Below are positions 1 through 64,000 of a stretch of 64,000 nucleotides of DNA, piece after piece. The stretch lies in the IMG/VR virus record IMGVR_UViG_3300045988_079610; one strand, given 5' to 3'. Each line of letters begins with the position of its first letter. The first letter of the stretch is position 1. The DNA comes from a virus. The translations under genes were made by a program, and so were the position numbers. The notes beneath the pieces are model-generated. The model saw only the letters and a list, made by a program, of their open reading frames with translations. It did no database searches and was not told the DNA's origin.

Positions 1-3000
1 AACAAGAAACTTATCAAAATGCTTCTGACTATCAAAATGAAGCTTTTGAAAACTTTAAAGCTAAAGGTCCTTTTGATGGAAAGAATTTAACTATGGTTAT
101 TAATACTATTAGAAATAATCAAATAGTTGCTGCTAAAAAAGTAGAAGATAATGGAGGTAATAAAACTGAGCAATATATTGCTAAACTAGAAGCTACAAGT
201 AATATATTAAAAGCTATTTACAAGAAAGTAAAACTTGATATTAATAAGTCAGAATCTGCTAAAGCTTTAATTGAAGCTAATAATGAACTTATTAAAGTAC
301 TTAAAGATAATTCTGTAAATAATGATAATGCTACTAATGAGCAACTTACTGAAATATATGCTGACAAACAAAATGAATTAGAGGATATTGCTAAAAATAA
401 TAATCTTTATTCATTTGATGAATTTAAAGAAGCTGCTATTAATCATCCTGAAGATGTTAATTCTAGAGATGCTAGAACTAATGAAATCTTTAGATGTATG
501 AGAGATATTCTTGCAAATCCTCTTAGTCTTGAAGAAAATCTTTCTCGTTCTAATTTTGATGACATTACAGATGCACTTAATGATTATATGAATCCTAATG
601 TTAAAGATGAACGTATTAATCGTAGTGCTTATAATCCTTTTGACCAAATGAGTTATCAAGAAGAAGCTATGAGTGGTGCTAAACTTAAAGCTTTCTCTGT
701 TACACTCGATACATTCTGTTCTGTATGCAACACTGTTAGACCGATTCTGTCTAAGCCAATTTACGTGGTCTATGACAAGTCAGACTACCAAGACCCTACA
801 ATTATTCAGAAACGTTTCAACGATACAAAGGAGAAGAATTTAAAATCTTCAAAAACTTTTCAAGTTCGTCATACAACTTATGGATGGAGTAATGATAATC
901 GTTGTGCAGCAGGTAAAATACTTACTTCATATAGTTCTCAAACTACTGCTTATATTCTTGATGCAATTAAGAGTGGTGCTATACCTAATGTAAATGATTA
1001 TACATTTGCTGTATTTAAAACTCTTGCTAATATTGGATGTGATTATAAAACATCTATTAGTTATATTATGCAACCTGGAGTTACTGAAATAGTTAATGCT
1101 TATAACGCAAATCATTCTGTATTCAGTGATTATCAAGGTGGTAATCCTATTAATGATGCTATTAAAAATATAGCTAAAAAAATGGGATATAAAGTGACTA
1201 ATAGAACTTCTGTTAAAGAACTTCTTAAAAAGATTGATGAAGATTATCATAAAGAATTTAATAAGATATTTGCTCAAAAAGGAGAAGAAATAACCATTAG
1301 TACAAATTATGATGATATTATTAATCTTCCTATTCTTGTAGGTAAGAATGTCACTAGACTTAAAGGAGAAGGTGAGTTTAAGAACCCCCCCGTAGGAGAT
1401 ATTACAACTAACCTTTTTGATCTTGGTGTAGTATTATCTTTTGGAAAGATTTATACTTCTGCTAAAGAAATAGGTGATATAGCTAGATGTTGTAATCCTG
1501 ATAAATTTGGAGCTAAACAAGATGTTTATACTACAAATAAGATTTTTGATGATGCTGTTGAAATGATTCAAAAGCATTCTGAGCAAGAACCTGATAAGCC
1601 TTATAATAGACCAGCCCTTGTTGTAAATAAAAACGGAAAAGATATTCATATTCTTGAAAGTATTTATCCTGGTCTTACAAATGTAAGTCAAGATAGTAAT
1701 GCTCATGGTATAATTACTGAAAATAGAATTGCTGAATCTTCTTATCCTAATCTTTATAGTTATTTAAAATATGCTTCTGCTACAAGTACTGTAGTAGCTA
1801 AAGCTGTATTGCCTACACAAAATCTTGGTTTTGTAAATCTTCTTAAAGGATTTACTCATAAACTTAATGGTTGGAATGTTAAGCTTACTCCTAAAGCATA
1901 TAAAGAACTTCAATCTTATGCTCTTGGTCATTTTTATAATCAATGTGAATTTGTTCAATATCCTATTGATTATTCTATAGATGAAAATGGTCAAATGAAT
2001 GTTCATCTTAGTGAAAATAGAACTGATGGAGATTTTGAAGCTGAACGTCAAAGAATATATGGTTATAATCAAAATACTTCTTTGACTATTAGACATACAG
2101 TTGAAGAGGATATGTATAAGAAAATAGATAGTAAACATACTTATATTACTCCTGAAGAATATAATGGATTGTCTTCTGAACTTAAAGCTAATTATGAATT
2201 AACCAAAGTTAAAGCTAAAGATGATGTTCCTTTTGAGGTTAAAGATATAAACAATACAACTAATGAAGAAATTAAAGAATTTGCTAAATTTAGTCCTGCT
2301 CAAAAAGTTGCTTGGATAAAGAAGAATTTTGACGATAGTGGTATATTTAGTAAACTTCAAGTTTCTCTTTATAATCCAGCTAGTAGAGGTTATAGAGTCG
2401 GAAGTCAGACTATAGAATATATTGAAGATAATGCTAATCCTAATATTGCTTATCAAGAATTTTATAATGCTTTCTTTGATAATAATCCTCTTGTTGCTAT
2501 TACAGCTTATGATTTAATAAAATATGCTGCTACTGTTGAAGGATTTAAAATGTCTCAAAGAGCTATTACTAAAATTATTGATAATAAAACTTTGATTGGA
2601 GAATTTGGTACTAATGGTACTGGTTTCCAAGATGCAGTTCTTAATAGAATTAATGATTTGGAAATGGCTAATAATCCAATGACTGCTAATGATGCAGATA
2701 ATAAATTCTATGAAGAATATCTTAGAAGTCATCCTAATACTGAAGGTATTAAAACTTATTCTGTAAATAAAAAGAATAATGAAAAATATCATCTTAATAA
2801 TACGTATGCTGATATTGTTACAATAACTATTGATAAAACTCTTGAAAATGAAAGTAAAGAAAAAGCTAAAGATGAATTTGAAGAAAGACTTGAAAAAGTA
2901 GGATTTATTACTAGAAATAGTAATGATAATACTTTTAAAGATAATCAATATGTTAGATTTAAGAGTAAGGCTAGAGGTATTGAAATTTATAAAATTGAAA

Positions 3001-6000
3001 AAATAGATGATAATGAATATATAGCTTATCCTCTTAATAAACTTAATATTAATGAGCATGGTACTTGGTCTGCTAATGAGGATTATAATATACATCCTCG
3101 TAGTGAAACATATCAATATATTATTGCTCAATATAAAACAGATAAAGAAAATGCTAAATTAGATAAAGATTATATAAAAGAACAGATTAATGATTATAGA
3201 GAGAATGAAGGTAATCCTTATTATAATCAAAGAAATAAGAATTATAACATTCCTGCTTTAGATTTTAATCTTGAACAGCTTGCTACTGAAGATGATGGTA
3301 ATGCAGCTTCTATTATTAGACAAAATATTATTAAACATTTTAGTTCTCTTGATAAGTATAAACCTTTAAGAGTTAAAAGTCTTACATTAGGAAGATATAT
3401 TATTAGTACTAATTCTACTAGTACTCAAACTATATCTTTTCCTGATGGAAGTAAACATACTTTTGCTATTACAAAGGAGAATACTAGAAAATATGATAGT
3501 GTTTATCTTAATGATAAAAAGTATACTAAAGAAGAAAGACTTGCTGCTGCTTATCAAATTAAAGACCCTCTTCTTAGAGACTCTTATGTTAAAGCAATAG
3601 AAGATAATCATGTTCATGTTGATAATATATTTAAGATTGTAGAAAATACAGATATTCTTCAAGGAGATGATACTTCTTTTGCAGCTAGCGTTGAAGAATC
3701 AGATTTATCTGCTCTTGAATATATTAATCTTGCTCAAAAAGGTCAAAGAGAAATAAAGACTGGTCTTGATGGAGAAATTTCTCTTGAAGTTCAAGCTACT
3801 CAACAAGCAAAAGTTCAAGGTATAAAACTCAAATATGATGATGTTAGAAATAATGTTGATGATGCTACTAGAATAGTTGCTGAATATGCAATTAAAAAAG
3901 CTCAACAACTTGTTACTAGATTTAATCAATATATTGAAGACCCTCAAAATCCTGGTACATATATTAGTTTAAGTGATGAAAGAATAATAGATGTTATTAA
4001 AGATAATCCTGTTGCTATTAGTAATTTCTTTAAAACACTTAATGAAATAAGTGCTTATAAAGCTAGATTTATAACATATAAGAGTTGTGATATAGCTACA
4101 GATAGTCCTGCTGTTAAGAAGTATGTTGAAGATATTAATGAAGCTTATGATAAAGTTGCATCTTTAAATGCAGATACAGCTAATCATAATCTTATGGAAA
4201 ACTATGTATCTAAACTTAGTACTAATCCTCTTATTAGAGAAGGAGTTTTAGATATTAGTGAAAATTATTATAAGACTTATGGTTCTATGTGGATGTTCCA
4301 TGATATAGCGGAAAATGGTAATCCTGCTCTTCAAAATATTCTTAAAGATGTTTATGGTCATATTGAAGCTAAAAGAATGATGGCACTTAGACAAGTAAGA
4401 GAATTTAAAAATCATATTAAATCAATTATTGATGCTGCTAAAAAAGAAGGTATAACTGTAGATATTAATAAGATTATTGATTCTAGAGGTATATTTGTTC
4501 AAGATTATTCTCAAGAATTTCTTGATAAAATGGAGGAACTTAGAAAAGCTAAAAGAGATGCTGCTAAACTTGGTAAAGGTTATGGTTCTATTGAATATCT
4601 TACAGCTAAAAATAAATATGATCAATATAAAGCTGTATATACTCATCAAGCTGCTAAACAAGATTATTATATTCAAAAAGCTAATCTTGAAAGACTTATG
4701 ATTAAGAATCATCCTAGAATTTATTCTAGATATATGACTCTTCTTTATAGGCAGCTTGATATATATAATTACATGACTGAAAATGGTATTCCTGAAGAGA
4801 AGCAAGAAGAACTTAATAGGATTAACGATGAAATGTTTAATCTTAGAGCTAATACTCAATATTATATCGAAGATGGAATTTCAAAAGAGCGTCCTGCTGA
4901 AGAACCAGACCATGACCCTACTGATTATGAATATTGGTCAAATCCTGAGAATGATTATGAGGCTAGTAGTATATATGATGTGCATGAAGCTAATGTTCTT
5001 AATGATTTCTTAAATAAAATGCACGAGCTTAATAATATGTATTTTGAATATACTCCTAAATACGGATTTGAAGATTTACTTCAAAAGAATCTTAGCATTA
5101 TAAGAACTATTGAAAAGCCTGATGCCAATGGTGTTCCTACTCAGTCTCAAGAAATACTTGAATCAAATCCTGAATATGTAGCTGCTAAAAAATGGATTAA
5201 AGAAAATGCTCAATATGAAATTAAAGCAGGTAAAAATGAAGATGGAAGTTTTGTAAATCCTTTAGCTGATAAGATTATTAAAGCTCTTAATAGACTTAAA
5301 CTTGGTGGTAATGGTAAATCAAGAACTGTAAATAGTATTATGCGTCATGCTAATAATAATGAAGGCATATATGATGCTAATAAAGTTCCTGATGGTACTA
5401 AACTTACTAAAGATGAAATAGATTCTATTCGTATCGAAATGGAAAATCGCTATGGTATAGCTGGTCTTCCTGCTGGTAGTGATAGAGTTATGATTTCTAA
5501 TGCTAAGCCTGATGGTCCTTTACTTAATGCAGCTTTCTATAGTAGATATGGTGGAGGTAAGAAAATTAATACTCCTGAATATATAGATATTATTACTCAA
5601 ATTAATAAGATTCATCAAAAGTATTGGAATCCTATTGATAAAACTGTTAATCTTCAAAATATACCAGATACTGAAGCTGGACATAAAGAACTCAAAAAAC
5701 TTGATGAACTTTATCAAAAACTTCGTCAAATTAGAGCTGCTAATAGTGAAAGTATTGATGAAGAAACTAAAAAATTTAGAGAAAAGTATACTGAATTTAA
5801 AGTTAATACTGAATTAGGTAGAGAACAAGCTAAAGGCATTGTAGGTAAATCTGATGAATTTAGAAAACTTTATCTCAATGTTGTTCTTGAAAAAAGAATT
5901 GATGGTACTATTAGAACTGATGAAAATGGTGTTGCTGTACCTAATAGATTACTTTATGGTTATCTTGCTCTTAAAGAAGACCTTTCAGAAGATGAAAAGA

Positions 6001-8957
6001 ATAGATTTATTGATAAACAAAGACAAGAAGATTTAAATCTTATTGATAAATCATATAAAACTGTTCGTACTAAATATTGGGAAAGAGCTTTAGCTGAAGC
6101 TCATAATCGTAGAGATACTGACCCTTCTTTTGATTATAATGCTTGGTGGAATAGTAATCATGTTTACAATCCTTATACTAGAGAAATGGAACTTCTTCCA
6201 TGTTGGACTACTAAAGCTATAAATCCTGAATATATGGAAGATGGTACTTTCCTTGGTGAATGGATTCCTAAAGCTGGTATGAGAACTAAGAAAGTTAAAG
6301 ATGGTATGACTAAACTTGATGGTCTTGACCAAAAATATTATCTTGAAGACCAAGATATGAGAGATAAAGACTATAAAGATGATGCTTCTCTTGCAACTAA
6401 TTATATAAAAGGTGCTAATAATGGTAAATATGATAATTCAACTCAACTTAATGATAGAGAAAAAGAATTAAGAGATTATATTCAAAATACTCTTATTAAG
6501 ACTGCTGGTAATATTGTTAGTAGAAGATATTTTGAATCAGGACGTGCTCCTCAACGTAGAAAAGCTGATTCTGTTGATGCTAAAATGATTCTTAAAGAAA
6601 CTGGTAAAATGGTTGGAATCGGTGTATCAACTAATAATGGTAAAAAAGATTTTGATGAACATATAGGTTATGATAATGATGTAACTCCTATTATGCCTAT
6701 GCTTAAAGATATAGTAAGTGTCAAAGTTACTAAAGTTGTTAAACCTGAAGAACTTGATGCTGCATTAAAATCTGATTATACTGTTACTCTTGATAGTAAG
6801 AAATTTAAAAAGCCAGAAAGACTTGATTACGAAACAAATGAAGATTATACTAAAGCTTTAGCTGAATATGAAGCAACTCAAGAACTTGTTAAAAAACATA
6901 ATGAAAAAGTTCGTGAAGATAATCTTGATAGAAATTGGATAGATGTTATCAGTGATTATATTAACCAAGCTTCTAGATATAATGCAATTCAAGATAGTAA
7001 GGAAAAACTTTATTGGTTACTTGAAGAACTTAGACATCAACAAGCTTATATTCGTAAGTATGGAGCTACTGGTGATTTAAGACTTGATAGTAGAAGAAGT
7101 ACTGATGATAATAATGTTTATCAAACTTCTACTGATGATAATCTTATTAAGCAATATGAAAATCAACTTAGAAGACTTCTTTGGGACCAATGGAAAGAAC
7201 CTGAAAATCATATGACTCGTTGGGCTAATCAACTTCAAACTTTTACATCTGCTAATTATATGATGCTTAATATACGTGGTGGTATTGCTAACATTACTGT
7301 TGGTATGCAAGGTATATTTGGTGAAGCTATGGCAGGTGACCAATTTAGTGCTAAAGGTTGGAGATGGGGAATTGCTGAATGGCATAAAGGACTTCCTGGT
7401 ATGGCTGCTGGTATGTATGATGAAAAAGCTCATGGTAAAGTAGATGGAGTTATTAAACTTTTTAAAGCTGTTGACTATGATGAAATTACTGGAGTTGTAA
7501 GAAATGCTGGTCTTGCTAAATGGTCTGAAAGAATTAGAAATGCAGGTTTCTCTCCTCAAACTATTACTGAAAACTTTATGCAAAATGGAGTTCTTCTTGC
7601 TATGCTTCATGAACATAAGATTATTACTATTGACAGTGATGATATTAGAGGTATTGGAGCTAGAATTATGAATAAGCGAGAATATTGGAATTATAAAAAG
7701 ATTGGTCTTCTTGCTGAAATTCTTGGTGAAGAACAATTCAATGAATATAAGAAGTTTAAAGAGGAAAAGATGAAAGACCCTAATCTTCTTAAAGATTATG
7801 CTTGGTTTAGAAAAGATTTAGCTACTGATTTTGTTGTTCAGCATTGTAGTTCTAAACAACGTGATGAATATGTAAAGAAACAAAAAGAAGCAAAAGCTAA
7901 AGTAGAAAAAGAATTTGATACTAAGATAGACCTTTATAGTCAAATGGAAGAAAAAGATGGTTATATTCAATTTAAAGAAGGTTCTGACCTTGCTAAACTT
8001 GATGAATTTAGAAGCGATAAAGATGGAGAAGATGTAACAAAATCTTATGCTCTTCTTGGTGAATTTGCTGAAAAAGTTCGTAAGACTAATAACTATATTC
8101 ATGGTGTATATAATCGTCAAGGTATGGCTTATATTGAAAAGACTTGGTATGGTAGTCTTGTAATGCAATATCATAAACATCTTCCAATGGGTCTTATGAA
8201 ACGTTATCATACTAGAGGTAATTGGAATGAATTTAGAAACTCTGTAAATAAAGGTATGATTCCTAGTTGTATAGACTTTTTAAAGCTAGATATTGATTTA
8301 GTTAAACATGATGCTGGTTTATCAGATGATGAAGTAACTACTCTTAAGGGTGTTCAAAATATTCTTACTCATAGTTATCAATTACTTACTCATCTTAAAA
8401 CAACTTGGGAAATAATGCCTGATTATGATAAAGCTAATATAAAGAGAAACCTTGGAGATTTGATAGGAGTTCTTGGAGGTATAATGGGTTCTATTGCACT
8501 TATAGCTTTAGGTGCTGATGATGATAAAAATAAAGGTGCATTTGAAAATATAATGGCAAATCTTGCTTTATATGAAAGTGATAGACTTACTTCTGAATCA
8601 TTTATGTACAATCCTATAGGTATGCAAACTGAACTTAAAACTCTTATGAGTACTCCTCTTGCTGCACAAAGTGTTATAAGTGATGGACTTAAAGCTATTT
8701 ATGAAATAGGTGGTTTTATAATGCAAGGTGATAGTTTTGACCCAATTTATAAAAGTGGTCGATTTGCTGGAGAAAATAAGCTTAGTGTTTATGTTCAAAG
8801 ACGTATTCCTATGTGGAATGGTATTAGACAAGTTATAGATTCCCCTGATAATAATCATTATTATAAAGTTGGTGATACTGCTTGTAGTCTTATTAATACT
8901 AAAGGTATTGGTAATTGGATTGGTGGTAGAGGTTATGATTATGGTAAAGAAGATTAG
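1..8957 (+). CDS. giant virion-associated/ejected protein, 5'-partial (terminal giant ORF of the late block)
   Basis: Frame 3 is open from the first base of the window (QETYQNASDYQ... precedes the first in-window ATG at 93) to TAG 8955-8957. NNT-biased codons throughout. Gly/hydrophobic membrane-like segment near the C-terminus (LGDLIGVLGGIMGSIALIALG). No catalytic motif recognised by eye. Confidence 0.85.
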   Translation, partial: QETYQNASDYQNEAFENFKAKGPFDGKNLTMVINTIRNNQIVAAKKVEDNGGNKTEQYIAKLEATSNILKAIYKKVKLDINKSESAKALIEANNELIKVLKDNSVNNDNATNEQLTEIYADKQNELEDIAKNNNLYSFDEFKEAAINHPEDVNSRDARTNEIFRCMRDILANPLSLEENLSRSNFDDITDALNDYMNPNVKDERINRSAYNPFDQMSYQEEAMSGAKLKAFSVTLDTFCSVCNTVRPILSKPIYVVYDKSDYQDPTIIQKRFNDTKEKNLKSSKTFQVRHTTYGWSNDNRCAAGKILTSYSSQTTAYILDAIKSGAIPNVNDYTFAVFKTLANIGCDYKTSISYIMQPGVTEIVNAYNANHSVFSDYQGGNPINDAIKNIAKKMGYKVTNRTSVKELLKKIDEDYHKEFNKIFAQKGEEITISTNYDDIINLPILVGKNVTRLKGEGEFKNPPVGDITTNLFDLGVVLSFGKIYTSAKEIGDIARCCNPDKFGAKQDVYTTNKIFDDAVEMIQKHSEQEPDKPYNRPALVVNKNGKDIHILESIYPGLTNVSQDSNAHGIITENRIAESSYPNLYSYLKYASATSTVVAKAVLPTQNLGFVNLLKGFTHKLNGWNVKLTPKAYKELQSYALGHFYNQCEFVQYPIDYSIDENGQMNVHLSENRTDGDFEAERQRIYGYNQNTSLTIRHTVEEDMYKKIDSKHTYITPEEYNGLSSELKANYELTKVKAKDDVPFEVKDINNTTNEEIKEFAKFSPAQKVAWIKKNFDDSGIFSKLQVSLYNPASRGYRVGSQTIEYIEDNANPNIAYQEFYNAFFDNNPLVAITAYDLIKYAATVEGFKMSQRAITKIIDNKTLIGEFGTNGTGFQDAVLNRINDLEMANNPMTANDADNKFYEEYLRSHPNTEGIKTYSVNKKNNEKYHLNNTYADIVTITIDKTLENESKEKAKDEFEERLEKVGFITRNSNDNTFKDNQYVRFKSKARGIEIYKIEKIDDNEYIAYPLNKLNINEHGTWSANEDYNIHPRSETYQYIIAQYKTDKENAKLDKDYIKEQINDYRENEGNPYYNQRNKNYNIPALDFNLEQLATEDDGNAASIIRQNIIKHFSSLDKYKPLRVKSLTLGRYIISTNSTSTQTISFPDGSKHTFAITKENTRKYDSVYLNDKKYTKEERLAAAYQIKDPLLRDSYVKAIEDNHVHVDNIFKIVENTDILQGDDTSFAASVEESDLSALEYINLAQKGQREIKTGLDGEISLEVQATQQAKVQGIKLKYDDVRNNVDDATRIVAEYAIKKAQQLVTRFNQYIEDPQNPGTYISLSDERIIDVIKDNPVAISNFFKTLNEISAYKARFITYKSCDIATDSPAVKKYVEDINEAYDKVASLNADTANHNLMENYVSKLSTNPLIREGVLDISENYYKTYGSMWMFHDIAENGNPALQNILKDVYGHIEAKRMMALRQVREFKNHIKSIIDAAKKEGITVDINKIIDSRGIFVQDYSQEFLDKMEELRKAKRDAAKLGKGYGSIEYLTAKNKYDQYKAVYTHQAAKQDYYIQKANLERLMIKNHPRIYSRYMTLLYRQLDIYNYMTENGIPEEKQEELNRINDEMFNLRANTQYYIEDGISKERPAEEPDHDPTDYEYWSNPENDYEASSIYDVHEANVLNDFLNKMHELNNMYFEYTPKYGFEDLLQKNLSIIRTIEKPDANGVPTQSQEILESNPEYVAAKKWIKENAQYEIKAGKNEDGSFVNPLADKIIKALNRLKLGGNGKSRTVNSIMRHANNNEGIYDANKVPDGTKLTKDEIDSIRIEMENRYGIAGLPAGSDRVMISNAKPDGPLLNAAFYSRYGGGKKINTPEYIDIITQINKIHQKYWNPIDKTVNLQNIPDTEAGHKELKKLDELYQKLRQIRAANSESIDEETKKFREKYTEFKVNTELGREQAKGIVGKSDEFRKLYLNVVLEKRIDGTIRTDENGVAVPNRLLYGYLALKEDLSEDEKNRFIDKQRQEDLNLIDKSYKTVRTKYWERALAEAHNRRDTDPSFDYNAWWNSNHVYNPYTREMELLPCWTTKAINPEYMEDGTFLGEWIPKAGMRTKKVKDGMTKLDGLDQKYYLEDQDMRDKDYKDDASLATNYIKGANNGKYDNSTQLNDREKELRDYIQNTLIKTAGNIVSRRYFESGRAPQRRKADSVDAKMILKETGKMVGIGVSTNNGKKDFDEHIGYDNDVTPIMPMLKDIVSVKVTKVVKPEELDAALKSDYTVTLDSKKFKKPERLDYETNEDYTKALAEYEATQELVKKHNEKVREDNLDRNWIDVISDYINQASRYNAIQDSKEKLYWLLEELRHQQAYIRKYGATGDLRLDSRRSTDDNNVYQTSTDDNLIKQYENQLRRLLWDQWKEPENHMTRWANQLQTFTSANYMMLNIRGGIANITVGMQGIFGEAMAGDQFSAKGWRWGIAEWHKGLPGMAAGMYDEKAHGKVDGVIKLFKAVDYDEITGVVRNAGLAKWSERIRNAGFSPQTITENFMQNGVLLAMLHEHKIITIDSDDIRGIGARIMNKREYWNYKKIGLLAEILGEEQFNEYKKFKEEKMKDPNLLKDYAWFRKDLATDFVVQHCSSKQRDEYVKKQKEAKAKVEKEFDTKIDLYSQMEEKDGYIQFKEGSDLAKLDEFRSDKDGEDVTKSYALLGEFAEKVRKTNNYIHGVYNRQGMAYIEKTWYGSLVMQYHKHLPMGLMKRYHTRGNWNEFRNSVNKGMIPSCIDFLKLDIDLVKHDAGLSDDEVTTLKGVQNILTHSYQLLTHLKTTWEIMPDYDKANIKRNLGDLIGVLGGIMGSIALIALGADDDKNKGAFENIMANLALYESDRLTSESFMYNPIGMQTELKTLMSTPLAAQSVISDGLKAIYEIGGFIMQGDSFDPIYKSGRFAGENKLSVYVQRRIPMWNGIRQVIDSPDNNHYYKVGDTACSLINTKGIGNWIGGRGYDYGKED
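1383..1399 (-). repeat. GC-motif copy 1 (coding)
   Basis: + strand AACCCCCCCGTAGGAGA, read in the giant ORF as N-P-P-V-G-D. Confidence 0.8.
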
Positions 8958-8975
8958 CCTGCCCGTAGAAAGACT
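8955..8975 (-). repeat. GC-motif copy 2 (gene boundary)
   Basis: + strand TAGCCTGCCCGTAGAAAGACT. Its TAG is the stop codon of the giant ORF. Confidence 0.85.
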
Positions 8976-9019
8976 GATGAAATCTAATATAGATATTAAT
9001 TAGAGTTAAATACAAATAA

Positions 9020-9063
9020 TACTATTGCTTAGATAGGTAGAAATGCTTATCTTTGCAATAGTA
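9020..9063 (+). other. long stem-loop between giant ORF and tRNA
   Basis: TACTATTGC-TT-AGATAGG / CTTATCT-TT-GCAATAGTA inverted repeat, 16 bp including one G-T pair. Confidence 0.6.
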
Positions 9064-9072
9064 ATATTTCAA

Positions 9073-9143
9073 TGGAGCATCGTATAATGGTAGTACAGAA
9101 GATTTTGGTTCTTCTAGCATAGGTTCGATTCCTATTACTCCAA
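9073..9143 (+). tRNA. trnQ: tRNA-Gln (anticodon UUG)
   Basis: Hand-folded 71-nt cloverleaf. Acceptor TGGAGCA/TACTCCA (one C-A mismatch, U1-A72 as in bacterial tRNA-Gln). D stem GTAT/GTAC. Anticodon stem GAAGA/TCTTC with loop TT-TTG-GT. T arm ATAGG-TTCGATT-CCTAT. Confidence 0.85.
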
Positions 9144-9231
9144 CTAATAGTAAAATTTAAGTTGTTAATTATAATGTTAGGTTAAGTGGTTAAAAATAGG
9201 CGGTGTTAAATGGTAATTATCCCCATGTTCG

Positions 9232-9267
9232 TCCCAAGGTTATCGTGATGATAATCTTGGGATTTTT
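9232..9267 (+). terminator. intrinsic terminator after the tRNA
   Basis: TCCCAAGG-TTATC / GATAA-T-CTTGGGA stem followed by TTTTT. Confidence 0.75.
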
Positions 9268-9300
9268 CGTATATAAGATTTAATGTTGATTTCCATTGTT

Positions 9301-9340
9301 AAAAAAAAGGTGAAGTCCAACCTCACGGTCAAACTCCACC
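9301..9340 (-). terminator. possible intrinsic terminator (minus strand)
   Basis: Minus strand reads GGTGGAG...CTTCACC (one mismatch, large loop) followed by T8. Confidence 0.4.
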
Positions 9341-9407
9341 AAATAAAAATAGAAAACTAACAAAACAATTTAAATCACAATTTCTATACAAGTTTATATA
9401 CTAATAT

Positions 9408-9427
9408 AAAATTTAATATTTTAATTT
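9408..9427 (-). repeat. AT-rich leader element, orphan copy
   Basis: + strand AAATTTAATATTTTAATTTC matches the element found just upstream of three minus-strand start codons. No ORF follows here. Confidence 0.5.
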
Positions 9428-9670
9428 CCTTTCTAAACGATTATTTGTATCAGGTTTAATAACTAATCATCATTTAATAATAATTGTCATAGAAACAAAT
9501 TATCAATGTATATTTCAAATTTTATCTATTATATGTAGTCGGCTAATAATTCATATTGATACAATAATTTGTTTCCATGTCAATTTAATAGTACGACTGA
9601 ATAATTATTCAGAAGATGAAATATAAATCCTTAAATGAGAAATTAAATTCTTATATAACATATTATGAAA

Positions 9671-9907
9671 CTATTTAATAATAATATCTTCATAAAGTTT
9701 TCCAGTACTATCTACTTTATAAATTGTATCAATATTAACAGTATCATAATCTTGATTAAGAGTATCTACAATATAACTATAATCAATGCCACAAGGTTCA
9801 TTATCATAATTATTATCTTTATGTTGAGAACAACATATTAGTATAAAAATAATAATTATAAAACCTATAATAGTTTTAATTAAATGTTTATTATAATCTT
9901 TATTCAT
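9671..9907 (-). CDS. small membrane/lipoprotein-like protein
   Basis: N-terminal hydrophobic stretch ending ILICCS. Last gene of the minus block. Confidence 0.6.
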   Translation of the reverse strand: MNKDYNKHLIKTIIGFIIIIFILICCSQHKDNNYDNEPCGIDYSYIVDTLNQDYDTVNIDTIYKVDSTGKLYEDIIIK

Positions 9908-9921
9908 ATTTCTTTTAAATT

Positions 9922-9954
9922 AAAAACCCTTACTATTTTCACAAACAGTAAGGG
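9922..9954 (-). terminator. intrinsic terminator (GUGA-tetraloop family, T1)
   Basis: Minus sense CCCTTACTGTTT-GTGA-AAATAGTAAGGG then TTTTT. Confidence 0.75.
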
Positions 9955-9981
9955 CAAAATCAACTATTTACGGCAACACGT

Positions 9982-10281
9982 CTAACACTTCTTCTTTATA
10001 TATAAATCTATATATCTAATAATACATATAGCAGGAGTAGAACCAGTCATTTTAAAAGTAATAACATTATCTACCATAAAAATTGTAGTTGGAAAATCTT
10101 TAAGAAAAACTCTTTTATTTCTATATTCAATAACTTCTTTTTTAGTAAGAGTATCAAAGTCTATAACTTCAAAACCAATATTAATTTTACTATTAGCAAT
10201 AGCTTTTTCAATATTTTCTCTTTGAACTCTGCAACCAACACAACCTTTAGTTGTTATAAGAATTATCTTTCTATTAGTCAT
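9982..10281 (-). CDS. thioredoxin/glutaredoxin-fold protein
   Basis: N-terminal ILITTKGCVGCRV (CxxC after a beta strand), about 100 aa. Confidence 0.6.
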   Translation of the reverse strand: MTNRKIILITTKGCVGCRVQRENIEKAIANSKINIGFEVIDFDTLTKKEVIEYRNKRVFLKDFPTTIFMVDNVITFKMTGSTPAICIIRYIDLYIKKKC

Positions 10282-10540
10282 TTTTCTTAGAAGTATTTAT
10301 TTCAGCTACATTCTCATAATATTTACCATCAGAAGTAAATTCAATACCTTCATTATGAAGACAAGTTTCCAATGTCTTAGCAAGATTTTTATAATCTCTA
10401 ATAAGAATAGCTATATTAGCAGCAGTTATTTTACTTACTTTATCATTCTTTACAGCATTATTAAAATAAGCAGTGTTTGCATTAATACGTTTAAGAGCAT
10501 TAGCGTGTTCTTCAATCATAATTCTAACATTTGTATTCAT
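10274..10540 (-). CDS. hypothetical protein
   Basis: ORF in a co-directional packed array, typical codon bias. Confidence 0.6.
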   Translation of the reverse strand: MNTNVRIMIEEHANALKRINANTAYFNNAVKNDKVSKITAANIAILIRDYKNLAKTLETCLHNEGIEFTSDGKYYENVAEINTSKKND

Positions 10541-10567
10541 ATCTTTATAATTTAATTTGTTAATAAT

Positions 10568-11170
10568 TTATTTACCTGTACTTCCAAAACCACCATCACC
10601 TCTATCAGTTATTCCTAAATCTTCAAGTGTTTTTACTACTTCAAAATTAGTTTGACGATGATGAGGAATTTCAATTTGACCAATAACATCACCAACTTCA
10701 ATCGGAATTACTGCATCTGCTATAGGTCTAAATACAATAAAAATTTCACCACGATAACTTTCATCTACAGTACATGGAGAATTAGCTATTACAAAACCTG
10801 CTTTAGTAATTCTACTATTAGGACGAATAGTTAATGAATCTCTATCTTCAAGAGCTACATGAATACCAGTTCCACATTTAGTTCGACCATCTTCTGTCTT
10901 TTCAATAGAAGTACAAACTACATCACAACAAGCATCAGTAGCATGACCACCAAATCCATTTTCTTTTGAGTTAGCTACATAATGAGCATACTCTGGAATT
11001 TTAGCTGCAACTTTAGGATCAAGCCAAATCTTAACTGGAACAAAATCAATAGCTTGACGAAGAGCTTCTTTAAGTTCTTTTTCAGCTAATTCACGATTGT
11101 CTGGAGTTTCTTTAAAAGCATTAGTATAATTAATAAATGCTTTTGCAATACGATTACTTAATTGACTCAT
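10568..11170 (-). CDS. dut: dUTP diphosphatase (trimeric dUTPase) with N-terminal extension
   Basis: Motif 3 VDESYRGEI and motif 5 RGDGGFGSTGK at the C-terminus. Confidence 0.9.
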   Translation of the reverse strand: MSQLSNRIAKAFINYTNAFKETPDNRELAEKELKEALRQAIDFVPVKIWLDPKVAAKIPEYAHYVANSKENGFGGHATDACCDVVCTSIEKTEDGRTKCGTGIHVALEDRDSLTIRPNSRITKAGFVIANSPCTVDESYRGEIFIVFRPIADAVIPIEVGDVIGQIEIPHHRQTNFEVVKTLEDLGITDRGDGGFGSTGK

Positions 11171-11387
11171 TTTCTATATCATTAAAATTAATATTTAAAA
11201 TTCTAATTATCTCTTCTTTTATTTCAAGTTTATCTTTATATACATTTTCAGGATTATAATTTATACTTCCGTATTGAATTTCATTATCAACATCATTATT
11301 AACAATAGTTCTAAAAGATTCTTCTCCTTCATGTTTTTTATGATAAACATAATCTACAAGTATATCAATATATCTATTATCTATCAT
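11154..11387 (-). CDS. hypothetical protein
   Basis: ORF overlapping both neighbours by a few codons. Confidence 0.55.
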   Translation of the reverse strand: MIDNRYIDILVDYVYHKKHEGEESFRTIVNNDVDNEIQYGSINYNPENVYKDKLEIKEEIIRILNINFNDIENESIK

Positions 11388-11910
11388 TTTTATTTTTATT
11401 TTTAAAATTATAAACTATAGCAGAATATTCATTAACTACATAATGAGTACTATTATTAATTTGTTTAATAGTAGTATTAGCCTGTTCTTTAAATCCTTCA
11501 CAACCAATAGCTTTAATCATACAAGGATTTAATAAATACCAATCTCTACTAGCTTCAACAGTTTCAGGAAGACCTTCAATATCTCTCCATTTAATTATAG
11601 CACCAACATTAACTAGTTCTTTAATAGCTGCATTAATTGTTTTTGGGTCTTTAGTTCTACATATAGGAGAATCAGCTATATTTCTAGAATTAAACTTAAT
11701 GCTAGTCTGACTAGGTAACATAGTTTCGCTAATATAGCAAGCTATATCACAAGCAGTCTTACTACAATATCTGTGAATAATAGTAGAAACAAATTTACCA
11801 GTATCTTTAAATACTTCATAAACTACATCTACTTTAATATCACTTCCTTTAAGTTTATTCTTAGCTTTATGTTCTTCCATAATAGAATTATAATTATTAC
11901 CTCTAATCAT
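11377..11910 (-). CDS. hypothetical protein
   Basis: 177-aa ORF preceded by a 370-nt intergenic region with a hairpin and motif copies. No motif recognised. Confidence 0.65.
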   Translation of the reverse strand: MIRGNNYNSIMEEHKAKNKLKGSDIKVDVVYEVFKDTGKFVSTIIHRYCSKTACDIACYISETMLPSQTSIKFNSRNIADSPICRTKDPKTINAAIKELVNVGAIIKWRDIEGLPETVEASRDWYLLNPCMIKAIGCEGFKEQANTTIKQINNSTHYVVNEYSAIVYNFKNKNKNDR

Positions 11911-11952
11911 AGCTTTAGTACTTTAATTAATATCATACTATAAAAATAGGTA

Positions 11953-11987
11953 TTTTCCCCAAGTTGATAAAATCAAAATGGGGAAAA
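11953..11987 (-). promoter_or_regulatory. leader hairpin upstream of 11377..11910
   Basis: Perfect 9-bp inverted repeat TTTTCCCCA / TGGGGAAAA with a 17-nt loop. Confidence 0.5.
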
Positions 11988-12173
11988 ATGATATTAATTA
12001 AAGTTAAATCGCTATTTAACTTATTGATTATCAAGTAGTTATAAACTATCTATATATATATATAATATAGCATTACTTTTACTGATAACTATTACAAACA
12101 TACTCATTATCTTTAAAACTAGCAATATTATCAATAGAATAATTACTATAATAAAGATAATTTAATAATTCAG

Positions 12174-12194
12174 CCTCTCTACGGGGGGTTTCTA
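12174..12194 (+). repeat. GC-motif copy 3 (intergenic)
   Basis: CCTCTCTACGGGGGGTTTCTA. Confidence 0.85.
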
Positions 12195-12257
12195 GTTTAT
12201 CTAGTACTTCTAAAACTTCTAATGACATTATTAGACATATTAGTACTAAGATTAGTA

Positions 12258-12278
12258 TATCCCGCCCGTAGGAAGACT
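12258..12278 (-). repeat. GC-motif copy 4 (intergenic, inverted partner of copy 3)
   Basis: + strand TATCCCGCCCGTAGGAAGACT, 63 nt from copy 3. Confidence 0.85.
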
Positions 12279-12283
12279 TGAGA

Positions 12284-12574
12284 TTATTTTATTAACTTAT
12301 TTAGTTTATCTTCAACATAATTAAGCCAATCTTTAGCTGCAACATAATTATCAAATACTAATGATTCAGGAATACAAGGAAGAATATTGTCATCATCAGT
12401 TTTAATTCCATAAGCAACAGTTTGATATTGTTCTGTTTTAACTAGTTGAAATTGAACTACTATACCATAAGCAAATTCTCCTTTAACATGGTCAAAGAAT
12501 AGAACTTGTCTTCCAACATCATACTGAGGGATTTTTATTCCCTCAGTATCATTATTATTAAAATTAACTTGCAT
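12284..12574 (-). CDS. hypothetical protein
   Basis: 96-aa ORF. An 8-bp GC-rich hairpin (CTGAGGGA/TCCCTCAG) lies in its 5' part. Confidence 0.6.
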   Translation of the reverse strand: MQVNFNNNDTEGIKIPQYDVGRQVLFFDHVKGEFAYGIVVQFQLVKTEQYQTVAYGIKTDDDNILPCIPESLVFDNYVAAKDWLNYVEDKLNKLIK

Positions 12575-13619
12575 AGGCTATAGCATTATTAAGAGCTTTA
12601 TTCATATTATTATTAGCAGAACCCCAAACAAGAGAGTTCATTCTCTTTTCTCCTTCAAGATTTGCAACATTACAATAAAAGCCAGTAACGGCATTATAAG
12701 CGCCCCAAGCAGTACCATAAATATCTTTCTGACCAATACCATCATTATAATAATTAAACATATTAGAAAGAATATTAGCTTTTCTAGTAGATATTTCAGT
12801 TGCTTCAAGAAGTCTATAATCTCTATTAATAAGACGTTTAAAACCTGTTTTATTGTCATATTGCATTATTTTTTGAATTTCAGCAGGAGTTAATTGAAGA
12901 TTACAAAGATATTCATAAACTTGTTCATCTTTCATAGTAACTTTAGCTAATTTTCTATACATTTCTTGAGCATCAAGAGCGTGTTCACAAGCAACTTTAA
13001 GAACTTGTGCTCCTAATTCAAGTTTTTCTTTTACAGATTTAGTATGACGAAGACGAATATGACAATCAGCTTTATTTATAGCACCATTAAGCATATTAGT
13101 ACATATAACTCTTACAGGTGTAATCATAATATCAACAGATGAATTACCATCATGTCCATTACTAAATATAAGATAATTATCTACTACATCATTACTATTA
13201 GCTACAGAAGTTTGTACAGGAAGTTTAACACTAACATAAACTTTTTCACCAAAGTTAAGACAAGCAGCTTTATCCCACTTAGCAAGATTTTCACCAATAG
13301 CATTATTGAAGAAATTAAAAGCATCCATATTTTGAACAACTTCATATTTTTCTTTAACTAATCCTAAAGGATAATTATTATCTGTACGATAAGTAGCATA
13401 AGCATTATTCATTTCTCTATAAATGTTTCCATCATGTTGAAATGCACAATCATCTATATTATTATTTCCATTAATTCTAAATGGCATTTTAGCTACTAAT
13501 TCACATTTAGCTACAGACCAATCAAGTCCAGCTTTAGTCATAACTTCTTGAGCAGTTTGACAATCAGAAACGTCTTTACCTAAAGCCCAAGGAAGACCAC
13601 CAGTATTATATTTACTCAT
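12564..13619 (-). CDS. DUF932-like (phage/plasmid-related) protein
   Basis: N-terminus GGLPWALGKDV...AGLDWSVAK resembles the DUF932/TIGR03299 family as I recall it. Not searchable here. Confidence 0.5.
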   Translation of the reverse strand: MSKYNTGGLPWALGKDVSDCQTAQEVMTKAGLDWSVAKCELVAKMPFRINGNNNIDDCAFQHDGNIYREMNNAYATYRTDNNYPLGLVKEKYEVVQNMDAFNFFNNAIGENLAKWDKAACLNFGEKVYVSVKLPVQTSVANSNDVVDNYLIFSNGHDGNSSVDIMITPVRVICTNMLNGAINKADCHIRLRHTKSVKEKLELGAQVLKVACEHALDAQEMYRKLAKVTMKDEQVYEYLCNLQLTPAEIQKIMQYDNKTGFKRLINRDYRLLEATEISTRKANILSNMFNYYNDGIGQKDIYGTAWGAYNAVTGFYCNVANLEGEKRMNSLVWGSANNNMNKALNNAIAYAS

Positions 13620-13629
13620 AATTCTTTAT

Positions 13630-14079
13630 TTAAAATATTAAACCATATCCTTCTTTATATCTATCAAATGTTTTTAGAACAATAGAAATAGGAATTTGTT
13701 CATCTTCAGGAAGAGAAGCATTTCTTTTTTCTATTCTAGTAACACATTCAGTAAGAGGAGTATTAAATAATTTATATATAATATCAGCTTTACTATCAAC
13801 ATTAAGAACTAATTGTTTTATATGTTCAAGAGTTTTAAGATTGAGATTCATATCATCAATTACAACCTCAAATCCTCTAACCATTGCATAAGTAATAGCT
13901 TTATCTTCAATTTCATTACATAATTCTTCTCTTTCAAGAACCCAATATTTACCAATCATTTTACGAATAGAATCACGACTAATTCTAACTCGTTTAGTTG
14001 ATTCTTTATTAACATAATCCAAAGCCCAGGTAGATTTACCTGAGCCTTGAATACCTTGACAAATAATTACTTTACTCAT
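13630..14079 (-). CDS. P-loop kinase (polynucleotide/nucleotide kinase-like)
   Basis: N-terminal Walker A VIICQGIQGSGKSTWA, about 150 aa, resembles the T4 Pnk kinase domain. Confidence 0.6.
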   Translation of the reverse strand: MSKVIICQGIQGSGKSTWALDYVNKESTKRVRISRDSIRKMIGKYWVLEREELCNEIEDKAITYAMVRGFEVVIDDMNLNLKTLEHIKQLVLNVDSKADIIYKLFNTPLTECVTRIEKRNASLPEDEQIPISIVLKTFDRYKEGYGLIF

Positions 14080-14326
14080 CTTCTATATCTTCTTTTGGTT
14101 TATAATTAGGATTTAAATCATCAATATTATAAGTATATTTATAAACTTTATCTATAAATTTTTCAATACTTACAATATGTTGTCCTAATTCTTCGCCATT
14201 ATATTTTAAATAACTAGCAGAATTTGTAGCATCTACTAAATTTTCGCCAATAATATTGAATTGAAGTTTAGTTTTATCTTCTTTTACAATGTCAGTTTTA
14301 ACAGTATATACAGCAATAGTATCCAT
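14072..14326 (-). CDS. hypothetical protein
   Basis: 84-aa ORF in the packed array. Confidence 0.55.
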   Translation of the reverse strand: MDTIAVYTVKTDIVKEDKTKLQFNIIGENLVDATNSASYLKYNGEELGQHIVSIEKFIDKVYKYTYNIDDLNPNYKPKEDIEDE

Positions 14327-14327
14327 A

Positions 14328-15092
14328 TTATCTTATATTTAAATTTTCATTAGTAACAACTTTTCCGATATTAGAAGTACAACCTTCTTCTACAATTTTA
14401 GTTTTAAGAGTCTTCTTATCAACAGTAGGTTTAAAATCCCAATTATTAGGACTAGTATGACCTACTTGTTCCATAAGTTTATAACCTTCACCATTAAGAA
14501 GTTTAGCAGCAGATACAGGAATTGTAACATTAATTGTAATATCATCTAAATCTTCAATTTCTACTTCACCAGCAGCTATATTATTTTCTGCAACAGCAGT
14601 TTGCTGGATAGAATCAAGAAGACTATTAATATCTACAGAATCATTACATTGTAATGTATTCATAAATATACCATTAGCAAATACTCCTTTAAGAGTTTCA
14701 GTTATATGATCGATTTTATTACTATCAACTTCAACAGAAACAGAAGGACGAATACTAACTTTACCAGTACCCCAATCAAAGAACTTCTTACCTTTCTTAT
14801 CTTCTTTACCAAAAGTATTAATTGCATAAAGAACAAGATTAGTAAGAGATTTTATAGTATTATCTTTACTCTTATCTAAAGCTGCAAGTCTATCTTTTTC
14901 TGCTTTAATAGCAGCTTTATCAACTTTAAGCTTATTGATGTACTCAACATAATTCTTAACTTTAGAAGTTACTTCTTCTTCATTAAGTTTAAGTTTTTCT
15001 TCAATCTCAGGAGTAAGTTCACCACCATTTTCTTCGAGTTCTTCAAATATATCAAGAAGTTCTCTATCAATATCAAATATACTTTTTCCCAT
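14328..15092 (-). CDS. hypothetical protein with acidic coiled-coil N-terminus
   Basis: DIDRELLDIFEELEENGGELTPEIEEKLKL. The resemblance to Gp157-type proteins is only an impression. Confidence 0.6.
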   Translation of the reverse strand: MGKSIFDIDRELLDIFEELEENGGELTPEIEEKLKLNEEEVTSKVKNYVEYINKLKVDKAAIKAEKDRLAALDKSKDNTIKSLTNLVLYAINTFGKEDKKGKKFFDWGTGKVSIRPSVSVEVDSNKIDHITETLKGVFANGIFMNTLQCNDSVDINSLLDSIQQTAVAENNIAAGEVEIEDLDDITINVTIPVSAAKLLNGEGYKLMEQVGHTSPNNWDFKPTVDKKTLKTKIVEEGCTSNIGKVVTNENLNIR

Positions 15093-15098
15093 AATTAA

Positions 15099-15308
15099 TT
15101 ATTTACCAGTTCTAACACCTCTACTATCTACTAAATAATCAGCATTAGTAGCAACAAATTTAATTCTAATTTTACCACAATTATTACAACGAGAAACAAT
15201 ATTAATTCCTACAGTTGTATCAGTAGAATCTTTAACTTCTACTTCTTTATAAACTTCATAATGATGAAGTCCAATAAAACATTGTTTATTTAGTCCCATA
15301 TTAAACAT
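15099..15308 (-). CDS. small Cys-containing protein (possible zinc ribbon)
   Basis: CFIGLHH...CNNCGK. Confidence 0.5.
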   Translation of the reverse strand: MFNMGLNKQCFIGLHHYEVYKEVEVKDSTDTTVGINIVSRCNNCGKIRIKFVATNADYLVDSRGVRTGK

Positions 15309-15870
15309 AATCTAAAAGTAAAACACGTTCATTATCTTCACTATAACCATAATGTCTTTGTTTAGCATAACTATTATAATGTTTTGCAAACCATTTGCAA
15401 CCTAATAAATATTGATACCATGTAGCACTAACACTAGCATGATATTCTTTAACTTTAATAAGAGGTTTATAATGTTCTTTCCAATCCCAATAAGTAATAG
15501 CAGAATCTATATTAACATTAAAATCTCTTCTTATAAGAGCTATATAATCTCTGAAAATTTCAATTCTTTTATTAACATAATTGGGTTTAGTTCTTTGGTC
15601 AAATATAATCCTTATAGGGCATTTATTATTTCCAAACCAATTCCAAACATAATTGCTTACTTTACCATAATCAACTTTATTATGAACAAAATGCCATTCA
15701 TAATCATTATACGAATTAATATAAAGATTAATACGAATATCAAAATATTCAACACCATCTCTATATTGTTCTTCAAGAGTTTTATCTTGGCATTTATTCC
15801 AAAGTCTTGTTATCTTCCCCCAAAGATTTTTAGGAGGAAGATAACTTAAAGTATTATGACTACCTATCAT
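15301..15870 (-). CDS. PLC-like phosphodiesterase domain protein (tentative)
   Basis: IGSHNTLSY...QDKTLEEQYRDGVEYFDIRI resembles the PI-PLC X-domain signature (GxHxS ... QL..G.RyfD.R). Confidence 0.45.
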   Translation of the reverse strand: MIGSHNTLSYLPPKNLWGKITRLWNKCQDKTLEEQYRDGVEYFDIRINLYINSYNDYEWHFVHNKVDYGKVSNYVWNWFGNNKCPIRIIFDQRTKPNYVNKRIEIFRDYIALIRRDFNVNIDSAITYWDWKEHYKPLIKVKEYHASVSATWYQYLLGCKWFAKHYNSYAKQRHYGYSEDNERVLLLDYV

Positions 15871-16079
15871 AGTGGCATATCTATTATAGTTTGTGTATTA
15901 CCATCATAAATTTCAGGAGCATCATCTGTTATCATATAAGATATATTATTTGGATTATAACCTTCTTTAGATAACCAATAATCAACAACTTCATTTTCAG
16001 TAGGAGCAATATTTTCATATTCACTAATATCGTGAATTTCAATTTGACCTGAATTATAATTTAAAATACTTATCCACAT
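15867..16079 (-). CDS. hypothetical protein
   Basis: 70-aa ORF. TGA stop in an ATGA overlap with the next gene. Confidence 0.55.
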   Translation of the reverse strand: MWISILNYNSGQIEIHDISEYENIAPTENEVVDYWLSKEGYNPNNISYMITDDAPEIYDGNTQTIIDMPL

Positions 16080-16081
16080 AG

Positions 16082-17032
16082 TTATTTATTTATAAGTTTA
16101 ACTAATTTATCACCAAGTTCTTTCGTACAAGGATGAACTTTACCACTAACTTCATTACTACGTAAATCAATCCAATGTTTCCAATCATCAACAAAAGCAG
16201 TATGAACTACTTGAGTTTTAGTATTAAGAGGAAGAATTTCTCTAGCTTGTTGAGCAGTCCAACCAAATTCAATACATTTACAATATACAAGATTTGCTAT
16301 TTGAAGACCATAAAGAAACCAATCTATAGCATTCCAATTTACAGTATATTTATCAGGAATTATATCATCATAATAAATTTCATCATCGTCATAGAAACCA
16401 ACATTATAATTACTAATATTATCAGTATCAGAATCTGGAATCCAAGGAAGTTTAGCAACACTTATATTATTACCAAATTTATCAGCATTATAACGACAAT
16501 AACGAGTAGATTCTTCACTAATACTATGGCAACGATGTCTATTAAGTTCACGACTAGCACCAATATCTGTTATAAAATTAACAGTTATTCTATCATCATA
16601 ATAAGGACAATTAGGTGTATTATCTATAAATTCAAGTTCGTCCATCCAATGATGTTCAATAAGAACTCTCATATTAGTAGTTACATAAATATAACCTTCA
16701 TGTTCTTTAGTTCTACTATAATTATTGTGAATAAATCTGGTAGCTTGAGCAGCAGATCTAGCTATAAATAGAGGACATTTAAGATGAACTGTTCCATGTT
16801 CACATACACTAAGATGAGTTTTAAGTACATCATCATCAGTATAAGGTTGATTAAGAAAATCAATTCCTCTAAATAGAGTTCTAACTAAAAAATCATAATC
16901 ATTTTCATTATTATCTTTTGGAATACTTTGATAACAAACTCTAGCACAACGAGCTATATGTTTCCAAATAGCATCAAGAGTATAACCTTCTTGTCTCCAA
17001 ATTTCAACATTAGGATTTACAACTTTAATCAT
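16082..17032 (-). CDS. thyX: FAD-dependent thymidylate synthase ThyX
   Basis: Exact ThyX signature RHRCHSISEESTR (RHRxxSxxxxSxR). I prefer the ATG at 17032 (MIKVVNP), 1 nt from the upstream stop. The track ORF extends to 17095. Confidence 0.9.
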   Translation of the reverse strand: MIKVVNPNVEIWRQEGYTLDAIWKHIARCARVCYQSIPKDNNENDYDFLVRTLFRGIDFLNQPYTDDDVLKTHLSVCEHGTVHLKCPLFIARSAAQATRFIHNNYSRTKEHEGYIYVTTNMRVLIEHHWMDELEFIDNTPNCPYYDDRITVNFITDIGASRELNRHRCHSISEESTRYCRYNADKFGNNISVAKLPWIPDSDTDNISNYNVGFYDDDEIYYDDIIPDKYTVNWNAIDWFLYGLQIANLVYCKCIEFGWTAQQAREILPLNTKTQVVHTAFVDDWKHWIDLRSNEVSGKVHPCTKELGDKLVKLINK

Positions 17033-17033
17033 A

Positions 17034-17675
17034 TTATTTACTTTTATGTTTAACAAACTCTTTTCTAGAAGCATAATCTTCAGGAGACATAGCAATTACA
17101 TTTTCTTTATGTTCACTAGTAACAGGAATTTCTTTATTATCAGCGGATAAATTATATACATATCCATCTTTATCTTTACAAAGATGCTCAAAACCATAAG
17201 CATCTATAATTTCAAAAGTAACATCTTTTCTACTAGTTTCTTCAATAAGAATTAATTTACTTGTCTTAACAAGAGTAGAAATATCAATAAAAGATGTTTC
17301 TAGCTCCCCCGTAGAAGGTATCGTAGGTTCACCTTCTAACCAAGCTAATAACATATTGCAATAATTACCTAAATCTTGAATAGTATCAAACATAGTTTCA
17401 TCTTCAACATTAGGATTATTATAACCATTAAAATCTTCTTCTATAAAATGAATCAAACGATTAAGTTTATCATACATTCTAGCTAGACCATATCTATAGC
17501 CTAATTTATTACAACCTTTATTGAAAGCATTATCGTAATCAGCATTTTTTTTAGCCATAAGATTAAGCATCTTATTTTGCTGGTCACGTAAAGCAACAAC
17601 TTCAGGAGTAATAAGTTCTTTTGGAACTACTCCATTAAGAGCAGCTTTCCAATAATTTAAATCATTTTCTGTCAT
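17034..17675 (-). CDS. two-domain protein, N-terminal DUF1599-like domain (tentative)
   Basis: KKNADYDNAF...GLARMYDKLNRL resembles DUF1599 as recalled. GC-motif copy 5 lies in the mid-protein linker. Confidence 0.45.
   Translation of the reverse strand: MTENDLNYWKAALNGVVPKELITPEVVALRDQQNKMLNLMAKKNADYDNAFNKGCNKLGYRYGLARMYDKLNRLIHFIEEDFNGYNNPNVEDETMFDTIQDLGNYCNMLLAWLEGEPTIPSTGELETSFIDISTLVKTSKLILIEETSRKDVTFEIIDAYGFEHLCKDKDGYVYNLSADNKEIPVTSEHKENVIAMSPEDYASRKEFVKHKSK
17301..17321 (-). repeat. GC-motif copy 5 (coding)
   Basis: + strand TAGCTCCCCCGTAGAAGGTAT, read as P-S-T-G-E-L. Confidence 0.8.
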
Positions 17676-17680
17676 AATTA

Positions 17681-18163
17681 TTATTTTATATAAATAGGAT
17701 TTGTTATAAGACCTTTAGTTAAACACCATTTAAAAGCATTTCTAATAGCTTGTTCTGGAGTAATACTACTAATATATTGTATAGTATCTCCTTCTTCACT
17801 TATCCAATCAATTCCATATTGGTCTTCAAAATAATAAAGATGAGGAATATAACCACAATCTTTTTCACATACTACAAAATTATCAAATTTTTCTTTTATT
17901 GTAATACATGGAAGTTGCATAAATAATAGAAATTCATCAGCAGCTTCAAAATCAGTTTTTAGATGTATATGAAGTCTTCCTTGAGGATCTCCTACAACAT
18001 CTGTTATAGGAAACATTTCTCTTTCTAATAATTCACTAGGAATTTCATGAGCCATTCCTTTATAAATACTAACTGAATAATGAGAATCTTTTGGGTCTGT
18101 TTCTTCAAGCACAACTAAAGCATTATGAGAAACAGCCGTATCAATAGCATTTTTTAATTTCAT
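17681..18163 (-). CDS. hypothetical protein
   Basis: 160-aa ORF. Confidence 0.65.
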   Translation of the reverse strand: MKLKNAIDTAVSHNALVVLEETDPKDSHYSVSIYKGMAHEIPSELLEREMFPITDVVGDPQGRLHIHLKTDFEAADEFLLFMQLPCITIKEKFDNFVVCEKDCGYIPHLYYFEDQYGIDWISEEGDTIQYISSITPEQAIRNAFKWCLTKGLITNPIYIK

Positions 18164-18181
18164 AATTGTTATTTTATTAAA

Positions 18182-19648
18182 TTAAATATCAACTGTTCCT
18201 ATAGCCTTAATAGTTTTTACATTAGATACATGAATTAAATGATTTTCCATACATTCAGCAGTAGTTTTATCTAGAGGAAAACTAAGTTGATCTTGTAGAT
18301 TATAATATCTAGCAAAATCTTTAATATCATCAAACCAAAGAGTATGACAACCTATTTTAAAATACCATTCTTTATATCCTAAAGTGTTTGGTATATCAAA
18401 AGAAGCAATATTATCTGTAATTTTATCAATATAAGCACATTCTGTGACAATAAATGAACCAATTTTAAATTCATTATTTTTAAATTCAAATTTAGTTTTA
18501 CCACTAAGAATGTAATTAGTATATAATTGATTAAATACTCTAATAGCAGCATCGAGAGGAACTAAAGCACCACGACTAGTTTCAACCCAATTAGGTCTAC
18601 TAGGTTTAGTTCTAAGCTGAGTATTATTAAATTTACATTGTAAGACACGACGTATAGGAGTAATAGTTCTTTTCTTTTCATTGACATAATAATCAATATA
18701 TGAAATATTATTAGAATTATTTCCTTTTCTCCAATAATCAATATTATTATTTGAATCAATTAAAGCAGCTTTATGATTAGCTTCAGCTTTAATATTATAT
18801 TTTTCTACTCTTTCAAGAAAAGCTTTATAATCAGCTTTATCTTTAGCTTCTATTTCTGCAATACATCCATCAGACCATTTTTTGTTAAGTTCTTTCCAAC
18901 TAATTCCTTTACAATAACAGAACTTTGTATAGAACTTACATTTCTTAATATGAAGTTTTTGTTCATCAGTAAACAAATTATCATTAAGAATATCTTTTAT
19001 AGAAGGAAATGGAACTTTAAAATTACCAACATAAATATCTTTATTTGATAAACGTTTAACTTTAGGAACAAACCTATATTTATCACTTAAATATTTCAAC
19101 AAATTAAAATATTTAGTTCTATTATAAGTTGTATAACTTGCATCAGGAATATATTTACTTATACTATTAAGTACTTTATATTCATTATAAAAAGTTTCAA
19201 TATATTGTTTAATAATATATTTTATATATGTATTAATAAGTACCTTTTTATTTTTTGTTTCAGTTATATCATAAATTGGAATGGCTTCATCAGTTTTATA
19301 AATACTATAACCACTAGGAAGACCTCTTTCAATATCCCAAGCATATTCAGTATCTACTTTAATTATAGCTATCTTACGTTTACGGTCAATAATTGCCATG
19401 CAATGATTTTTAAGAGAACCATACCAACCAGCTTCGTCCCAATGTTCTTTAATATATTCAGGAGTAATTTGTTCAGCTAAACTACTTCCTCTATGAAAGA
19501 AATAACCATAACCAAAACAATAAGGATGACGATTACTTTCAAACCAGCCAGGTTCATCACGATGAATACCTTCGTGAATACCTTCATGTTGACAAAATAT
19601 ATGTTTAATTCTTTTCTTAGGTTCAGCACCTACTTTACTTTTAACCAT
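18182..19648 (-). CDS. hypothetical protein (488 aa)
   Basis: Long ORF with typical codon bias. No motif recognised. Confidence 0.75.
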   Translation of the reverse strand: MVKSKVGAEPKKRIKHIFCQHEGIHEGIHRDEPGWFESNRHPYCFGYGYFFHRGSSLAEQITPEYIKEHWDEAGWYGSLKNHCMAIIDRKRKIAIIKVDTEYAWDIERGLPSGYSIYKTDEAIPIYDITETKNKKVLINTYIKYIIKQYIETFYNEYKVLNSISKYIPDASYTTYNRTKYFNLLKYLSDKYRFVPKVKRLSNKDIYVGNFKVPFPSIKDILNDNLFTDEQKLHIKKCKFYTKFCYCKGISWKELNKKWSDGCIAEIEAKDKADYKAFLERVEKYNIKAEANHKAALIDSNNNIDYWRKGNNSNNISYIDYYVNEKKRTITPIRRVLQCKFNNTQLRTKPSRPNWVETSRGALVPLDAAIRVFNQLYTNYILSGKTKFEFKNNEFKIGSFIVTECAYIDKITDNIASFDIPNTLGYKEWYFKIGCHTLWFDDIKDFARYYNLQDQLSFPLDKTTAECMENHLIHVSNVKTIKAIGTVDI

Positions 19649-19658
19649 AGTTTTAATA

Positions 19659-19772
19659 TTATAAGTTAATAAACTTTAGATATATTGATAACTTAATTAG
19701 TAATTCGATTAGTATTAATAAAATAAATACTATCGGTACACCTATTATTATTAATAGTTTTATTTTTTTCAT
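19659..19772 (-). CDS. small single-pass membrane peptide (37 aa)
   Basis: MKKIKLLIIIGVPIVFILLIL.... The ATG immediately follows the in-frame TGA of the upstream mini-ORF. A-ending codons are atypical. Confidence 0.3.
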   Translation of the reverse strand: MKKIKLLIIIGVPIVFILLILIELLIKLSIYLKFINL

Positions 19773-19907
19773 TCATAAAATATTATGTTTAATTGCGAAA
19801 TAAATAAACATTAAAATTCCTATAATAATATATGGAAGAGCAAGCATTAAACAACCTGTTCCACAACCATTCATAGGGTCTTCTTCAGCAGAATTATAAT
19901 TACTCAT
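19773..19907 (-). CDS. small membrane protein (44 aa)
   Basis: MSNYNSAEEDPMNGCGTGCLMLALPYIIIGILMFIYF. The AT-rich leader element ends 2 nt before the ATG. Confidence 0.45.
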   Translation of the reverse strand: MSNYNSAEEDPMNGCGTGCLMLALPYIIIGILMFIYFAIKHNIL

Positions 19908-19909
19908 TT

Positions 19910-19928
19910 TTATTTAATATTTTAAATT
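19910..19928 (-). repeat. AT-rich leader element copy a
   Basis: + strand TTATTTAATATTTTAAATT, directly upstream of ATG 19907. Confidence 0.6.
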
Positions 19929-19940
19929 CTTGTTTGTTCA

Positions 19941-19948
19941 CAAATATA
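19941..19948 (-). promoter_or_regulatory. possible Bacteroidota -7 box (TATATTTG)
   Basis: Perfect TAnnTTTG 34 nt upstream of ATG 19907. The octamer is frequent by chance in AT-rich DNA. Confidence 0.3.
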
Positions 19949-20021
19949 ATCGTTTCTGATTAATTATATTGCGGACATAATAAAACCGCTCACGTAAAAG
20001 AAAAACTGCATAAATGCGAAT

Positions 20022-20047
20022 ATTTCCTACGGGGCGGTTATAGTGAC
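20022..20047 (+). repeat. GC-motif copy 6 (gene boundary, TATAGTGAC tail)
   Basis: ATTTCCTACGGGGCGGTTATAGTGAC, ending 4 nt from the stop of 20051..20401. Confidence 0.85.
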
Positions 20048-20050
20048 AAT

Positions 20051-20401
20051 CTATATGTATAGACGATAAACTACACTATTATTATCTTCTTGAACTTTAT
20101 CTGTAACAATATAAGTAGTAGAAGTAAGATTTTTAAGTGAAGTTTTATTCCAAACTTCAGTTAGAGAAACTTTAATACCTTCTTTATAAACAGAAGTACT
20201 TCTCCAATCATGACCATCATCAGTTTCATTACTAAGAGCAAGATAATATTCATCTTTATTAATCTTAGCATTAAAACGTTTTAGAATAGTATAATAAGGA
20301 TAGAATTTCATTTCTCTACTGTAAAGTTTCCTATAATAAGGCTCTATCCTAGTTTTATTTACAATAGATTCATCTATGTTATCATAAGCATTAAGATTCA
20401 T
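20051..20401 (-). CDS. hypothetical protein
   Basis: 116-aa ORF. Confidence 0.65.
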   Translation of the reverse strand: MNLNAYDNIDESIVNKTRIEPYYRKLYSREMKFYPYYTILKRFNAKINKDEYYLALSNETDDGHDWRSTSVYKEGIKVSLTEVWNKTSLKNLTSTTYIVTDKVQEDNNSVVYRLYI

Positions 20402-20421
20402 AATTTAATTTAGTTATTATT

Positions 20422-21612
20422 TTAACCTATAGATATAACACGAGCATGAAAAGGAACATTTAATTTACCTGAACGTTCTCTATATTCTACAATAGCATAT
20501 TTACCAATATATTTATCTTTATCTTTAAGAATCATTTCTTGATAAGCATGACTAGAATTTATAGCACATTCAAATTGATTATCATTAATATCATTTTGAA
20601 GAACTAGTTTACATAAATCTTTTCTAACTCCTTCAGGAATAACATCAACAATTTTAAATTTACCATCATCAACTCGTTTGTATTTAAACATAGCAGCATT
20701 ACGTTTACCAAATTGATATTCAGATAAAGGATTACGAATAATAAGACCTTCAAAACCAAGAGAAATAAATTTATCTCTATATCTTGTAGCTTCATTAAAA
20801 TTTGTAATTAGAACATCAGGTAAAAGTATTAATTGAGATTTATTATTAAGATGCTGTGTAATATCTTCAAAAGTATAACAAAGTTTTTTAATGTTTTCTT
20901 TTCTAAAGTTACTACGAGTTTCAGCGTTCATATTCTCAATTAAAACATCGTAACACCAATATTGAAGAAGTTTATGTTGAGGAAGAGTAGGATTCTTAAC
21001 AAAACTATTTATATTATTTACAGTTTGTCCAGGAATATAAAGTTCTCCATCAAGACAAGCTCCTTCATCAAGCATAGCATCAATTAATTCATCATATAGA
21101 TTTGGAAGAATAATATCATCCATCCAACTAAGTTGATTCCAAAGAGTTCCTTCTCTAGAATGATATACAAGTTTAATAGGTTTAAACATATCATTAGTTT
21201 TTTGAGCACTAATTATACATCTAACACCATTAATCTTATATTGTCCTAAGAAAGGAGTTTTAAGAAAAGGTTTATTATCTTTGAGAACTTTAGCAAGCAT
21301 TGGAAGTATAAATCCATCGCTAGTAGTATTGTTTTTAGGAAGATAAGTATTAAGATAATTAATTAAACCTATAGTATCAAGTATCTTATCAGGTCCACTA
21401 TCTTTCAATTCGCAAAGTTGTTTATAACCTTCTTTACGTTTAGCTTTAATTCTAGATTCAACTTCATTAGCCTTAACTAGTTTTTTAGGAATACTTTCTT
21501 GATGACCATTACAACCAACAATACCATAATCTAAAAGAATATTACCTTTAAAACCTTCTTGTATAGACCAATATTGAGGTTCACCTTTAGCATTTCTTTT
21601 ATATAAAATCAT
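20422..21612 (-). CDS. ATP-dependent DNA ligase
   Basis: Motif I YKINGVR (KxNGxR variant of KxDGxR), motif IV EGLIIRN, motif V FKYKR. Confidence 0.8.
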   Translation of the reverse strand: MILYKRNAKGEPQYWSIQEGFKGNILLDYGIVGCNGHQESIPKKLVKANEVESRIKAKRKEGYKQLCELKDSGPDKILDTIGLINYLNTYLPKNNTTSDGFILPMLAKVLKDNKPFLKTPFLGQYKINGVRCIISAQKTNDMFKPIKLVYHSREGTLWNQLSWMDDIILPNLYDELIDAMLDEGACLDGELYIPGQTVNNINSFVKNPTLPQHKLLQYWCYDVLIENMNAETRSNFRKENIKKLCYTFEDITQHLNNKSQLILLPDVLITNFNEATRYRDKFISLGFEGLIIRNPLSEYQFGKRNAAMFKYKRVDDGKFKIVDVIPEGVRKDLCKLVLQNDINDNQFECAINSSHAYQEMILKDKDKYIGKYAIVEYRERSGKLNVPFHARVISIG

Positions 21613-22094
21613 TTTATTTTCAATTTTATATTTCCAAGTATAGCTTTTCTTATATCAGCATTTAAAGACTTTTGTTGAATTTTACTATTTTCAAATCCAT
21701 CAATAGTAACTTCTTTTACTTTCTTACGAGTAGTACGAGCATTCTTTACTTTTTTAGATTTATCATAAATGATAGGAGGATTATCTTTTTCATATTTAAG
21801 ATTAGCTTTATGTATTTCAGCAATCTTATTATAATATAAAGAAATCTTATCTTCTTCATCATCTGACAAATATATATCAAGTATATATGCAAGTTTAGAC
21901 ATTTCATATTGATAAGGAGTACCTATAGTTTGCATTAATCTTAGACCATTAACTATTCTAGTACAATCTAAATAATGTAATTGAATTTCTATAGCTTTAT
22001 CAATACCATATTCAGAAACAGAATTACTACAAATTCTTTTTACACTATCATCAAGAGGAATAATATATCTTTTAGAAATAGGAAAATCTCTCAT
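21609..22094 (-). CDS. hypothetical protein
   Basis: 161-aa ORF, ATGA overlap with the ligase. Confidence 0.6.
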   Translation of the reverse strand: MRDFPISKRYIIPLDDSVKRICSNSVSEYGIDKAIEIQLHYLDCTRIVNGLRLMQTIGTPYQYEMSKLAYILDIYLSDDEEDKISLYYNKIAEIHKANLKYEKDNPPIIYDKSKKVKNARTTRKKVKEVTIDGFENSKIQQKSLNADIRKAILGNIKLKIK

Positions 22095-22095
22095 A

Positions 22096-22551
22096 TCATC
22101 TAGTTTTAAATATTAAAACTCTATCAGGTTTACCTAATACACCATAAGCATAACGACAAACTTCTGCTATATTACTACATTCACAACTTCTATATCTTTT
22201 AATAGGACTTCTACAAGTATGAGTTTTTAAATCATAATCTATAGGAATATGTACTATTTTATTAAAATGTATAAGTTCTTGTAACTGATAATAATCATCA
22301 GAGTTTATATTAAAATCTATATGACCATAACAAATAACATTACCTCTACCATTAGGAATATTAAAAGTTTTGTCATTTCTAGTTATTTTTATAGCTTCTC
22401 CTTTATCTAATTTAATTTCCTCTTTTTCTGTTATATATGTCATTACGATGTCAATACCATCACGTTCAGTACGGCAAATCAAAGTTTGATAACCTTTCAT
22501 AATAGGCATCGGAATTACATAGATTTTCTTTTCTGTATCGTAGTTCGACAT
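22096..22551 (-). CDS. hypothetical protein
   Basis: 151-aa ORF. Its 5' end overlaps the primase 3' end by 86 nt, so the start may be internal. Confidence 0.6.
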   Translation of the reverse strand: MSNYDTEKKIYVIPMPIMKGYQTLICRTERDGIDIVMTYITEKEEIKLDKGEAIKITRNDKTFNIPNGRGNVICYGHIDFNINSDDYYQLQELIHFNKIVHIPIDYDLKTHTCRSPIKRYRSCECSNIAEVCRYAYGVLGKPDRVLIFKTR

Positions 22552-23695
22552 AACTAAGAGTTTCTTTAATAAATTTATCTATTTCATCTTTAGTGTATTT
22601 ATCATGCAAATCTGCAAAGTCTTTACATTCATAATTACTAAGACCAAATTCGCCACGAGTAATAAATAAATAAGGAATATTATATGTTTCTAAAAGATAT
22701 TCAGCTCCTTCTCTACCAGTTCTGTCAAAATCTAGAAAACTAAGTATCATTCCATCATTAGATAATTTCTTTTTTATCCATTCATATTCGTTAGCTTTAA
22801 GTCTATAATTCTCACTAGGAAGATTAATCACTCCTATTTTTAGAAGTTTTCCAGTCCCCCCGTAAAGAGGCTTGTTTGTTAAATGACTTCCTAAACTAAG
22901 TCTATCTTTACTACTTTTAGTAATTATAATATAATCATAATCATCTAATTCAAGATTAGGTAGACCTTCAAGAACATTACAATTAGTAATAAACTTTAAA
23001 TCAATATGTCTATTCCTAAGAGGAAAATATAGTTTAATTAAATAAATACCTTGTTTATTTTGTCCAAGCATATAAGCATAACAAGGGTCTTTACTAACAT
23101 ATCTATATTTAGGTTCAGGATTAGAACTTCTATTGATATAATATTGGTCAACAGGAATTACAAAATGAGTATTAAGATAAGCAAGATTTACATTCCATTT
23201 ATCCCATATTTTTTTATCTTCTTTATTCCATGAACGTGGAACAAGTTCAATAATAGCTTTACGATCTTTACTTTTAAATAAAGCATTTTTTATATCATCA
23301 TCTGTAGAATAATCATGTTCACGATTGTCTATAACATCTGCAAATGTTCTATAAATATGTTTTAATATAAAATAAAAATCTTGTTTGTTATCAGTACTAA
23401 TAGGTCTTTCATAAGCAATACTAAGAACATAAGCTACAACTCCATATACATCTTCAAAGAAACCAAAACCTCCAAAATCTCTAACTTTAAGTCTACCTTT
23501 TCTATTATAAGCAATACCCATACTACCATCAGTATCATCATCTCTAAATACAGATTTTATGAGATTATTATGTTCAATACAATTTTGAACAGTTTCTATA
23601 GGAATATTTAGATATTTGCTTACAATATCTTCTTGACTTATACGAGATTCAATAAATGCTTTAGTTAAATGAGCAGTATTTATATTACGTTTCAT
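22466..23695 (-). CDS. DNA primase (Toprim domain)
   Basis: Toprim-like ...SFLDFDRTGREGAEY (DxD). Position next to replication genes. Confidence 0.7.
   Translation of the reverse strand: MKRNINTAHLTKAFIESRISQEDIVSKYLNIPIETVQNCIEHNNLIKSVFRDDDTDGSMGIAYNRKGRLKVRDFGGFGFFEDVYGVVAYVLSIAYERPISTDNKQDFYFILKHIYRTFADVIDNREHDYSTDDDIKNALFKSKDRKAIIELVPRSWNKEDKKIWDKWNVNLAYLNTHFVIPVDQYYINRSSNPEPKYRYVSKDPCYAYMLGQNKQGIYLIKLYFPLRNRHIDLKFITNCNVLEGLPNLELDDYDYIIITKSSKDRLSLGSHLTNKPLYGGTGKLLKIGVINLPSENYRLKANEYEWIKKKLSNDGMILSFLDFDRTGREGAEYLLETYNIPYLFITRGEFGLSNYECKDFADLHDKYTKDEIDKFIKETLSYVELRYRKENLCNSDAYYERLSNFDLPY
22852..22873 (-). repeat. GC-motif copy 7 (coding, TTTACGG variant)
   Basis: + strand CAGTCCCCCCGTAAAGAGGCTT, read as P-L-Y-G-G-T-G in the primase. 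Confidence 0.7.
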
Positions 23696-24399
23696 ATTAT
23701 AGTAACTTTAAAAGACCTATATACTTCTTTCATCTTTTCTAAGTAAGCATTATAAGCTTCTTCTTCTGTTTTATAACCTCGTTTAGTATAAGTTCTATCT
23801 ATAACTTTAAAAGCATAACCATAACTTTTAGTATCAGTTCTATAATATATATGTTCATGCGAACATATTTTATAAGAATAAGAAGTAAGTTTATTTTGAT
23901 TATTAACTGCAACAGAAACATATCTAAGATTAGTTTTTCTATTGTTAGCAGGATTTCTATCTATATGGTCAACCTGATAATTATAATCATATTCACTAAA
24001 AATAGAAAGAATATATCTAGATAATCTATATCTAGTTTTCTTTCCAAAGTTAATATAAAAATATCCATCAGAATACATACCAACTTTACCAGTTATTCTT
24101 GACACATCTTCAGTATCTATAATAGTTTTACCTTTAATGTTACCTTTCTTATCTCTAACTATTATTATAGAGTAATCTCCTTTATTTATTATTTCATTTT
24201 TATCATATATAGTTTTTTTAATTTTACCATAATGATTAAATTGATAATAATGTTTAGGACAATATCCCTTACACTGAACAGGATTATTACAACCTTCAAC
24301 TTTACAAATTTCATTTTGTTTACAATAAGCAAACTTAGAAGTAAGATTATACCTTGTAGCATAATCTTTAGGTAATACAATTTTAATTTTATCATTCAT
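23692..24399 (-). CDS. free-standing HNH homing endonuclease
   Basis: YQVDHIDRNPANNRKTNLRYV HNH signature, N-terminal Cys cluster CKVEGCNNPVQCKGYCPKH, AP2-like C-terminal region. Confidence 0.85.
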   Translation of the reverse strand: MNDKIKIVLPKDYATRYNLTSKFAYCKQNEICKVEGCNNPVQCKGYCPKHYYQFNHYGKIKKTIYDKNEIINKGDYSIIIVRDKKGNIKGKTIIDTEDVSRITGKVGMYSDGYFYINFGKKTRYRLSRYILSIFSEYDYNYQVDHIDRNPANNRKTNLRYVSVAVNNQNKLTSYSYKICSHEHIYYRTDTKSYGYAFKVIDRTYTKRGYKTEEEAYNAYLEKMKEVYRSFKVTII

Positions 24400-24438
24400 A
24401 AGTATATGTTTTTAATTAATACTTAAAGTAAAGGTATT

Positions 24439-24471
24439 AAAAAAAGCCGTAATAGCTTTACTATTACGGCT
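24439..24471 (-). terminator. intrinsic terminator after SSB
   Basis: Minus sense AGCCGTAATAG-TAAAG-CTATTACGGCT followed by TTTTTT. Confidence 0.8.
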
Positions 24472-24522
24472 TAAAAACATATATCATGAATATTAAAATA
24501 CCTTGCAGACTGTTAACAAGCG

Positions 24523-25470
24523 TTAAAAGGGCATATCGTCACTAGCTCCAGCAAATGCGGCATTATCAGCACCATTTGGAATAGAAGAAGCACTAGGAAT
24601 AGCAATTCCTGCTCCCATACCAGGCATCTGAGGAACACCTACAGAAGGAGCTTTATTTACTTGTTTTGGAGTAATAGATTCTTTAGCTGCATCAATACGA
24701 AGAATTGCTGGAGGATTAGTACCTTTAACAAGTTCAATAGCACCACTACCAACAAAACCTGTGAAACTCAATTCTCCACCTTTATCTACATTAACCCAAT
24801 CTCCTTTACGATTACGAACCGCACGAAGAAGTTTAATCCAAACAGGAATAAAGTTACCATTTTGGTCTTTATATGTAGGTTTAGCAGTCTCTCCATCAGC
24901 AAGATTAAAGTTACCATTAAGCATTGTTGCAATATTGTCAAATACATGACGATAACCATCAACAACTTCTTGAGGGTCAATAGCTACATACTGAACTTGA
25001 CCATTCTCATCTTCTGCAAAATCTTCAAATGGAAGAGTTAAAGCATCTTCTTCTTCAGCAGTCATCTCTCGACCTTTGAAATAGAATATGTCAAGAATAT
25101 GCTTACCCCAATTAAGAACATTATCTACTTGCCAAGCATCTTTTCCATCAGGAATAGTATCTACATTACTTTCAATAGGGAAAAGTGTCTTAGTAACATA
25201 ACGTCTTTCATTAACATTAGAATGATTACTAGCAAAAGTAAGTACAAGACGAGGAACTCTAAGACCTGTAAAAGCTTTAGAATCAGCATTTACACTCCAT
25301 TCTACAGAAACAGAATCAAGATGTCCAATAAACAAAGCATTACCAGCAGCATCTTTCTCATGAAATTTAAGACGATTAACTGCATGACGACTATTGTTAA
25401 TACCTCTACGATTTACTTTCTTTGCAGCACCATTTGCAACTACTGCTGCACTTTCTTTTTCATTTGCCAT
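24523..25470 (-). CDS. ssb: single-stranded DNA-binding protein
   Basis: Gly/Pro/Ala-rich tail ending in the acidic tip ASDDMPF (compare the bacterial SSB DDDIPF tip). Confidence 0.75.
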   Translation of the reverse strand: MANEKESAAVVANGAAKKVNRRGINNSRHAVNRLKFHEKDAAGNALFIGHLDSVSVEWSVNADSKAFTGLRVPRLVLTFASNHSNVNERRYVTKTLFPIESNVDTIPDGKDAWQVDNVLNWGKHILDIFYFKGREMTAEEEDALTLPFEDFAEDENGQVQYVAIDPQEVVDGYRHVFDNIATMLNGNFNLADGETAKPTYKDQNGNFIPVWIKLLRAVRNRKGDWVNVDKGGELSFTGFVGSGAIELVKGTNPPAILRIDAAKESITPKQVNKAPSVGVPQMPGMGAGIAIPSASSIPNGADNAAFAGASDDMPF

Positions 25471-25505
25471 AACTTAATTAAGTTTTTATTGTTTAAAATT
25501 GAGTT

Positions 25506-25538
25506 TAAAAAAGGGAACTGAAACTAATCAGTTCCCTT
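25506..25538 (-). terminator. intrinsic terminator
   Basis: Minus sense AAGGGAACTGA-TTAGTT-TCAGTTCCCTT followed by TTTT. Confidence 0.8.
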
Positions 25539-25560
25539 ATAAATAATTACTTATTAATAA

Positions 25561-26391
25561 TTACTCAGCAGTCTGAGCATCAGCATCAGCATCTTCTTTC
25601 TTACCAATACGAGAAGGCTTCTCATCTACATAGTCACCAACAGAATAAAGAACTACGTCAACATCCTCAAAACCATTACTCATCTTAACAGATACTGGGT
25701 TCTTAACATCTACATCAAATACACGCTTAACAGCAGTCTTATCATCAAGGTCAGACTTCAACTGCTCCCAAGTAGAAGTATCAGAGAAAGTAAGCTTCAA
25801 ACCTACACCAGGAGTATTACCATTAGAAGCAACCTTAGCACCAACAAAAGCTTGTGTCTCAGGAGATGCAATATCATTAATAGTAAGATGAGACTTAATC
25901 TCCTCATCAGAAGCATCAGCAGAAAGCTCAAACTTCTCAATAAGAGTCTCACGATTTTCAGCTACAATAGTATCAGCCTGACTAGCAAGAAGCTCCTCCT
26001 TCTCCTCATTTGTCATACGAACAGTAGTCATAACTGGAGCACCAGTCTTAGTCTTCTTAGCATAAGCCTTACCAATGAACCAACGAGTAATAGCATTGAG
26101 CAAAGTCTTAGCATCAACTTCATTATCAAGGTCAAGGTTATTCTCCTCAGCAAGCTTAACAACTTCCTCATCACGAGTAGCAATAGCATTCTCAGCCCAA
26201 GCAAGGTTATTTACAAACATAATATTGTCACCAGTAGACAATACAAGAGCCTTAGATACAGCAGGAGTAATAGCAAAACCACCCTTTGTAGAAAGAGCAA
26301 TAAGCTGTGGAGCAACATTAGCAACTACCTTAGCACCGCTATTAACAACACTCAAAGAACCCAAACCAAATGATACATTACCTAATTTCAT
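25561..26391 (-). CDS. acidic hypothetical protein, probably highly expressed
   Basis: 276 aa with own terminator. Codons shifted to G/C-ending two-fold codons (GAG, AAG, CAG, GAC) relative to neighbours. Confidence 0.8.
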   Translation of the reverse strand: MKLGNVSFGLGSLSVVNSGAKVVANVAPQLIALSTKGGFAITPAVSKALVLSTGDNIMFVNNLAWAENAIATRDEEVVKLAEENNLDLDNEVDAKTLLNAITRWFIGKAYAKKTKTGAPVMTTVRMTNEEKEELLASQADTIVAENRETLIEKFELSADASDEEIKSHLTINDIASPETQAFVGAKVASNGNTPGVGLKLTFSDTSTWEQLKSDLDDKTAVKRVFDVDVKNPVSVKMSNGFEDVDVVLYSVGDYVDEKPSRIGKKEDADADAQTAE

Positions 26392-26453
26392 AATTGTTTA
26401 ATTTTTAAAAAGTTAATAATATTATTAATTGTAACTTCAATATGAAGTTTATT

Positions 26454-27383
26454 TCAATCTTGAATAGAAGAATTAATTTCTTCAACATTTACAAAGTCAT
26501 CGGTATCAAGATTAGTATTACCAATGACTTCCATAATCTCATCATCAGACATTACACCCATAAGATAATCACTAGCTATATCTCTAGCACCATACATAAA
26601 GGCTCTATGACCAATAAGTATTCTAGGATATTTCTTATAAGTATCTTTAGTAAATAGGTCAGCAGCAGCAGCTTCACTATAACTAAAATGTCCTTTAGAC
26701 GTCATTTCAACAACTTTACCATTTATACTCTTAAATCTATGAAGTTCATATTCAGTAACAAAATCTATAGGTTGAGCTGGAATCCTAATAATAGGAAATT
26801 TACCTTCATTAGCAACTTTAATAGCTTGTATTTTATTTATACATTTAACACATTGAGCATTAATCTCAAATTCGTTATATTTGTTACCTTTTAAATCTGC
26901 ATAATATCTAAGAGGATAAACACCTACAACATCATCGTTAGTTTTTTCTTCTGCTTCTTTAGCATTTCTACACTTAACAATATATTGTGGAAGTTGTGTT
27001 TCTAGATAAACCGTATTACCGTCAGTATATTGATACTGAGGTACATAATCTTTAGTACAATTCCAGACTATACCTGCCCTCAGTAATAGCGCTTTAACTA
27101 TATGAACATCGACACCTGTCTTACCATTAATAACATGGATATGTTCTATACAAGTACTAAAAGGCAAATTTAGGTCTTTAGCTCTCAACATAATAGCTAA
27201 ACCATCTTGAACACTTTTAAGACCACTTTTATCACTTGTAAGAATCTTCTTTAGAAAATACTCTGCTTTAGTAATATCTTTTTCATCAAGAAGATTAATA
27301 TTAGCAAGAGCAGTGTCTAGTTCTTCACGTTTAACAACCATTGTACGATTGTCATTCTTACTTTCTTTATTCATTACTTTCAA
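26454..27383 (-). CDS. RecT-like single-strand annealing protein (tentative)
   Basis: LAIMLRAKDLNLPFSTCIEHIHVINGKTGVDVHIVKALLLRAG resembles the RecT core as recalled. Lies next to SSB. Confidence 0.5.
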   Translation of the reverse strand: MKVMNKESKNDNRTMVVKREELDTALANINLLDEKDITKAEYFLKKILTSDKSGLKSVQDGLAIMLRAKDLNLPFSTCIEHIHVINGKTGVDVHIVKALLLRAGIVWNCTKDYVPQYQYTDGNTVYLETQLPQYIVKCRNAKEAEEKTNDDVVGVYPLRYYADLKGNKYNEFEINAQCVKCINKIQAIKVANEGKFPIIRIPAQPIDFVTEYELHRFKSINGKVVEMTSKGHFSYSEAAAADLFTKDTYKKYPRILIGHRAFMYGARDIASDYLMGVMSDDEIMEVIGNTNLDTDDFVNVEEINSSIQD

Positions 27384-27417
27384 AGAGCATTAATAAGTTT
27401 ATTTCTTATTTCTGTTG

Positions 27418-27425
27418 CAAATATA
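27418..27425 (-). promoter_or_regulatory. possible Bacteroidota -7 box (TATATTTG)
   Basis: Perfect TAnnTTTG 35 nt upstream of ATG 27383. Chance occurrence is plausible. Confidence 0.3.
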
Positions 27426-27436
27426 ATAACTTTATT

Positions 27437-28849
27437 TTAATCTACAATACAATAATCAGAATTATTATCAATTTTAACATCTATATCTTTTTTATTAACA
27501 ATAACATGATTAGATGATAGTTGTTTATCATTGATTTCTTTTTCTTCTAATGTATTTTCACAATAAAGACTATATAATATAATAGGTATATTGAACTTAC
27601 ATTTACTTAATCTATATATATAAGATTTTATATCATCACATAGACTTGACGTAATTATTAAAACATCTACATCTATATTAAGTTCTTTATCAGGACTATT
27701 TGTTGTAGATATAATGTTTATCTTTCCAAGATTAAATAATTGTTGGATAAGTTTCTTTTGGTTCGTTACACCCATTATTTTTTGCTTACCTTTCTTAGCT
27801 CCAGTTTTATAATAAATAGGATTACCATCTTTATCTATAGCTGGAATTGATTCTAATTTGTCATGAAAACTTTTACATATTTCTTTATTATATTTAATGT
27901 TTATATTATTAGTTAATTCATCTGCAAAATCTGCAAACTTATTTATTATAAGAATCTTTTTATCTTTATAACTATCAATAATATCTATAATAGCATTAAT
28001 CTTATTTGAATAATTAGCAAGAAGTCTAGCTCTTTTTCTAATCATTTCATAAGTAGAATTAGCTCTTTCTTTTATTGCTATAGGATTATAAAGATTATCT
28101 ATTTGTCGATTATATTCTGTACTCATATCTAGATATTCATTCCAACCATTATCTCTAGCAAGTTTATCACAATATGCCATACTAGAAGCATTATTTGTGT
28201 TATTACCAGACATAGCAATTTTTATATTATCTAGACCTCCAAATATATTAAGTGACATTCTAATATTATCATTATAATATTGAAGAAGTTTAGCATCATT
28301 AGTATCATCTTTAATAGTGATAGGAATACGATACTCTTCTACGGGGGGGTTAGTACGAATATTATCGACATCATTTTGCTTAAACTCTTTAATAATAGGA
28401 CAACAAGAATAAAAACTATCTTTAGTTCTACCATCAAGAGATTTAGTAATAATAACTAATTTATATATGCTTTTTTCTAATATTCCTAAATGAACAAAAG
28501 TAAAACTAATAGGATTGTAAATAATAGTAAGAGTAGGTCTATACAAATTAATATTATCAGCAACCCAACTATCAGTTAATACATGAATTTGTCCTTTATT
28601 AATCAACTTTAGAAAAATACTATCATAATTATTCTTTTGATTAGTAAGATATTCTTTGATATAATCTTTATCTTCAAAGTCTTTAACTAGAATAAGTACA
28701 TTACAAGTTGGACTTCTATTAAATAATCTAGGAAGAAGAAGATAAATAGGTCTAACACTATCTAAAGGATGAGGTATTAGAAAACTTCCATTACCATTAC
28801 GAGCATTCCATCTTTCGATAGCATCATTAAACATTTCTTCTTGTGTCAT
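27437..28849 (-). CDS. SF2 helicase-like protein (tentative)
   Basis: C-terminal half resembles the helicase C domain (KILIINKFADFADEL ... INIISTTNS ... VLIITS). No clear Walker A seen. Confidence 0.45.
   Translation of the reverse strand: MTQEEMFNDAIERWNARNGNGSFLIPHPLDSVRPIYLLLPRLFNRSPTCNVLILVKDFEDKDYIKEYLTNQKNNYDSIFLKLINKGQIHVLTDSWVADNINLYRPTLTIIYNPISFTFVHLGILEKSIYKLVIITKSLDGRTKDSFYSCCPIIKEFKQNDVDNIRTNPPVEEYRIPITIKDDTNDAKLLQYYNDNIRMSLNIFGGLDNIKIAMSGNNTNNASSMAYCDKLARDNGWNEYLDMSTEYNRQIDNLYNPIAIKERANSTYEMIRKRARLLANYSNKINAIIDIIDSYKDKKILIINKFADFADELTNNINIKYNKEICKSFHDKLESIPAIDKDGNPIYYKTGAKKGKQKIMGVTNQKKLIQQLFNLGKINIISTTNSPDKELNIDVDVLIITSSLCDDIKSYIYRLSKCKFNIPIILYSLYCENTLEEKEINDKQLSSNHVIVNKKDIDVKIDNNSDYCIVD
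28333..28354 (+). repeat. GC-motif copy 8 (coding)
   Basis: ACTCTTCTACGGGGGGGTTAGT, antisense to the gene, read as N-P-P-V-E-E. Confidence 0.8.
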
Positions 28850-28852
28850 TTT

Positions 28853-31126
28853 TTACATTTCTTCATTATCAAATAAATTGTTATATAAACCAAAGTTCTT
28901 CTTTAAAAGAGCTTTTCCACTAAGAGTTTTATTATCCTTATTACTTTTTTGATTAGGACTAATGCTAAGTTTAATAGGATTTATAATCTTATAAGCTTCT
29001 TCATAATAATATTTATAATCTATATTACGAAAAGCAATGTCTTTATCATCAAGTTTATTAAGGATAATTACAGGTTTTCCACTAGCTAGAACACTACGTT
29101 TTTTATCATGAACATTCTCTTTCATTATAACAACTCCTTTAGTAGAAACATAAAAACGAACATGACGTTGACTATGAACATCAATTACTTTTCCATTTTC
29201 TACTTTTTGATAAACAACTTCAAATTGTTTACCTACATTTTGAGTCTTACAAAAATCAAGAATATCTTTATGATTACGAAGTGTTTCCATAACTGGAACA
29301 CCATGTGCAAAATATTCAAATACAGCTTTAGCAACTACAGGCATATCATAACCTTTTTTCAAATCTTTAAGATATTGATGAGGGTCAAGACTACCTTTAT
29401 ATTCAATCTTATCATTACTTTGAATATTAAAATAATTATTAATATCTCTAGTAACAAAAAGTTTATATTGTTCTGAATCTGCACCTAATTTATTTTGAGC
29501 ACACCAATCATCAGTTATACGTTTGAAATCTTCTTCTTTATTTTTAGGAAGCTTTACAATAATACCATCAGTATTAGCACTAACAACATGAATACCATCA
29601 AGTTCTAGAGCTTCTACTACCATCATTACCATTAGCTGTCCGTTGATTGTTACTTGCATCTGCGCAAATCTATCAAATAAAAAGAACATCTCAAAGCCAA
29701 ACTTTCCATAAATTGCATTAATAACAATCTTTAAAGCTTCAGCCGCTAGTTTATTATGAACTCCTGTTATTATAAGACCATCTTCATCTTTTGTATGTTT
29801 ACATTTAATACGAGTTAGACGAAAATAATCAACCATTTTAACAAATACATTATTATTTAGATGTTTAGGAGAAATATTATATGCAACCATAACACTAGGA
29901 TAAAATGAATTTATATCAAAATGTATATAAGTATAATCGTCTGTACTTGTTAATACAGCAGGTCTATCTTGTGAATGTAAACCTCCAGTAGCAATAGTAT
30001 AAACAGTACCATAAAAATTTATTACTTTTTCAAAAGCATCTTTATTAGTTCTATAAATAACAACTTTCTTCATATCTTCAAGAACTTTTTGAAGTTCAAG
30101 AGTTTTAAAACATATATGAGGAAATATTATCTTATTAAAACTAAGAGCAGTTCTTTGAGTACGTAGATTTTTAAAAGCATCTATTTGTAAACCACTACGT
30201 TCAGAATAAAACTTATAAAGAAGTTTATCGGCAATGGTACTTCTAGCAGCACATAAAAGATTAAGATTAAATGCAGCACCTAAAGAATATCTAAGTTTAA
30301 TCTCATCAGGCTTTTGTCTAGCAATTTCACAAACTAAATATACATCATTCTTATTATAATGAAGCATAGGTTCAACATATTTAGGAAGAATATATCTATC
30401 AAAATCATTAGTAATCAAATGATTAAGTTGTTCATTAGTCATACCACGATATTCATTTCTTTTCCTATATATATCTCCTTCTTCATCATCTATAGGAGGT
30501 AATGTAAAATCTAGAAGATTATGCCATTTAAGATTAATACTAACTTGTTTAAGAGATTTACCAAACTTTATTCTTTCACCAGTATTTTTATCAACATTAA
30601 CACCAGCAGAATTAAGAGCATAAATTTTAAACAAATCAACAGTCGCCCAAGGAAGTCTATATTTACGAATCAAATCAAGTTCTCTATCTTTCCATAAAGC
30701 ATCTTTATCATCTTGAAGACTAAGAAGTTTATCATTAATTTCTTTAAGTTTATGACAAAGTTCTTTAGTGGTATCAAAACGATTAAAATACATCATGAAA
30801 GTTTTAAACATCATATCATCATAACCTTGATTATTATATCCAAATACATCATATCTAACAGGATTTCCATCTTCATCAAAATAAGCTTCCATACTATTAA
30901 TATAAGAAACAAGTTTTAGAAGTTGAGAATCATCAGTATCACTAATATAAAATATTTTAGATTTAACAGATTCAAGTCTAGACTCTATTTCAGCAACACT
31001 TAAACATTCAGTAAGTGCCATACCTTCACAATCTTTGAACACTTTAAGATAATCTTGAACATCAACAAAAGTTGCACTAAAAAGATTTTCAAAACATTCA
31101 ATATCTGTGGCAATACTACGTATCAT
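28853..31126 (-). CDS. family B DNA polymerase
   Basis: Exo I TDIECF, motif A DINSFYPSV, motif B KIVINAIYGKFG, motif C SANTDGIIV. Confidence 0.9.
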   Translation of the reverse strand: MIRSIATDIECFENLFSATFVDVQDYLKVFKDCEGMALTECLSVAEIESRLESVKSKIFYISDTDDSQLLKLVSYINSMEAYFDEDGNPVRYDVFGYNNQGYDDMMFKTFMMYFNRFDTTKELCHKLKEINDKLLSLQDDKDALWKDRELDLIRKYRLPWATVDLFKIYALNSAGVNVDKNTGERIKFGKSLKQVSINLKWHNLLDFTLPPIDDEEGDIYRKRNEYRGMTNEQLNHLITNDFDRYILPKYVEPMLHYNKNDVYLVCEIARQKPDEIKLRYSLGAAFNLNLLCAARSTIADKLLYKFYSERSGLQIDAFKNLRTQRTALSFNKIIFPHICFKTLELQKVLEDMKKVVIYRTNKDAFEKVINFYGTVYTIATGGLHSQDRPAVLTSTDDYTYIHFDINSFYPSVMVAYNISPKHLNNNVFVKMVDYFRLTRIKCKHTKDEDGLIITGVHNKLAAEALKIVINAIYGKFGFEMFFLFDRFAQMQVTINGQLMVMMVVEALELDGIHVVSANTDGIIVKLPKNKEEDFKRITDDWCAQNKLGADSEQYKLFVTRDINNYFNIQSNDKIEYKGSLDPHQYLKDLKKGYDMPVVAKAVFEYFAHGVPVMETLRNHKDILDFCKTQNVGKQFEVVYQKVENGKVIDVHSQRHVRFYVSTKGVVIMKENVHDKKRSVLASGKPVIILNKLDDKDIAFRNIDYKYYYEEAYKIINPIKLSISPNQKSNKDNKTLSGKALLKKNFGLYNNLFDNEEM

Positions 31127-31686
31127 ATAATATTAATTTCATATCCATTATAATTATTATCTTTACTAGCATTATACCATTTAATTAGATGATTACAAAA
31201 TTCTTTATATTTATTATCATCTATGTATTTAATAAAAGGAGAATAACTAACACAATATCCTCTAATATTACCATTATCCTTAGTAATGTATAGTTTATCA
31301 GTTTTATTACTTATATCTGTTATAGATAAAAATAGTTTAGCTGCATCACCAAGTAATAATATTTTTACAGCATGAGTATTAACAATATCTCTAATTGTAT
31401 GTACAATACATCTATTAATAATATTATTATTTAGAGGACATTTATCAGTCAATTTACATCTAATAAGTGGAACTATAAAATAATCATTTAACCCCCCCGT
31501 AGAAGGACTTAATGCTTCATTTATTATTTCCACATATTTACTAAACGTCATTCCTTTATTCTTATAAGCATCATAATCAACATTAGGTACAACTATTATT
31601 TTACCATAAAGAGGATTACCAACACCTTTAAGACAATGACATTTATCATTAAATAGTCTTAGAGGACAATCTTTACATACATTCAT
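31123..31686 (-). CDS. uracil-DNA glycosylase-like protein (family 4-like, divergent)
   Basis: N-terminal CKDCPL...GVGNPLYGKIIVVPN resembles family 4 UDG, but the GEAPG motif is not conserved. Confidence 0.5.
   Translation of the reverse strand: MNVCKDCPLRLFNDKCHCLKGVGNPLYGKIIVVPNVDYDAYKNKGMTFSKYVEIINEALSPSTGGLNDYFIVPLIRCKLTDKCPLNNNIINRCIVHTIRDIVNTHAVKILLLGDAAKLFLSITDISNKTDKLYITKDNGNIRGYCVSYSPFIKYIDDNKYKEFCNHLIKWYNASKDNNYNGYEINII
31488..31510 (-). repeat. GC-motif copy 9 (coding)
   Basis: + strand TTAACCCCCCCGTAGAAGGACTT, read as S-P-S-T-G-G-L. Confidence 0.8.
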
Positions 31687-32041
31687 CTACAATTTTATAA
31701 CTATTTTCAAGTTTAAAATCATTATGATAACTGATAAGGCATAAATTTACTTCTCTAACACCAAAATTACCATCAAGTTTTCTTTTATTAGCTATAACAT
31801 AAGCTGTACCATCAATATTAGCTTTAAATTTAATAACTTTATAAAAACTTGTTTTGGTTTGACTACCATATATTTGACTATTTATTGTAATAGACCGTTT
31901 TATAATAGTTCCTATTTTAATAGGAATAGACTTTACAAGTTCTTCATAAAACTTATCATCTTGAACTTTAAGTTTATCATAAAAATCTTTCGTAAGTTTA
32001 TTTCTATCTTCAATATATTTTCTAATAGTTTCTTTATCCAT
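31673..32041 (-). CDS. hypothetical protein
   Basis: 122-aa ORF. The AT-rich leader element ends 4 nt before the ATG. Confidence 0.65.
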   Translation of the reverse strand: MDKETIRKYIEDRNKLTKDFYDKLKVQDDKFYEELVKSIPIKIGTIIKRSITINSQIYGSQTKTSFYKVIKFKANIDGTAYVIANKRKLDGNFGVREVNLCLISYHNDFKLENSYKIVDECM

Positions 32042-32045
32042 AGTG

Positions 32046-32065
32046 TTATTTAATATTTTAATTTT
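32046..32065 (-). repeat. AT-rich leader element copy b
   Basis: + strand TTATTTAATATTTTAATTTT. Confidence 0.6.
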
Positions 32066-32130
32066 GTTTATACAGAGAGTTATAATGTATGTTGATTAAT
32101 TAATTATGCTTATATAATAAATTCAACATA

Positions 32131-32164
32131 CAAAACGCAAATTGGCAAATAGGCAAATTGCCAA
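32131..32164 (-). terminator. intrinsic terminator after SF1 helicase
   Basis: Minus sense TTGGCAA-TTTGCCTAT-TTGCCAA followed by TTTGCGTTTTG. Confidence 0.6.
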
Positions 32165-32174
32165 TCAACATATA

Positions 32175-33644
32175 TCAAACTCCATACCTAATAAATAATT
32201 TATTCTTACATCTACTACAAGCAACATAAAGTCGTTTATTAGTTTCTACAGCATTAGTATAAGCATCACCATATCTGTCATATACAATATCATTAACGTC
32301 AACCATTACTGTATCATAAGTAGAACCTTGACTTTTATGAGCACTAATACTAAAACCATAATCCAAATCTCTAGTAAATGCAATACTTCCGTCTTTATTT
32401 CCAATATTAATTAGAAGAAGACAACCATTTTTAAATTTATAATATTCTTTCCATTTAGAAGCTCTAGTACTAGAACTAGCACTTTTAGCATTATTAATTA
32501 AATTGTTACTAATTTTGCAATAATATTGTAAACTAAAATTATCAGTATGGTCAAGAATAAATAATGGACTAGTAATATGTCCACCATGTATAGCTTGAAA
32601 TTTAACCATAAATCCTTTTATTTTATAAACAGGATGTACATAATTCACAATATCATAAACAATATAATCTTCACTATTTCTAATAATAGCATCATTAAAA
32701 TCATCTACTAATGTAACATAAGAAGTAAACAAATCATTCTTAGTTATAGGAGATTTATCTGCATCTTTAATGATACTATTTCTTACAAACTTATTCCAAT
32801 TACCAACAGCTCTATTAGTATAAGCTACTATTCTAACAAAGTCTGTATTAGTAGTTATTTGTTCATCATTAAATTGTTTATCTACTTCTTCTTCAAAATC
32901 TTTACAACCTAAAACTTTATATCCTTTAGTATAATTACTATCAAAAGCTTCTCTATGATTAGTAATATAATTAAGAAAATTATAAGTTTTATGTTCTATA
33001 TCATCTCGAAGCATACTAAGAAGAGGACGAATAGGATTGTCTTCATCTTGACGAACAATTTGATTAAGTCTATAAGATTTAACTCCAGCAAAAGCTTCAG
33101 AACGAAATTCATTTATAGGTGAAAGTTGATGGTCATCCCCACACAAAAGCAGCTTACAATGATTTTCTTTTAATATTCTTTCTATAAATCGAAGAAGACC
33201 TTTATTTATCATAGAAGCTTCATCTATTATATAAAGATTATAATTTTCAACTTTAACACTACCTTTTGGGTCAAATGGAGGATTATTAATATCAAACTTT
33301 TCTATATCAAAATTAAGTCTTAAACCAAAATCTGATTGAACAGTATTAACATTATTAGTAACTCCAATTAGATTTTCACGAAGAACTCTACAAGCTTTAT
33401 GACTTGGAGCAGATAAACCAATAGTGGAATAAGCATACTTACAATTCTTAATTATAGCTTTAAGAATATAAGTCTTTCCAGTCCCAGCCTGACCGATTAA
33501 AGCTCTTTTAAAATCATTTTCATTATAATCTGCATTTATAAATTCTATAAGTCCTGTATAAGCTTTCTTTTGGTCATCAGTTAGATTACCAATATTAGCT
33601 GGATTTTTACCATTAGCAAGACTTAAAGTACTATCTATATTCAT
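32175..33644 (-). CDS. SF1 DNA helicase (RecD/Pif1-like)
   Basis: Walker A GQAGTGKTY, Walker B YIIDEASMI, SAHKSQGSTYD, LYVACSRCK. Confidence 0.85.
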   Translation of the reverse strand: MNIDSTLSLANGKNPANIGNLTDDQKKAYTGLIEFINADYNENDFKRALIGQAGTGKTYILKAIIKNCKYAYSTIGLSAPSHKACRVLRENLIGVTNNVNTVQSDFGLRLNFDIEKFDINNPPFDPKGSVKVENYNLYIIDEASMINKGLLRFIERILKENHCKLLLCGDDHQLSPINEFRSEAFAGVKSYRLNQIVRQDEDNPIRPLLSMLRDDIEHKTYNFLNYITNHREAFDSNYTKGYKVLGCKDFEEEVDKQFNDEQITTNTDFVRIVAYTNRAVGNWNKFVRNSIIKDADKSPITKNDLFTSYVTLVDDFNDAIIRNSEDYIVYDIVNYVHPVYKIKGFMVKFQAIHGGHITSPLFILDHTDNFSLQYYCKISNNLINNAKSASSSTRASKWKEYYKFKNGCLLLINIGNKDGSIAFTRDLDYGFSISAHKSQGSTYDTVMVDVNDIVYDRYGDAYTNAVETNKRLYVACSRCKNKLFIRYGV

Positions 33645-34180
33645 TTCTTTCCATCTTTATTAGCTTTAAACCATTCAAATTCATCATCATCTAGAAGTCC
33701 TTTATATCTATAATCATATCCGTTTATAGTAACAAGATTTCTAAATTTAAATTGAAGAACATTATTGATTTTAACAATCCATCCTCTAACTATCCAATTA
33801 GGAGCAAAAGGAACATATTTATCAGGATTATAATTACCAAATACTATTTGACTTTCAGTTCTAACAAGACTTAAATATCCATATTTAGTTTTATCTCTAG
33901 TAAATATAGTTCTAAATCGTCTAATATCATAAGATTCTTCAGTAAAAGGAATATTAAGAGATTTAGCAATATCGGTAATTTCAATTATATCTGTATTTCC
34001 AAACAGACGTTCATTAAAATCATAATATTGAACAAAACAATAATATTTTCCATCTATAAGAACAACTTTACCATTAACTAACTTAGTAAGTTTCTTAGGA
34101 GGAATTTCTTTAGGCTCAACTCTTTTAGTAGGTTTAACTACTTTAAGTTTAAGTTTTACATTACTAAGATTTACTCTCAT
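33641..34180 (-). CDS. hypothetical protein
   Basis: 179-aa ORF, ATGA overlap. Confidence 0.65.
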   Translation of the reverse strand: MRVNLSNVKLKLKVVKPTKRVEPKEIPPKKLTKLVNGKVVLIDGKYYCFVQYYDFNERLFGNTDIIEITDIAKSLNIPFTEESYDIRRFRTIFTRDKTKYGYLSLVRTESQIVFGNYNPDKYVPFAPNWIVRGWIVKINNVLQFKFRNLVTINGYDYRYKGLLDDDEFEWFKANKDGKK

Positions 34181-34446
34181 TTCTTCTTATTAGTTAGTTT
34201 ATGTTCTTTACGAATCTTTTTAGCTTCTCTTGCAGAAGTATTAGCTTCATCAAATTTTAAATTAGAAGCTTTAACACCATGTTCATAAGTAGCAACATAA
34301 CCACAATATTTTGTTAGAAAATCAATCTTACCCCAAGTATGAATACCTACAGCAGATTTATCACCAATAATAATGTGATTACCATTAATACGAGCAATAC
34401 GTGAAACACTTCTTAAATCCTTTCTTTCGTCATGTTTTTTAGCCAT
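34177..34446 (-). CDS. hypothetical basic protein
   Basis: 89-aa ORF, Lys-rich termini. Confidence 0.6.
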   Translation of the reverse strand: MAKKHDERKDLRSVSRIARINGNHIIIGDKSAVGIHTWGKIDFLTKYCGYVATYEHGVKASNLKFDEANTSAREAKKIRKEHKLTNKKK

Positions 34447-34574
34447 TTTACAAAAAGTTTAATTGTTAATAATATTAATTACATCATCAATAAGATGAAT
34501 ATTAGTAGTTTGACTCGGTTTCGCACCATAAGCCGTAGTATAAGCTACACTTAGTCAAACTTAAAGTGACATTA

Positions 34575-34598
34575 TTAAGCTCCCCCGTAGAGGAACTT
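34575..34598 (-). repeat. GC-motif copy 10 (forms the ORF C-terminus and stop)
   Basis: + strand TTAAGCTCCCCCGTAGAGGAACTT, read as K-F-L-Y-G-G-A-stop. Confidence 0.8.
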
Positions 34599-34916
34599 AA
34601 CAATGTCAACATTTTCTTCTTCTATTTTCTTACAAGCATTAAGAATAACATCAATACCTTTATGTCTAACTTTAATTATATCCATAATTACAGTAATCAT
34701 ATCATGTTGACTTAATCTCATAAGATGATAAATTGTTTTAAAACCTTTACGAGTATTAAGAGGAAAGTTATAAGGAATAATATAACCTCTACGATGTGGA
34801 GGATATTTATAATTAGCTTTAGAAATATAATTTCCACAACTTATAACTTCTCCTCCAAACTCAGGTTTAGCACAATGTTTTAAATCATAATTATAAGCAC
34901 AAGTACTACATAACAT
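34575..34916 (-). CDS. hypothetical Cys-rich protein
   Basis: 113-aa ORF with CSTCAY...C...C at the N-terminus. Confidence 0.6.
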   Translation of the reverse strand: MLCSTCAYNYDLKHCAKPEFGGEVISCGNYISKANYKYPPHRRGYIIPYNFPLNTRKGFKTIYHLMRLSQHDMITVIMDIIKVRHKGIDVILNACKKIEEENVDIVKFLYGGA

Positions 34917-34922
34917 AATATT

Positions 34923-35126
34923 TTATTCTTTATTATTTGTAACATCTATTTTATGGATAACTATATCTTTATTTAATGTAATTTTAAACAAACTATTACC
35001 TATTACAGACTTAATAATAGTTTCTACAGTTTTATCATCATAAAAACTTTTATTATCATAAACAATAATTACCTTAACATTTATTTCTTTAATATTCTTT
35101 ATCACCCATAATTTATTCATCCACAT
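34923..35126 (-). CDS. hypothetical protein
   Basis: 67-aa ORF. Confidence 0.5.
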   Translation of the reverse strand: MWMNKLWVIKNIKEINVKVIIVYDNKSFYDDKTVETIIKSVIGNSLFKITLNKDIVIHKIDVTNNKE

Positions 35127-35847
35127 CTTTATCTGTACCTAATAAACTTTCATTACCTTTATAAGGAATACAATATTTCCAAGCCATACTTGTAGTTACA
35201 TATCTTTTATATTCATTTATATAACTAAAAAAAGCTGCTCTCCAAGCTTCATTACGATTATCTCTTACAAGCACTTTTTCAAAAGGCTTGAATTGATATT
35301 TAGTTTTTCCATCTTTAAACTCTAGTTGAGTTTTCTCAATCTTTAAAGTTTTAAGATTAAGTTTACCACCAAGCTTGTTCTCAATCATTCTAATATATGT
35401 TTGAACATCAGTATCATCTGTTTCAAGAGTGAAGTGTTCTGTCATAAAACTATCGAATCTTCTTTCATAATTATATTCGTTTCTAAAATCTTTCTCATAA
35501 CAATGCTTACCTGCAAAAATTGTATATGTGTCATCAGTAAACTTATCGAAAATAAGATGTATATTCTTATCTCTACTAACCAGAACATCGCCTCTCTTCC
35601 AAGCAAATTTATTCCAATCACGCATTTTCTTTGAAGGAACTAAGATAGGTTCTCCCTCTTTAGTATAGCTTCCATCACTATAAAAACTATAATAATTAAA
35701 TGTTTTATTTTTAGTATAAATACTATTAACTTCATTAACTTTAACACATTCAAGACTAAGTTCTCCAAAAGCATTAGCATAAAGCTTAGTACCACTTGGC
35801 TTATCTTTCAGTATATTTGCTATATTTAATTCTTCTTCCATAATCAT
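35113..35847 (-). CDS. hypothetical protein
   Basis: 244-aa ORF. Confidence 0.7.
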   Translation of the reverse strand: MIMEEELNIANILKDKPSGTKLYANAFGELSLECVKVNEVNSIYTKNKTFNYYSFYSDGSYTKEGEPILVPSKKMRDWNKFAWKRGDVLVSRDKNIHLIFDKFTDDTYTIFAGKHCYEKDFRNEYNYERRFDSFMTEHFTLETDDTDVQTYIRMIENKLGGKLNLKTLKIEKTQLEFKDGKTKYQFKPFEKVLVRDNRNEAWRAAFFSYINEYKRYVTTSMAWKYCIPYKGNESLLGTDKDVDE

Positions 35848-35853
35848 ATTGTT

Positions 35854-36342
35854 TTAATCTTTATAAATAGTATCAAGAACATTTCTAAAATTAGGATTAT
35901 CTATAACAGCTTGAGCATCTTTTTCATTTTTAAAGAATATACTGCTATAATTTATTTTAAGTCTATACTCTATAGAATAACCATTTTCATTATTATTGTC
36001 GAACAAGATATAGTATTTACATTCTTCACTATTATTCCAATCAGGTTTCCAACCTTTATTGTAATAATTGGCAATATTAATAAGTTTATCTATAGCACTT
36101 AACTTAGTTACATTATTTATATTGCAAGCGACATCTGTAAGATCTTTTTCAAGATTTAAAGCATCTTCAATATCTTTATAAGTAATGTCACTCTTCTTAA
36201 ATTTAATAATACCTTTAGATAAATCACTACGTTCTACATCTATTGAATATCCTTTAGGACAATCAATATGCAAATCATTTAAAGAATTATCTGTATTAAA
36301 AGTTGGAGTTATAATACTACTATTATCAGAATCTTTATTCAT
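35854..36342 (-). CDS. hypothetical protein; frame stays open and coding-like up to 36570
   Basis: ATG at 36342, but 76 further in-frame codons upstream have typical codon bias and a Cys-rich sequence (CKDDDCYYTCNRCAFNGFNC). They contain no ATG/GTG/TTG. Candidate start ATT-ATA-GCA at 36564-36556. Confidence 0.65.
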   Translation of the reverse strand: MNKDSDNSSIITPTFNTDNSLNDLHIDCPKGYSIDVERSDLSKGIIKFKKSDITYKDIEDALNLEKDLTDVACNINNVTKLSAIDKLINIANYYNKGWKPDWNNSEECKYYILFDNNNENGYSIEYRLKINYSSIFFKNEKDAQAVIDNPNFRNVLDTIYKD

Positions 36343-36575
36343 AGTCTCATTATTTATTTGTACATAATATACTTGAGTATGGTCTGTTCTATGACCAAAG
36401 ATGCAATTACCTCTAATGTCTTTAATAGTATCACAATTAAATCCATTAAAAGCACATCTATTACACGTATAATAACAATCGTCATCTTTACAAACTTTAT
36501 ATTTATTGCCATTATAAGTAAATATAGTACCTATAGGTAAAGTTTTATATTTATTTGCTATAATATTATCTTATT

Positions 36576-36595
36576 TTATTTAATATTTTAATTTT
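36576..36595 (-). repeat. AT-rich leader element copy c
   Basis: + strand TTATTTAATATTTTAATTTT, 11 nt upstream of the ATT-ATA-GCA candidate start. Confidence 0.6.
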
Positions 36596-36687
36596 GAATA
36601 TAAAGCTCTCAAATTATATCAATGAATAATTATCCATAAAAATAATTCAAGAGCCGAGAAACTAACAGAATTTAATGAAAATCGAAA

Positions 36688-36873
36688 TTATGGTTCTACC
36701 ATATCCATCAAACCTGACTTATATTGGTCAACCCAGTAATCAGTTTCTACATAATCAACCATATCTTGATATTCATCATTATCATTATTATAAATATCAG
36801 CTAATACATCATTAGGAAGAACAATTATATCAGGAGGTGAAGGAAGAATAATATTATTATTATTATTATTCAT
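36688..36873 (-). CDS. Asn/Asp-rich small protein
   Basis: 61-aa ORF starting MNNNNNNIILPSPPD. Confidence 0.5.
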   Translation of the reverse strand: MNNNNNNIILPSPPDIIVLPNDVLADIYNNDNDEYQDMVDYVETDYWVDQYKSGLMDMVEP

Positions 36874-36879
36874 ATTATT

Positions 36880-37065
36880 TTATTCTTTATAAGCACCTTT
36901 ACTAACTAAATGAACACTTGCACAATCAATAGTTATACTATCAGCAAAACCATTAATCATACATAAATTTCTAATAGCACAGTCTTTACAACTTGTACCA
37001 CCATCAACAACATCATATAGAACATCATTGATTACTATCTTGTCTATTTTTATCTTCATACGCAA
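36880..37065 (-). CDS. small Cys-containing protein
   Basis: 61-aa ORF with CKDCAIRNLC. Confidence 0.5.
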   Translation of the reverse strand: MRMKIKIDKIVINDVLYDVVDGGTSCKDCAIRNLCMINGFADSITIDCASVHLVSKGAYKE

Positions 37066-37071
37066 TAAAAT

Positions 37072-37105
37072 AAAAAACCTCTACTACTTTCACAAGCAAT
37101 AGAGG
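37072..37105 (-). terminator. intrinsic terminator (GUGA-tetraloop family, T2)
   Basis: Minus sense CCTCTATTGCTT-GTGA-AAGTAGTAGAGG then TTTTTT. Confidence 0.8.
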
Positions 37106-37143
37106 TAAAATTGTTGATAATTTAATTGTTTAATTTAAACCAT

Positions 37144-37572
37144 TTAGAATATTAATTTTACAACAAGAACAATAACAGCTCCAATTATAAGTCCATAACC
37201 AAAACATCTAGTATTAGACTTTACTAATTTATTAATCTTATCTTGAAGTGCAAATGCGTTATCATCATAATGTTGAATAGTATTCAAACTATCATCAAGT
37301 TTCTTAATTGTTTCTTTATAAACTTTATTAAGTTCATTAAAAGAATTATTAAGATTTACATTAGCATCTTCAAGATATTTATTATCTTCTGCAAGAGTTT
37401 TATGTTTCTTTTCAAGACCTTCAATATTTATCTTTAAACATTTAATAAGTTTATTATTCTTACGTTCAATATCATCTTTACGAAGAATAATATTTACTAA
37501 TTCATCAATATTCTTTTTGCTAAGTTTAGTTTTACGAGTTTTCTCAGCTACACTCAATTCTTTTTCTTTCAT
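37144..37572 (-). CDS. coiled-coil protein with C-terminal transmembrane anchor
   Basis: Heptad-like K/E/L/N-rich body and C-terminal GYGLIIGAVIVLVVKLIF. Shared AAGGAG leader. Confidence 0.65.
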   Translation of the reverse strand: MKEKELSVAEKTRKTKLSKKNIDELVNIILRKDDIERKNNKLIKCLKINIEGLEKKHKTLAEDNKYLEDANVNLNNSFNELNKVYKETIKKLDDSLNTIQHYDDNAFALQDKINKLVKSNTRCFGYGLIIGAVIVLVVKLIF

Positions 37573-37598
37573 AATAAGTTCTCCTTAATTATTAATTG

Positions 37599-37739
37599 TT
37601 ATTCAAATTCTATATCACAATCATCGTCGTTATCTTCAACCATGATTTCACCAAATAAATCATAATCATCAATATCATGATTTACACAATAAGCATCTAT
37701 ATTAACAGAAGCTTCATCAATATAATCATTATCTATCAT
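37599..37739 (-). CDS. small acidic protein (46 aa)
   Basis: MIDNDYIDEASVNIDAYCVNHDIDDYDLFGEIMVEDNDDDCDIEFE. Below the track length cutoff. Confidence 0.4.
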   Translation of the reverse strand: MIDNDYIDEASVNIDAYCVNHDIDDYDLFGEIMVEDNDDDCDIEFE

Positions 37740-37886
37740 AACAATATAAAAATTAAATAGGTGGTGTGCATAAGCAAATTAAATACGAATTGTATTAATT
37801 GTATTAACTCTTAAACACTAAAGCGAATACTTAGTTTGACCTCCACCTATTATATTAATTAATCTATTGCAAAGATAAACAATAAT

Positions 37887-37910
37887 ATCTTTCTACGGGC
37901 AGGTTATAGC
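37887..37910 (+). repeat. GC-motif copy 11 (gene boundary, TATAGC tail)
   Basis: ATCTTTCTACGGGCAGGTTATAGC, flanked by the 7-bp direct repeat CAATAAT. Confidence 0.85.
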
Positions 37911-37940
37911 AATAATTTAATGAATAGTAACATCTTGATA

Positions 37941-38375
37941 CTAATTAAGTACAATACGTTTACTATTTTTACCATTGATTATAACCAAAGCACAATTAGC
38001 ACCAAATTGTTTAGCTAATTTATACTTCTCAACTACAGTTTTACTTGTATTTACAAGTTCTCCTTTATAAATAAAGTAATATTTAATAGTTTTATTTCCT
38101 TTACTATTAGTTGTAGGATACTCAATAACTTTAGTTATTTTAGTATTATCAACTCTAAGAGTATCAGAAACATTAGCTGCATTTACATTTAAAACAAAAC
38201 ATAAACACATAATAAAAGTAATAGCAGCACATCTAACTACTTTACCTTTATAACCATACTCTTTAAACTTATCTTTAGCATATTTCTTAGCTTTAAATAA
38301 AGTTTTACAACTGATAAGCATAACACCTGTCATACCATCTTCAGCTCGATTACTACGAAAATAAAATTTACTCAT
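37941..38375 (-). CDS. membrane-anchored hypothetical protein
   Basis: Internal hydrophobic segment AAITFIMCLCFVLNV. Shared AAGGAG leader. Confidence 0.65.
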   Translation of the reverse strand: MSKFYFRSNRAEDGMTGVMLISCKTLFKAKKYAKDKFKEYGYKGKVVRCAAITFIMCLCFVLNVNAANVSDTLRVDNTKITKVIEYPTTNSKGNKTIKYYFIYKGELVNTSKTVVEKYKLAKQFGANCALVIINGKNSKRIVLN

Positions 38376-38429
38376 AATAAGTTCTCCTTATTTTTAATTG
38401 TTATTTGTATGTTAATTAACACGATAATC

Positions 38430-38464
38430 AAAAGAAAGACTACTACTTTCACAAGCAATAGTCT
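38430..38464 (-). terminator. intrinsic terminator (GUGA-tetraloop family, T3)
   Basis: Minus sense AGACTATTGCTT-GTGA-AAGTAGTAGTCT then TTCTTTT. Confidence 0.7.
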
Positions 38465-38525
38465 TATGAATACACTTAAATGGGATATTTGTTTGTCGCT
38501 ACAAACATTTAATTATTTGCATGAT

Positions 38526-38855
38526 TCAATTTATATACTTTATTTCTTGCAGTATCATATTGACTTTATCAATCTTGTCAAACATTTCAGGTTCAAGTTC
38601 CCAAATAGCATCTATCATATTTTCAGTGTTCTTATAATACTCTTTATAAGTATTAATTTCTTCAACACTACGTTCATGACTTGCTTTACTTGCCATCATA
38701 AGGCAAACAAAACCATATATTGCAACACATAAAACAAACACTATATGATTTTTCACTATATCTTCACCACCAAAGATATAAATAATTGTAATAACTAATA
38801 TAGCAATTATACATAAAACACCTTGTGTTAAAAATATATATTCAATCTCTTTCAT
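38526..38855 (-). CDS. two-pass membrane protein
   Basis: Two hydrophobic segments (GVLCIIAILVITIIYIF, FVLCVAIYGFVCLMMA). Confidence 0.6.
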   Translation of the reverse strand: MKEIEYIFLTQGVLCIIAILVITIIYIFGGEDIVKNHIVFVLCVAIYGFVCLMMASKASHERSVEEINTYKEYYKNTENMIDAIWELEPEMFDKIDKVNMILQEIKYIN

Positions 38856-38859
38856 AAGT

Positions 38860-39054
38860 CTAAAATTTATTATTAAATTCTAATGCGTCTTTAACTAAAA
38901 TACCAGCAGTATCAAGACTGTCAATAGCAGCTTCAAGAGCATTTGTAACACTTTGTCTTTTCTCAACATTAAGATTAGCATTATCTAAATATTTATTTAA
39001 AAGACTAATCATAGCTTGAGCTTCATCAAGAAGCAATTTATTATATGTATTCAT
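38860..39054 (-). CDS. hypothetical protein
   Basis: 64-aa ORF. Confidence 0.55.
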   Translation of the reverse strand: MNTYNKLLLDEAQAMISLLNKYLDNANLNVEKRQSVTNALEAAIDSLDTAGILVKDALEFNNKF

Positions 39055-39159
39055 AATCAGTAATATTTAATTGTTATATACTAATAAAACATTTTATGTC
39101 ATAAAGACATTTATAGTCTTATTCAGACAATTTATCGACATGATAAACATCATCAACAT

Positions 39160-39543
39160 TTACAAGACATTAAGATTAATACAATCATCAAAAACACATA
39201 AATCAAAACCAATAACATACTGATAATGAATAGTATATTGATTAGTTTTGAAAACTTGTTCAGGTGAAATGTCATTTCAATGAAGATTAATATCATCATT
39301 ATAAATGCTGAAAATAAAGTCAGTAAAAATATAAAGTTTGGTATAAACATGAGTATAAACATTATTAGAAGAATGAAGATTATAATAAAGAGTAGATAAA
39401 AGTGTAGTAGGAGGGATACTCTCAGCAACACTTTCATCTACATCTTTTCATGTAGCAACATTAGTAGCTCATATTACAACACGACCAATATTGTCATTCC
39501 AATCATACTAATTACTCCAAGAATAATCTCAAAGTAAGCACAT
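39160..39543 (-). pseudogene. codon-optimal ORF interrupted by 4 TGA and 1 TAG (pseudogene or read-through gene)
   Basis: 128-codon frame from ATG 39543 to TAA 39160-39162 with strong NNT bias and no TAA. The only interruptions are TGA x4 and TAG x1. The track ORF 39153..39437 is its +1 shadow frame. Confidence 0.5.
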
Positions 39544-39581
39544 TTATTATATTCTTTTTGATTAAACATATCTTTATTATT

Positions 39582-39806
39582 TTATTTCATTCCAACAACA
39601 GCTCTTTTATCCGTAAATTGAATACCGATTATATCATCAAGTTCAATACTGATTTGACCTTTATTGCTATCTATACAAACATAGTTAATAGCTAAGTTTA
39701 GAACATAGCAATCATTAAAGACATTTTTATCAGTTACAATAGTTAAACTACTATCATTAACAACTTGATAAGCCATCAAAATACTAATTATTAAAACTTT
39801 ATTCAT
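39582..39806 (-). CDS. small secreted/membrane-anchored protein
   Basis: Signal-like N-terminus MNKVLIISILMAYQ. Confidence 0.55.
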   Translation of the reverse strand: MNKVLIISILMAYQVVNDSSLTIVTDKNVFNDCYVLNLAINYVCIDSNKGQISIELDDIIGIQFTDKRAVVGMK

Positions 39807-39809
39807 ATC

Positions 39810-39908
39810 TCAAACTCCTTCTCTATTTATATGATTATAAGGATATTCATAATCATTAATATTATCATAAATATCCTCATAATCAATGTTATTACTACTA
39901 TTTTCCAT
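39810..39908 (-). CDS. small acidic peptide (32 aa)
   Basis: MENSSNNIDYEDIYDNINDYEYPYNHINREGV. Its TGA stop is in frame with the ATG of 39582..39806, one codon downstream. Confidence 0.3.
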   Translation of the reverse strand: MENSSNNIDYEDIYDNINDYEYPYNHINREGV

Positions 39909-40079
39909 TTAAATACAATCGAAAACTTCATCAACACAAAGTTTCAATTCATCATCGTAAGTATTATATTCTGCTTTACGTTTATCATTAGCCCATTTAA
40001 TGTCTTCTGAATCACCATTTAAAGCACTTATATAATTACGTACAATTGTTCTACCTTCATTAGAATTTAATTTTATCAT
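39909..40079 (-). CDS. small hypothetical protein (56 aa)
   Basis: MIKLNSNEGRTIVRNYISALNGDSEDIKWANDKRKAEYNTYDDELKLCVDEVFDCI. Shared AAGGAG leader. Confidence 0.5.
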   Translation of the reverse strand: MIKLNSNEGRTIVRNYISALNGDSEDIKWANDKRKAEYNTYDDELKLCVDEVFDCI

Positions 40080-40252
40080 AATAAGTTCTCCTTATTTATT
40101 AGTTATGTCGTTGTTATATTTAGTTGCTCAACGACTATTTGCAACATTGCCAATATCAAATGTTCAAAGACTTACCTGACAATATAGAAAGTCTTGAGGA
40201 ATAATCATGATAAAACACTTATCAGACAACATAGAAGTTTTCGATTATCCCT

Positions 40253-40303
40253 AACTTAATAATATAGTGGATGAGGTACAACTTAATTATATAGTGTATG
40301 AGT
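40253..40303 (+). repeat. direct repeats R1 and R2 (AACTTAATNATATAGTGNATGAG)
   Basis: AACTTAATAATATAGTGGATGAGG at 40253-40276 and AACTTAATTATATAGTGTATGAGT at 40280-40303. Confidence 0.8.
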
Positions 40304-40582
40304 TGAACATTTGTCATTTGCAGCATGAGTTTGAGCTGTGAAACAATTTGTTCCACATAAAGACAAATTAGTCTTTATGTGAGTAAGTTCTATTATGTTC
40401 TCAACTTTTACGGTTATTTCTCCTACATTAGAATTGTAAAGAGTAATAAACGTATTATCGTCTGTATCTATAATGCACATATTAACATGGGTAATTATTC
40501 TATTACCTTCATTATATTTAATATCTAACGTATTATGTCCAAATGATTTGGAAATAATATATTTAAATTTAGCCGTATTCAT
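40283..40582 (-). CDS. hypothetical protein
   Basis: 99-aa ORF. Its last ~20 codons run through repeat R2 and have atypical codons, so the true 3' end is uncertain. Confidence 0.5.
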   Translation of the reverse strand: MNTAKFKYIISKSFGHNTLDIKYNEGNRIITHVNMCIIDTDDNTFITLYNSNVGEITVKVENIIELTHIKTNLSLCGTNCFTAQTHAANDKCSTHTLYN

Positions 40583-40604
40583 ATCTTTTTCTCCTATTAT
40601 TAAA

Positions 40605-40636
40605 GTAGTCCTAACTACATAAGTAATTAGGACTAC
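40605..40636 (-). other. 10-bp perfect hairpin between the two first early genes
   Basis: GTAGTCCTAA / TTAGGACTAC. Only a weak T tract follows on the minus strand. Confidence 0.6.
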
Positions 40637-40645
40637 ATAAGTAAT

Positions 40646-41161
40646 TTAGATACCAAATGGATTTGCAACAATACCACTTGCCACATTTTCAATATATGGC
40701 TTTGTCATTACCATAGTTTCCAAAACCTTTTGGAACATAGGTTTAACATGAGGAATGATAGCGACAATATTGCTAACAATGCAATCTTTGCTATAAAGTT
40801 CATTACTTTCTTCTCGCTTTGTTCCCTTTGCATGGAAAGTGCGAGATACCTCGACACTTGCACCAATTAGTGCTAAACTAACAATTTGTGGATTGATGTT
40901 TCTACCCATGGCAAGAGCATTTGCCAAACCTATAGCCTCAACTTTGTCGCCAATTTGGTTTACCAAATTACGGATATTAATACCAAAACCGCTTTTAGTA
41001 ATCTCCTCGCCACTTTCAAAATCAATGCTTGTAAATGGCTCACAATCCAAAGAAATTGTCACACGTCCATCGATACCCTTTGGCAAAGTAACGGCAACAA
41101 TGTTACCTTTGACGTTTGGATAATTTCTTGTTTCCTCACTCTTTACACTTTTTGTGCTCAT
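40646..41161 (-). CDS. first early gene, compositionally atypical hypothetical protein
   Basis: 171 aa, visibly higher G+C and different codon choice (GTC, ATC, TTC, AAG, GCC, CTC). Long antisense shadow ORFs in the track are consistent with this. Confidence 0.8.
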   Translation of the reverse strand: MSTKSVKSEETRNYPNVKGNIVAVTLPKGIDGRVTISLDCEPFTSIDFESGEEITKSGFGINIRNLVNQIGDKVEAIGLANALAMGRNINPQIVSLALIGASVEVSRTFHAKGTKREESNELYSKDCIVSNIVAIIPHVKPMFQKVLETMVMTKPYIENVASGIVANPFGI

Positions 41162-41241
41162 AACTTTTTGATTTAAATTGTTTGTAATGTTATTTGCTTT
41201 GTCCTCATTTCCATTTTCATTTTCGGAATTGAAGAGAGCAT

Positions 41242-41304
41242 AACTTAATCATATAGTGGAAGAGGAATTTGAGCTGAAAGCTCAACTTAATAATAGTGGA
41301 CGAG
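41242..41304 (+). repeat. direct repeats R3 and R4 with a central palindrome
   Basis: AACTTAATCATATAGTGGAAGAGG at 41242-41265, TTGAGCT-GAA-AGCTCAA palindrome, AACTTAATAATAGTGGACGAG at 41284-41304. Confidence 0.8.
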
Positions 41305-41372
41305 ATGAAGAAGAACTTTAGTTTTATCAAGAGTTTTAATTTCAGCAGAATAAAAATCATAATCTGTAGATT

Positions 41373-41388
41373 GATGACGGGGGAGTCC
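41373..41388 (+). repeat. degenerate GC-motif-like sequence
   Basis: GATGACGGGGGAGTCC (GAC in place of TAC). Confidence 0.35.
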
Positions 41389-41450
41389 AATTTCAGTTAT
41401 AAACAGGTGGGGGTCAAGTACATACCCTCTCCCTCACATTTATTTAATAT

Positions 41451-41495
41451 AATTATTACTATTATTATTACTATTATTATTACTTTTACTATTAT
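41451..41495. repeat. AT-rich 12-bp tandem repeat (ATTATTATTACT)
   Basis: About 3 units read directly. Confidence 0.7.
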
Positions 41496-41561
41496 TTTCA
41501 TCTTCATCTTTAATAATTTTATTTTATGCACAATTATCCCCATGTCATATTTAATATATTA

Positions 41562-41624
41562 TTCATTATCATTAGTATTATTAGTATTATTAGTATCATT
41601 AGTATCATTAGTATTAATATTATT
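41562..41624. repeat. AT-rich 9-bp tandem repeat (ATTAGTATY)
   Basis: Five clean units from 41571 plus degenerate flanking units. Confidence 0.8.
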
Positions 41625-41874
41625 GTCATTATATTTATCATCATCTTCTTTAATAGATTTATAATTATTATATTGACTTTTATTAGTATTAATATTAGCT
41701 CTATTATCAACATTATTATAACAATAATCATCATTATTATCTATTATATCTTCATTTTATCTCATTATTATTATTTCATTATTATTTCATTAGTATTATC
41801 TATATAAATAGTATGTGTTTTGTCACTATAAGTATTAGAAGTTCTAGTCGAAGCTTGAAGTATTAGATGTCTAT

Positions 41875-41897
41875 AAATCCCGCCCGTAGAAGGACTT
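41875..41897 (-). repeat. GC-motif copy 12 (intergenic)
   Basis: + strand AAATCCCGCCCGTAGAAGGACTT. A TATAGTGAC-type sequence lies about 45 nt away at 41823-41838 (minus strand). Confidence 0.85.
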
Positions 41898-41953
41898 ATG
41901 AATATAATATTAGTAACTATTATTAGTTTTATTAGTTTAAACTTTATGAGCAT

Positions 41954-41985
41954 AAAAAAGGCTAGCAGTATCGCTACTACTAGCC
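41954..41985 (-). terminator. intrinsic terminator (minus strand) inside the divergent region
   Basis: Minus sense GGCTAGTAGTA-GCGA-TACTGCTAGCC (10 of 11 pairs) followed by TTTTTT. Confidence 0.65.
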
Positions 41986-42480
41986 TCCAGGGTTTCTATA
42001 ATATCCACAGAATTTGTGTGAGTAGGGTCATTATAATTATAATTATTATTTATATAATTATTTATATAATTATTATTAGTTTCTTTATGACATAATTAGT
42101 CTTTAGACTATTATCAGAAACCCTATATACTTTGCTTCCTCAAATAGTTTCAAGACTTTCTGATAATTAATAAAATTAACTATCTTTACGAATAGTCTCT
42201 GCAAGCCTTGTCCACTAAGACCAGAAACCCCGAGCACATGAGACGAATCTCCTTAATCTCAAAGAATCTTAGCAGTGTCGCCCTACACCTTATATTACTA
42301 GCACCTTCGGCTCTTGCGCCTGCAATCTAACTAGTAACTCCAGCTTCACCAAGTCTCAGAACATTTCCTTATTTAGTACTCTGTTATTACCATCAAGATA
42401 ATTATCGTTATAATTAGAGCTTGAAGCCTACCTTGCGGCATGAGTTAAACCACTCGATGCAATAATACTAATTTATATTG
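41986..42480 (-). ncRNA. candidate structured non-coding RNA (family unknown) or origin-associated structured DNA
   Basis: No ORF longer than about 30 codons on either strand. 82 of 180 nt are G+C in 42181-42360. On the + strand C outnumbers G 55:27. Several perfect stems (42111-42120/42157-42166, 42296-42301/42331-42336). A minus-strand terminator lies downstream. Confidence 0.3.
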
Positions 42481-42541
42481 GTATATACAAGCTTTTAAAA
42501 CTATTTAATATAATTATTAAACTAAATACTAATATTAATAC

Positions 42542-42549
42542 TAATTTTG
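42542..42549 (+). promoter_or_regulatory. possible Bacteroidota -7 box (TAATTTTG) for the late block
   Basis: Perfect TAnnTTTG 33 nt upstream of ATG 42582. Confidence 0.35.
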
Positions 42550-42581
42550 TAGATGTATATACTAATTTAAATCATAATAAT

Positions 42582-43031
42582 ATGAATAGTAAATTTATTA
42601 AAAACATTAATGTTGCATTTGTGGATATACCTGCTTATGCCACTAGAGATTCAAAAGAAACTAATGGTTTTAAATTTGATAATGCTTTTGTTCAAGCTAT
42701 AAATGCTTGTGGAGCTAAATATATAAAACTTATTAGTTCTAGTAAATATTCAGAAGATGAATATAATACTTTACTTAGTGCTGCAAAATTTGATTTTGAT
42801 GTAGAAGACGTTGATATTGAAACGTTTACTGACAAACAAACTCAGAATTATGCTAGACCTGAGAATATAAAGAAAATGATAAATAGATATAAAGATAAAC
42901 TTAAAATAGGAAATAAAGGTTGTATTGTTGTATCTAATGCTTCTCTTTGTTATAGAGCTGGATTTATGGCTCATTGTTTTACTTATAAAAAAGATGATTT
43001 CATAAATCATTACTTACATTTGAATTGTTAA
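42582..43031 (+). CDS. hypothetical protein
   Basis: 149-aa ORF, first gene of the plus block. Confidence 0.7.
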   Translation: MNSKFIKNINVAFVDIPAYATRDSKETNGFKFDNAFVQAINACGAKYIKLISSSKYSEDEYNTLLSAAKFDFDVEDVDIETFTDKQTQNYARPENIKKMINRYKDKLKIGNKGCIVVSNASLCYRAGFMAHCFTYKKDDFINHYLHLNC

Positions 43032-43079
43032 AATTAAATAATATTATATTGAAATTTATTTGTTATCAATATAATTATC

Positions 43080-43087
43080 TATATTTG
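43080..43087 (+). promoter_or_regulatory. possible Bacteroidota promoter (TTTG at 43059-43062, TATATTTG)
   Basis: A -33-like TTTG lies 17 nt upstream of a perfect TAnnTTTG. Confidence 0.4.
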
Positions 43088-43202
43088 CAGCATGAGCACT
43101 AGTACCTACATTATTAGTATGAGGAGCATTAGTGTTTTAAAAATATTAAATAACTTAAAAGATAATAGTATTAATCTAGTTATTAATTTTAAATATTGAA
43201 TT

Positions 43203-43736
43203 ATGGTAAGTTTAAAAGTAAATTATCAAGGTAAGAATTGTATGCTTAATCTTCCTACTATGTTTAATGAAGTAAACATGGATTATCTTAAAAGTCTTGT
43301 TGCTAATGTAGAAGTCGCTCCTTATTATAGTCTTGTGGCTGTATTATTTAAAGAGCGTCCTACAGCAATTATTAGTAGTTTGAAACAAAATAAAGCAAGT
43401 AGTGTTCAAGGTGTTTCAGTTATGATTAAACAAGGTAATAATAAAGATTCAGAATTTATTAATAATATAAAAACTGGAACTTTACTTAATGTTTCAGGTA
43501 GTGATTTAGCTTTAGGTTATCATGTAGCTCCTAAATATAATAGTCTTAGTGCTACATTTTTAGCTAAACTTGCTATTAGTAACAAAAGTCTTTATAATGA
43601 TTGTATGTCTATAGACAAACCTACTTATTTTGTTGAATTTAAAATTATTCCTAATACTGCTATTCATGCTGCTATTAGTAATGATAGTAAACCTGTAATA
43701 GATTATTACTTTAGAGAAGAAGTAGAAAGTAATTAA
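43203..43736 (+). CDS. hypothetical protein
   Basis: 177-aa ORF. Confidence 0.7.
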   Translation: MVSLKVNYQGKNCMLNLPTMFNEVNMDYLKSLVANVEVAPYYSLVAVLFKERPTAIISSLKQNKASSVQGVSVMIKQGNNKDSEFINNIKTGTLLNVSGSDLALGYHVAPKYNSLSATFLAKLAISNKSLYNDCMSIDKPTYFVEFKIIPNTAIHAAISNDSKPVIDYYFREEVESN

Positions 43737-43750
43737 GACTAATTCATCAA

Positions 43751-43776
43751 CCTCTCTACGGGGAGGCTATAGTGAC
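43751..43776 (+). repeat. GC-motif copy 13 (gene boundary, TATAGTGAC tail)
   Basis: CCTCTCTACGGGGAGGCTATAGTGAC, flanked by the 7-bp direct repeat GACTAAT. The track's GTG start at 43772 lies inside it. Confidence 0.85.
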
Positions 43777-43794
43777 TAATCAGTGCGGAGATGA

Positions 43795-43813
43795 AGCCGT
43801 TGGAACAACGGCT
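43795..43813 (+). other. 8-bp GC-rich hairpin
   Basis: AGCCGTTG-GAA-CAACGGCT. Confidence 0.6.
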
Positions 43814-43849
43814 GAAGCTCCAAACGGTAATACTTATAAAATTAAAATT

Positions 43850-44338
43850 ATGATTAAACCTGATGGTACAGAAATAAGAAAGTTTCCTAATGGTTATGAT
43901 GTTAGAGTTGTAAGAAAACAAGATATTCTTGATTGTATAGATGAAAATATTATTGATAAAGAAATAGCTTTAGAACTTATAACTCAATGTGAAATAGATG
44001 CTTGTCAATATATTAATGAAGGTAAATGGACTGGTCTTCCTTACATAGGTTCTGTTAGATTAAATGATGGAGGAAAGATTTTAAGAGAAAATAAAGAATT
44101 ACTTAATGAAGCTAAAGAAAAATTAGATGATGATAAATATATATTGTTTAAGAAGTCTTTAGTTATTGAAGGTAAAACTAAAATTAAAAAGTCTAGATAT
44201 TTTAATTATATTGTTAGTATTTATGCTAATCGTAATCGAAAGGTTTATAAAGAACTTGTAGCTAATAATGGTGAAAATTTTGCTAAAGTTATATTATTTA
44301 GTCTTGCTAATATGAAAGTAGTTGGTGATAATACTTAA
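43850..44338 (+). CDS. hypothetical protein
   Basis: I prefer ATG 43850 (MIKPDGTEIRK). The track's GTG 43772 start would translate the motif and hairpin with atypical codons. Confidence 0.65.
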   Translation: MIKPDGTEIRKFPNGYDVRVVRKQDILDCIDENIIDKEIALELITQCEIDACQYINEGKWTGLPYIGSVRLNDGGKILRENKELLNEAKEKLDDDKYILFKKSLVIEGKTKIKKSRYFNYIVSIYANRNRKVYKELVANNGENFAKVILFSLANMKVVGDNT

Positions 44339-44348
44339 TATTAATGAT

Positions 44349-44963
44349 ATGATTAATGATAAACTAATTATAGATAAATTAATTACCATAGATGATAATG
44401 GTATGCCTGCTGCTCCTAATATTAGACAACTATTAGATGCTGATGTTAGGAAATTATATGAAAGAGATAAAACTGCTGATAAATCTAAATACATTAAAGA
44501 TTGTATTATAATTTATTATTTAGGTGACCCTAAATCTCCTGCTAAACAAGCTGGTCTTAGTGATAGAGAAGCTCTAAAAATGGCTTGTGAACAAGCTGGA
44601 GTTAAAGTTGAAGCTCCTGATATGTTAGTACTTAAAATAATAAAAAAGTATTATGAACAAAACATAACTGAAGCTGGAAGAGTTGTTGAGAATATTCTTA
44701 AAGGTCTTCATAATATTAATGTTGCTATTACTGCTATGAATGATATTCTTAATACAAAGCTATCTAAAAAAGAAGAAATAGATATTGCTAGTATGGGAGA
44801 AATTATTGCTTTAGTAGATGCTGTTAATAAAAAAGCTGGAGAACTTCCTACTATAATGAAGAAACTTGAAGAAGCTAAACAAAATCTTCTATACGAAAAA
44901 GAAACTGAAATAGCTAGAGGTGGTAATACTGTTTCTTCTAGTATGGATGCTAGTGAATATTAA
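44349..44963 (+). CDS. hypothetical protein
   Basis: ATG at 44349 (MINDKLIIDK). The track ORF starts at TTG 44322. Confidence 0.65.
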   Translation: MINDKLIIDKLITIDDNGMPAAPNIRQLLDADVRKLYERDKTADKSKYIKDCIIIYYLGDPKSPAKQAGLSDREALKMACEQAGVKVEAPDMLVLKIIKKYYEQNITEAGRVVENILKGLHNINVAITAMNDILNTKLSKKEEIDIASMGEIIALVDAVNKKAGELPTIMKKLEEAKQNLLYEKETEIARGGNTVSSSMDASEY

Positions 44964-44972
44964 ACTTTGCTT

Positions 44973-45965
44973 ATGAATAGTATTTATAATGATAATTTCC
45001 TTTATTTCCAAGAAGAAGGTCATAAATATAATGATACTTATGGAAACGAATATACTTCTGTTACTACTATAATAGGAGATTATGCACCTAAGTTTGATAA
45101 AAAATATTGGCTTCATAAAAAAGCTCAAGAACTTGGAATAAGTGAAAAAGAACTTGAGAAACGTTGGAAAGATATTACAACAGAAGCTTGTAATAGAGGA
45201 AGTAGAACTCATAATGGTCTTGAAGATGGAATTAAAGGTAATAGTATGTTTAAAAATGCTATTCAATATTTAACTAAAGTTGAAACTGGCAGATGTATTA
45301 CTGTTGCTGATATTCCAAATCTTAAAGCTCATCCTTTAGATATTGAAGGATTTAAAGAAGCAACTAATAATAAATATCAGAAGATATATGATGTTTTTGA
45401 TTATTATATAAATAAAGGTTATACTATATATTCAGAAATAGGTGTCTTTCTTCCTGAACTTCTAATTAGTGGAACTATTGATGTTTTGGCTATTAGACCT
45501 GATAAATTTGTAATTCTTGATTGGAAAACAAATAAAGATGGTCTTCATTTTACAAGTGGATATTATAAAAAGGATAAAACTTCTAAACCTGTTCAACTCA
45601 CAAATCAATGGGTTGATAAAGATGAAAAGATGCTTCCTCCTTTTAATACACTTCCAGAATGTAATGGTAGTCATTATACAATACAACTTTCTACTTATGC
45701 TAGAATGGTTGAACTAATTTTAGGTATTCCTTGTGTTGGTTGTGGACTTTGTCATATAGGTACACCTTTTAAACTTAATAAATATGGAATGCCTTATCGT
45801 GATGAAAAAGGACTTTATGAAATAGATAAAAATGGTGAAGAAACAGTTAATTGGTATCACATACAATATATTAGAAATATGATTGATGCTATGTTTCAAG
45901 ATAGACGTATTTATTTAAATAGTAAAGGACTTCTTAATAAACAAACAGAAATAAATTTTGATTAA
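44973..45965 (+). CDS. PD-(D/E)XK nuclease (RecB/Cas4-like exonuclease fold)
   Basis: GTIDVLAIRPDKFVILDWKTNK (D...D-x-K) and YTIQLSTYARM (QxxxY). Confidence 0.7.
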   Translation: MNSIYNDNFLYFQEEGHKYNDTYGNEYTSVTTIIGDYAPKFDKKYWLHKKAQELGISEKELEKRWKDITTEACNRGSRTHNGLEDGIKGNSMFKNAIQYLTKVETGRCITVADIPNLKAHPLDIEGFKEATNNKYQKIYDVFDYYINKGYTIYSEIGVFLPELLISGTIDVLAIRPDKFVILDWKTNKDGLHFTSGYYKKDKTSKPVQLTNQWVDKDEKMLPPFNTLPECNGSHYTIQLSTYARMVELILGIPCVGCGLCHIGTPFKLNKYGMPYRDEKGLYEIDKNGEETVNWYHIQYIRNMIDAMFQDRRIYLNSKGLLNKQTEINFD

Positions 45966-45966
45966 T

Positions 45967-46227
45967 ATGAATATCGTAGAAGCAATTAAATGTATTAAAG
46001 CACAAAAGGCTGTACGTCGTGCTAATTGGAGTGGTGACAAATTTCTTTATTATGTTCCTGCTGCCGCTTATCCTGCTGTAACTAGTATAGCAAAATCTAT
46101 AGCAAATGATAATGGAAAAGTTTCTTATAAGGAATATATTGCTATACATTGTAAAGATGGGGAAGTCGGATTTTATACTCCCACTCAATGTGATATACTT
46201 GCAAATGATTGGATTGTTTTACCTTAA
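45967..46227 (+). CDS. DUF2829-family protein (Tad2-like candidate)
   Basis: MNIVEAIKCIKAQKAVRRANWSG ... YTPTQCDILANDWIVLP matches the DUF2829 pattern as recalled (N-terminal EAl.a.k.Gk.vrR..W, C-terminal DllaeDW.i). Confidence 0.6.
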   Translation: MNIVEAIKCIKAQKAVRRANWSGDKFLYYVPAAAYPAVTSIAKSIANDNGKVSYKEYIAIHCKDGEVGFYTPTQCDILANDWIVLP

Positions 46228-46238
46228 TTATTAAAAAT

Positions 46239-46844
46239 ATGGATAAACTTCTTGAAAAAATTAATAGTGCTGATTTTAGTAAAATATTAGTAAATAAAGG
46301 TTATGTTTATTTTACTAATGGTAAATATAATCTTAATATTATTGGTGTTCGTAGAGCAGGTACTAAAGTTACAAATCAATTTGATGATTATATAGTAGTT
46401 GAATATGTAGATATGTATGGTATTAAAACTAGAGATGTATTTCCAGCTACTACTGACCCTGGACTTAGTTCTATGACTAAACCTATGTCAACTAAAGGTT
46501 GTGCTATTCTAGTTCCTGGTCAATATAGAAGTTCTTGGATGATTGGTTATCATAAAGGTAAATATGAAGCTTTAGTTCAATGTAAACCTCTTAAAGTTTA
46601 TAGAGATAATGATAAAGATAATGTTTATGATTTAAATCCTAAAACTATTGAAGAAGGAAATTTTGGAATTAATATTCATAAAGCTGGAGATGATTCTACT
46701 ATAGTAAATGGTTGGTCTGCTGGTTGTCAAGTTTTAAAGCGTAAAGTAAATTTTGATAAACTTATGAAACTTGCTCATTATCAATTTAGTCAAGGTATGG
46801 GTGCTCGTTATACTTATACATTAATTAATGAGGAGGATTTGTAA
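46239..46844 (+). CDS. cell-wall hydrolase candidate (YkuD-like His/Cys peptidase signature)
   Basis: GINIHKAGDDSTIVNGWSAGCQVLK (H ... S-x-G-C-x-V). Followed by small membrane proteins. Confidence 0.5.
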   Translation: MDKLLEKINSADFSKILVNKGYVYFTNGKYNLNIIGVRRAGTKVTNQFDDYIVVEYVDMYGIKTRDVFPATTDPGLSSMTKPMSTKGCAILVPGQYRSSWMIGYHKGKYEALVQCKPLKVYRDNDKDNVYDLNPKTIEEGNFGINIHKAGDDSTIVNGWSAGCQVLKRKVNFDKLMKLAHYQFSQGMGARYTYTLINEEDL

Positions 46845-46987
46845 TGAAAGATTATGATGAAGTTAGAAAACAAGATGAATCTATTCGAGATGGTATAGGA
46901 TATGCTTTATGTGCTTATTTTATACTTTTAGCTGTTTTCGGTATTATTGGTATTATTTATCGTATATATTTATATGTTTCACAATAA
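46844..46987 (+). CDS. small single-pass membrane protein (holin candidate, 47 aa)
   Basis: TAATG overlap with the upstream gene, GAGGAGG 8 nt upstream, TM segment YALCAYFILLAVFGIIGIIY. Confidence 0.5.
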   Translation: MKDYDEVRKQDESIRDGIGYALCAYFILLAVFGIIGIIYRIYLYVSQ

Positions 46988-46993
46988 TGATAA

Positions 46994-47260
46994 TTTATAA
47001 TAGCTCGTATTCTTGTTAATGGTAAAGCTCAAAGTACTTTTTCTATAAAAGAATTAGAAAAAGCTATTCATAATATTTGTTCTGAAAGTGATTTTATAAA
47101 AGAAATTCCTACTCCAATAGGTACTAAAACTATTATTGCAAATAGTGTTACTTTTATATGTCCTTCACAAATACAAGAAGATATTAATAAAGAAATAATT
47201 AATAGTCTTCATAGTTATAAACCTTTTAGTAAATGTTTAATTAATAAGGAGAATTTGTAA
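46994..47260 (+). CDS. coding-like ORF without a canonical start codon
   Basis: 88 sense codons with typical NNT bias after TAA-TGA-TAA. No ATG/GTG/TTG before the last sense codon. Begins TTT-ATA-ATA-GCT-CGT and ends in a TAATG overlap with the next gene. Confidence 0.45.
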   Translation, partial: FIIARILVNGKAQSTFSIKELEKAIHNICSESDFIKEIPTPIGTKTIIANSVTFICPSQIQEDINKEIINSLHSYKPFSKCLINKENL

Positions 47261-47523
47261 TGGAAGGTTTTAATGAATTTTGCAAAGGTATATTTGTGAT
47301 TGTTATTATAGTTATTGCTATTATATCTGCTGCAAATATTACTAAATATTATCATGAGAAAAATAACAATGTTATTGAACAAGATATTGAACTACAAAAA
47401 CATAATGATAGTTTAAAAATTGAAGTTAATAATTTAGATAGTATTAAAAATGCAAAAGTTATTGAAGTTAAAACACTTGATAATGATAGTACTATTAAGC
47501 TGTTCTACAAGCTTATCAAGTAG
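47260..47523 (+). CDS. N-terminally anchored coiled-coil protein (lysis-associated candidate)
   Basis: TM GIFVIVIIVIAIISAA followed by a coiled-coil-like segment. Confidence 0.6.
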   Translation: MEGFNEFCKGIFVIVIIVIAIISAANITKYYHEKNNNVIEQDIELQKHNDSLKIEVNNLDSIKNAKVIEVKTLDNDSTIKLFYKLIK

Positions 47524-47812
47524 AGGTCAAACAATAAACTCTTCTACGGGGGGGTTTACAGATGATAGTATTAAAGTTGCTATTAATGATTTACGTAAAG
47601 CAAATATTAAACTTATACAATTAGATTATGAAAAAGATATTAATAAAAATCTTAGACAAATTATTGCAAATGATAGTGTACTTGCAGAACAAGCTAGACA
47701 AAGATATTTGGTACTGGATAGGTCGTGCAAGAAAATAAAGAAACAACGTAATATTGGAGTAGGTGTTGCTATTGGCAGCATACTACTCCTTATTATTTCA
47801 TTAATCAAGTAA
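47450..47812 (+). CDS. lipoprotein with C-terminal TM anchor (unimolecular-spanin-like)
   Basis: Signal plus lipobox-like LIMIVLLSC, C-terminal GVGVAIGSILLLIISLI. Overlaps the previous gene out of frame by 74 nt. Confidence 0.5.
   Translation: MQKLLKLKHLIMIVLLSCSTSLSSRGQTINSSTGGFTDDSIKVAINDLRKANIKLIQLDYEKDINKNLRQIIANDSVLAEQARQRYLVLDRSCKKIKKQRNIGVGVAIGSILLLIISLIK
47536..47559 (+). repeat. GC-motif copy 14 (coding)
   Basis: AAACTCTTCTACGGGGGGGTTTAC, read as N-S-S-T-G-G-F-T. Confidence 0.8.
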
Positions 47813-47814
47813 CT

Positions 47815-50094
47815 ATGGAAGAAGAAAAACTTCATATTGAAAAATATATAGATGAATATCCTTTTCGTCAATATATACTTGAAGATAAATCTCAATATAA
47901 AAGGGCTAAAGACCTTGGATTTAATGACCCTAATGATTTATTTCTTGTAGGAGAAAGTGGAGGTTTTTTAATGGACATTGAAGTAGGAGATAAGTTTGTT
48001 AATACTCATCTCCTACATGAAATGGCTGACTTTTATAATGCTAATGGTAAATATACTTTTTATAAAGAAGATTCTATTCCTCATAGACAGCTTCGTAAAC
48101 GTGAAGAATATAGAAGAAGTCATGGATATGAAGCTCCATGTTTTATGAGAAATGGAGAAGTTCGTCAATTACATATTAGTGGAGATATGTATAATTATCT
48201 AAACTATATTATAATTGAACAACTTGATGAAAAAACTATTATTCATACTAATAGAGGTTCTGTTGCTAAAAAGAAACAAGATTTTCCTAAATTTATTGAT
48301 GCTCAATTTTGGACTTTTGCTATTATTGAATTTTGTGAACTTAATGGTTTACATCTATTGATAGACAAAACTAGACGTGGAGGTTTTTCTTATATTATGG
48401 CTAGTCATAGTGCTAATAAAATAAATCTTCAGCCTAATAAAGTTTGTATTCATGTTGCAGCAGATAGTAAATATCTTACTAAACGTGGAGGTCTTACTGA
48501 TTTTACAATTAAAAATCTTTATTTTTATGAGAATAATACTTTCTTTAAAAGAGGTATATTAATTCGTTCTGATGAAAACTTTACTCTTGGTTTTAAACTT
48601 CCTAATGGAGATATTAGTCCTAAATCTTGGAATAGTGCTTTATTTAGTGCTTCTGCTAATAACAATCCTGATTGTGCTATTGGTAAGGATGCTATTAGTG
48701 TTAAAACTGAGGAGGTTTCTACAATGGAAAACTTCGATGATTATATGAATGTTACTGAACCTGCTATGCGTACTGGTAGTTATGTTACAGGTAATCTTTT
48801 TGCTTGGGGTACTGCTACTAGTGGTAATATGCAAGTATTTGAAAGAAACTTCTATAATCCTAAAAAGTTTCATTTTATGCCTTTTGAAAATGTTTGGGAT
48901 AAAGATTCTCGTAATGAAGTTTGTGGATATTTTAAACCTTATTGTTGGGGTCTTCAAGGTCAGATTGGTGATATGTATGCAATGGATAAAGATGGAAATT
49001 CTAATATAGATATAGGTCTTAGAATTGCATATAAAGAACGTAAAGAAAAGAAAGATAGTAGTAAGTCTTTTGCTGATTATATTAATTATCTAGGTCAATA
49101 TGCTAATATGCCTAGTGAATCATTTAGTTCTACTACTGAGAATATATTTACTTCTGAGAAACTTCTTCTTTGGGAAGAAACATTAAAGAATGATAATACT
49201 TATCATTTTTATACTGATGGTAAATTTGTTGAAGAAGAAAATAAAGTTATTTTTAAAACTAATGAACGTATTCGTAAAGAAGGTGGTAAACTTAATGTTG
49301 ATTATTATGATTGGATAGAAGGAGTTCCTCGTAAATCTCATGAACATCCTCATGGTTGTGTTCGTAAATGGTTTAATCCTATTAGGATTCCTGGTATCGG
49401 AATACCTGTAGGACAATATTCTATAAGTTATGACCCAGTAGGTGTAGATAAAGAAAAAGATGCTATTACAAATAAACATTCTCATAATAGTATAAAAGTT
49501 TGGGAAAATCCTACACAATATAATGGATTTAAAACTAAATTAGTATGTGCTTATTATGGTCGTCCTGACAAACTTGAAGAAGCTGATTGGATATGTTATT
49601 TAATGGCTCGTTATTATAATTGTATTGGAACTACAGGTGTTGAGGTAAACAGAGGTGAAACTGTTAGAAACTTTACTAAATGGAAAGCATTAAAGTACTT
49701 AATGAAAGACCCAGTAGAACTATGGGATAATTCAGTTAAAGCTAAAGCTTCTGCTACTTATGGAATTAATATGGGTGGTGGTGCTGGTCAAGCTGGAGTT
49801 GGTACTAAAGTTCTTGAAGGTCTTCGTTTGCTTAAAGAAATGTTATATAGTGAAGTTGGTAAAAATGAGTTAGGTCAACCTATATATGTATTTCAAACAA
49901 TATACGATTATCAAACTATTCTTGAACTTAAAAAATGGAATAGTAAAGGTAATTTCGATAGAGTTTCAGAAATGATTATTCGTGCTCTTCAATGGAGACT
50001 TACTGATATTCAAGCTGCTAAAGAACTCTCTCATAGAAAGAAAGCTACTGTAAATAATTATAAAGATGATATATTATCTAGAGGATGGTATTAA
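47815..50094 (+). CDS. terL: terminase large subunit
   Basis: 759 aa directly upstream of the portal-sized gene. Walker-A-like KTRRGGFS and nuclease-domain-like SYDPVGVDK. Confidence 0.65.
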   Translation: MEEEKLHIEKYIDEYPFRQYILEDKSQYKRAKDLGFNDPNDLFLVGESGGFLMDIEVGDKFVNTHLLHEMADFYNANGKYTFYKEDSIPHRQLRKREEYRRSHGYEAPCFMRNGEVRQLHISGDMYNYLNYIIIEQLDEKTIIHTNRGSVAKKKQDFPKFIDAQFWTFAIIEFCELNGLHLLIDKTRRGGFSYIMASHSANKINLQPNKVCIHVAADSKYLTKRGGLTDFTIKNLYFYENNTFFKRGILIRSDENFTLGFKLPNGDISPKSWNSALFSASANNNPDCAIGKDAISVKTEEVSTMENFDDYMNVTEPAMRTGSYVTGNLFAWGTATSGNMQVFERNFYNPKKFHFMPFENVWDKDSRNEVCGYFKPYCWGLQGQIGDMYAMDKDGNSNIDIGLRIAYKERKEKKDSSKSFADYINYLGQYANMPSESFSSTTENIFTSEKLLLWEETLKNDNTYHFYTDGKFVEEENKVIFKTNERIRKEGGKLNVDYYDWIEGVPRKSHEHPHGCVRKWFNPIRIPGIGIPVGQYSISYDPVGVDKEKDAITNKHSHNSIKVWENPTQYNGFKTKLVCAYYGRPDKLEEADWICYLMARYYNCIGTTGVEVNRGETVRNFTKWKALKYLMKDPVELWDNSVKAKASATYGINMGGGAGQAGVGTKVLEGLRLLKEMLYSEVGKNELGQPIYVFQTIYDYQTILELKKWNSKGNFDRVSEMIIRALQWRLTDIQAAKELSHRKKATVNNYKDDILSRGWY

Positions 50095-50110
50095 TTAAAT
50101 TAATAATGTT

Positions 50111-52537
50111 ATGATTAATATTAGAACTGATTTTCAATTTCCACAACAAAAAGTTAGTGGAGAAGAAAAAGCCAAACCTAAATGGTATGCTAATAGTATA
50201 GATTATATTATTAGTCTTGGTCAAAGTATGAATGATAGAAGTGACGATGAAATTAAACTTCGTGTACTTCATGGTGATATACCTAAAGAGTTTTATAAGA
50301 AAACTTTAAATCCTTATAATGCTAGTCAAGAAAAATATAAACATTTTCCTGCTACACTTCGTAATTATGATATAATGTCTGATATTGTTAGACGTTATAT
50401 TGGTGAATATTTTAAAGGTAATCATCAGTTTATAGTTGGAGCTAATAATCCAAATATTGTTATAAATAGAGATGCTGCTTTAAAGAAAAAAATAACAGAA
50501 GCTGCTGAACAAGCTTTTCAACAAGAATTTCAAAAAAGGTATCAACAATTAGTTCAACAAGCTCAACAACAAGGTCAAAGTCCTGATAGTGTCGACCCAC
50601 AAAATGCTATGCCTGATGCTGAAGAATTTATTAATAATTTCAATAGAGATTATATAGATAAAGAAAGCAAACAAGGTCAAGATATTCTTGATTATGTTAA
50701 AGACATGACTGATGATGTTGTTATTTATCTTACTAATTTCTTTAATTATTGTTCTCTTGGAGAATGTTATAGTTATTCTGAAATTCGTAATCATAAAATA
50801 TATAAAGAGTCTGTTCCTGTTCTAGAAGCCTATCCTATTCCAAATAATAATATGTTTGTAGAAGACCATGATATGTTTGCTCGTAAACTTATGATGTCTT
50901 ATAATCAAATAATGGATATGTTCGATAATGATTTGACAGATAAAGATAAAACTTATCTAGAAAATTATTATTCTAATTATAGAGATTCTAGTGCTACAAG
51001 AACTTTATCATATAAAGAATTTTATGAAACTTATAATAATGTTTGTGATAAGTTCTCCAAAGATGAAAGAAACTTTTTTAAACAAAATAATCTTGCTCCT
51101 TATAATAACAATAGTAATCTTTATGAAGTTTGGCACGTAGTTTGGAAAGGATTTGCTAAAAGAGGTATTCTTACTTTTACTAATGAAATAGGTATGCAAG
51201 ACCAAAGAGTTGTAGAAGAAGATTATAAATTAAATCCTGAAGCTGGAGATATTAATATTGAATGGGTTTGGGAACAACAAGTTTATGAAGGATATAGAAT
51301 TGGTACTCGTTATACTGGTATTTATCCTATTAAAGCTAGACCTATAGCATATCAACGTAAAGGTAAATTGCCTTATAATGGTATTATGGAAGTAATTCCT
51401 TATATGGGTAAGTTTAGTATTATAAGTATAATAACTCCTTTCCAAGTTCTTAGAAATATTATAGCTTATCATCAAGAAATGGTTATAGCAAAGAATAAGA
51501 TGATGATTCTTATGTTGCCTAAATCATTAATAGTAAATGATGCTGAAGATGTTATTTATAAAATGGCTGCTGATGGCACATTATTAGTAGATGATGAAGA
51601 TGATGCAGGAGGTATTAAAATGCAACAAGTTCGTATGCTTAATGCTAATATGGGTCAATATATTACAGAGCTTACTAATTTAAAAGAACAAATTAAAATT
51701 GAAGCTCGTGAACTTGTTGATATGAACGCTCAACGTTATGGTCAAATTGCTCAATCTGCTGGTGCTTCTACTACTCAAAATGCAATTAGTCAATCATCTA
51801 CAGGTTCTATTATTATATTCCAAATGTTTGATGAATTTAGACGTAAAGATTATGATAGAGATATAGATTATGCTAAATTGGCATTTATTGATGGACTTGA
51901 TGTAGCTTATAATGATAAAATAAATGGTAAGCGTCATTATCTTAGTCTTGATGTTAATAGTTTTATTAATTCTGATTATTCTGTTACAGTTCGTAATACT
52001 GCTAAAGAAGTAGATAAAGTTCAACAACTTAAACAATGGGCATTTAGTGCTGCACAAAATGGAGATTTGGAAGCCGCTCTTGCAGCTATAACTGGAGATA
52101 ATGTTTCTGCTATATCTGATTCTATTAAACAGTTTACTGAACTTAAACGTAAACATGAAGAAGCAATGAAACAAGTTGACCAACAAATTCAAGAACAAGC
52201 TAATCAAATGAAGCTAGCTGAAATTCAAGCTAAAGGTGAACAAGATAGACAAACTCTTGCTCTTAAAGCTCAATATGATTTACAACTTGAATATGCTAAA
52301 GGTGATATAGCTTTACTTGGAGACCAAGATCCAAATAATGATGCAGTTGCAACTGCTAATATTACAAGACTTCAAGAAGAAACTAAACGTGCTATTGAAC
52401 AATCTAAAGTTCAACTTGAAAGAGAAAAAATTGCTATGGATACTTATAATGCTGCTGCTGATAGACAAGTTAAACGAGAACAAATGAAGAATGATTTAAG
52501 AATAGCTAAAGCAAATAAAAACAAATATGATAAGTAA
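50111..52537 (+). CDS. portal protein
   Basis: 808 aa immediately after TerL. Q/E-rich coiled C-terminal barrel-like tail. Assignment by position and size. Confidence 0.6.
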   Translation: MINIRTDFQFPQQKVSGEEKAKPKWYANSIDYIISLGQSMNDRSDDEIKLRVLHGDIPKEFYKKTLNPYNASQEKYKHFPATLRNYDIMSDIVRRYIGEYFKGNHQFIVGANNPNIVINRDAALKKKITEAAEQAFQQEFQKRYQQLVQQAQQQGQSPDSVDPQNAMPDAEEFINNFNRDYIDKESKQGQDILDYVKDMTDDVVIYLTNFFNYCSLGECYSYSEIRNHKIYKESVPVLEAYPIPNNNMFVEDHDMFARKLMMSYNQIMDMFDNDLTDKDKTYLENYYSNYRDSSATRTLSYKEFYETYNNVCDKFSKDERNFFKQNNLAPYNNNSNLYEVWHVVWKGFAKRGILTFTNEIGMQDQRVVEEDYKLNPEAGDINIEWVWEQQVYEGYRIGTRYTGIYPIKARPIAYQRKGKLPYNGIMEVIPYMGKFSIISIITPFQVLRNIIAYHQEMVIAKNKMMILMLPKSLIVNDAEDVIYKMAADGTLLVDDEDDAGGIKMQQVRMLNANMGQYITELTNLKEQIKIEARELVDMNAQRYGQIAQSAGASTTQNAISQSSTGSIIIFQMFDEFRRKDYDRDIDYAKLAFIDGLDVAYNDKINGKRHYLSLDVNSFINSDYSVTVRNTAKEVDKVQQLKQWAFSAAQNGDLEAALAAITGDNVSAISDSIKQFTELKRKHEEAMKQVDQQIQEQANQMKLAEIQAKGEQDRQTLALKAQYDLQLEYAKGDIALLGDQDPNNDAVATANITRLQEETKRAIEQSKVQLEREKIAMDTYNAAADRQVKREQMKNDLRIAKANKNKYDK

Positions 52538-52546
52538 TAAAGTTAA

Positions 52547-52576
52547 GGTTCATCTATATGATGAGCCTTTTCTTTT
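52547..52576 (+). terminator. intrinsic terminator after portal
   Basis: GGTTCATC-TATAT-GATGAGCC followed by TTTTCTTTT. Confidence 0.7.
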
Positions 52577-52589
52577 ATGTCATGATATG

Positions 52590-52609
52590 TTATTTAATAT
52601 TTTAATTTT
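52590..52609 (-). repeat. AT-rich leader element, orphan copy d (antisense to the late block)
   Basis: + strand TTATTTAATATTTTAATTTT, identical to copies b and c. Confidence 0.6.
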
Positions 52610-52886
52610 ATTTCTAACGTGTTGTATATGAAAATCAATATAGTTATTCATTTATCAATAATAAATTAATTAGAAACAAAATAAAATACATCTATGGCAA
52701 TATTTATACCAATTATAACTTATTGATTTATGAAGCGACAACCTATAAAGATATTAATAGAAATGAAGAAGCAGATAATGTTTGAAGTCAGTAATAGGTT
52801 TTACGTGTTCATTATATAAATGCTAATCAAAATAATAATAAATATTAAATAAGTACTTATGCTTATCATAATTAAAATAAAGCTAT

Positions 52887-52894
52887 TACATTTG
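52887..52894 (+). promoter_or_regulatory. possible Bacteroidota -7 box (TACATTTG)
   Basis: Perfect TAnnTTTG 54 nt upstream of ATG 52948, inside a 410-nt gap. Confidence 0.35.
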
Positions 52895-52947
52895 CAACAA
52901 CTAACGATTGTTAGACTAATTTGATTAATTAATTAAAAGTTTTTATT

Positions 52948-54291
52948 ATGTTTGTATTTCGTAATACTTTAGGTTTTTACCAACATAAAAGACTTCAAAG
53001 TCCTGTTGGTGATATTGATTTTACTGGAGATGGTGGTGGTGTTACACCTCCTCCTTCAAATCCTCAAAATTCTCCTGATATAAATGGAGGTAAAGGAAAT
53101 GACATTAATGATAATGGAAATTCTGACAAAGATAAGGATAAAGATAATCCTGATGGTAATACAGAACCTCCTGCTAATGGTGGAGAAGGAAAAGGTGAAA
53201 AAGATAACAACCCTTCTACGGGGGAGCTTGAAGAAGGAACTAACATCGAATTAGATGGTGTGACTTATACTGTCGATAAAGATGGAAATGTTGTAGATAC
53301 TGATGGCAAAATTTTTAAAGAAGCTAAGGATGTTCAAGAATGGCTTAAAACTTTTAATGTAGATAATCAAAATCCTGAAGATAAAGAATTATCTATTGCT
53401 TCTATTCAGAAAGCTATTGGTGAAGAAATCGTTGATGAAAAAGGTCAACCTGTTGAATTTACAAATGATGTAGAGGGAGTTAAATCTTATATAGATAATG
53501 TTATTGCTCTTCGTTCTAATGAACTTCAACAAGCAGCAGTTAATAAGGTATTTAATGACAATCCTATTCTTGCTCAATTCGCTAATTATTTAGCTGTTAA
53601 TGGTTCTCCTAAAGGTTTTGGAGAAATGCCTGATAGAAGTGGTATCAAACTTGATGCTAATAATGAAGAACAACAAATTGCTATTATTAAAGCCGCTGCT
53701 AAAGAATTTGGAAATACTACACTTAATGATAATTATATTAAGTATTTGAAAGATGGTGGTGGACTTTATGATGAAGCTAAACTACAACTCCAAAATCTTC
53801 AAAATGCTGACAAACAACGTAATGAGGAATATGCTCGTAGAGCAGAAGCTCAACGTCAAGAAGAAGAAGAAGCTACTAATGCTTATTGGGAAAATGTTCA
53901 TGAAAAACTTAATTCTCATAAAATTGGCGAATATCAACTTCCTGAATCTTTTGTTCGTGAAGTAAATGGTCAAAAAATTACTACTACTATTGACGATTTC
54001 TTCAATTATATTTATAGAGCTACAGAAGACGAAGATGGAAATTATACAACTGCTTATCAAAAAGACTTAATGTCTAGAACAGCAGATGATAATATTAATG
54101 AACAACTTATTGCTGCATGGCTGACTTTTACAGGAGGAAGTTATAAAGACCTTGTGAATATGGCTGTTAGAGAAAAAGAAGTTAAAACTCTAAGACTTAA
54201 AGCTAAAGAAAATGATGGTCGTAAAACTGTTGTAATTACTAAACCAGCAAATGCTAACAAAACAATAGATATAGATAATCTAGTGTTTTAA
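52948..54291 (+). CDS. head-assembly/scaffold-like protein (tentative)
   Basis: Low-complexity G/N/D/K/P N-terminus then helical E/K/Q-rich body. Lies directly upstream of the MCP. Confidence 0.6.
   Translation: MFVFRNTLGFYQHKRLQSPVGDIDFTGDGGGVTPPPSNPQNSPDINGGKGNDINDNGNSDKDKDKDNPDGNTEPPANGGEGKGEKDNNPSTGELEEGTNIELDGVTYTVDKDGNVVDTDGKIFKEAKDVQEWLKTFNVDNQNPEDKELSIASIQKAIGEEIVDEKGQPVEFTNDVEGVKSYIDNVIALRSNELQQAAVNKVFNDNPILAQFANYLAVNGSPKGFGEMPDRSGIKLDANNEEQQIAIIKAAAKEFGNTTLNDNYIKYLKDGGGLYDEAKLQLQNLQNADKQRNEEYARRAEAQRQEEEEATNAYWENVHEKLNSHKIGEYQLPESFVREVNGQKITTTIDDFFNYIYRATEDEDGNYTTAYQKDLMSRTADDNINEQLIAAWLTFTGGSYKDLVNMAVREKEVKTLRLKAKENDGRKTVVITKPANANKTIDIDNLVF
53209..53232 (+). repeat. GC-motif copy 15 (coding)
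   Basis: AACCCTTCTACGGGGGAGCTTGAA, read as N-P-S-T-G-E-L-E. Confidence 0.8.
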
Positions 54292-54321
54292 CTTATTGTT
54301 TAACAAATAAATTTATTAATT

Positions 54322-55794
54322 ATGTATGCGTTAAGAGAAGTACAACGTGGTAATTATGACGATAGAGGTTATTCTAATGAAGAGACTATCGCTCATCTTA
54401 TGCTTAGTAAACCTTCTGAAATTAATTCTACTCTGACCTATACTTTTGGTATGGACGATGATAGATTTCCTCTTAATTTCTTGACTGAGGGTCAAGGTAA
54501 AGAAGGTGTTGTAGATATTGCTAATGTAGATTGGACTTGGAAGACTATGGGTCGTATGAAGTTTAACGATTCTGTTCTTTGGGTTGCTAGTAAAACAAAT
54601 GTTGGTAAAGGTGGTGTAACTTTTGAAATTGAGTTTAAGACCCATTGGTTTATTGAGCAATATGGTTTAGTTGCTCCTGATGGTAAAACTCAAGTTCGTA
54701 TTATGAAAGACCTTGGAGCTGGTTCTCATGGTGGTTATCTTTATCGTCTTCGTCTTACTACTCCAGACCCTAATGCTTTTGTTAATGAGGATAATCTTGA
54801 AACAGGAAAGTATTGGTCTATGACTGCTCCTACTATTCCACAAAGTTATTCTAAGGGTAATAGAACTAATGTTATGGGACCTGGTAAGATGACTAGTCAA
54901 CTTGAGTTCCATAGATTTTCTAAGGAGATTGCTGGTAATCTTGCAAACACTGTAGTTACTTATGAGTTTAAGACTAAAGGTGGTGGTACTACTAATCTTT
55001 GGATTAATGAAGAGATGCGTCAATTCGAGCTTCAGCAACGTGTAGTTAATGAAGAGCGTCTTTGGTTTGCTGAGTATAATAAGAATGTGAATGGCGAGAT
55101 TACTCTTGTAGATGAAGATAACGGTCAACCTATTCCTCATACTGCTGGTATGCAACAGATTTGTGATGAATCTAATTATGATACTTATGGTGAGGAACTT
55201 ACTCTGAATAAGATTTCTCGTACTATTGGTGATGTTCTTGATAGAGATACTGATACTGGTAATATGAATGTAGTTCTTCTTTGTGGTAAGGGTTTCTTTG
55301 AGGACTTTGACATAGCCATTAAGAATGATGCTAAGGATAGTGGTTTCCTTACTCCTCTTGGTGATAAGATGATTGGTGAAGAAGGTGGTGATTTGACTTA
55401 TGGTAAGTATTTCCGTAAGTATAAGACTGTAGATGGTCATATTGTTACTCTTAAAAATATGTCATTCCTTACTAAGGGTACTATGGCTGAGAATGATAAG
55501 GCTAATGGTCGTATCCATCCTCGTACAGGTCTTCCTATTAGTTCTCACCAAGCATTTATGATTGACCTTTCTTCTTATGATGGACATCAGAATGTTCGTA
55601 AGGTTCGTATGAAGGGTCAAGAACATATCTCTGGTATTGTTAAAGGACTTTCTCCAATTCCTGCTTCTTGGGGTGCTGTTCCTACAAATAGTTTTGCAAC
55701 TGATGTAGATGTATCTCGTTATGAAGTTAAGGATTCTTATGGTCTTCAAGTAGATAAGGCTACTAAGTTCTTCCATTTGAAGTGTACTCTCTAA
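54322..55794 (+). CDS. major capsid protein
   Basis: 490 aa in the head module, with an expression-type codon shift (AAG, GAG, TTC, ATC, CGT, GGT). The fold cannot be verified by eye. Confidence 0.6.
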   Translation: MYALREVQRGNYDDRGYSNEETIAHLMLSKPSEINSTLTYTFGMDDDRFPLNFLTEGQGKEGVVDIANVDWTWKTMGRMKFNDSVLWVASKTNVGKGGVTFEIEFKTHWFIEQYGLVAPDGKTQVRIMKDLGAGSHGGYLYRLRLTTPDPNAFVNEDNLETGKYWSMTAPTIPQSYSKGNRTNVMGPGKMTSQLEFHRFSKEIAGNLANTVVTYEFKTKGGGTTNLWINEEMRQFELQQRVVNEERLWFAEYNKNVNGEITLVDEDNGQPIPHTAGMQQICDESNYDTYGEELTLNKISRTIGDVLDRDTDTGNMNVVLLCGKGFFEDFDIAIKNDAKDSGFLTPLGDKMIGEEGGDLTYGKYFRKYKTVDGHIVTLKNMSFLTKGTMAENDKANGRIHPRTGLPISSHQAFMIDLSSYDGHQNVRKVRMKGQEHISGIVKGLSPIPASWGAVPTNSFATDVDVSRYEVKDSYGLQVDKATKFFHLKCTL

Positions 55795-55815
55795 TAAACT
55801 TATAAATATACAACT

Positions 55816-56925
55816 ATGACTGATATTAAAGTTAATATACCTACTAATAGTCAACAAAATAGTAAAGAGTCTTCTAATAATGAAGCTCCTAAAACTGACG
55901 TTAAAACAGATGCTAAAACAGATAAAGCTACTGAGCTTGATGAAGAATATACAGAAGTTAAGAAAGTAATAATTGCTTCTATTGCTAGAGTTTCTGCTTA
56001 TCGAGCTATTAATAGTTTAGCTATCGGTAAACCAAAAACTGTAATTGGTAGTTCAATAAATTCTACTCGTAAACTTATTGCTAATAAAGGTGAAGTAGAA
56101 GCTTATTATCCTGAACTTGTTGGTATGTCTGCTAATAATCCTGATTTTATTACTACAGTTAAACGTTATTTGAGTAATATTCAAATTGTAGTAGATGGAC
56201 AAAAAGAACTTGATGCTTCTTTCGTTTATCATCATAAAAAGGATTATTTAGATATTAAGAGTAAGCTTGATGCTGTTGAAGCTAAGTATAATAGTTCAAA
56301 TAAAACTGAAAAAGATGCTTCTCTTCGTAATGATGAAATTAATCGCATTGAATCTACAAAGTATAAATATGGTTATCCAATAAATTATGCTGAGTATATT
56401 GCGTATCGTCATTGCCTTCTTTATAGTGAAGTAGCTAAAGATACTAGCTTTATTGGTGGTAATCCTAATCTACGTTTTTATATTAAAGATGTTGCTAAGG
56501 AGAAAGAACGTCAGAAGAAACTTCTTATTTCTCGTAAGAAAGCTATGACCAACTTTATTGAAGTAAATGCTTCACCTGATAAGATGACTGCAATTTATGT
56601 TGCATATCTTACATACAAACATAGAAATATTGCTATTGGTCTTGCTAATGATGTTTCTGTACGTGAACAAGAACTTATTAACTTTGTAAATGAAGACCCA
56701 AATAAGTTTAATTCTTTTGTTGAAGATAAAAATATTCAAGTTAAGTGTTTTGTAGAACTTTGTATTGCTAGGGGAGAACTTGTTAGGTCAGAACTTAATC
56801 AACAGATTTCTACTCCTGATGGTCAGTTTATTGGTGAGAATATGAACGCTGCTGTAGCTTATTTCAATAATCCAAATAATGCTGCCATTAAAACACAACT
56901 TGAAAACAAGATGAAACTTATTTAA
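55816..56925 (+). CDS. head-module hypothetical protein
   Basis: 369-aa ORF. Confidence 0.7.
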   Translation: MTDIKVNIPTNSQQNSKESSNNEAPKTDVKTDAKTDKATELDEEYTEVKKVIIASIARVSAYRAINSLAIGKPKTVIGSSINSTRKLIANKGEVEAYYPELVGMSANNPDFITTVKRYLSNIQIVVDGQKELDASFVYHHKKDYLDIKSKLDAVEAKYNSSNKTEKDASLRNDEINRIESTKYKYGYPINYAEYIAYRHCLLYSEVAKDTSFIGGNPNLRFYIKDVAKEKERQKKLLISRKKAMTNFIEVNASPDKMTAIYVAYLTYKHRNIAIGLANDVSVREQELINFVNEDPNKFNSFVEDKNIQVKCFVELCIARGELVRSELNQQISTPDGQFIGENMNAAVAYFNNPNNAAIKTQLENKMKLI

Positions 56926-56937
56926 ATAATATAAGTT

Positions 56938-57783
56938 ATGGATATACAAGAAATGCACGTGATGTTCAGACAGTATGCTCAACAAATGGGTATGCAGAAC
57001 GTCCGTGCAATTCTCCCTGAACAAATTGATTTGTTAATCAATAATAGTATTAATGATACTATTAATCAGATTGTAACTCAAAATATTGGTATTACTAATG
57101 ATAGAGTTATAACTGATAATTCCAAGCTTAATCAAGTCAATGCTCTTAAATCTCTTTATAAAGTATGGAATGGTACTGTTACTTTTGGTGATTCTAAAAC
57201 TTCTTATGTTATAAGTTATGAATTACCTTTATTAGGATTTAAAAGTACTGGAACTTATTTAAACGATAATGTTAAAGAAACTGCTATTCAATATATTTAT
57301 ATTGTAGATTTAAGTCTTGATTATATTGATACTAGAAATCAATTTACTACTAATATTTTTCCAATTCGTATAATTGATGATATGTATTTGGCAGATGTAG
57401 TAAATGATTTTATACTTCATCCTACACTTAGAAGTCCTGTAGCTACAATACATGATAATAATATTGAACTTTATATAGATAAAGCAGATGTTGGAGGAAG
57501 TAAATCTAATCACACTTTTAAAGGTTTAAAGCCTAATAAACTAAGATTATCTTATATAGCTAAACCTGCTGTAGTTAAATTCTTAGATGATGTTGGTGGA
57601 ACAAGTGTTGATTGTGACCTTCCTGAATATCTTCATGTTGATATTGTTAAACACGCTGTAGAACTTTATAGAACTGCTGTAACTGGAAGTATAGCTGTTA
57701 CTCAACAAGCTCAAGAAGCTCAACAAAGGGAGAATTTAAGAAATAATTATCGTCAAGGCGATAATGATAATAGTAATCGTTAA
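56938..57783 (+). CDS. head/neck-module hypothetical protein
   Basis: 281-aa ORF. Confidence 0.7.
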   Translation: MDIQEMHVMFRQYAQQMGMQNVRAILPEQIDLLINNSINDTINQIVTQNIGITNDRVITDNSKLNQVNALKSLYKVWNGTVTFGDSKTSYVISYELPLLGFKSTGTYLNDNVKETAIQYIYIVDLSLDYIDTRNQFTTNIFPIRIIDDMYLADVVNDFILHPTLRSPVATIHDNNIELYIDKADVGGSKSNHTFKGLKPNKLRLSYIAKPAVVKFLDDVGGTSVDCDLPEYLHVDIVKHAVELYRTAVTGSIAVTQQAQEAQQRENLRNNYRQGDNDNSNR

Positions 57784-57796
57784 AATTTAAATAATT

Positions 57797-58684
57797 ATGA
57801 AACAACTTTTTATTATACCTACAGCAAATGGTGCTTATCCTACAAGTACTACTTTACTTAAAGGTCAACTTATGTTTTATAAAAGTAATGCTCCAACTAC
57901 TGTAGTATCTACAGCTCCTGCTGCTACAGATAAGGAGATTTGTTTTGCTTATAGTCGTGGTGAAAATTCATCTCTAATTACAGGTGTTATTGATTTGAAT
58001 AGTCTTACTGTAGTTAAGATGAGTAAAGATGGTAAAGCTACAACTCCTGCTTATGGTAAGGGTAAATGGGTAATTGTTTGCCCTACTCCTGAAAAGGGTC
58101 TTAATTATACAATTACTCTTGCTAAGAAAGGTGTTGTATTTAATGAACGTAATCTATTTAGTGTTACAGATACTTATCGTGCTAAAGTTAAGACGGCTGC
58201 TGATTTGGCAAAAAGTCTTGCAGACCAACTTAATAAATTAGCTCCAGGTCTTATTAATATTAAAGCTACTGTTACAGATACAAACAACGTTACTATTCAA
58301 GGTCAAGATTATCAAGACTATGAAGTAGTGGCTAGTGATGATTTGTATGGTACTACTGTAACTTCAACTCCTGCTGTAGCTCCAATGTGTGATAAAGATT
58401 ATGTTAAAAATCTTGCTTCTGTTTGTGCTCAGAATAGAGGATTTAATAATGTTTATGCTGATGGTGCTACTATTTATCCTGGTTATCCAATGGAAGTAGA
58501 TGCAGATGATTATCTGATTTATAATTTCCATTTTGCTAATCCTCGTCGTGCATCTCGTACTCGTGATGAAGCTATATGGCAAGATATTTATGTAGCTGTT
58601 CCTAATGCAGCACCTGCAAATACAGCTAGTACTGGAACTAGTGCTAAAATTGAAACTATATTTGCTAGTAAGTTGATTAAGTAA
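57797..58684 (+). CDS. structural-module hypothetical protein
   Basis: 295-aa ORF followed by the hairpin carrying GC-motif copy 16. Confidence 0.7.
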   Translation: MKQLFIIPTANGAYPTSTTLLKGQLMFYKSNAPTTVVSTAPAATDKEICFAYSRGENSSLITGVIDLNSLTVVKMSKDGKATTPAYGKGKWVIVCPTPEKGLNYTITLAKKGVVFNERNLFSVTDTYRAKVKTAADLAKSLADQLNKLAPGLINIKATVTDTNNVTIQGQDYQDYEVVASDDLYGTTVTSTPAVAPMCDKDYVKNLASVCAQNRGFNNVYADGATIYPGYPMEVDADDYLIYNFHFANPRRASRTRDEAIWQDIYVAVPNAAPANTASTGTSAKIETIFASKLIK

Positions 58685-58699
58685 TAACTACAAACTAAT

Positions 58700-58733
58700 G
58701 ATGATTAGTCTTCCTACGGGCGGGCTAATCATC
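58700..58733 (+). repeat. GC-motif copy 16 presented in the loop of an 11-bp hairpin
   Basis: GATGATTAGTC-TTCCTACGGGC-GGGCTAATCATC. Motif core is 58708-58730. Confidence 0.85.
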
Positions 58734-58750
58734 TTACTTATATAAATACT

Positions 58751-59374
58751 ATGGATGACTTTAATCAAGTTAATCAAGTAGTTAATGATGCTATTAAAGA
58801 TTCATCTTATATTACTGTTCTGATAAGTAGTGGAATTTATATAGCTTATACTCTTATAGTTAAAATAGTTGATTTGTTTAAAGCTAAAGATAGAAATAAG
58901 CCTCTTATTGAAATGGCTTCTGCTATTAAACAAGTTAGTGAAAACGTAGTTAAACTTAATGGAGTTTTAGATAAAGCTTTCCAAGATGCTGAAAGTAAAG
59001 AACAAGATAAAATAAAAAATGTTATTGTATTAGGTTTTGATAGTTTTAAAGTTAATATTAGTAATGTTTGTAATAATATTATAATTCACAATAATATTGA
59101 TACTAATAAAGACCTAATAAAACAAAATGTTTTTAGATTAGTAAGTACTGAATATTATAAACTATATAATGTTTTTTCAGCTTATGAAATAAATGGAGTT
59201 AATATTTCTACCAAACTTAAAGATGAATGGATAGATAATATAACTAAAGAATGTTTAGACATAATTTATAATGGTCAAGATGCTTTGATTAGAATTAGTC
59301 AACTTACTAATCGTCTTGATATTATTGCAGATGAACATTCTGTTTTCGTAAATAATAGAGTTTTTAATCATTAA
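58751..59374 (+). CDS. hypothetical protein with N-terminal TM segment
   Basis: 207-aa ORF with YITVLISSGIYIAYTLIV. Confidence 0.65.
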   Translation: MDDFNQVNQVVNDAIKDSSYITVLISSGIYIAYTLIVKIVDLFKAKDRNKPLIEMASAIKQVSENVVKLNGVLDKAFQDAESKEQDKIKNVIVLGFDSFKVNISNVCNNIIIHNNIDTNKDLIKQNVFRLVSTEYYKLYNVFSAYEINGVNISTKLKDEWIDNITKECLDIIYNGQDALIRISQLTNRLDIIADEHSVFVNNRVFNH

Positions 59375-59386
59375 TAAGATGTTCTT

Positions 59387-59611
59387 ATGAATAATGATTT
59401 GGCTATAAAGAAATCTCAAAGTAACCTTGAGAAGATTGAAGTTAATATAGTTAAAACTATAGATGCTTTATCTTCTCAAGGTTATTTAGTTAATACAAGT
59501 AAAGTTCTTAAACTTAGTGTAATTCAAATTGTTAAACATTGCTATGAAAATATTACACTTCTTACAGATAAAGAAGCTAATAATTTAAGTGATGTAGTGA
59601 TTAATATTTAA
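59387..59611 (+). CDS. hypothetical protein
   Basis: 74-aa ORF. Confidence 0.55.
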   Translation: MNNDLAIKKSQSNLEKIEVNIVKTIDALSSQGYLVNTSKVLKLSVIQIVKHCYENITLLTDKEANNLSDVVINI

Positions 59612-59620
59612 TGTAATGAT

Positions 59621-60187
59621 ATGAATGATAATATAAATAACCCCCCCGTAGAAGGTATAGATGCTTCTACACTTAATGCTGTTAATTCTCCATATAATGA
59701 AGTTTATGTTGAGAATGATGAATATGATGCAGGTACTAATATAGATGTTGAAGTTGTATATCTTACTATTCCTACTAAATGGATTCCTGTTTATCGTAAA
59801 TTACTTAGTCTTGTAGCTAATGGAGGTAAAGCTATTCTTGATGATTGTAATTATGGTTGTAAAGGTAATGGTAGTATTGTATTTAATTGTTGGAATATAT
59901 TTCAATCTGCTTGTGCTGCCCATACTGAAGGAAAAGAAGATGAAGCAGAATTGTTTATAAATTATGTTTCTAAACAAATAGATGCTTATAATAAAGCAAA
60001 TAGTATTAATATAAACGATAGTAGTTTTAAATATACTATTACTCCTGATGGTAAAGTTAAAGCTGATGGTGTTATTGAAGATAATACTGTAAGTTTAAGT
60101 CTTGATAAAGAAAATAAGGAAGCTTATGACAATTATCAAGCAAATAAAGATAATGGTAAAATTTATGTTGAACAAGATAACAATTAA
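59621..60187 (+). CDS. hypothetical protein
   Basis: 188-aa ORF. GC-motif copy 17 encodes residues 6-12. Confidence 0.65.
   Translation: MNDNINNPPVEGIDASTLNAVNSPYNEVYVENDEYDAGTNIDVEVVYLTIPTKWIPVYRKLLSLVANGGKAILDDCNYGCKGNGSIVFNCWNIFQSACAAHTEGKEDEAELFINYVSKQIDAYNKANSININDSSFKYTITPDGKVKADGVIEDNTVSLSLDKENKEAYDNYQANKDNGKIYVEQDNN
59636..59658 (-). repeat. GC-motif copy 17 (coding)
   Basis: + strand AATAACCCCCCCGTAGAAGGTAT, read as N-N-P-P-V-E-G-I. Confidence 0.8.
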
Positions 60188-60191
60188 GGAT

Positions 60192-60479
60192 ATGTTTAAA
60201 ATTAATGATTTAGTAAATAAAGTTGGTGCTGATAAATTTATTCATTTATTGGTTTGTATAATTATTGCAGAGAATGTTGCAACTTATGATGCACAAGTAT
60301 TTAATCGTAGTGCTATAATTGCTGCTATTGTTGGTATTGTTACTGCTATTGTTATAGGTATTGGTAAAGAAGTTATTGATTTCTTTAGGAATGGTTTGTT
60401 TGATGTCAATGATTTAAAATTTGATACCTATGGTGCATTCATTGGTGGTCTGTTAGCATTAATTTTATTAGCGATATAA
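60192..60479 (+). CDS. multi-pass small membrane protein
   Basis: ATG 60192 after TAAGGA. Three hydrophobic segments. The track start 60102 overlaps the upstream gene by 86 nt. Confidence 0.6.
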   Translation: MFKINDLVNKVGADKFIHLLVCIIIAENVATYDAQVFNRSAIIAAIVGIVTAIVIGIGKEVIDFFRNGLFDVNDLKFDTYGAFIGGLLALILLAI

Positions 60480-60534
60480 AATATCAACCGAATAATTTTA
60501 ATCGTTTGTAGAACAATTTAAAATATTAGATAAC

Positions 60535-61476
60535 ATGAAAATAAAACAACTGAAAGAAAAGACTATTAAAGGATTTATAGATTTTCTACCTAAACTAAGT
60601 ATTGAAGCTATACCTGGTCTTCAAGATATAATTAATAATATTAAAAATGAAACTATTAAAGATATAGAAATTACTCAAGCTGGAGGACAAGAAGATGAAA
60701 CTTTAGAAGGTATTGATATATATTTAATATATGCTGGTAGTAGATCTGGTAAGCTAATAGGTATTAGTAATGCTACTACTACTGTAGATGGTTGTATGTC
60801 TCATGAAGATAAAAAAACTCTTGATGCAGTCAAAACTACTTACCTTCCTCTTAGTGGTGGTAAAATGACTGGTACTCTTGATATAGATTTTACAAAAGGC
60901 ATACGAATTATTGAACATGATTTAAGTCCTAGAAATACATACATCGATAATGGACGTATAAGAATTGAATCGCTAGATGGTGATACTAGTCGTGTTAATT
61001 CTAAAACGGAAATTGATAGTAATAGTGTTACTACTACTAATGCTACAGTTGCTAATAAAGTTAAAGCTAATGGTTTTTTGGCAAATAATAATGGAAATGG
61101 TAATACGGCTTGGACTACTAATGGAGGAAGTATTAACTTAATAAATCTTCTTAAAAATGCTGCTATATATGTTGTTGGAGGAATTGGAATGACATCAATT
61201 CCAGTAGATAATACTACAGTAATAGATAATCCCGATATTATATTATTTGAGACAAGTAGAAATTTTTTTATAGTAAAAAAAGATTCTATGTGTTATCTTC
61301 ATTGGACGGCTAACATTTCTAAAAATATAGCTTCTCCTAGTAGATATGGTATAGAAACTGATAATGGGGTTTTTCCTTTTAATAAGCAAATGTATAAATT
61401 TAGTACGTATAACGATATTTTTATTGCTACTTGTTCTAATGGTACTTGTAGTATGAAAAAATTAACTTTAGAATAA
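60535..61476 (+). CDS. tail-fibre-like protein
   Basis: YLPLSGGKMTGTLDI, a signature common in phage tail-fibre proteins. Confidence 0.6.
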   Translation: MKIKQLKEKTIKGFIDFLPKLSIEAIPGLQDIINNIKNETIKDIEITQAGGQEDETLEGIDIYLIYAGSRSGKLIGISNATTTVDGCMSHEDKKTLDAVKTTYLPLSGGKMTGTLDIDFTKGIRIIEHDLSPRNTYIDNGRIRIESLDGDTSRVNSKTEIDSNSVTTTNATVANKVKANGFLANNNGNGNTAWTTNGGSINLINLLKNAAIYVVGGIGMTSIPVDNTTVIDNPDIILFETSRNFFIVKKDSMCYLHWTANISKNIASPSRYGIETDNGVFPFNKQMYKFSTYNDIFIATCSNGTCSMKKLTLE

Positions 61477-61486
61477 TAAACAATGA

Positions 61487-61603
61487 ATGATAAAGAAAAA
61501 GAATTATGATTACGATGATGATTATGATTCTCGTAGGAGAAATCGCCGTGATGATGACGATAGAGAACGAGAAAGAACTCGTCGTAGTAGATATGATTAT
61601 TAA
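61487..61603 (+). CDS. mini-ORF encoding an Arg/Asp-rich 38-aa peptide
   Basis: MIKKKNYDYDDDYDSRRRNRRDDDDRERERTRRSRYDY. Below the track cutoff and uncertain. Confidence 0.3.
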   Translation: MIKKKNYDYDDDYDSRRRNRRDDDDRERERTRRSRYDY

Positions 61604-61613
61604 CTAACTGAAG

Positions 61614-61657
61614 CGTAGAAGAGTAATACTAACACTCTTCTACGTGGGGGTTGTAAT
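61614..61657 (+). repeat. GC-motif copy 18 with an upstream inverted half-copy (11-bp hairpin)
   Basis: CGTAGAAGAGT-AATACTAAC-ACTCTTCTACG then TGGGGGTTGTAAT. The core has CGTGGGGG instead of CGGGGGGG. Confidence 0.8.
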
Positions 61658-61666
61658 ACTAATAGT

Positions 61667-62086
61667 ATGACTAGAGACTCTTTTGACCAATATGATAAAC
61701 TTCCTGAAGATATGATTATATATCTTAAATATAATGGAAGACATTTTAATAGACGACTTGCAGAATTTGCTATTAGTAAAATGACAACTAGAGATTCTAA
61801 TAATAATGAAGTTCCTTTAGCTGTTATTACTAAAGAACGTCTTAAAGAATTGCTTAATAACAACAATGTTCATATCGACAATGATTATATTTATGATGCT
61901 TTATTTGTAATCAACATGGGTAAAGCTGATTATTTAGGAAGTAGCATACCTGATGAAAATCATTTAGCTAAATATGTTAATGATGTAATTAACGATATTG
62001 ATGGTTATGATGGACTTCCTTTTAATAGATGGTATGCAGATATGGTTCATAAAGGTATTCCTATAGATTGGTATGAATGTAGATAA
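61667..62086 (+). CDS. hypothetical protein
   Basis: 139-aa ORF followed by a strong terminator. Confidence 0.7.
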   Translation: MTRDSFDQYDKLPEDMIIYLKYNGRHFNRRLAEFAISKMTTRDSNNNEVPLAVITKERLKELLNNNNVHIDNDYIYDALFVINMGKADYLGSSIPDENHLAKYVNDVINDIDGYDGLPFNRWYADMVHKGIPIDWYECR

Positions 62087-62091
62087 TAATT

Positions 62092-62130
62092 AAGTGCTTA
62101 TTACAAATCAGTAATAAGCACTTTTTATTT
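62092..62130 (+). terminator. intrinsic terminator
   Basis: AAGTGCTTATTAC-AAATCA-GTAATAAGCACTT (13 bp perfect) followed by TTTATTT. Confidence 0.85.
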
Positions 62131-62184
62131 GCTTAAAAATAAAGTTAAAACTGATGATATAACTCATGCTTATAATGAAGGAGT

Positions 62185-62192
62185 TATCTTTG
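62185..62192 (+). promoter_or_regulatory. possible Bacteroidota -7 box (TATCTTTG)
   Basis: Perfect TAnnTTTG 22 nt upstream of ATG 62215 and just after a terminator. Confidence 0.4.
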
Positions 62193-62214
62193 TAATAATA
62201 AATATAATAATGTT

Positions 62215-62535
62215 ATGGATATAATTAATGACACTATTCAAAATTTAACTACTAGTTTTGATTTTAGTTATTGTATAGTAGTAAATGTTCTAGCTTATAT
62301 TCTTATTGGTTGTTTTATAAATATTGCTAGAGGAAATATAACTAGATTTATGAAAAGATTTCTTCTAGTTATTAGTGTGATTGCTGTTGGTATAGTTTAT
62401 TATCTTATTGGAGTAGATGTTAAACTTATAGTTAATTCTGCTATTATAACTCCTGTTAGTTGGAGTTGGATAATTAAACCTATACTTGCTAAATTTGGAT
62501 ATGATTATAAAGATATAGATAAACGTTTAAATTAA
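62215..62535 (+). CDS. multi-pass membrane protein
   Basis: Three hydrophobic segments, 106 aa. Confidence 0.65.
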   Translation: MDIINDTIQNLTTSFDFSYCIVVNVLAYILIGCFINIARGNITRFMKRFLLVISVIAVGIVYYLIGVDVKLIVNSAIITPVSWSWIIKPILAKFGYDYKDIDKRLN

Positions 62536-62548
62536 TTCTTAACTAGTT

Positions 62549-63448
62549 ATGAAACAAATTGATATTGACCGTATGGTTGATGCTCGGAATATGTCTCCTG
62601 AGCATAAGAATATTCTTAGAAAAGCTTTAGGTTATGCTGCTGGCGAAGGTCGTAAAGAAATTCAAGAAAAACTTGATTCTCTTGATAAAGAAGTAGGTAA
62701 TATTTTAAGTAATTTAGGTTCTACTCTTGGTGCTGTAACTCTTGAAATTGGAAATGATGAAGGAGTTAAATCTAGAAACCTTGCTAAACTTAAAACTGTT
62801 ACTAATCATGATTCTTTCTTTACAAATATTAATTATGGTTTTGGTACTGCTTCTTGGAATAATAATACAGGTGGTGTAGCATTTATTATTACAACTGGTG
62901 GTACAGCTAAACCTTATAGTATTAATGCTGATGGTTCTGTAGCAGGTGGTATAAATGTAGATTTGACTAATCCTAATACTGAAGTATTTGTTATTCTTGG
63001 TGATAATGAAGAACTTCCTACTAATGAATCTGAAATTAAAGGTAAGATTTATTGTAAAAAGAATAATTCTAGTACTGCTGGAGATAATCAATATAATGAA
63101 TATATTTATGTTAAAAGTACTAAGAAATGGGAGAAAGTTGGCGAATTTCAAGCTGAACCTGATTTAAGTGGTTATGCTAAACTTAGTGGTGCTAATTTTA
63201 CTGGTAATATTAAATCTTATAATTGTTATATGCAAAATTTAATAACACAATATATACAAAAAAATGGTTTAGGATGGTATCTTAAGTCTGGAGACAATAA
63301 CAGCAATTTTAATACTCTTGCTTATATATCAAATGGTTATTTAGCTGATATAGGTACAGAAGAATCATTTGTATTTACTTTAGAAGATGGTTCTACTGTA
63401 ACTAAATCTATTAGAGTTATTTCTACAATTAATCAAGCTGGAGCTTAA
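62549..63448 (+). CDS. tail-fibre-like protein
   Basis: YAKLSGANFTGNIKS, a variant of the tail-fibre LSGGxMTG signature. Confidence 0.55.
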   Translation: MKQIDIDRMVDARNMSPEHKNILRKALGYAAGEGRKEIQEKLDSLDKEVGNILSNLGSTLGAVTLEIGNDEGVKSRNLAKLKTVTNHDSFFTNINYGFGTASWNNNTGGVAFIITTGGTAKPYSINADGSVAGGINVDLTNPNTEVFVILGDNEELPTNESEIKGKIYCKKNNSSTAGDNQYNEYIYVKSTKKWEKVGEFQAEPDLSGYAKLSGANFTGNIKSYNCYMQNLITQYIQKNGLGWYLKSGDNNSNFNTLAYISNGYLADIGTEESFVFTLEDGSTVTKSIRVISTINQAGA

Positions 63449-63457
63449 GGAGGTATT

Positions 63458-64000
63458 ATGGATTTTAGTAAAGTAACATCATTACAAATACCTGAAGGTA
63501 ATGTAACTAAAATACAAGACAAAGAAGGTAATATTCTTTGGGCTAATATTAATAAAGTTGCTTATGGAGTTCGTTGGGATTCTGTTAATCAAGCTACTAC
63601 TGCTTGTGAAAGAATTGGTAATCTTGAGCTTCATAAAACTCTTCCTATTCAAAGTAGATTTAAAGTCTGTATTCATAAAGGTAAAGAAATTCAATATTAT
63701 TGTAATCCTGATGATAGTAGATTTAGAGAAGATAATACTGGATATATTATTAGAACTCGTGTTAATACTATAAAAGCTTTAGATCCTATTATTGAAGGAG
63801 ATAATAATAATGTAAAGATAAGAGCAACAATTACTAATGATATATTTGCTGATTATAAATATCTTTATGGATATATAAAAATATTAAATGCTATTACAAC
63901 TAATATTGTAAATGGTAAATTTGAAACTATAGAAGTTATAGGTAAAATAGTAAAAATAGATACTACTACAAAAACCGCTACTATTCAAACAGATAAAATA
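63458..64000 (+). CDS. tail-associated hypothetical protein, 3'-partial
   Basis: ATG 63458 preceded by TAAGGAGGT. 181 codons open to the window edge, so it is absent from the track. Starts MDFSKVTSLQIPEGNVTKIQDKEGNILW. Confidence 0.75.
   Translation, partial: MDFSKVTSLQIPEGNVTKIQDKEGNILWANINKVAYGVRWDSVNQATTACERIGNLELHKTLPIQSRFKVCIHKGKEIQYYCNPDDSRFREDNTGYIIRTRVNTIKALDPIIEGDNNNVKIRATITNDIFADYKYLYGYIKILNAITTNIVNGKFETIEVIGKIVKIDTTTKTATIQTDKI

What the first reader, a model, noticed from the sequence alone, without database searches (positions are those of the whole stretch)
1383..61657. Dispersed GC-rich motif family (core CTACGGG plus G-run): 18 copies on both strands, in genes and between genes
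Written in the CTACGGG orientation the copies are: 1383 TCTCCTACGGGGGGGTT; 8955 AGTCTTTCTACGGGCAGGCTA; 12174 CCTCTCTACGGGGGGTTTCTA; 12258 AGTCTTCCTACGGGCGGGATA; 17301 ATACCTTCTACGGGGGAGCTA; 20022 ATTTCCTACGGGGCGGTTATAGTGAC; 22852 AAGCCTCTTTACGGGGGGACTG; 28333 ACTCTTCTACGGGGGGGTTAGT; 31488 AAGTCCTTCTACGGGGGGGTTAA; 34575 AAGTTCCTCTACGGGGGAGCTTAA; 37887 ATCTTTCTACGGGCAGGTTATAGC; 41875 AAGTCCTTCTACGGGCGGGATTT; 43751 CCTCTCTACGGGGAGGCTATAGTGAC; 47536 AAACTCTTCTACGGGGGGGTTTAC; 53209 AACCCTTCTACGGGGGAGCTTGAA; 58708 GTCTTCCTACGGGCGGGCTAATC; 59636 ATACCTTCTACGGGGGGGTTATT; 61634 ACTCTTCTACGTGGGGGTTGTAAT. Nine copies read this way on the + strand and nine on the - strand, spaced roughly every 1-7 kb. Assuming about 30% G+C, a heptamer such as TACGGGG should occur about once in both strands of 64 kb, and here it also comes with conserved flanks (YCTTY upstream, GGYTA downstream). 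Three subfamilies are visible. (A) Intergenic CCSGCCCGTAGRAAGACT: copies 2, 4, 12, 16. (B) Intergenic with a TATAG(TGAC) tail: copies 6, 11, 13. (C) Coding AACCCCCCCGTAGAAGG or AGCTCCCCCGTAGARGG. Orientation relative to local transcription is mixed. That argues for a DNA-level function rather than a simple promoter or terminator. Candidates are a protein-binding, nicking or modification site, a Chi-like or packaging-related signal, or a miniature mobile GC cluster. I know of no described element with this sequence.
Basis: seen in the sequence. Interest (0 to 1): 0.85.

Follow-up and report, generated by a model that had tools for sequence, protein, structure and literature searches.

The report
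Evenly spaced crAss-phage DNA tag
This gut-phage genome carries 18 copies of one short G-rich DNA word, spaced unusually evenly on both strands and kept at the same places (even inside essential genes) in related phages up to the prototypical crAssphage, so it is a real, conserved signal whose reader and purpose are still unknown.

Summary
There are exactly 18 copies, 9 on each strand. CTACGGG occurs 16 times against 0.33 expected, and a weight-matrix scan finds nothing between 2 and 16 bits.

The motif is about 24 nt long and asymmetric: a pyrimidine tract, then YAYG, then a G-run. It is not private to this phage. Lineage-specific versions occur 20-35 times per genome in cr8_1, cr271_1, crAss002 and the prototypical crAssphage, which together cover three subfamilies of Intestiviridae.

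About 15 of the 18 window copies have positional orthologues in cr8_1. The primase copy (sense) and the SNF2-helicase copy (antisense) sit in the same alignment column in all five genomes, although the encoded amino acids differ.

Copies are enriched between genes. They are spaced more evenly than chance, tend to alternate in orientation, and all 13 close pairs are inverted.

These data argue against chance, a peptide motif, a simple promoter or terminator, a recently mobile GC cluster and a robust hairpin. My best reading is a DNA-level array of recognition sites for an unidentified phage-encoded factor. The downstream process is unresolved: replication or recombination loading, silencing, or nicking. 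I found no description of the motif in the literature I could search.

The parts
1380..1403 (-). Copy 1, inside the giant + strand ORF 93-8957 (orthologue of the large ORF KNV35_gp93 of cr8_1), antisense to it. Read as NPPVGD in the gene.
   Evidence: 28.1 bits. Orthologue in cr8_1 at 10512(+).
8953..8976 (-). Copy 2, overlapping the stop codon of ORF 93-8957 and about 100 nt before tRNA-Gln. GGGCAGG type.
   Evidence: 19.8 bits. cr8_1 has a copy in the equivalent place, 11 nt after the stop of the orthologous gene (3399+).
12171..12194 (+). Copy 3, intergenic. Left arm of a convergent inverted pair with copy 4.
   Evidence: 26.2 bits. The pair is conserved in cr8_1 (46+/119-) and cr271_1 (68771+/68806-). 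One of only two copies fitting a lenient terminator rule.
12256..12279 (-). Copy 4, intergenic, 5 nt after the stop of ORF 12284-12574(-). Right arm of the inverted pair.
   Evidence: 22.4 bits.
17299..17322 (-). Copy 5, coding, sense, in ORF 17034-17675 (PSTGEL).
   Evidence: 35.8 bits. Orthologue in cr8_1 at 88037(+).
20019..20042 (+). Copy 6, intergenic, 9 nt after the stop of ORF 20051-20401(-), anti-oriented, with a TATAGTGAC tail.
   Evidence: 27.8 bits. Equivalent copies in cr8_1 at 86695(-) and cr271_1 at 74327(+).
22850..22873 (-). Copy 7, coding, sense, in the primase ORF 22466-23695 (PLYGG). TTTACGGGG variant.
   Evidence: 23.5 bits. Same alignment column in five genomes of three subfamilies. 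Read in another frame in crAss002 (PLRGN).
28331..28354 (+). Copy 8, coding, antisense, in the SNF2-type helicase ORF 27437-28849 (NPPVEE).
   Evidence: 28.3 bits. Same alignment column in five genomes, with variable amino acids.
31487..31510 (-). Copy 9, coding, sense, in the uracil-DNA glycosylase ORF 31123-31686 (SPSTGGL).
   Evidence: 34.3 bits. Same column in cr8_1 and cr271_1 and absent from p-crAssphage UDG.
34575..34598 (-). Copy 10, sense, overlapping the stop codon of ORF 34575-34916.
   Evidence: 23.4 bits. Orthologue in cr8_1 at 71511(+).
37885..37908 (+). Copy 11, intergenic, 33 nt after the stop of ORF 37941-38375(-), anti-oriented. GGGCAGG with a TATAGC tail.
   Evidence: 19.4 bits. 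No copy at the exact orthologous place in cr8_1. The nearest same-orientation copy there is about 1.1 kb away.
41874..41897 (-). Copy 12, in the long divergent intergenic region between the two gene blocks.
   Evidence: 26.2 bits.
43748..43771 (+). Copy 13, intergenic, 12 nt after the stop of ORF 43203-43736(+), co-oriented, with a TATAGTGAC tail.
   Evidence: 30.9 bits. Orthologue in cr8_1 at 62570(-).
47536..47559 (+). Copy 14, coding, sense, in ORF 47450-47812 just upstream of the terminase gene (SSTGGF).
   Evidence: 28.3 bits. Orthologue in cr8_1 at 58993(-).
53208..53231 (+). Copy 15, coding, sense, in ORF 52948-54291 (NPSTGEL).
   Evidence: 35.0 bits. Degenerate orthologue in cr8_1 at 53210(-), CTACGGAGAAG.
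58706..58729 (+). Copy 16, in the 66-nt spacer between ORFs 57797-58684 and 58751-59374, co-oriented. Flanks extend it to a 12-bp inverted repeat (GATTAG...CTAATC).
   Evidence: 16.2 bits. Orthologue in cr8_1 at 47683(-).
59636..59659 (-). Copy 17, anti-oriented, at codon 10 of ORF 59621-60187 (possibly upstream of the true start).
   Evidence: 32.2 bits. Orthologue in cr8_1 at 46731(+). Fits the lenient terminator rule.
61632..61655 (+). Copy 18, intergenic, 12 nt before ORF 61667-62086, co-oriented. CTACGTGGGG variant.
   Evidence: 17.8 bits. Orthologue in cr8_1 at 41895(-).

Best explanation
The copies form a genome-wide array of cis-acting recognition sites read at the DNA level by an unidentified, sequence-specific, phage-encoded factor.

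Shown:
- The element is defined by nucleotide sequence, not by a peptide or a stable fold.
- It has been held at the same positions since the Intestiviridae subfamilies diverged, including inside essential genes and in both orientations.
- Its flanks differ by lineage while the core (pyrimidine tract, YAYG, G-run) stays the same. That is the pattern expected when a set of sites co-evolves with its reader.
- Copies sit between genes when they can and inside genes when no spacer is near. This keeps roughly one site per 3 kb (6-7 kb per strand) with unusually even spacing.

Inferred:
- The factor binds each asymmetric site and starts or limits a process that covers a few kb of DNA, so that even spacing gives full coverage.
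- The tendency to alternate, and the strict inversion of close pairs, either reflects a strand-specific step or protects the genome from deletions between direct repeats. The phage encodes a RecT-type annealing recombinase.
- Of the possible downstream processes I favour loading or initiation of the replication or recombination machinery, slightly ahead of genome-wide silencing.
For: Counts against chance.

Family-wide occurrence with lineage-specific versions:
- cr8_1: CCTTT-TACG-GGGSGGCTAGA, 28 copies.
- cr271_1: TCTTC-TACG-GGGGAGCT, about 20 copies.
- p-crAssphage: TCCATCCTC-YACG-GGGRGT, 23-35 copies.
- crAss002: CTCCTY-TAYG-GGGGAA, 29 copies.
- 88 IMG/VR stretches from about 35 crAss-like contigs.

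Positional orthology. Core identity between window and cr8_1 is 0.77-0.81, against 0.44-0.62 in the flanks.

The primase and helicase copies are in the same alignment column in five genomes. Amino acids differ and crAss002 uses a different reading frame.

Two sense reading frames plus antisense and intergenic copies in the window.

Intergenic enrichment: P=0.0007.

Even spacing: per-strand CV is 0.31-0.54 against about 0.9 expected, with P<=0.005 in 7 of 8 strand sets of the four complete genomes. Window CV is 0.51, P=0.0025.

Orientation: 84 of 116 long-range transitions alternate, and 13 of 13 close pairs are inverted, P=0.0001.

Ordinary hairpin-plus-T terminators exist elsewhere in the window and differ from the motif.

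The 2023 review states that the replication mechanism of Crassvirales is unknown.
Against: No reader protein was identified. Pfam and PHROGs gave nothing useful for the flanking ORFs.

The downstream process is pure inference. Motif orientation shows no bias between the two gene blocks, which the literature treats as replichores. That argues against simple lagging-strand priming.

Known primase and Chi signals are much shorter (3-8 nt).

The genomes compared share ancestry. The spacing and alternation statistics are therefore not independent replicates, and alternation is not significant in the window itself (10/16).

phi14:2 has no comparable motif. crAss001 and cr127_1 have different ones. 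The phenomenon may therefore not be one single system.
Confidence: 0.4

Rival explanations
1. Stoperator-like sites. A phage-encoded repressor binds the dispersed asymmetric sites and blocks elongating RNA polymerase. This would silence most of the genome during the non-lytic, plasmid-like or carrier state described for crAss-like phages.
For: Copy number (18-35), asymmetry, preference for short intergenic spacers, positional conservation and lineage-specific consensus all parallel Cluster A mycobacteriophage stoperators. Those comprise 20-30 sites whose consensus co-varies with the repressor. Non-lytic persistence is reported for C. communis and crAss001.
Against: [quoted passage not shown] Here the split is 11:7 in the window and about 1:1 in cr8_1, p-crAssphage and crAss002. 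Half of the copies lie inside genes, including anti-oriented copies conserved across subfamilies. No repressor candidate was found.
Confidence: 0.18
2. Site-specific single-strand interruptions. A phage nickase cuts one strand at each copy, as in phages T5, tf and phiKMV-like phages (from my own knowledge of that literature). This would give evenly spaced nicks on both strands for recombination, replication priming or relief of torsion.
For: The motif is strand-asymmetric, 10-25 nt long, independent of coding and lineage-specific. It is evenly spaced on each strand. The phage encodes an ATP-dependent ligase and a RecT/exonuclease pair.
Against: There is no physical evidence. Inverted pairs only 25-120 bp apart would put nicks on opposite strands very close together. 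The HNH genes are not syntenic between relatives. In the known cases the nicks lie on one strand, or on one strand relative to transcription.
Confidence: 0.12
3. Chi-like or uptake-sequence-like identity tag. A translocating helicase-nuclease would read it as a polar signal, so that any DNA end meets a correctly oriented site within a few kb. The phage's own SF1 helicase plus PD-(D/E)XK exonuclease, or the host AddAB, are candidates.
For: Both orientations occur in equal numbers, spacing per strand is even, the motif is indifferent to coding, and the scale is about 6 kb per strand. The phage encodes a RecD/Pif1-like helicase, an exonuclease, RecT and a Gam-like inhibitor.
Against: The conserved span is 14-25 nt, against 5-8 nt for known Chi sites. 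crAss001 and crAss002 both infect Bacteroides but carry different motifs, so a host Chi is unlikely. No excess of identity breakpoints was seen at sites once gene boundaries were controlled for.
Confidence: 0.1
4. RNA-level element. In transcripts the G-rich strand would fold into a short hairpin with a UACG tetraloop and G-U pairs, acting in mRNA processing, stability or termination.
For: YCUUC[UACG]GGGGG can be drawn as a hairpin. Stems of 10-12 bp exist at 34589, 47545 and 58715. Lineage-level double changes occur at -5/+8 (C-G against T-A) and -6/+9 (C-G against A-T). Co-oriented copies fold somewhat better than anti-oriented ones (pooled P=0.004). RNA MFE is -6.2 against -3.6 kcal/mol for shuffles in the window.
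Against: Seven of 18 window copies, and about half elsewhere, are anti-oriented, and their transcript strand cannot form the hairpin. Pairing is as frequent in shifted registers (0.79 against 0.78), because any pyrimidine tract pairs with any G-run. Observed pairing equals the expectation from column composition. cr8_1 copies fold no better than shuffles. The tetraloop hairpin is the MFE structure in only 28 of 96 copies. No T-run follows, and only 2 of 12 copies fit a lenient terminator rule, both anti-oriented. There is no Rfam match.
Confidence: 0.07
5. Selfish miniature mobile GC cluster (like yeast mitochondrial GC clusters, REPINs or MITEs) that has spread by transposition or gene conversion.
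For: GC-rich islands sit in a 28% G+C genome, in both orientations, often just after stop codons and sometimes as inverted pairs. Flanks have evolved in concert within each lineage.
Against: Positions are conserved between genera and subfamilies. No insertion or deletion of a motif-sized block appears in the UDG alignment. No target-site duplications were seen and no transposase was found. Even spacing is not expected for selfish spread.
Confidence: 0.04

Closest known systems
Stoperators of Cluster A mycobacteriophages (L5, Bxb1): 13-bp asymmetric repressor sites
   Same: Tens of copies of an asymmetric site are spread over the whole phage genome, mostly in short intergenic spacers. Positions are syntenic between relatives, and the consensus differs between lineages in step with the cognate protein.
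   Different: Stoperators point one way relative to transcription. Here orientation is about 1:1 and tends to alternate. Many copies are deep inside genes, the conserved span is longer, and no repressor is known.
Chi sites, and DNA uptake sequences (DUS/USS) of Neisseria and Haemophilus (from my own knowledge)
   Same: These are over-represented polar words found in both orientations inside and outside genes. They are evenly spaced on a kb scale, occur as inverted pairs behind genes (DUS), use preferred reading frames when coding, and have lineage 'dialects'.
   Different: Those are cellular signals of 5-12 nt, read by RecBCD/AddAB or by the uptake machinery. This motif is viral and longer, and it differs between phages that infect the same host genus.
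Localized nick sites of phages T5, tf and phiKMV-like phages (from my own knowledge)
   Same: A conserved 9-20 nt consensus occurs at a limited number of fixed genome positions, and the action is strand-specific.
   Different: Nicks have not been looked for here. Known cases have fewer sites, and those are biased to one strand.
REP/BIME elements, and homologous regions (hrs) of baculoviruses (from my own knowledge)
   Same: These are GC-rich or palindromic repeats dispersed around a genome, often just after stop codons or between genes. They bind architectural or initiator proteins (gyrase and IHF; IE-1), and hrs serve as origins and enhancers.
   Different: REPs are strictly extragenic and not positionally conserved. 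hrs are tandem arrays of palindromes. This motif is a single asymmetric unit and is also kept inside genes.
Promoters of phage RNA polymerases (T7-type 23-bp promoters; N4 virion-RNAP hairpin promoters)
   Same: They are about 20-25 nt long, number tens of copies, and have a lineage-specific consensus. crAss virion RNAP uses single-stranded templates. Two window copies read GTCACTATAG/A on the opposite strand, resembling the T7 core CACTATAG.
   Different: Orientation does not follow the genes, and copies lie inside genes. No common motif was found upstream of phi14:2 early transcripts, and middle/late promoters are of the host type. No T7-like RNAP gene was recognised.

Membership tests
Stoperators (mycobacteriophage Cluster A) | 20-30 asymmetric sites dispersed over the genome | tested here: met
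   18 copies in 64 kb, and 20-35 per complete related genome. The motif is not its own reverse complement.
Stoperators (mycobacteriophage Cluster A) | Sites predominantly in one orientation relative to transcription | tested here: not met
   11 co-oriented and 7 anti-oriented in the window, 13:14 in cr8_1 and 15:14 in crAss002. The requirement is as stated.
Stoperators (mycobacteriophage Cluster A) | Bound by a cognate immunity repressor that blocks elongation | not testable with these tools
   No repressor candidate was identified. Binding needs experiments.
Chi sites | Short (5-8 nt) word specified by the host RecBCD/AddAB, hence shared by elements of the same host | tested here: not met
   The conserved span is 14-25 nt. 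crAss001 and crAss002 both infect Bacteroides but carry CTTCTGGAG and CTCCTYTAYGGGGGAA respectively.
Chi sites | Stimulates recombination nearby | tested here: inconclusive
   Identity shifts between related genomes are larger at sites overall (P=8e-5). The effect disappears once gene boundaries are controlled for (P=0.77 and P=0.15).
Intrinsic (rho-independent) terminators | Stable G+C-rich hairpin followed by a T-run, oriented with the gene | tested here: not met
   Only 2 of the 12 copies in the two scanned 20-kb stretches pass a lenient rule, and both are anti-oriented. Canonical terminators lie elsewhere.
Structured RNA family (Rfam) or UNCG-tetraloop hairpin | Register-specific base pairing supported by covariation | tested here: inconclusive
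   There is no Rfam hit. Pairing is 0.78 in the tetraloop register against 0.79 in the triloop register. Observed pairing equals expected. Two lineage-level double substitutions are the only positive sign.
Phage RNA-polymerase promoters | Located upstream of genes and co-oriented with them | tested here: not met
   Nine copies are inside ORFs and seven are anti-oriented. phi14:2 early transcripts have no common motif.
Mobile GC clusters, MITEs, REPINs | Presence/absence polymorphism between relatives, insertion footprints, extragenic location | tested here: not met
   About 15 of 18 positions are shared with cr8_1. Two coding positions are shared across three subfamilies. No motif-sized indel appears in UDG. 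Half of the copies are coding.
Localized nick sites (T5, tf, phiKMV-like) | A physical single-strand break at the consensus | not testable with these tools
   Needs native virion DNA (alkaline gel, or nanopore or PacBio read ends).
DUS/USS-type uptake sequences | Both orientations, even spacing, inverted pairs behind genes, preferred reading frames | tested here: met
   The resemblance is one of distribution only, since the defining uptake machinery does not apply to a phage.

The most novel reading that the evidence does not exclude
Intestiviridae, including the prototypical crAssphage, may carry a virus-encoded 'genome punctuation' system. In this reading a lineage-specific polar tag is kept every few kb on each strand, even inside essential genes, and is read by an unknown phage machine. 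Examples would be fixed start or loading sites for discontinuous DNA synthesis, or a self-DNA identity mark analogous to Chi or DUS but specified by the virus. No such system has been described for any phage.
Probability: 0.3. Interest if true: 0.9.

Novelty: new variant of a known kind. Interest (0 to 1): 0.8.

Why it matters
crAss-like phages are the most abundant viruses of the human gut. Their replication mechanism, their gene regulation and the basis of their long-term persistence are largely unknown.

This is a roughly 24-nt signal under selection strong enough to override codon choice in the primase, helicase, UDG and giant virion-protein genes across three subfamilies. It must serve a central step of the life cycle, and it gives a concrete experimental handle: an oligonucleotide bait to fish out its reader.

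The lineage-specific versions could explain incompatibility or competition between co-infecting crAss lineages. They could also serve as compact taxonomic markers.

Other Crassvirales families carry different dispersed GC-rich words (crAss001, cr127_1). The principle may therefore be general while the sequence is not.

Tried and rejected
- **Chance or composition:** rejected by shuffles.
- **Peptide motif:** rejected. Window copies occur in two sense frames, antisense and between genes. In the primase, crAss002 reads the same site in another frame.
- **Robust hairpin:** not supported.
  - Observed pairing equals what column composition predicts.
  - Shifted registers pair equally well.
  - DNA folding energies are about zero, and RNA energies are only modestly below shuffles and not at all in cr8_1.
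- **Two functional subtypes tied to transcription direction:** rejected. The contrasts are G7 against GGGGCGG in cr8_1, GGGGGG against GGGGAG in p-crAssphage, and TACG against TATG in crAss002.
  - Intergenic and antisense-coding copies carry the default form.
  - The deviating sense-coding copies are explained by amino-acid constraints. In crAss002, ACG (Thr) or CGG (Arg) is used instead of ATG (Met) or TGG (Trp). By inspection, the G-run variants of cr8_1 and p-crAssphage fit Gly-Gly codons in the same way.
- **Recombination breakpoints at sites:** the apparent signal disappears when gene boundaries are controlled for.
- **Two RepL-like paralogues next to motif pairs in the window:** ORFs 11377-11910 and 43203-43736 are unrelated and have no Pfam hit.
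- **Primase type:** no Pfam or PDB sequence match, so the primase type could not be used as an argument.
- **T7-like promoter reading of the GTCACTATAG tail:** this applies to only 2 of 18 copies, and no T7-like RNAP gene was recognised.
- **Mimicry of 16S rRNA helix 14 (target of primer 341F):** noted and judged coincidental.
- **Literature:** searches by sequence and by topic found no description. Several early searches were wasted on the prefix 'crass' matching Crassostrea and Neurospora crassa.
- **Window's own species:** it is not in IMG/VR at high identity; the best stretches are 84-89% identical.

Full report
**Observation**

The window is a 28% G+C Crassvirales genome segment. Its layout is:
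- a giant + strand ORF (93-8957);
- tRNA-Gln (9073-9144);
- a - strand replication block (about 9982-41161);
- a + strand structural block (42582-63448).

The nearest GenBank relative is cr8_1 (Intestiviridae, Obtuvirinae), at about 78% nucleotide identity over the parts that align and in reverse synteny.

CTACGGG occurs 16 times against 0.33 expected. With the two stated variants there are 18 copies, 9 on each strand. A weight matrix gives exactly these 18 hits (16-36 bits), nothing between 2 and 16 bits, and no hits in shuffles.

**Anatomy**

Aligned on the T of TACG, conservation runs from about -9 to +14. The pattern is A at -8, a pyrimidine tract from -6 to -1, TACG, a G-run with one variable position, and T at +11. 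The motif is asymmetric.

Nine copies lie outside the main ORFs, although only 15.6% of the window does (P=0.0007). These copies typically sit a few nucleotides after a stop codon, or inside a short spacer between co-directional genes.

Nine copies are inside ORFs:
- six sense copies, in two different frames (PSTGG/PSTGEL and LYGG);
- three antisense copies (NPPVE/NPPVG).

This excludes a peptide motif.

**Relatives**

The same family occurs, with lineage-specific flanks, in:
- cr8_1: CATACCTTT-TACG-GGGSGGCTAGA, 28 copies;
- cr271_1: CAYTTCTTC-TACG-GGGGAGCT, about 20 copies;
- the prototypical crAssphage, Carjivirus communis: TCCATCCTC-YACG-GGGRGTMTA, 23 copies by a strict count and 35 by a loose one;
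- crAss002: CTCCTY-TAYG-GGGGAA, 29 copies;
- 88 stretches from about 35 crAss-like IMG/VR contigs.

It therefore spans three subfamilies of Intestiviridae. The invariant core is a pyrimidine tract, then YAYG, then GGGG.

About 15 of the 18 window copies have a copy at the orthologous place and in the same relative orientation in cr8_1. Anchored on the motif, core identity is 0.77-0.81, against 0.44-0.62 in the flanks.

Protein alignments give the clearest result:
- The primase copy (sense) falls in the same column in all five genomes.
- The SNF2-helicase copy (antisense) does too.
- The encoded residues vary: NPPVEE, SRPVKE, STPVEE, LLPVEE, HSPIKE.
- In the crAss002 primase the motif is read in another frame (PLRGN instead of LYGG).

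In the UDG alignment the motif is not a motif-sized insertion. These facts show old, strong purifying selection on the nucleotide sequence. They exclude a recently mobile element.

**Distribution**

In the four complete genomes the copies on each strand are spaced far more evenly than random. CV is 0.31-0.54 against about 0.9, and P<=0.005 in 7 of 8 strand sets. In the window, CV for all copies is 0.51 (P=0.0025) and for the + strand 0.34 (P=0.003).

Strand counts are balanced (9/9, 14/14, 17/18, 16/13), apart from 13/7 in cr271_1. Orientation tends to alternate, with 84 of 116 transitions between distant neighbours. This is significant in cr8_1, p-crAssphage and crAss002 but not in the window. 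All 13 close pairs (<300 bp) are inverted (P=0.0001). Because the sites are orthologous between genomes, these tests are not independent replicates.

**What it is not**

Promoter or terminator:
- Orientation is 11:7 relative to transcription in the window and about 1:1 elsewhere.
- Only 2 of the 12 copies in the two scanned stretches pass a lenient terminator rule, and both are anti-oriented.
- The phage has ordinary hairpin-plus-T terminators at other places.
- The published work on phi14:2 found no common motif before early transcripts and found host-type middle/late promoters.

Hairpin:
- The attractive YCUUC[UACG]GGGGG fold is not register-specific (0.78 against 0.79 paired in a shifted register).
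- It shows no pairing beyond what column composition predicts.
- It has negligible DNA stability and only modest RNA stability, none in cr8_1.
- Two lineage-level double substitutions (-5/+8 and -6/+9) keep it from being excluded.

Other points:
- No Rfam family matches.
- Apparent 'sense' and 'antisense' subtypes in cr8_1, p-crAssphage and crAss002 are explained by coding constraints on sense-coding copies.
- An apparent excess of identity breakpoints at sites vanishes after controlling for gene boundaries.

**Best explanation**

The evidence fits a DNA-level array of recognition sites for a phage-encoded, sequence-specific factor.

- Lineage-specific flanks on positionally conserved sites mean that all copies changed together. 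That is the signature of co-evolution with a reader, as documented for stoperators and their repressors.
- The phage places sites in spacers where possible and inside genes where it must, which keeps the spacing regular. This suggests that the factor's action has a limited reach along DNA.
- Alternation and the strict inversion of close pairs could mean a strand-specific step. They could also be a safeguard against deletion between direct repeats, since the phage encodes a RecT-type annealing recombinase.

The downstream process cannot be settled here:
- I rank loading or initiation of replication or recombination slightly first.
- Stoperator-like silencing, nick sites and a Chi- or DUS-like identity tag follow.
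- Against simple lagging-strand priming: there is no orientation bias between the two gene blocks that the literature regards as replichores.
- Against host Chi: the length of the motif, and the fact that crAss001 and crAss002 infect Bacteroides but carry different words.

**Comparison with what is known**

In distribution the motif resembles stoperators, Chi, DUS/USS and phage nick consensus sequences. It fails the defining orientation rule of stoperators and the length and host-specificity rules of Chi. The defining features of nick sites and uptake sequences cannot be tested or do not apply.

I found no description of the motif in the papers I could search. These included the crAss RNAP study, the Yutin genome survey, the crAss001 transcriptome paper, the C. 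communis phage-plasmid preprint and a 2023 review. Direct sequence searches also found nothing. The library lacks most subscription journals, so an earlier description cannot be excluded.

**Verdict**

The feature is real and under strong selection. It is family-wide in the most abundant human gut phages and functionally unexplained.
- I class it as a new variant of the known kind 'dispersed polar genome signal'.
- There is a substantial chance that the underlying system is new.
- Interest: 0.8.

Noticed in passing
L095/L096 (Bacteroides phage crAss001, NC_049977.1, first 100 kb): A different dispersed asymmetric word, CTTCTGGAG, occurs 27 times against 1.2 expected. It is found on both strands, inside and outside genes. 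Orientation alternates (19/26, P=0.003) and spacing on the - strand is even (CV 0.46, P=0.0002). It shares CTTCT...GGAG with the Intestiviridae motif.
   Followed up: partly
L106/L107 (cr127_1, Crevaviridae, NC_055886.1): A roughly 38-nt GC-rich element, AATTTCGGAACACCTCTCGCCCTTGTGGCCATTA, is present 10 times on both strands, partly as inverted pairs (e.g. 28699+/28878-, 42041+/42239-). It is a third, unrelated dispersed element in an AT-rich crAss genome. phi14:2 shows nothing comparable.
   Followed up: partly
window 41369-41392 and 41444-41805: In the divergent intergenic region, TGATGACGGGGGAGTCCAATTTC is a degenerate relative of the motif and is conserved in cr8_1 (64556-). It is followed by AT-rich tandem repeats with periods of 12, 18 and 27. 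This could be an origin or control region.
   Followed up: partly
window 42140-42460: An ORF-poor stretch has higher G+C than its surroundings. Its RNA fold is not better than shuffles (z=-1.2 and z=+0.8) and it has no Rfam hit.
   Followed up: partly
window 9231-9263(+), 9340-9309(-), 9955-9926(-), 41988-41957(-), 52545-52569(+), 11950-11985: Canonical hairpin-plus-T-run terminator-like sites flank the tRNA gene and the ends of gene blocks. This shows that the phage uses ordinary terminators distinct from the motif. The last site, read by eye, is TTTTCCCCA...TGGGGAAAA.
   Followed up: no
window 32130-32165: An inverted repeat, TTGGCAAATAGGCAAATTGCCAA, lies in the spacer before the SF1 helicase gene. 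At the equivalent place cr8_1 carries an extra motif copy (74613-).
   Followed up: no
window 23692-24399: The HNH endonuclease ORF (Pfam HNH_3) lies upstream of the primase gene. The HNH genes of cr8_1 and cr271_1 lie next to the ligase gene instead. It looks like a mobile homing-type gene rather than a conserved partner of the motif.
   Followed up: partly
window 12256-12279, 43748-43771 and other copies: The motif resembles the 16S rRNA helix-14 region targeted by the universal primer 341F (CCTACGGGNGGCWGCAG). The sequence search for the motif mostly returned 16S primer listings. This is probably coincidental.
   Followed up: no
window 19983-20018 / L002 36696-36740: Upstream of copy 6 and of its cr8_1 counterpart, a second short block (CCGCTCACGTA) is conserved about 35-45 nt before the motif, within an otherwise diverged intergenic region.
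   Followed up: no

What the first reader, a model, noticed from the sequence alone, without database searches (positions are those of the whole stretch)
1383..59658. The motif is written into nine ORFs as short Gly/Pro peptides
Sense-oriented copies are read as TCT-ACG-GGG (PSTGE at 17301, SPSTGGL at 31488, NSSTGGF at 47536, NPSTGELE at 53209) or as TAC-GGG-GGN (PLYGGTG at 22852, FLYGGA-stop at 34575). Antisense copies are always read as AAC-CCC-CCC-GTA-GRR (NPPVGD at 1383, NPPVEE at 28333, NPPVEG at 59636). The hosts are unrelated proteins: the giant ORF, a DUF1599-like protein, primase, a helicase-like protein, a UDG-like protein, a spanin-like lipoprotein, a scaffold-like protein and two ORFans. 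Nucleotide identity across unrelated genes, including third positions, means selection or insertion acts on the DNA. The protein merely tolerates a flexible G/P/S/T insert. Several copies sit where a linker or terminus is plausible: the mid-protein linker at 17301, just after the lipobox at 47536, residues 6-12 at 59636, and the extreme C-terminus at 34575. This resembles in-frame palindromic elements of Rickettsia or mitochondrial GC clusters, but the unit is much shorter.
Basis: partly seen in the sequence, partly recalled or inferred. Interest (0 to 1): 0.7.

Follow-up and report, generated by a model that had tools for sequence, protein, structure and literature searches.

The report
Strand-alternating DNA signal across crAss-like phages
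The short Gly/Pro peptides are a side effect of a conserved ~20-base DNA signal, apparently undescribed, that crAssphage and its relatives keep at regular intervals on both strands, even inside essential genes.

Summary
Nine ORFs carry the motif in the stated frames. The window (a crAss-like phage, 28% GC) holds 18 copies in all, nine of them intergenic. The DNA-level reading is right. GGG, CCC and ACG are 1-2% of their codon families elsewhere but dominate inside the motif. Third positions are invariant across orthologues, and the primase copy in crAss002 sits in another reading frame.

The "insertion / Rickettsia-like mobile element" reading is wrong. Copies sit at the same codons in orthologues down to about 28-47% protein identity, mostly without indels, and a motif-free orthologue has no gap.

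The motif is a family signal, core YTAYGGGG(G) with lineage-specific flanks. It has 18-31 copies per genome in all five other Intestiviridae genomes checked, including prototypical crAssphage and cultured crAss002. Sites are 3-5 times enriched in intergenic DNA and regularly spaced on each strand (gap CV 0.3-0.45). Neighbours alternate in orientation, and close pairs are always inverted. About 45% are antisense to genes, so a promoter or terminator is unlikely.

Best guess (low confidence): strand-specific sites where DNA synthesis starts, by priming or nicking. Chi-like and roadblock roles remain open. I found no description in the searchable literature.

The parts
1383..1402 (-). Motif copy inside the giant ORF 93-8957 (+), antisense, read as NPPVGD
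   Evidence: An orthologous copy is present in cr8_1, cr271_1 and ctcc615.
8956..8975 (-). Intergenic variant copy (TACGGGCAGG), 10 nt after the stop of the giant ORF and pointing back into it
   Evidence: The same placement occurs after the giant ORF in cr8_1 (3399+), cr271_1 (66216-) and ctcc615 (12776-).
12172..12191 (+). Intergenic copy; one arm of a convergent inverted pair with the copy at 12270
   Evidence: The pair folds as a long hairpin, -41.7 kcal/mol, z -4.1.
12259..12278 (-). Intergenic variant copy (TACGGGCGGG); second arm of the pair
17302..17321 (-). Copy in ORF 17034-17675 (-), sense, read as IPSTGEL, just after the PHROG 1485 match (residues 34-116)
20020..20039 (+). Intergenic copy (TACGGGGCGG), antisense to the flanking genes
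   Evidence: An orthologous copy is present in L003-L005.
22853..22872 (-). Copy in the DnaG-family primase ORF 22466-23695 (-), sense, read as PLYGGT, about 830 nt from the start
   Evidence: The site is kept in cr8_1, cr271_1, crAss002 (other frame) and p-crAssphage, and is decayed in ctcc615.
28332..28351 (+). Copy in the SNF2-type helicase ORF 27437-28849 (-), antisense, read as NPPVEE, about 509 nt from the start
   Evidence: The site is kept in all five other genomes.
31490..31509 (-). Copy in the family-4 UDG ORF 31123-31686 (-), sense, read as SPSTGGL (residues 60-66: helix C-terminus plus loop)
34567..34608 (-). Copy at the C-terminus of ORF 34575-34916 (-), read as FLYGGA-stop, at the tip of a 19-bp hairpin
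   Evidence: (-28.2 kcal/mol).
37886..37905 (+). Intergenic variant copy (TACGGGCAGG), antisense to the flanking genes
41877..41896 (-). Variant copy (TACGGGCGGG) in the gap between the two divergent gene modules, next to AT-rich 9/12-nt repeats
43749..43768 (+). Intergenic copy (CCTCTC-TACG-GGGAGG, a perfect 6-bp hairpin), sense
47537..47556 (+). Copy in the lipoprotein-like ORF 47450-47812 (+), sense, read as NSSTGGF, 12 residues after the lipobox Cys
53209..53228 (+). Copy in ORF 52948-54291 (+), the gene before the major capsid gene; sense, read as NPSTGEL
   Evidence: Kept in cr271_1 and crAss002, decayed in cr8_1, and absent without a gap in p-crAssphage.
58707..58726 (+). Intergenic variant copy (ATTAGTCTTCC-TACG-GGCGGGCTAAT), sense
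59639..59658 (-). Copy in ORF 59621-60187 (+), antisense, read as NPPVEG at residues 7-12
   Evidence: orthologous copy in cr8_1.
61633..61652 (+). Intergenic degenerate copy (CTCTTC-TACGTGGGGGTT), sense

Best explanation
Shown. The motif is one member of a conserved, genome-wide, strand-polar DNA signal of the crAss-like family Intestiviridae. It is about 20 nt: a pyrimidine run, then TAYG, then a G run, with flanks specific to each lineage.
- Each genome keeps 18-31 copies.
- Copies lie in intergenic DNA where that is available. Otherwise they are written into ORFs by substitution, in whatever frame the protein tolerates.
- Each strand carries a site about every 5-7 kb, so neighbouring sites alternate in orientation.
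- Copies that lie close together are always inverted.
- Orientation is independent of the direction of transcription.

Inferred. Something that travels along, or acts on, one DNA strand at a time needs this signal at bounded intervals on both strands. The flanks change in concert within each phage lineage, so the reader of the signal is probably phage-encoded.

The mechanism I commit to: the sites are strand-specific start points for DNA synthesis, used when the strand is exposed during replication. They would work like the plasmid single-strand initiation signals ssiA/ssiB of RSF1010, or like a site-specific nick that gives a 3' end. Their G/C-rich core would give a stable primer-template hybrid in a 28% G+C genome. 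The candidate reader is the phage DnaG-family primase or an associated replication protein. The Gly/Pro/Ser/Thr peptides are a by-product.
For: The DNA-level constraint rests on codon usage, third positions and frame changes.

The same motif family occurs genome-wide in five other genomes:
- cr8_1, 27 sites
- cr271_1, 19 sites
- ctcc615, 19 sites
- crAss002, 29 sites
- p-crAssphage, 31 sites
It is also present in 12 IMG/VR loci at orthologous places.

Placement is ordered:
- Intergenic share is 24-50% of sites against 8-12% of the genome.
- In the four largest site sets and the denser strand of the others, the per-strand gap CV is 0.31-0.45, with P<=0.003 against random placement. The sparser strands give CV 0.58-0.84, not significant.
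- Neighbours alternate strand in 22/26 cases (p=2.7e-4) in cr8_1, 24/28 (p=9e-5) in crAss002 and 21/30 (p=0.02) in p-crAssphage.
- All 17 pairs up to 600 bp apart are inverted.

Orientation is roughly 55% sense and 45% antisense to the local genes.

For a replication link:
- Inverted pairs on opposite strands are the ssiA/ssiB arrangement (my own knowledge of RSF1010 oriV).
- In p-crAssphage the divergent pairs 28083-/28177+ and 95751-/95869+ lie just upstream of the two RepL genes. They are followed by GCGNAGC hairpins, a sequence class I know as unusually stable DNA mini-hairpins.
- Window copy 41888- lies in the inter-module gap beside AT-rich iteron-like repeats.

The lineage-specific flanks are shown.
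Against: No physical evidence links these sites to nicks, primers or replication.
- Replisome primases characterised so far recognise trinucleotides, not 20-mers (my own knowledge).
- The hairpin potential of the motif strand is weak and depends on G-T pairs, which are poor in DNA. It is nearly absent in cr8_1, whereas known ssi signals have stable hairpins.
- GCGNAGC hairpins are absent from the window and from ctcc615, and cr8_1 and cr271_1 hold only 4 and 1, none beside a motif copy.
- The RepL adjacency concerns one genome only.
- The pattern of spacing and strand use fits a Chi-like signal or polar roadblocks equally well.
Confidence: 0.3

Rival explanations
1. A Chi-like self-marker. A helicase-nuclease, host AddAB or a phage-encoded SF1 helicase with a PD-(D/E)XK nuclease, enters at DNA ends or breaks. 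It reads the motif on one strand and is attenuated or switched to recombination. Properly oriented sites are therefore needed at bounded intervals on both strands.
For: - Spacing is regular on each strand, about one site per 5-7 kb. This is close to the roughly 5 kb spacing of Chi in E. coli (my own knowledge).
- Both orientations are interleaved, placement is independent of transcription, and close pairs are always inverted.
- The recognised strand is G-rich, as known Chi sequences are.
- The phages encode RecT, a PD-(D/E)XK nuclease, an SF1 helicase annotated as 'exodeoxyribonuclease', and a Gam-like nuclease inhibitor.
- There is a slight excess of sense (leading-strand) copies.
Against: - Known Chi sites are 5-8 nt and host-specific. 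Here about 20 nt are conserved, with flanks that differ between phage lineages.
- crAss001 and crAss002 both infect Bacteroides but share no motif core: CTTCTGGAG against CTCCTTTAYGGGGGAA.
- A Gam-like inhibitor would make Chi protection redundant.
Confidence: 0.2
2. Binding sites for a phage DNA-binding protein that acts as a polar roadblock or genome organiser. The model is the mycobacteriophage stoperator. The protein would silence or punctuate transcription on both strands, for example during the persistent or plasmid-like state of these phages.
For: - It is a dispersed asymmetric site of 18-31 copies per genome, in intergenic DNA and inside ORFs, with lineage-specific flanks. This is the closest formal match to stoperators (13-14 bp, about 24-36 copies; my own knowledge).
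- Strand alternation shows that orientation matters.
- p-crAssphage is proposed to have a phage-plasmid lifestyle (PMC10983915).
Against: - Stoperators share one orientation relative to transcription. Here about 45% are antisense.
- No repressor candidate was identified.
- Sense-oriented sites inside essential giant ORFs would have to be bypassed during lytic growth.
Confidence: 0.15
3. A transcription or RNA signal: a promoter for the phage's giant RNA polymerase with a G-start, as in T7-type promoters; or a small RNA hairpin (pyrimidine run, UAYG, G run, stabilised by G-U pairs) that serves in RNA processing or stability.
For: - It has the size, conservation pattern (constant core, lineage-specific flanks) and G-run of single-polymerase phage promoters.
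- Sense intergenic copies lie 9-360 nt before gene starts.
- The motif strand folds better than its complement.
- With a 3-nt loop, the first 3-5 stem positions can pair in all or nearly all copies of each of the six genomes.
- Inverted pairs fold into long stems, a possible RNase III site.
Against: - About 45% of copies are antisense to genes, and many lie deep inside ORFs.
- Strand-specific RNA-seq of crAss001 follows ORF orientation (PMC8375218).
- phi14:2 early transcripts have no common upstream motif, and its middle promoters are sigma-70-like (10.1101/2020.03.07.982082).
- The window has ordinary intrinsic terminators elsewhere, and the motif has no T-run.
- The UNCG-type loop is not conserved: UAUG in crAss002, CACG in p-crAssphage.
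- The stem is weak in cr8_1.
- There is no covariation within any genome.
Confidence: 0.12
4. One reading: a very short mobile or inserted in-frame element, like Rickettsia palindromic elements or mitochondrial GC clusters, that proteins merely tolerate.
For: - Sequence identity runs across unrelated genes.
- Copies lie in loops, linkers and termini.
- In the giant ORF, p-crAssphage and crAss002 have a 7- and a 2-residue gap at the site.
Against: - Positions are orthologous across genera and subfamilies, mostly without indels.
- A motif-free orthologue has no gap, and decay is by point substitution.
- Strand and spacing are ordered.
- Half of the copies are intergenic.
- There are no target-site duplications or terminal repeats, and no transposase or homing enzyme is associated.
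Confidence: 0.03

Closest known systems
Single-strand initiation signals ssiA/ssiB of IncQ plasmid RSF1010 (recognised by the plasmid primase RepB')
   Same: Replicon-specific, strand-polar sequences tens of nucleotides long. They sit on opposite strands in inverted orientation, and each serves one strand. The inverted close pairs seen here, including those next to the RepL genes in p-crAssphage, have that layout.
   Different: RSF1010 has one pair at a single origin, and each signal has a stable hairpin. Here there are 18-31 sites spread over the whole genome, many inside ORFs, with only a weak G-T-dependent hairpin. The cognate enzyme is unknown.
Chi sites (RecBCD/AddAB)
   Same: G-rich and strand-polar. 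They occur about once per 5 kb per strand, inside genes as well as between them, and independently of transcription.
   Different: Chi is 5-8 nt and set by the host enzyme. This motif is about 20 nt, with flanks specific to each phage lineage, and it differs between phages of the same host genus.
Stoperators of cluster A mycobacteriophages (L5 gp71 repressor sites)
   Same: Asymmetric sites dispersed over the genome in dozens of copies, in short intergenic gaps and in ORFs.
   Different: Stoperators share one orientation relative to transcription. Here both orientations are interleaved.
Localised nick sites of T5, phiKMV-like and tf-like phages
   Same: A conserved, asymmetric, relatively G+C-rich consensus repeated at defined places along the genome.
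   Different: Those sites are defined by physical nicks, are few, and in T5 lie on one strand. No nick data exist here, and both strands carry sites.
T7-group phage promoters
   Same: About 20 nt, a constant core with lineage-specific positions, a G-run at the downstream end, and 15-30 copies per genome, some inside upstream ORFs.
   Different: T7 promoters all point with the genes. Here 45% point against them. No T7-type polymerase gene is annotated in any of the related genome records I read.
Rickettsia palindromic elements and yeast mitochondrial GC clusters
   Same: G+C-rich sequence islands in an A+T-rich genome, some of them translated in frame.
   Different: Those elements are 30-150 bp, palindromic, and polymorphic for presence or absence because they insert. 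This motif is about 20 nt, not an insertion, positionally conserved, and ordered by strand and spacing.

Membership tests
Rickettsia palindromic elements / in-frame mobile palindromes | Present as an insertion relative to orthologues (presence/absence with a length change) | tested here: not met
   The motif lies at the same aligned codons, mostly without indels. The motif-free p-crAssphage orthologue of ORF 52948 has no gap. Only the giant-ORF site coincides with a gap in distant orthologues.
Rickettsia palindromic elements / in-frame mobile palindromes | Length about 100-150 bp with extended palindromic structure | tested here: not met
   The conserved span is about 20 nt. Only the first 3-5 stem positions pair consistently across copies, and G-T pairs must be allowed for that.
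Yeast mitochondrial GC clusters | Mobile, polymorphic G+C-rich palindromes, mostly intergenic, without positional order | tested here: not met
   Sites are conserved in position across genera, regularly spaced and alternating in strand.
Phage-polymerase promoters (T7 type) | Oriented with the genes they drive | tested here: not met
   About 45% of sites are antisense to the local genes in six genomes.
Phage-polymerase promoters (T7 type) | RNA 5' ends at the motif | not testable with these tools
   No transcript-end data are available for any Intestiviridae phage in the searchable literature.
Intrinsic terminators | Stable G+C-rich hairpin followed by a T-run, oriented with transcription | tested here: not met
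   Canonical terminators lie elsewhere in the window (9231-9263 +, 9340-9309 -, 9955-9926 -). Only one motif copy (12180+) was picked up by the scan. The others have no T-run, and half are antisense.
Chi sites | Short (5-8 nt) sequence set by the host RecBCD/AddAB, so shared by phages of one host genus | tested here: not met
   About 20 nt are conserved, with lineage-specific flanks. The Bacteroides phages crAss001 and crAss002 have different motifs.
Chi sites | Strand-polar, frequent on both strands, independent of transcription | tested here: met
Stoperators (mycobacteriophage cluster A) | Single orientation relative to the direction of transcription | tested here: not met
   Sense and antisense copies are interleaved.
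Stoperators (mycobacteriophage cluster A) | Bound by the phage repressor | not testable with these tools
   No binding data exist, and no repressor candidate was identified.
ssi signals (RSF1010 ssiA/ssiB type) | Inverted copies on opposite strands | tested here: met
   All 17 pairs up to 600 bp apart are inverted; 12 of them are within 150 bp.
ssi signals (RSF1010 ssiA/ssiB type) | Stable hairpin in the single strand | tested here: inconclusive
   Folding energies are -6 to -28 kcal/mol for most window copies (one is -3.9) but only -1 to -9 for most cr8_1 copies. The stem depends on G-T/G-U pairs.
ssi signals (RSF1010 ssiA/ssiB type) | Primer synthesis starts at the site by a cognate primase | not testable with these tools
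   A DnaG-family primase is encoded, but its specificity is unknown.
Localised nick sites (T5, phiKMV, tf) | Physical single-strand interruption at the consensus in virion DNA | not testable with these tools
   This needs end-mapping of virion DNA.

The most novel reading that the evidence does not exclude
Intestiviridae, including the prototypical crAssphage, replicate or repair their DNA from hard-wired, sequence-specific, strand-polar start sites set about every 5-7 kb on each strand. These sites are conserved so strongly that they are embedded in essential genes across subfamilies. This would be a mode of genome 'punctuation' not described for any phage. Other Crassvirales families may carry analogous lineage-specific signals: CTTCTGGAG in crAss001, and a 35-nt element in cr127_1.
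Probability: 0.25. Interest if true: 0.9.

Novelty: new variant of a known kind. Interest (0 to 1): 0.75.

Why it matters
crAss-like phages are the most abundant viruses of the human gut, yet how they replicate, persist and control their genes is largely unknown.

This ~20-nt signal has about 30 copies per genome. It is conserved from mouse, pig and human phages up to the prototypical crAssphage, and it is kept at the same codons of the primase and helicase genes at about 47% and 28% protein identity respectively. That makes it one of the most strongly constrained non-coding features of these genomes. In the literature I could search it has not been described.

It gives an exact, testable handle. 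crAss002 is cultured, so end-mapping, TSS mapping and protein-DNA binding assays can decide between priming or nicking, a Chi-like role, and a roadblock role.

It is also of practical use:
- It is a compact diagnostic signature of lineages.
- It explains odd rare-codon clusters and conserved STGG / NPPVE peptides in unrelated proteins.
- It warns against reading those peptides as functional protein motifs.

Tried and rejected
- Rfam at gathering thresholds found only tRNA-Gln.
- Pfam found nothing for the nine host ORFs, and PHROGs matched only two.
- The search for related loci with the single helicase protein found nothing. It worked with the primase alignment.
- Literature searches for the literal motif, for crAss promoters, for nicks and for repeats found no description of it.
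- The UNCG-tetraloop idea (cUACGg) was dropped because the loop is UAUG in crAss002 and CACG in p-crAssphage, and the closing pair varies.
- The idea that GCGNAGC mini-hairpins are part of the unit was dropped. They accompany some copies only in p-crAssphage and crAss002.
- The Bacteroides -7/-33 promoter idea was dropped. Only the cr8_1 variant resembles TAnnTTTG, by my inspection of the sequences.
- The recombination-joint idea was tested: do the motifs mark mosaic breakpoints? Identity profiles against L003-L005 are patchy, but the transitions do not track the sites.
- The scan of IMG/VR with a 14-mer returned mostly chance hits plus crAss-like contigs, and did not find the window's own contig.
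- I did not run a genome-contig scan. At 14 specified bases, chance matches would swamp it.


Full report
**What the window is.** The window has 27.9% G+C. It carries one giant ORF (93-8957, 2954 aa), a block of minus-strand replication genes (about 9.7-41.2 kb) and a block of plus-strand structural genes (42.6 kb onward). Its nearest annotated relative is the uncultured crAss-like phage cr8_1 (Crassvirales, Intestiviridae, Obtuvirinae). The two share 78% DNA identity over the polymerase-UDG-helicase stretch and are syntenic.

**The observation.**
- Six are sense: four as TCT-ACG-GGG and two as TAC-GGG-GGN.
- Three are antisense, always AAC-CCC-CCC-GTA-GRR.

The core is far beyond chance. TACGGGGGG occurs 7 times against 0.00 expected. 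CTACGGGGG with up to one mismatch occurs 16 times against 0.46.

With a slightly looser core the window holds 18 copies. Nine lie outside ORFs: 8967-, 12180+, 12270-, 20028+, 37894+, 41888-, 43757+, 58715+ and 61641+. The conserved unit is about 20 nt, not 9-10.

**The constraint is on the DNA.** Four lines of evidence agree.
- *Codon usage.* Outside the motif GGG is 8 of 965 Gly codons, CCC 7 of 506 Pro codons and ACG 20 of 1023 Thr codons. Within 12 nt of the motif they are 9 of 12, 6 of 10 and 5 of 7. More than half of all GGG codons in the window's genes belong to the motif.
- *Third positions.* In codon alignments of 12-14 orthologues the third positions of the motif codons are invariant. 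Mean majority fraction is 0.94 inside against 0.74 outside for the helicase, and 0.88 against 0.77 for UDG.
- *Frame changes.* The primase site is kept in crAss002 but shifted by one base relative to the reading frame (CCT-TTA-CGG-GGG, PLRG, instead of CTT-TAC-GGG-GGG, LYGG). One UDG homologue reads the site as FYGG instead of STGG.
- *Frames used.* Over six genomes every permitted frame is used: sense 12/10/33, antisense 6/0/31. The one antisense frame that is never used is the one in which TAG would fall in frame.

**It is not an insertion.**
- Window and cr8_1 proteins align without a gap at the motif in helicase, UDG and primase.
- A tblastn of all nine host ORFs against five genomes places the motif at the same aligned codons wherever an orthologue is found.
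- Decayed copies differ by single substitutions: TACAGGGG in the ctcc615 primase, TACGGAGAAG in the cr8_1 orthologue of ORF 52948.
- The p-crAssphage orthologue of ORF 52948 has neither motif nor gap. Only the giant-ORF site coincides with a gap in the two most distant genomes.
- Sixty UDG homologues, down to 43% identity, all carry (S/F/L)-T-G-(G/E) at this place, directly before an indel hot spot.
- The AlphaFold model of the UDG (pLDDT 92, family-4 UDG fold, TM 0.80 to 4zbx) puts residues 60-66 at the end of helix 50-63 and in the coil 64-69.
- In the primase and in ORF 17034 the motif lies just past the PHROG-matched domain.

It got there by substitution and has stayed there.

**It is a family-wide signal.** The same motif family is spread over every Intestiviridae genome I examined.

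| Genome | Source / host | Sites | Consensus |
|---|---|---|---|
| cr8_1 | human faeces | 27 | ACATACCTTTTACGGGGSGGCTAGA |
| cr271_1 | pig faeces | 19 | ACATYTCTTCTACGGGGGAGCT |
| ctcc615 | mouse | 19 | ACCTTCTACGGGGGRGGT |
| crAss002 | cultured on Bacteroides xylanisolvens | 29 | CACTCCTTTAYGGGGGAA |
| p-crAssphage (prototypical) | MAG | 31 | TCCATCCTCYACGGGGRGTCTA |

Twelve IMG/VR loci around the primase gene carry it at the same places. The core YTAYGGGG(G) is constant, and the flanks change in concert within each lineage.

The helicase site (about +500 nt, antisense) is present in all six genomes. The primase site (about +830 nt, sense) is present in five and decayed in the sixth. Protein identity across these comparisons is down to about 47% for the primase and about 28% for the helicase.

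**How the sites are arranged.**
- They are 3-5 times enriched in intergenic DNA: 24-50% of sites against 8-12% of the genome.
- On each strand the gaps are much more even than random. CV is 0.31-0.45 and P<=0.003 on both strands of cr8_1, crAss002 and p-crAssphage and on the denser strand of the other three. The sparser strands (7-9 sites) give CV 0.58-0.84 and are not significant.
- Neighbouring sites therefore alternate in orientation: 22/26 in cr8_1 (p=2.7e-4), 24/28 in crAss002 (p=9e-5), 21/30 in p-crAssphage (p=0.02). Two regular lattices of equal density, one per strand, give alternation automatically. I take per-strand regularity as the primary feature.
- All 17 pairs of sites up to 600 bp apart are inverted and none is direct. 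Twelve of them lie within 150 bp, eight divergent and four convergent.
- About 55% of sites are sense and 45% antisense to the local genes.
- In-ORF sites are not concentrated in long ORFs: 29 of 92 against a 0.32 share of coding DNA.

**What this excludes or weakens.**
- *A promoter.* A promoter for the phage polymerase would point with the genes. Strand-specific RNA-seq of crAss001 follows ORF orientation (PMC8375218). In phi14:2 the early transcripts share no upstream motif and the middle promoters are sigma-70-like (10.1101/2020.03.07.982082).
- *A terminator.* The window has ordinary hairpin-plus-T-run terminators elsewhere, and the motif has no T-run.
- *An RNA hairpin.* A hairpin of pyrimidine run, UAYG and G run is possible on the motif strand only. 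With a 3-nt loop, the first 3-5 stem positions can pair in all or nearly all copies of each genome, if G-U is allowed. But the stem is weak in cr8_1, the loop is not a conserved UNCG loop, and there is no covariation within a genome.
- *An orientation-blind protein site.* Such a site would not give strand alternation.
- *A host Chi site.* It would be short and shared by phages of one host genus. crAss001 and crAss002 both infect Bacteroides, yet crAss001 lacks this motif.
- *Mosaic junctions.* Breakpoints against close relatives do not track the sites.

**What remains.** The remaining reading is a strand-polar DNA signal needed at bounded intervals on both strands, read by something that co-evolves with each phage lineage. 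I commit, at low confidence, to strand-specific start sites for DNA synthesis: primase signals of the ssiA/ssiB kind, or nick sites.

Weak pointers towards this:
- the inverted pairs on opposite strands;
- the two divergent pairs in p-crAssphage directly upstream of its two RepL genes, followed by GCGNAGC hairpins;
- window copy 41888- beside AT-rich iteron-like repeats in the gap between the divergent gene modules.

Against this: there are no physical data, known replisome primases read trinucleotides, and the hairpin is weak as DNA. A Chi-like self-marker for a phage helicase-nuclease, and polar roadblocks bound by a phage protein, fit the spacing and strand pattern about as well.

**Novelty.** I found no mention of this motif in searches by literal sequence or by topic, including the p-crAssphage phage-plasmid study and the large comparative study of crAss-like genomes. 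Dispersed cis-acting motifs are a known kind of thing in phages. This one fails a defining feature of each class I could test. I file it as a new variant rather than claim a new category without functional data.

Noticed in passing
L023+L024 (Bacteroides phage crAss001, MH675552.1, bases 1-100000): crAss001 (Steigviridae) lacks the TAYGGGG motif. It has its own dispersed 9-mer, CTTCTGGAG: 27 copies on both strands, 23 times the expectation, mostly inside ORFs. It shares the CTTCT...GG part with the Intestiviridae motif and may be an analogous signal.
   Followed up: partly
L126 (uncultured phage cr127_1, Crevaviridae, MT774393.1, bases 1-50000): A different G+C-rich element of about 35 nt, ATGGCCACAAGGGCGAGAGGTGTTCCGAAAT, occurs 8 times in 50 kb on both strands. 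Six of the copies form three inverted pairs 170-560 bp apart. Lineage-specific dispersed G+C-rich signals may be general in Crassvirales.
   Followed up: partly
L021/L022 (p-crAssphage 6045, 28061, 28190-28200, 44936-44946, 95889) and L019/L020 (crAss002 4225-4230, 47861, 86194-86204): Some motif copies are followed within about 5-15 nt by runs of GCGNAGC (GCGAAGC, GCGTAGC, GCGGAGC). I know this sequence class as unusually stable DNA mini-hairpins. There are none in the window or ctcc615, and cr8_1 and cr271_1 hold only 4 and 1, none beside a motif copy.
   Followed up: partly
window 41437-41640 and 42027-42080: AT-rich tandem repeats of 9 and 12 nt (ATTATTAGT / TATTATTAC types) lie in the roughly 1.4-kb gap between the divergent replication and structural modules, next to motif copy 41888-. 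The cumulative GC skew turns in this region. It is a possible origin or regulatory region.
   Followed up: no
window 9073-9144, 9231-9263 (+), 9340-9309 (-), 9955-9926 (-): tRNA-Gln(UUG) sits at the convergent junction after the giant ORF. Classical hairpin-plus-T-run terminators lie on both strands just beyond it, so the phage uses ordinary intrinsic terminators there.
   Followed up: partly
window 12000-33000 compared with L003, L004, L005: DNA identity to the closest IMG/VR relatives is patchy, 72-97% in 500-bp bins with abrupt changes. This suggests mosaic exchange among related phages. The transitions do not coincide with motif sites.
   Followed up: partly
window 47450-47812 (+): This 120-aa protein has a lipobox (LLSC) and a C-terminal hydrophobic stretch (VGVAIGSILLLIISLI). 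That is the layout of a unimolecular spanin.
   Followed up: no
p-crAssphage (L021/L022), antisense in-ORF sites: The loop position varies, T or C in p-crAssphage (TAC/CAC). Six of nine antisense in-ORF copies use CAC. That removes the TAG that the complement of TAC would place in one reading frame, so the degenerate position seems to be used to fit coding constraints.
   Followed up: partly
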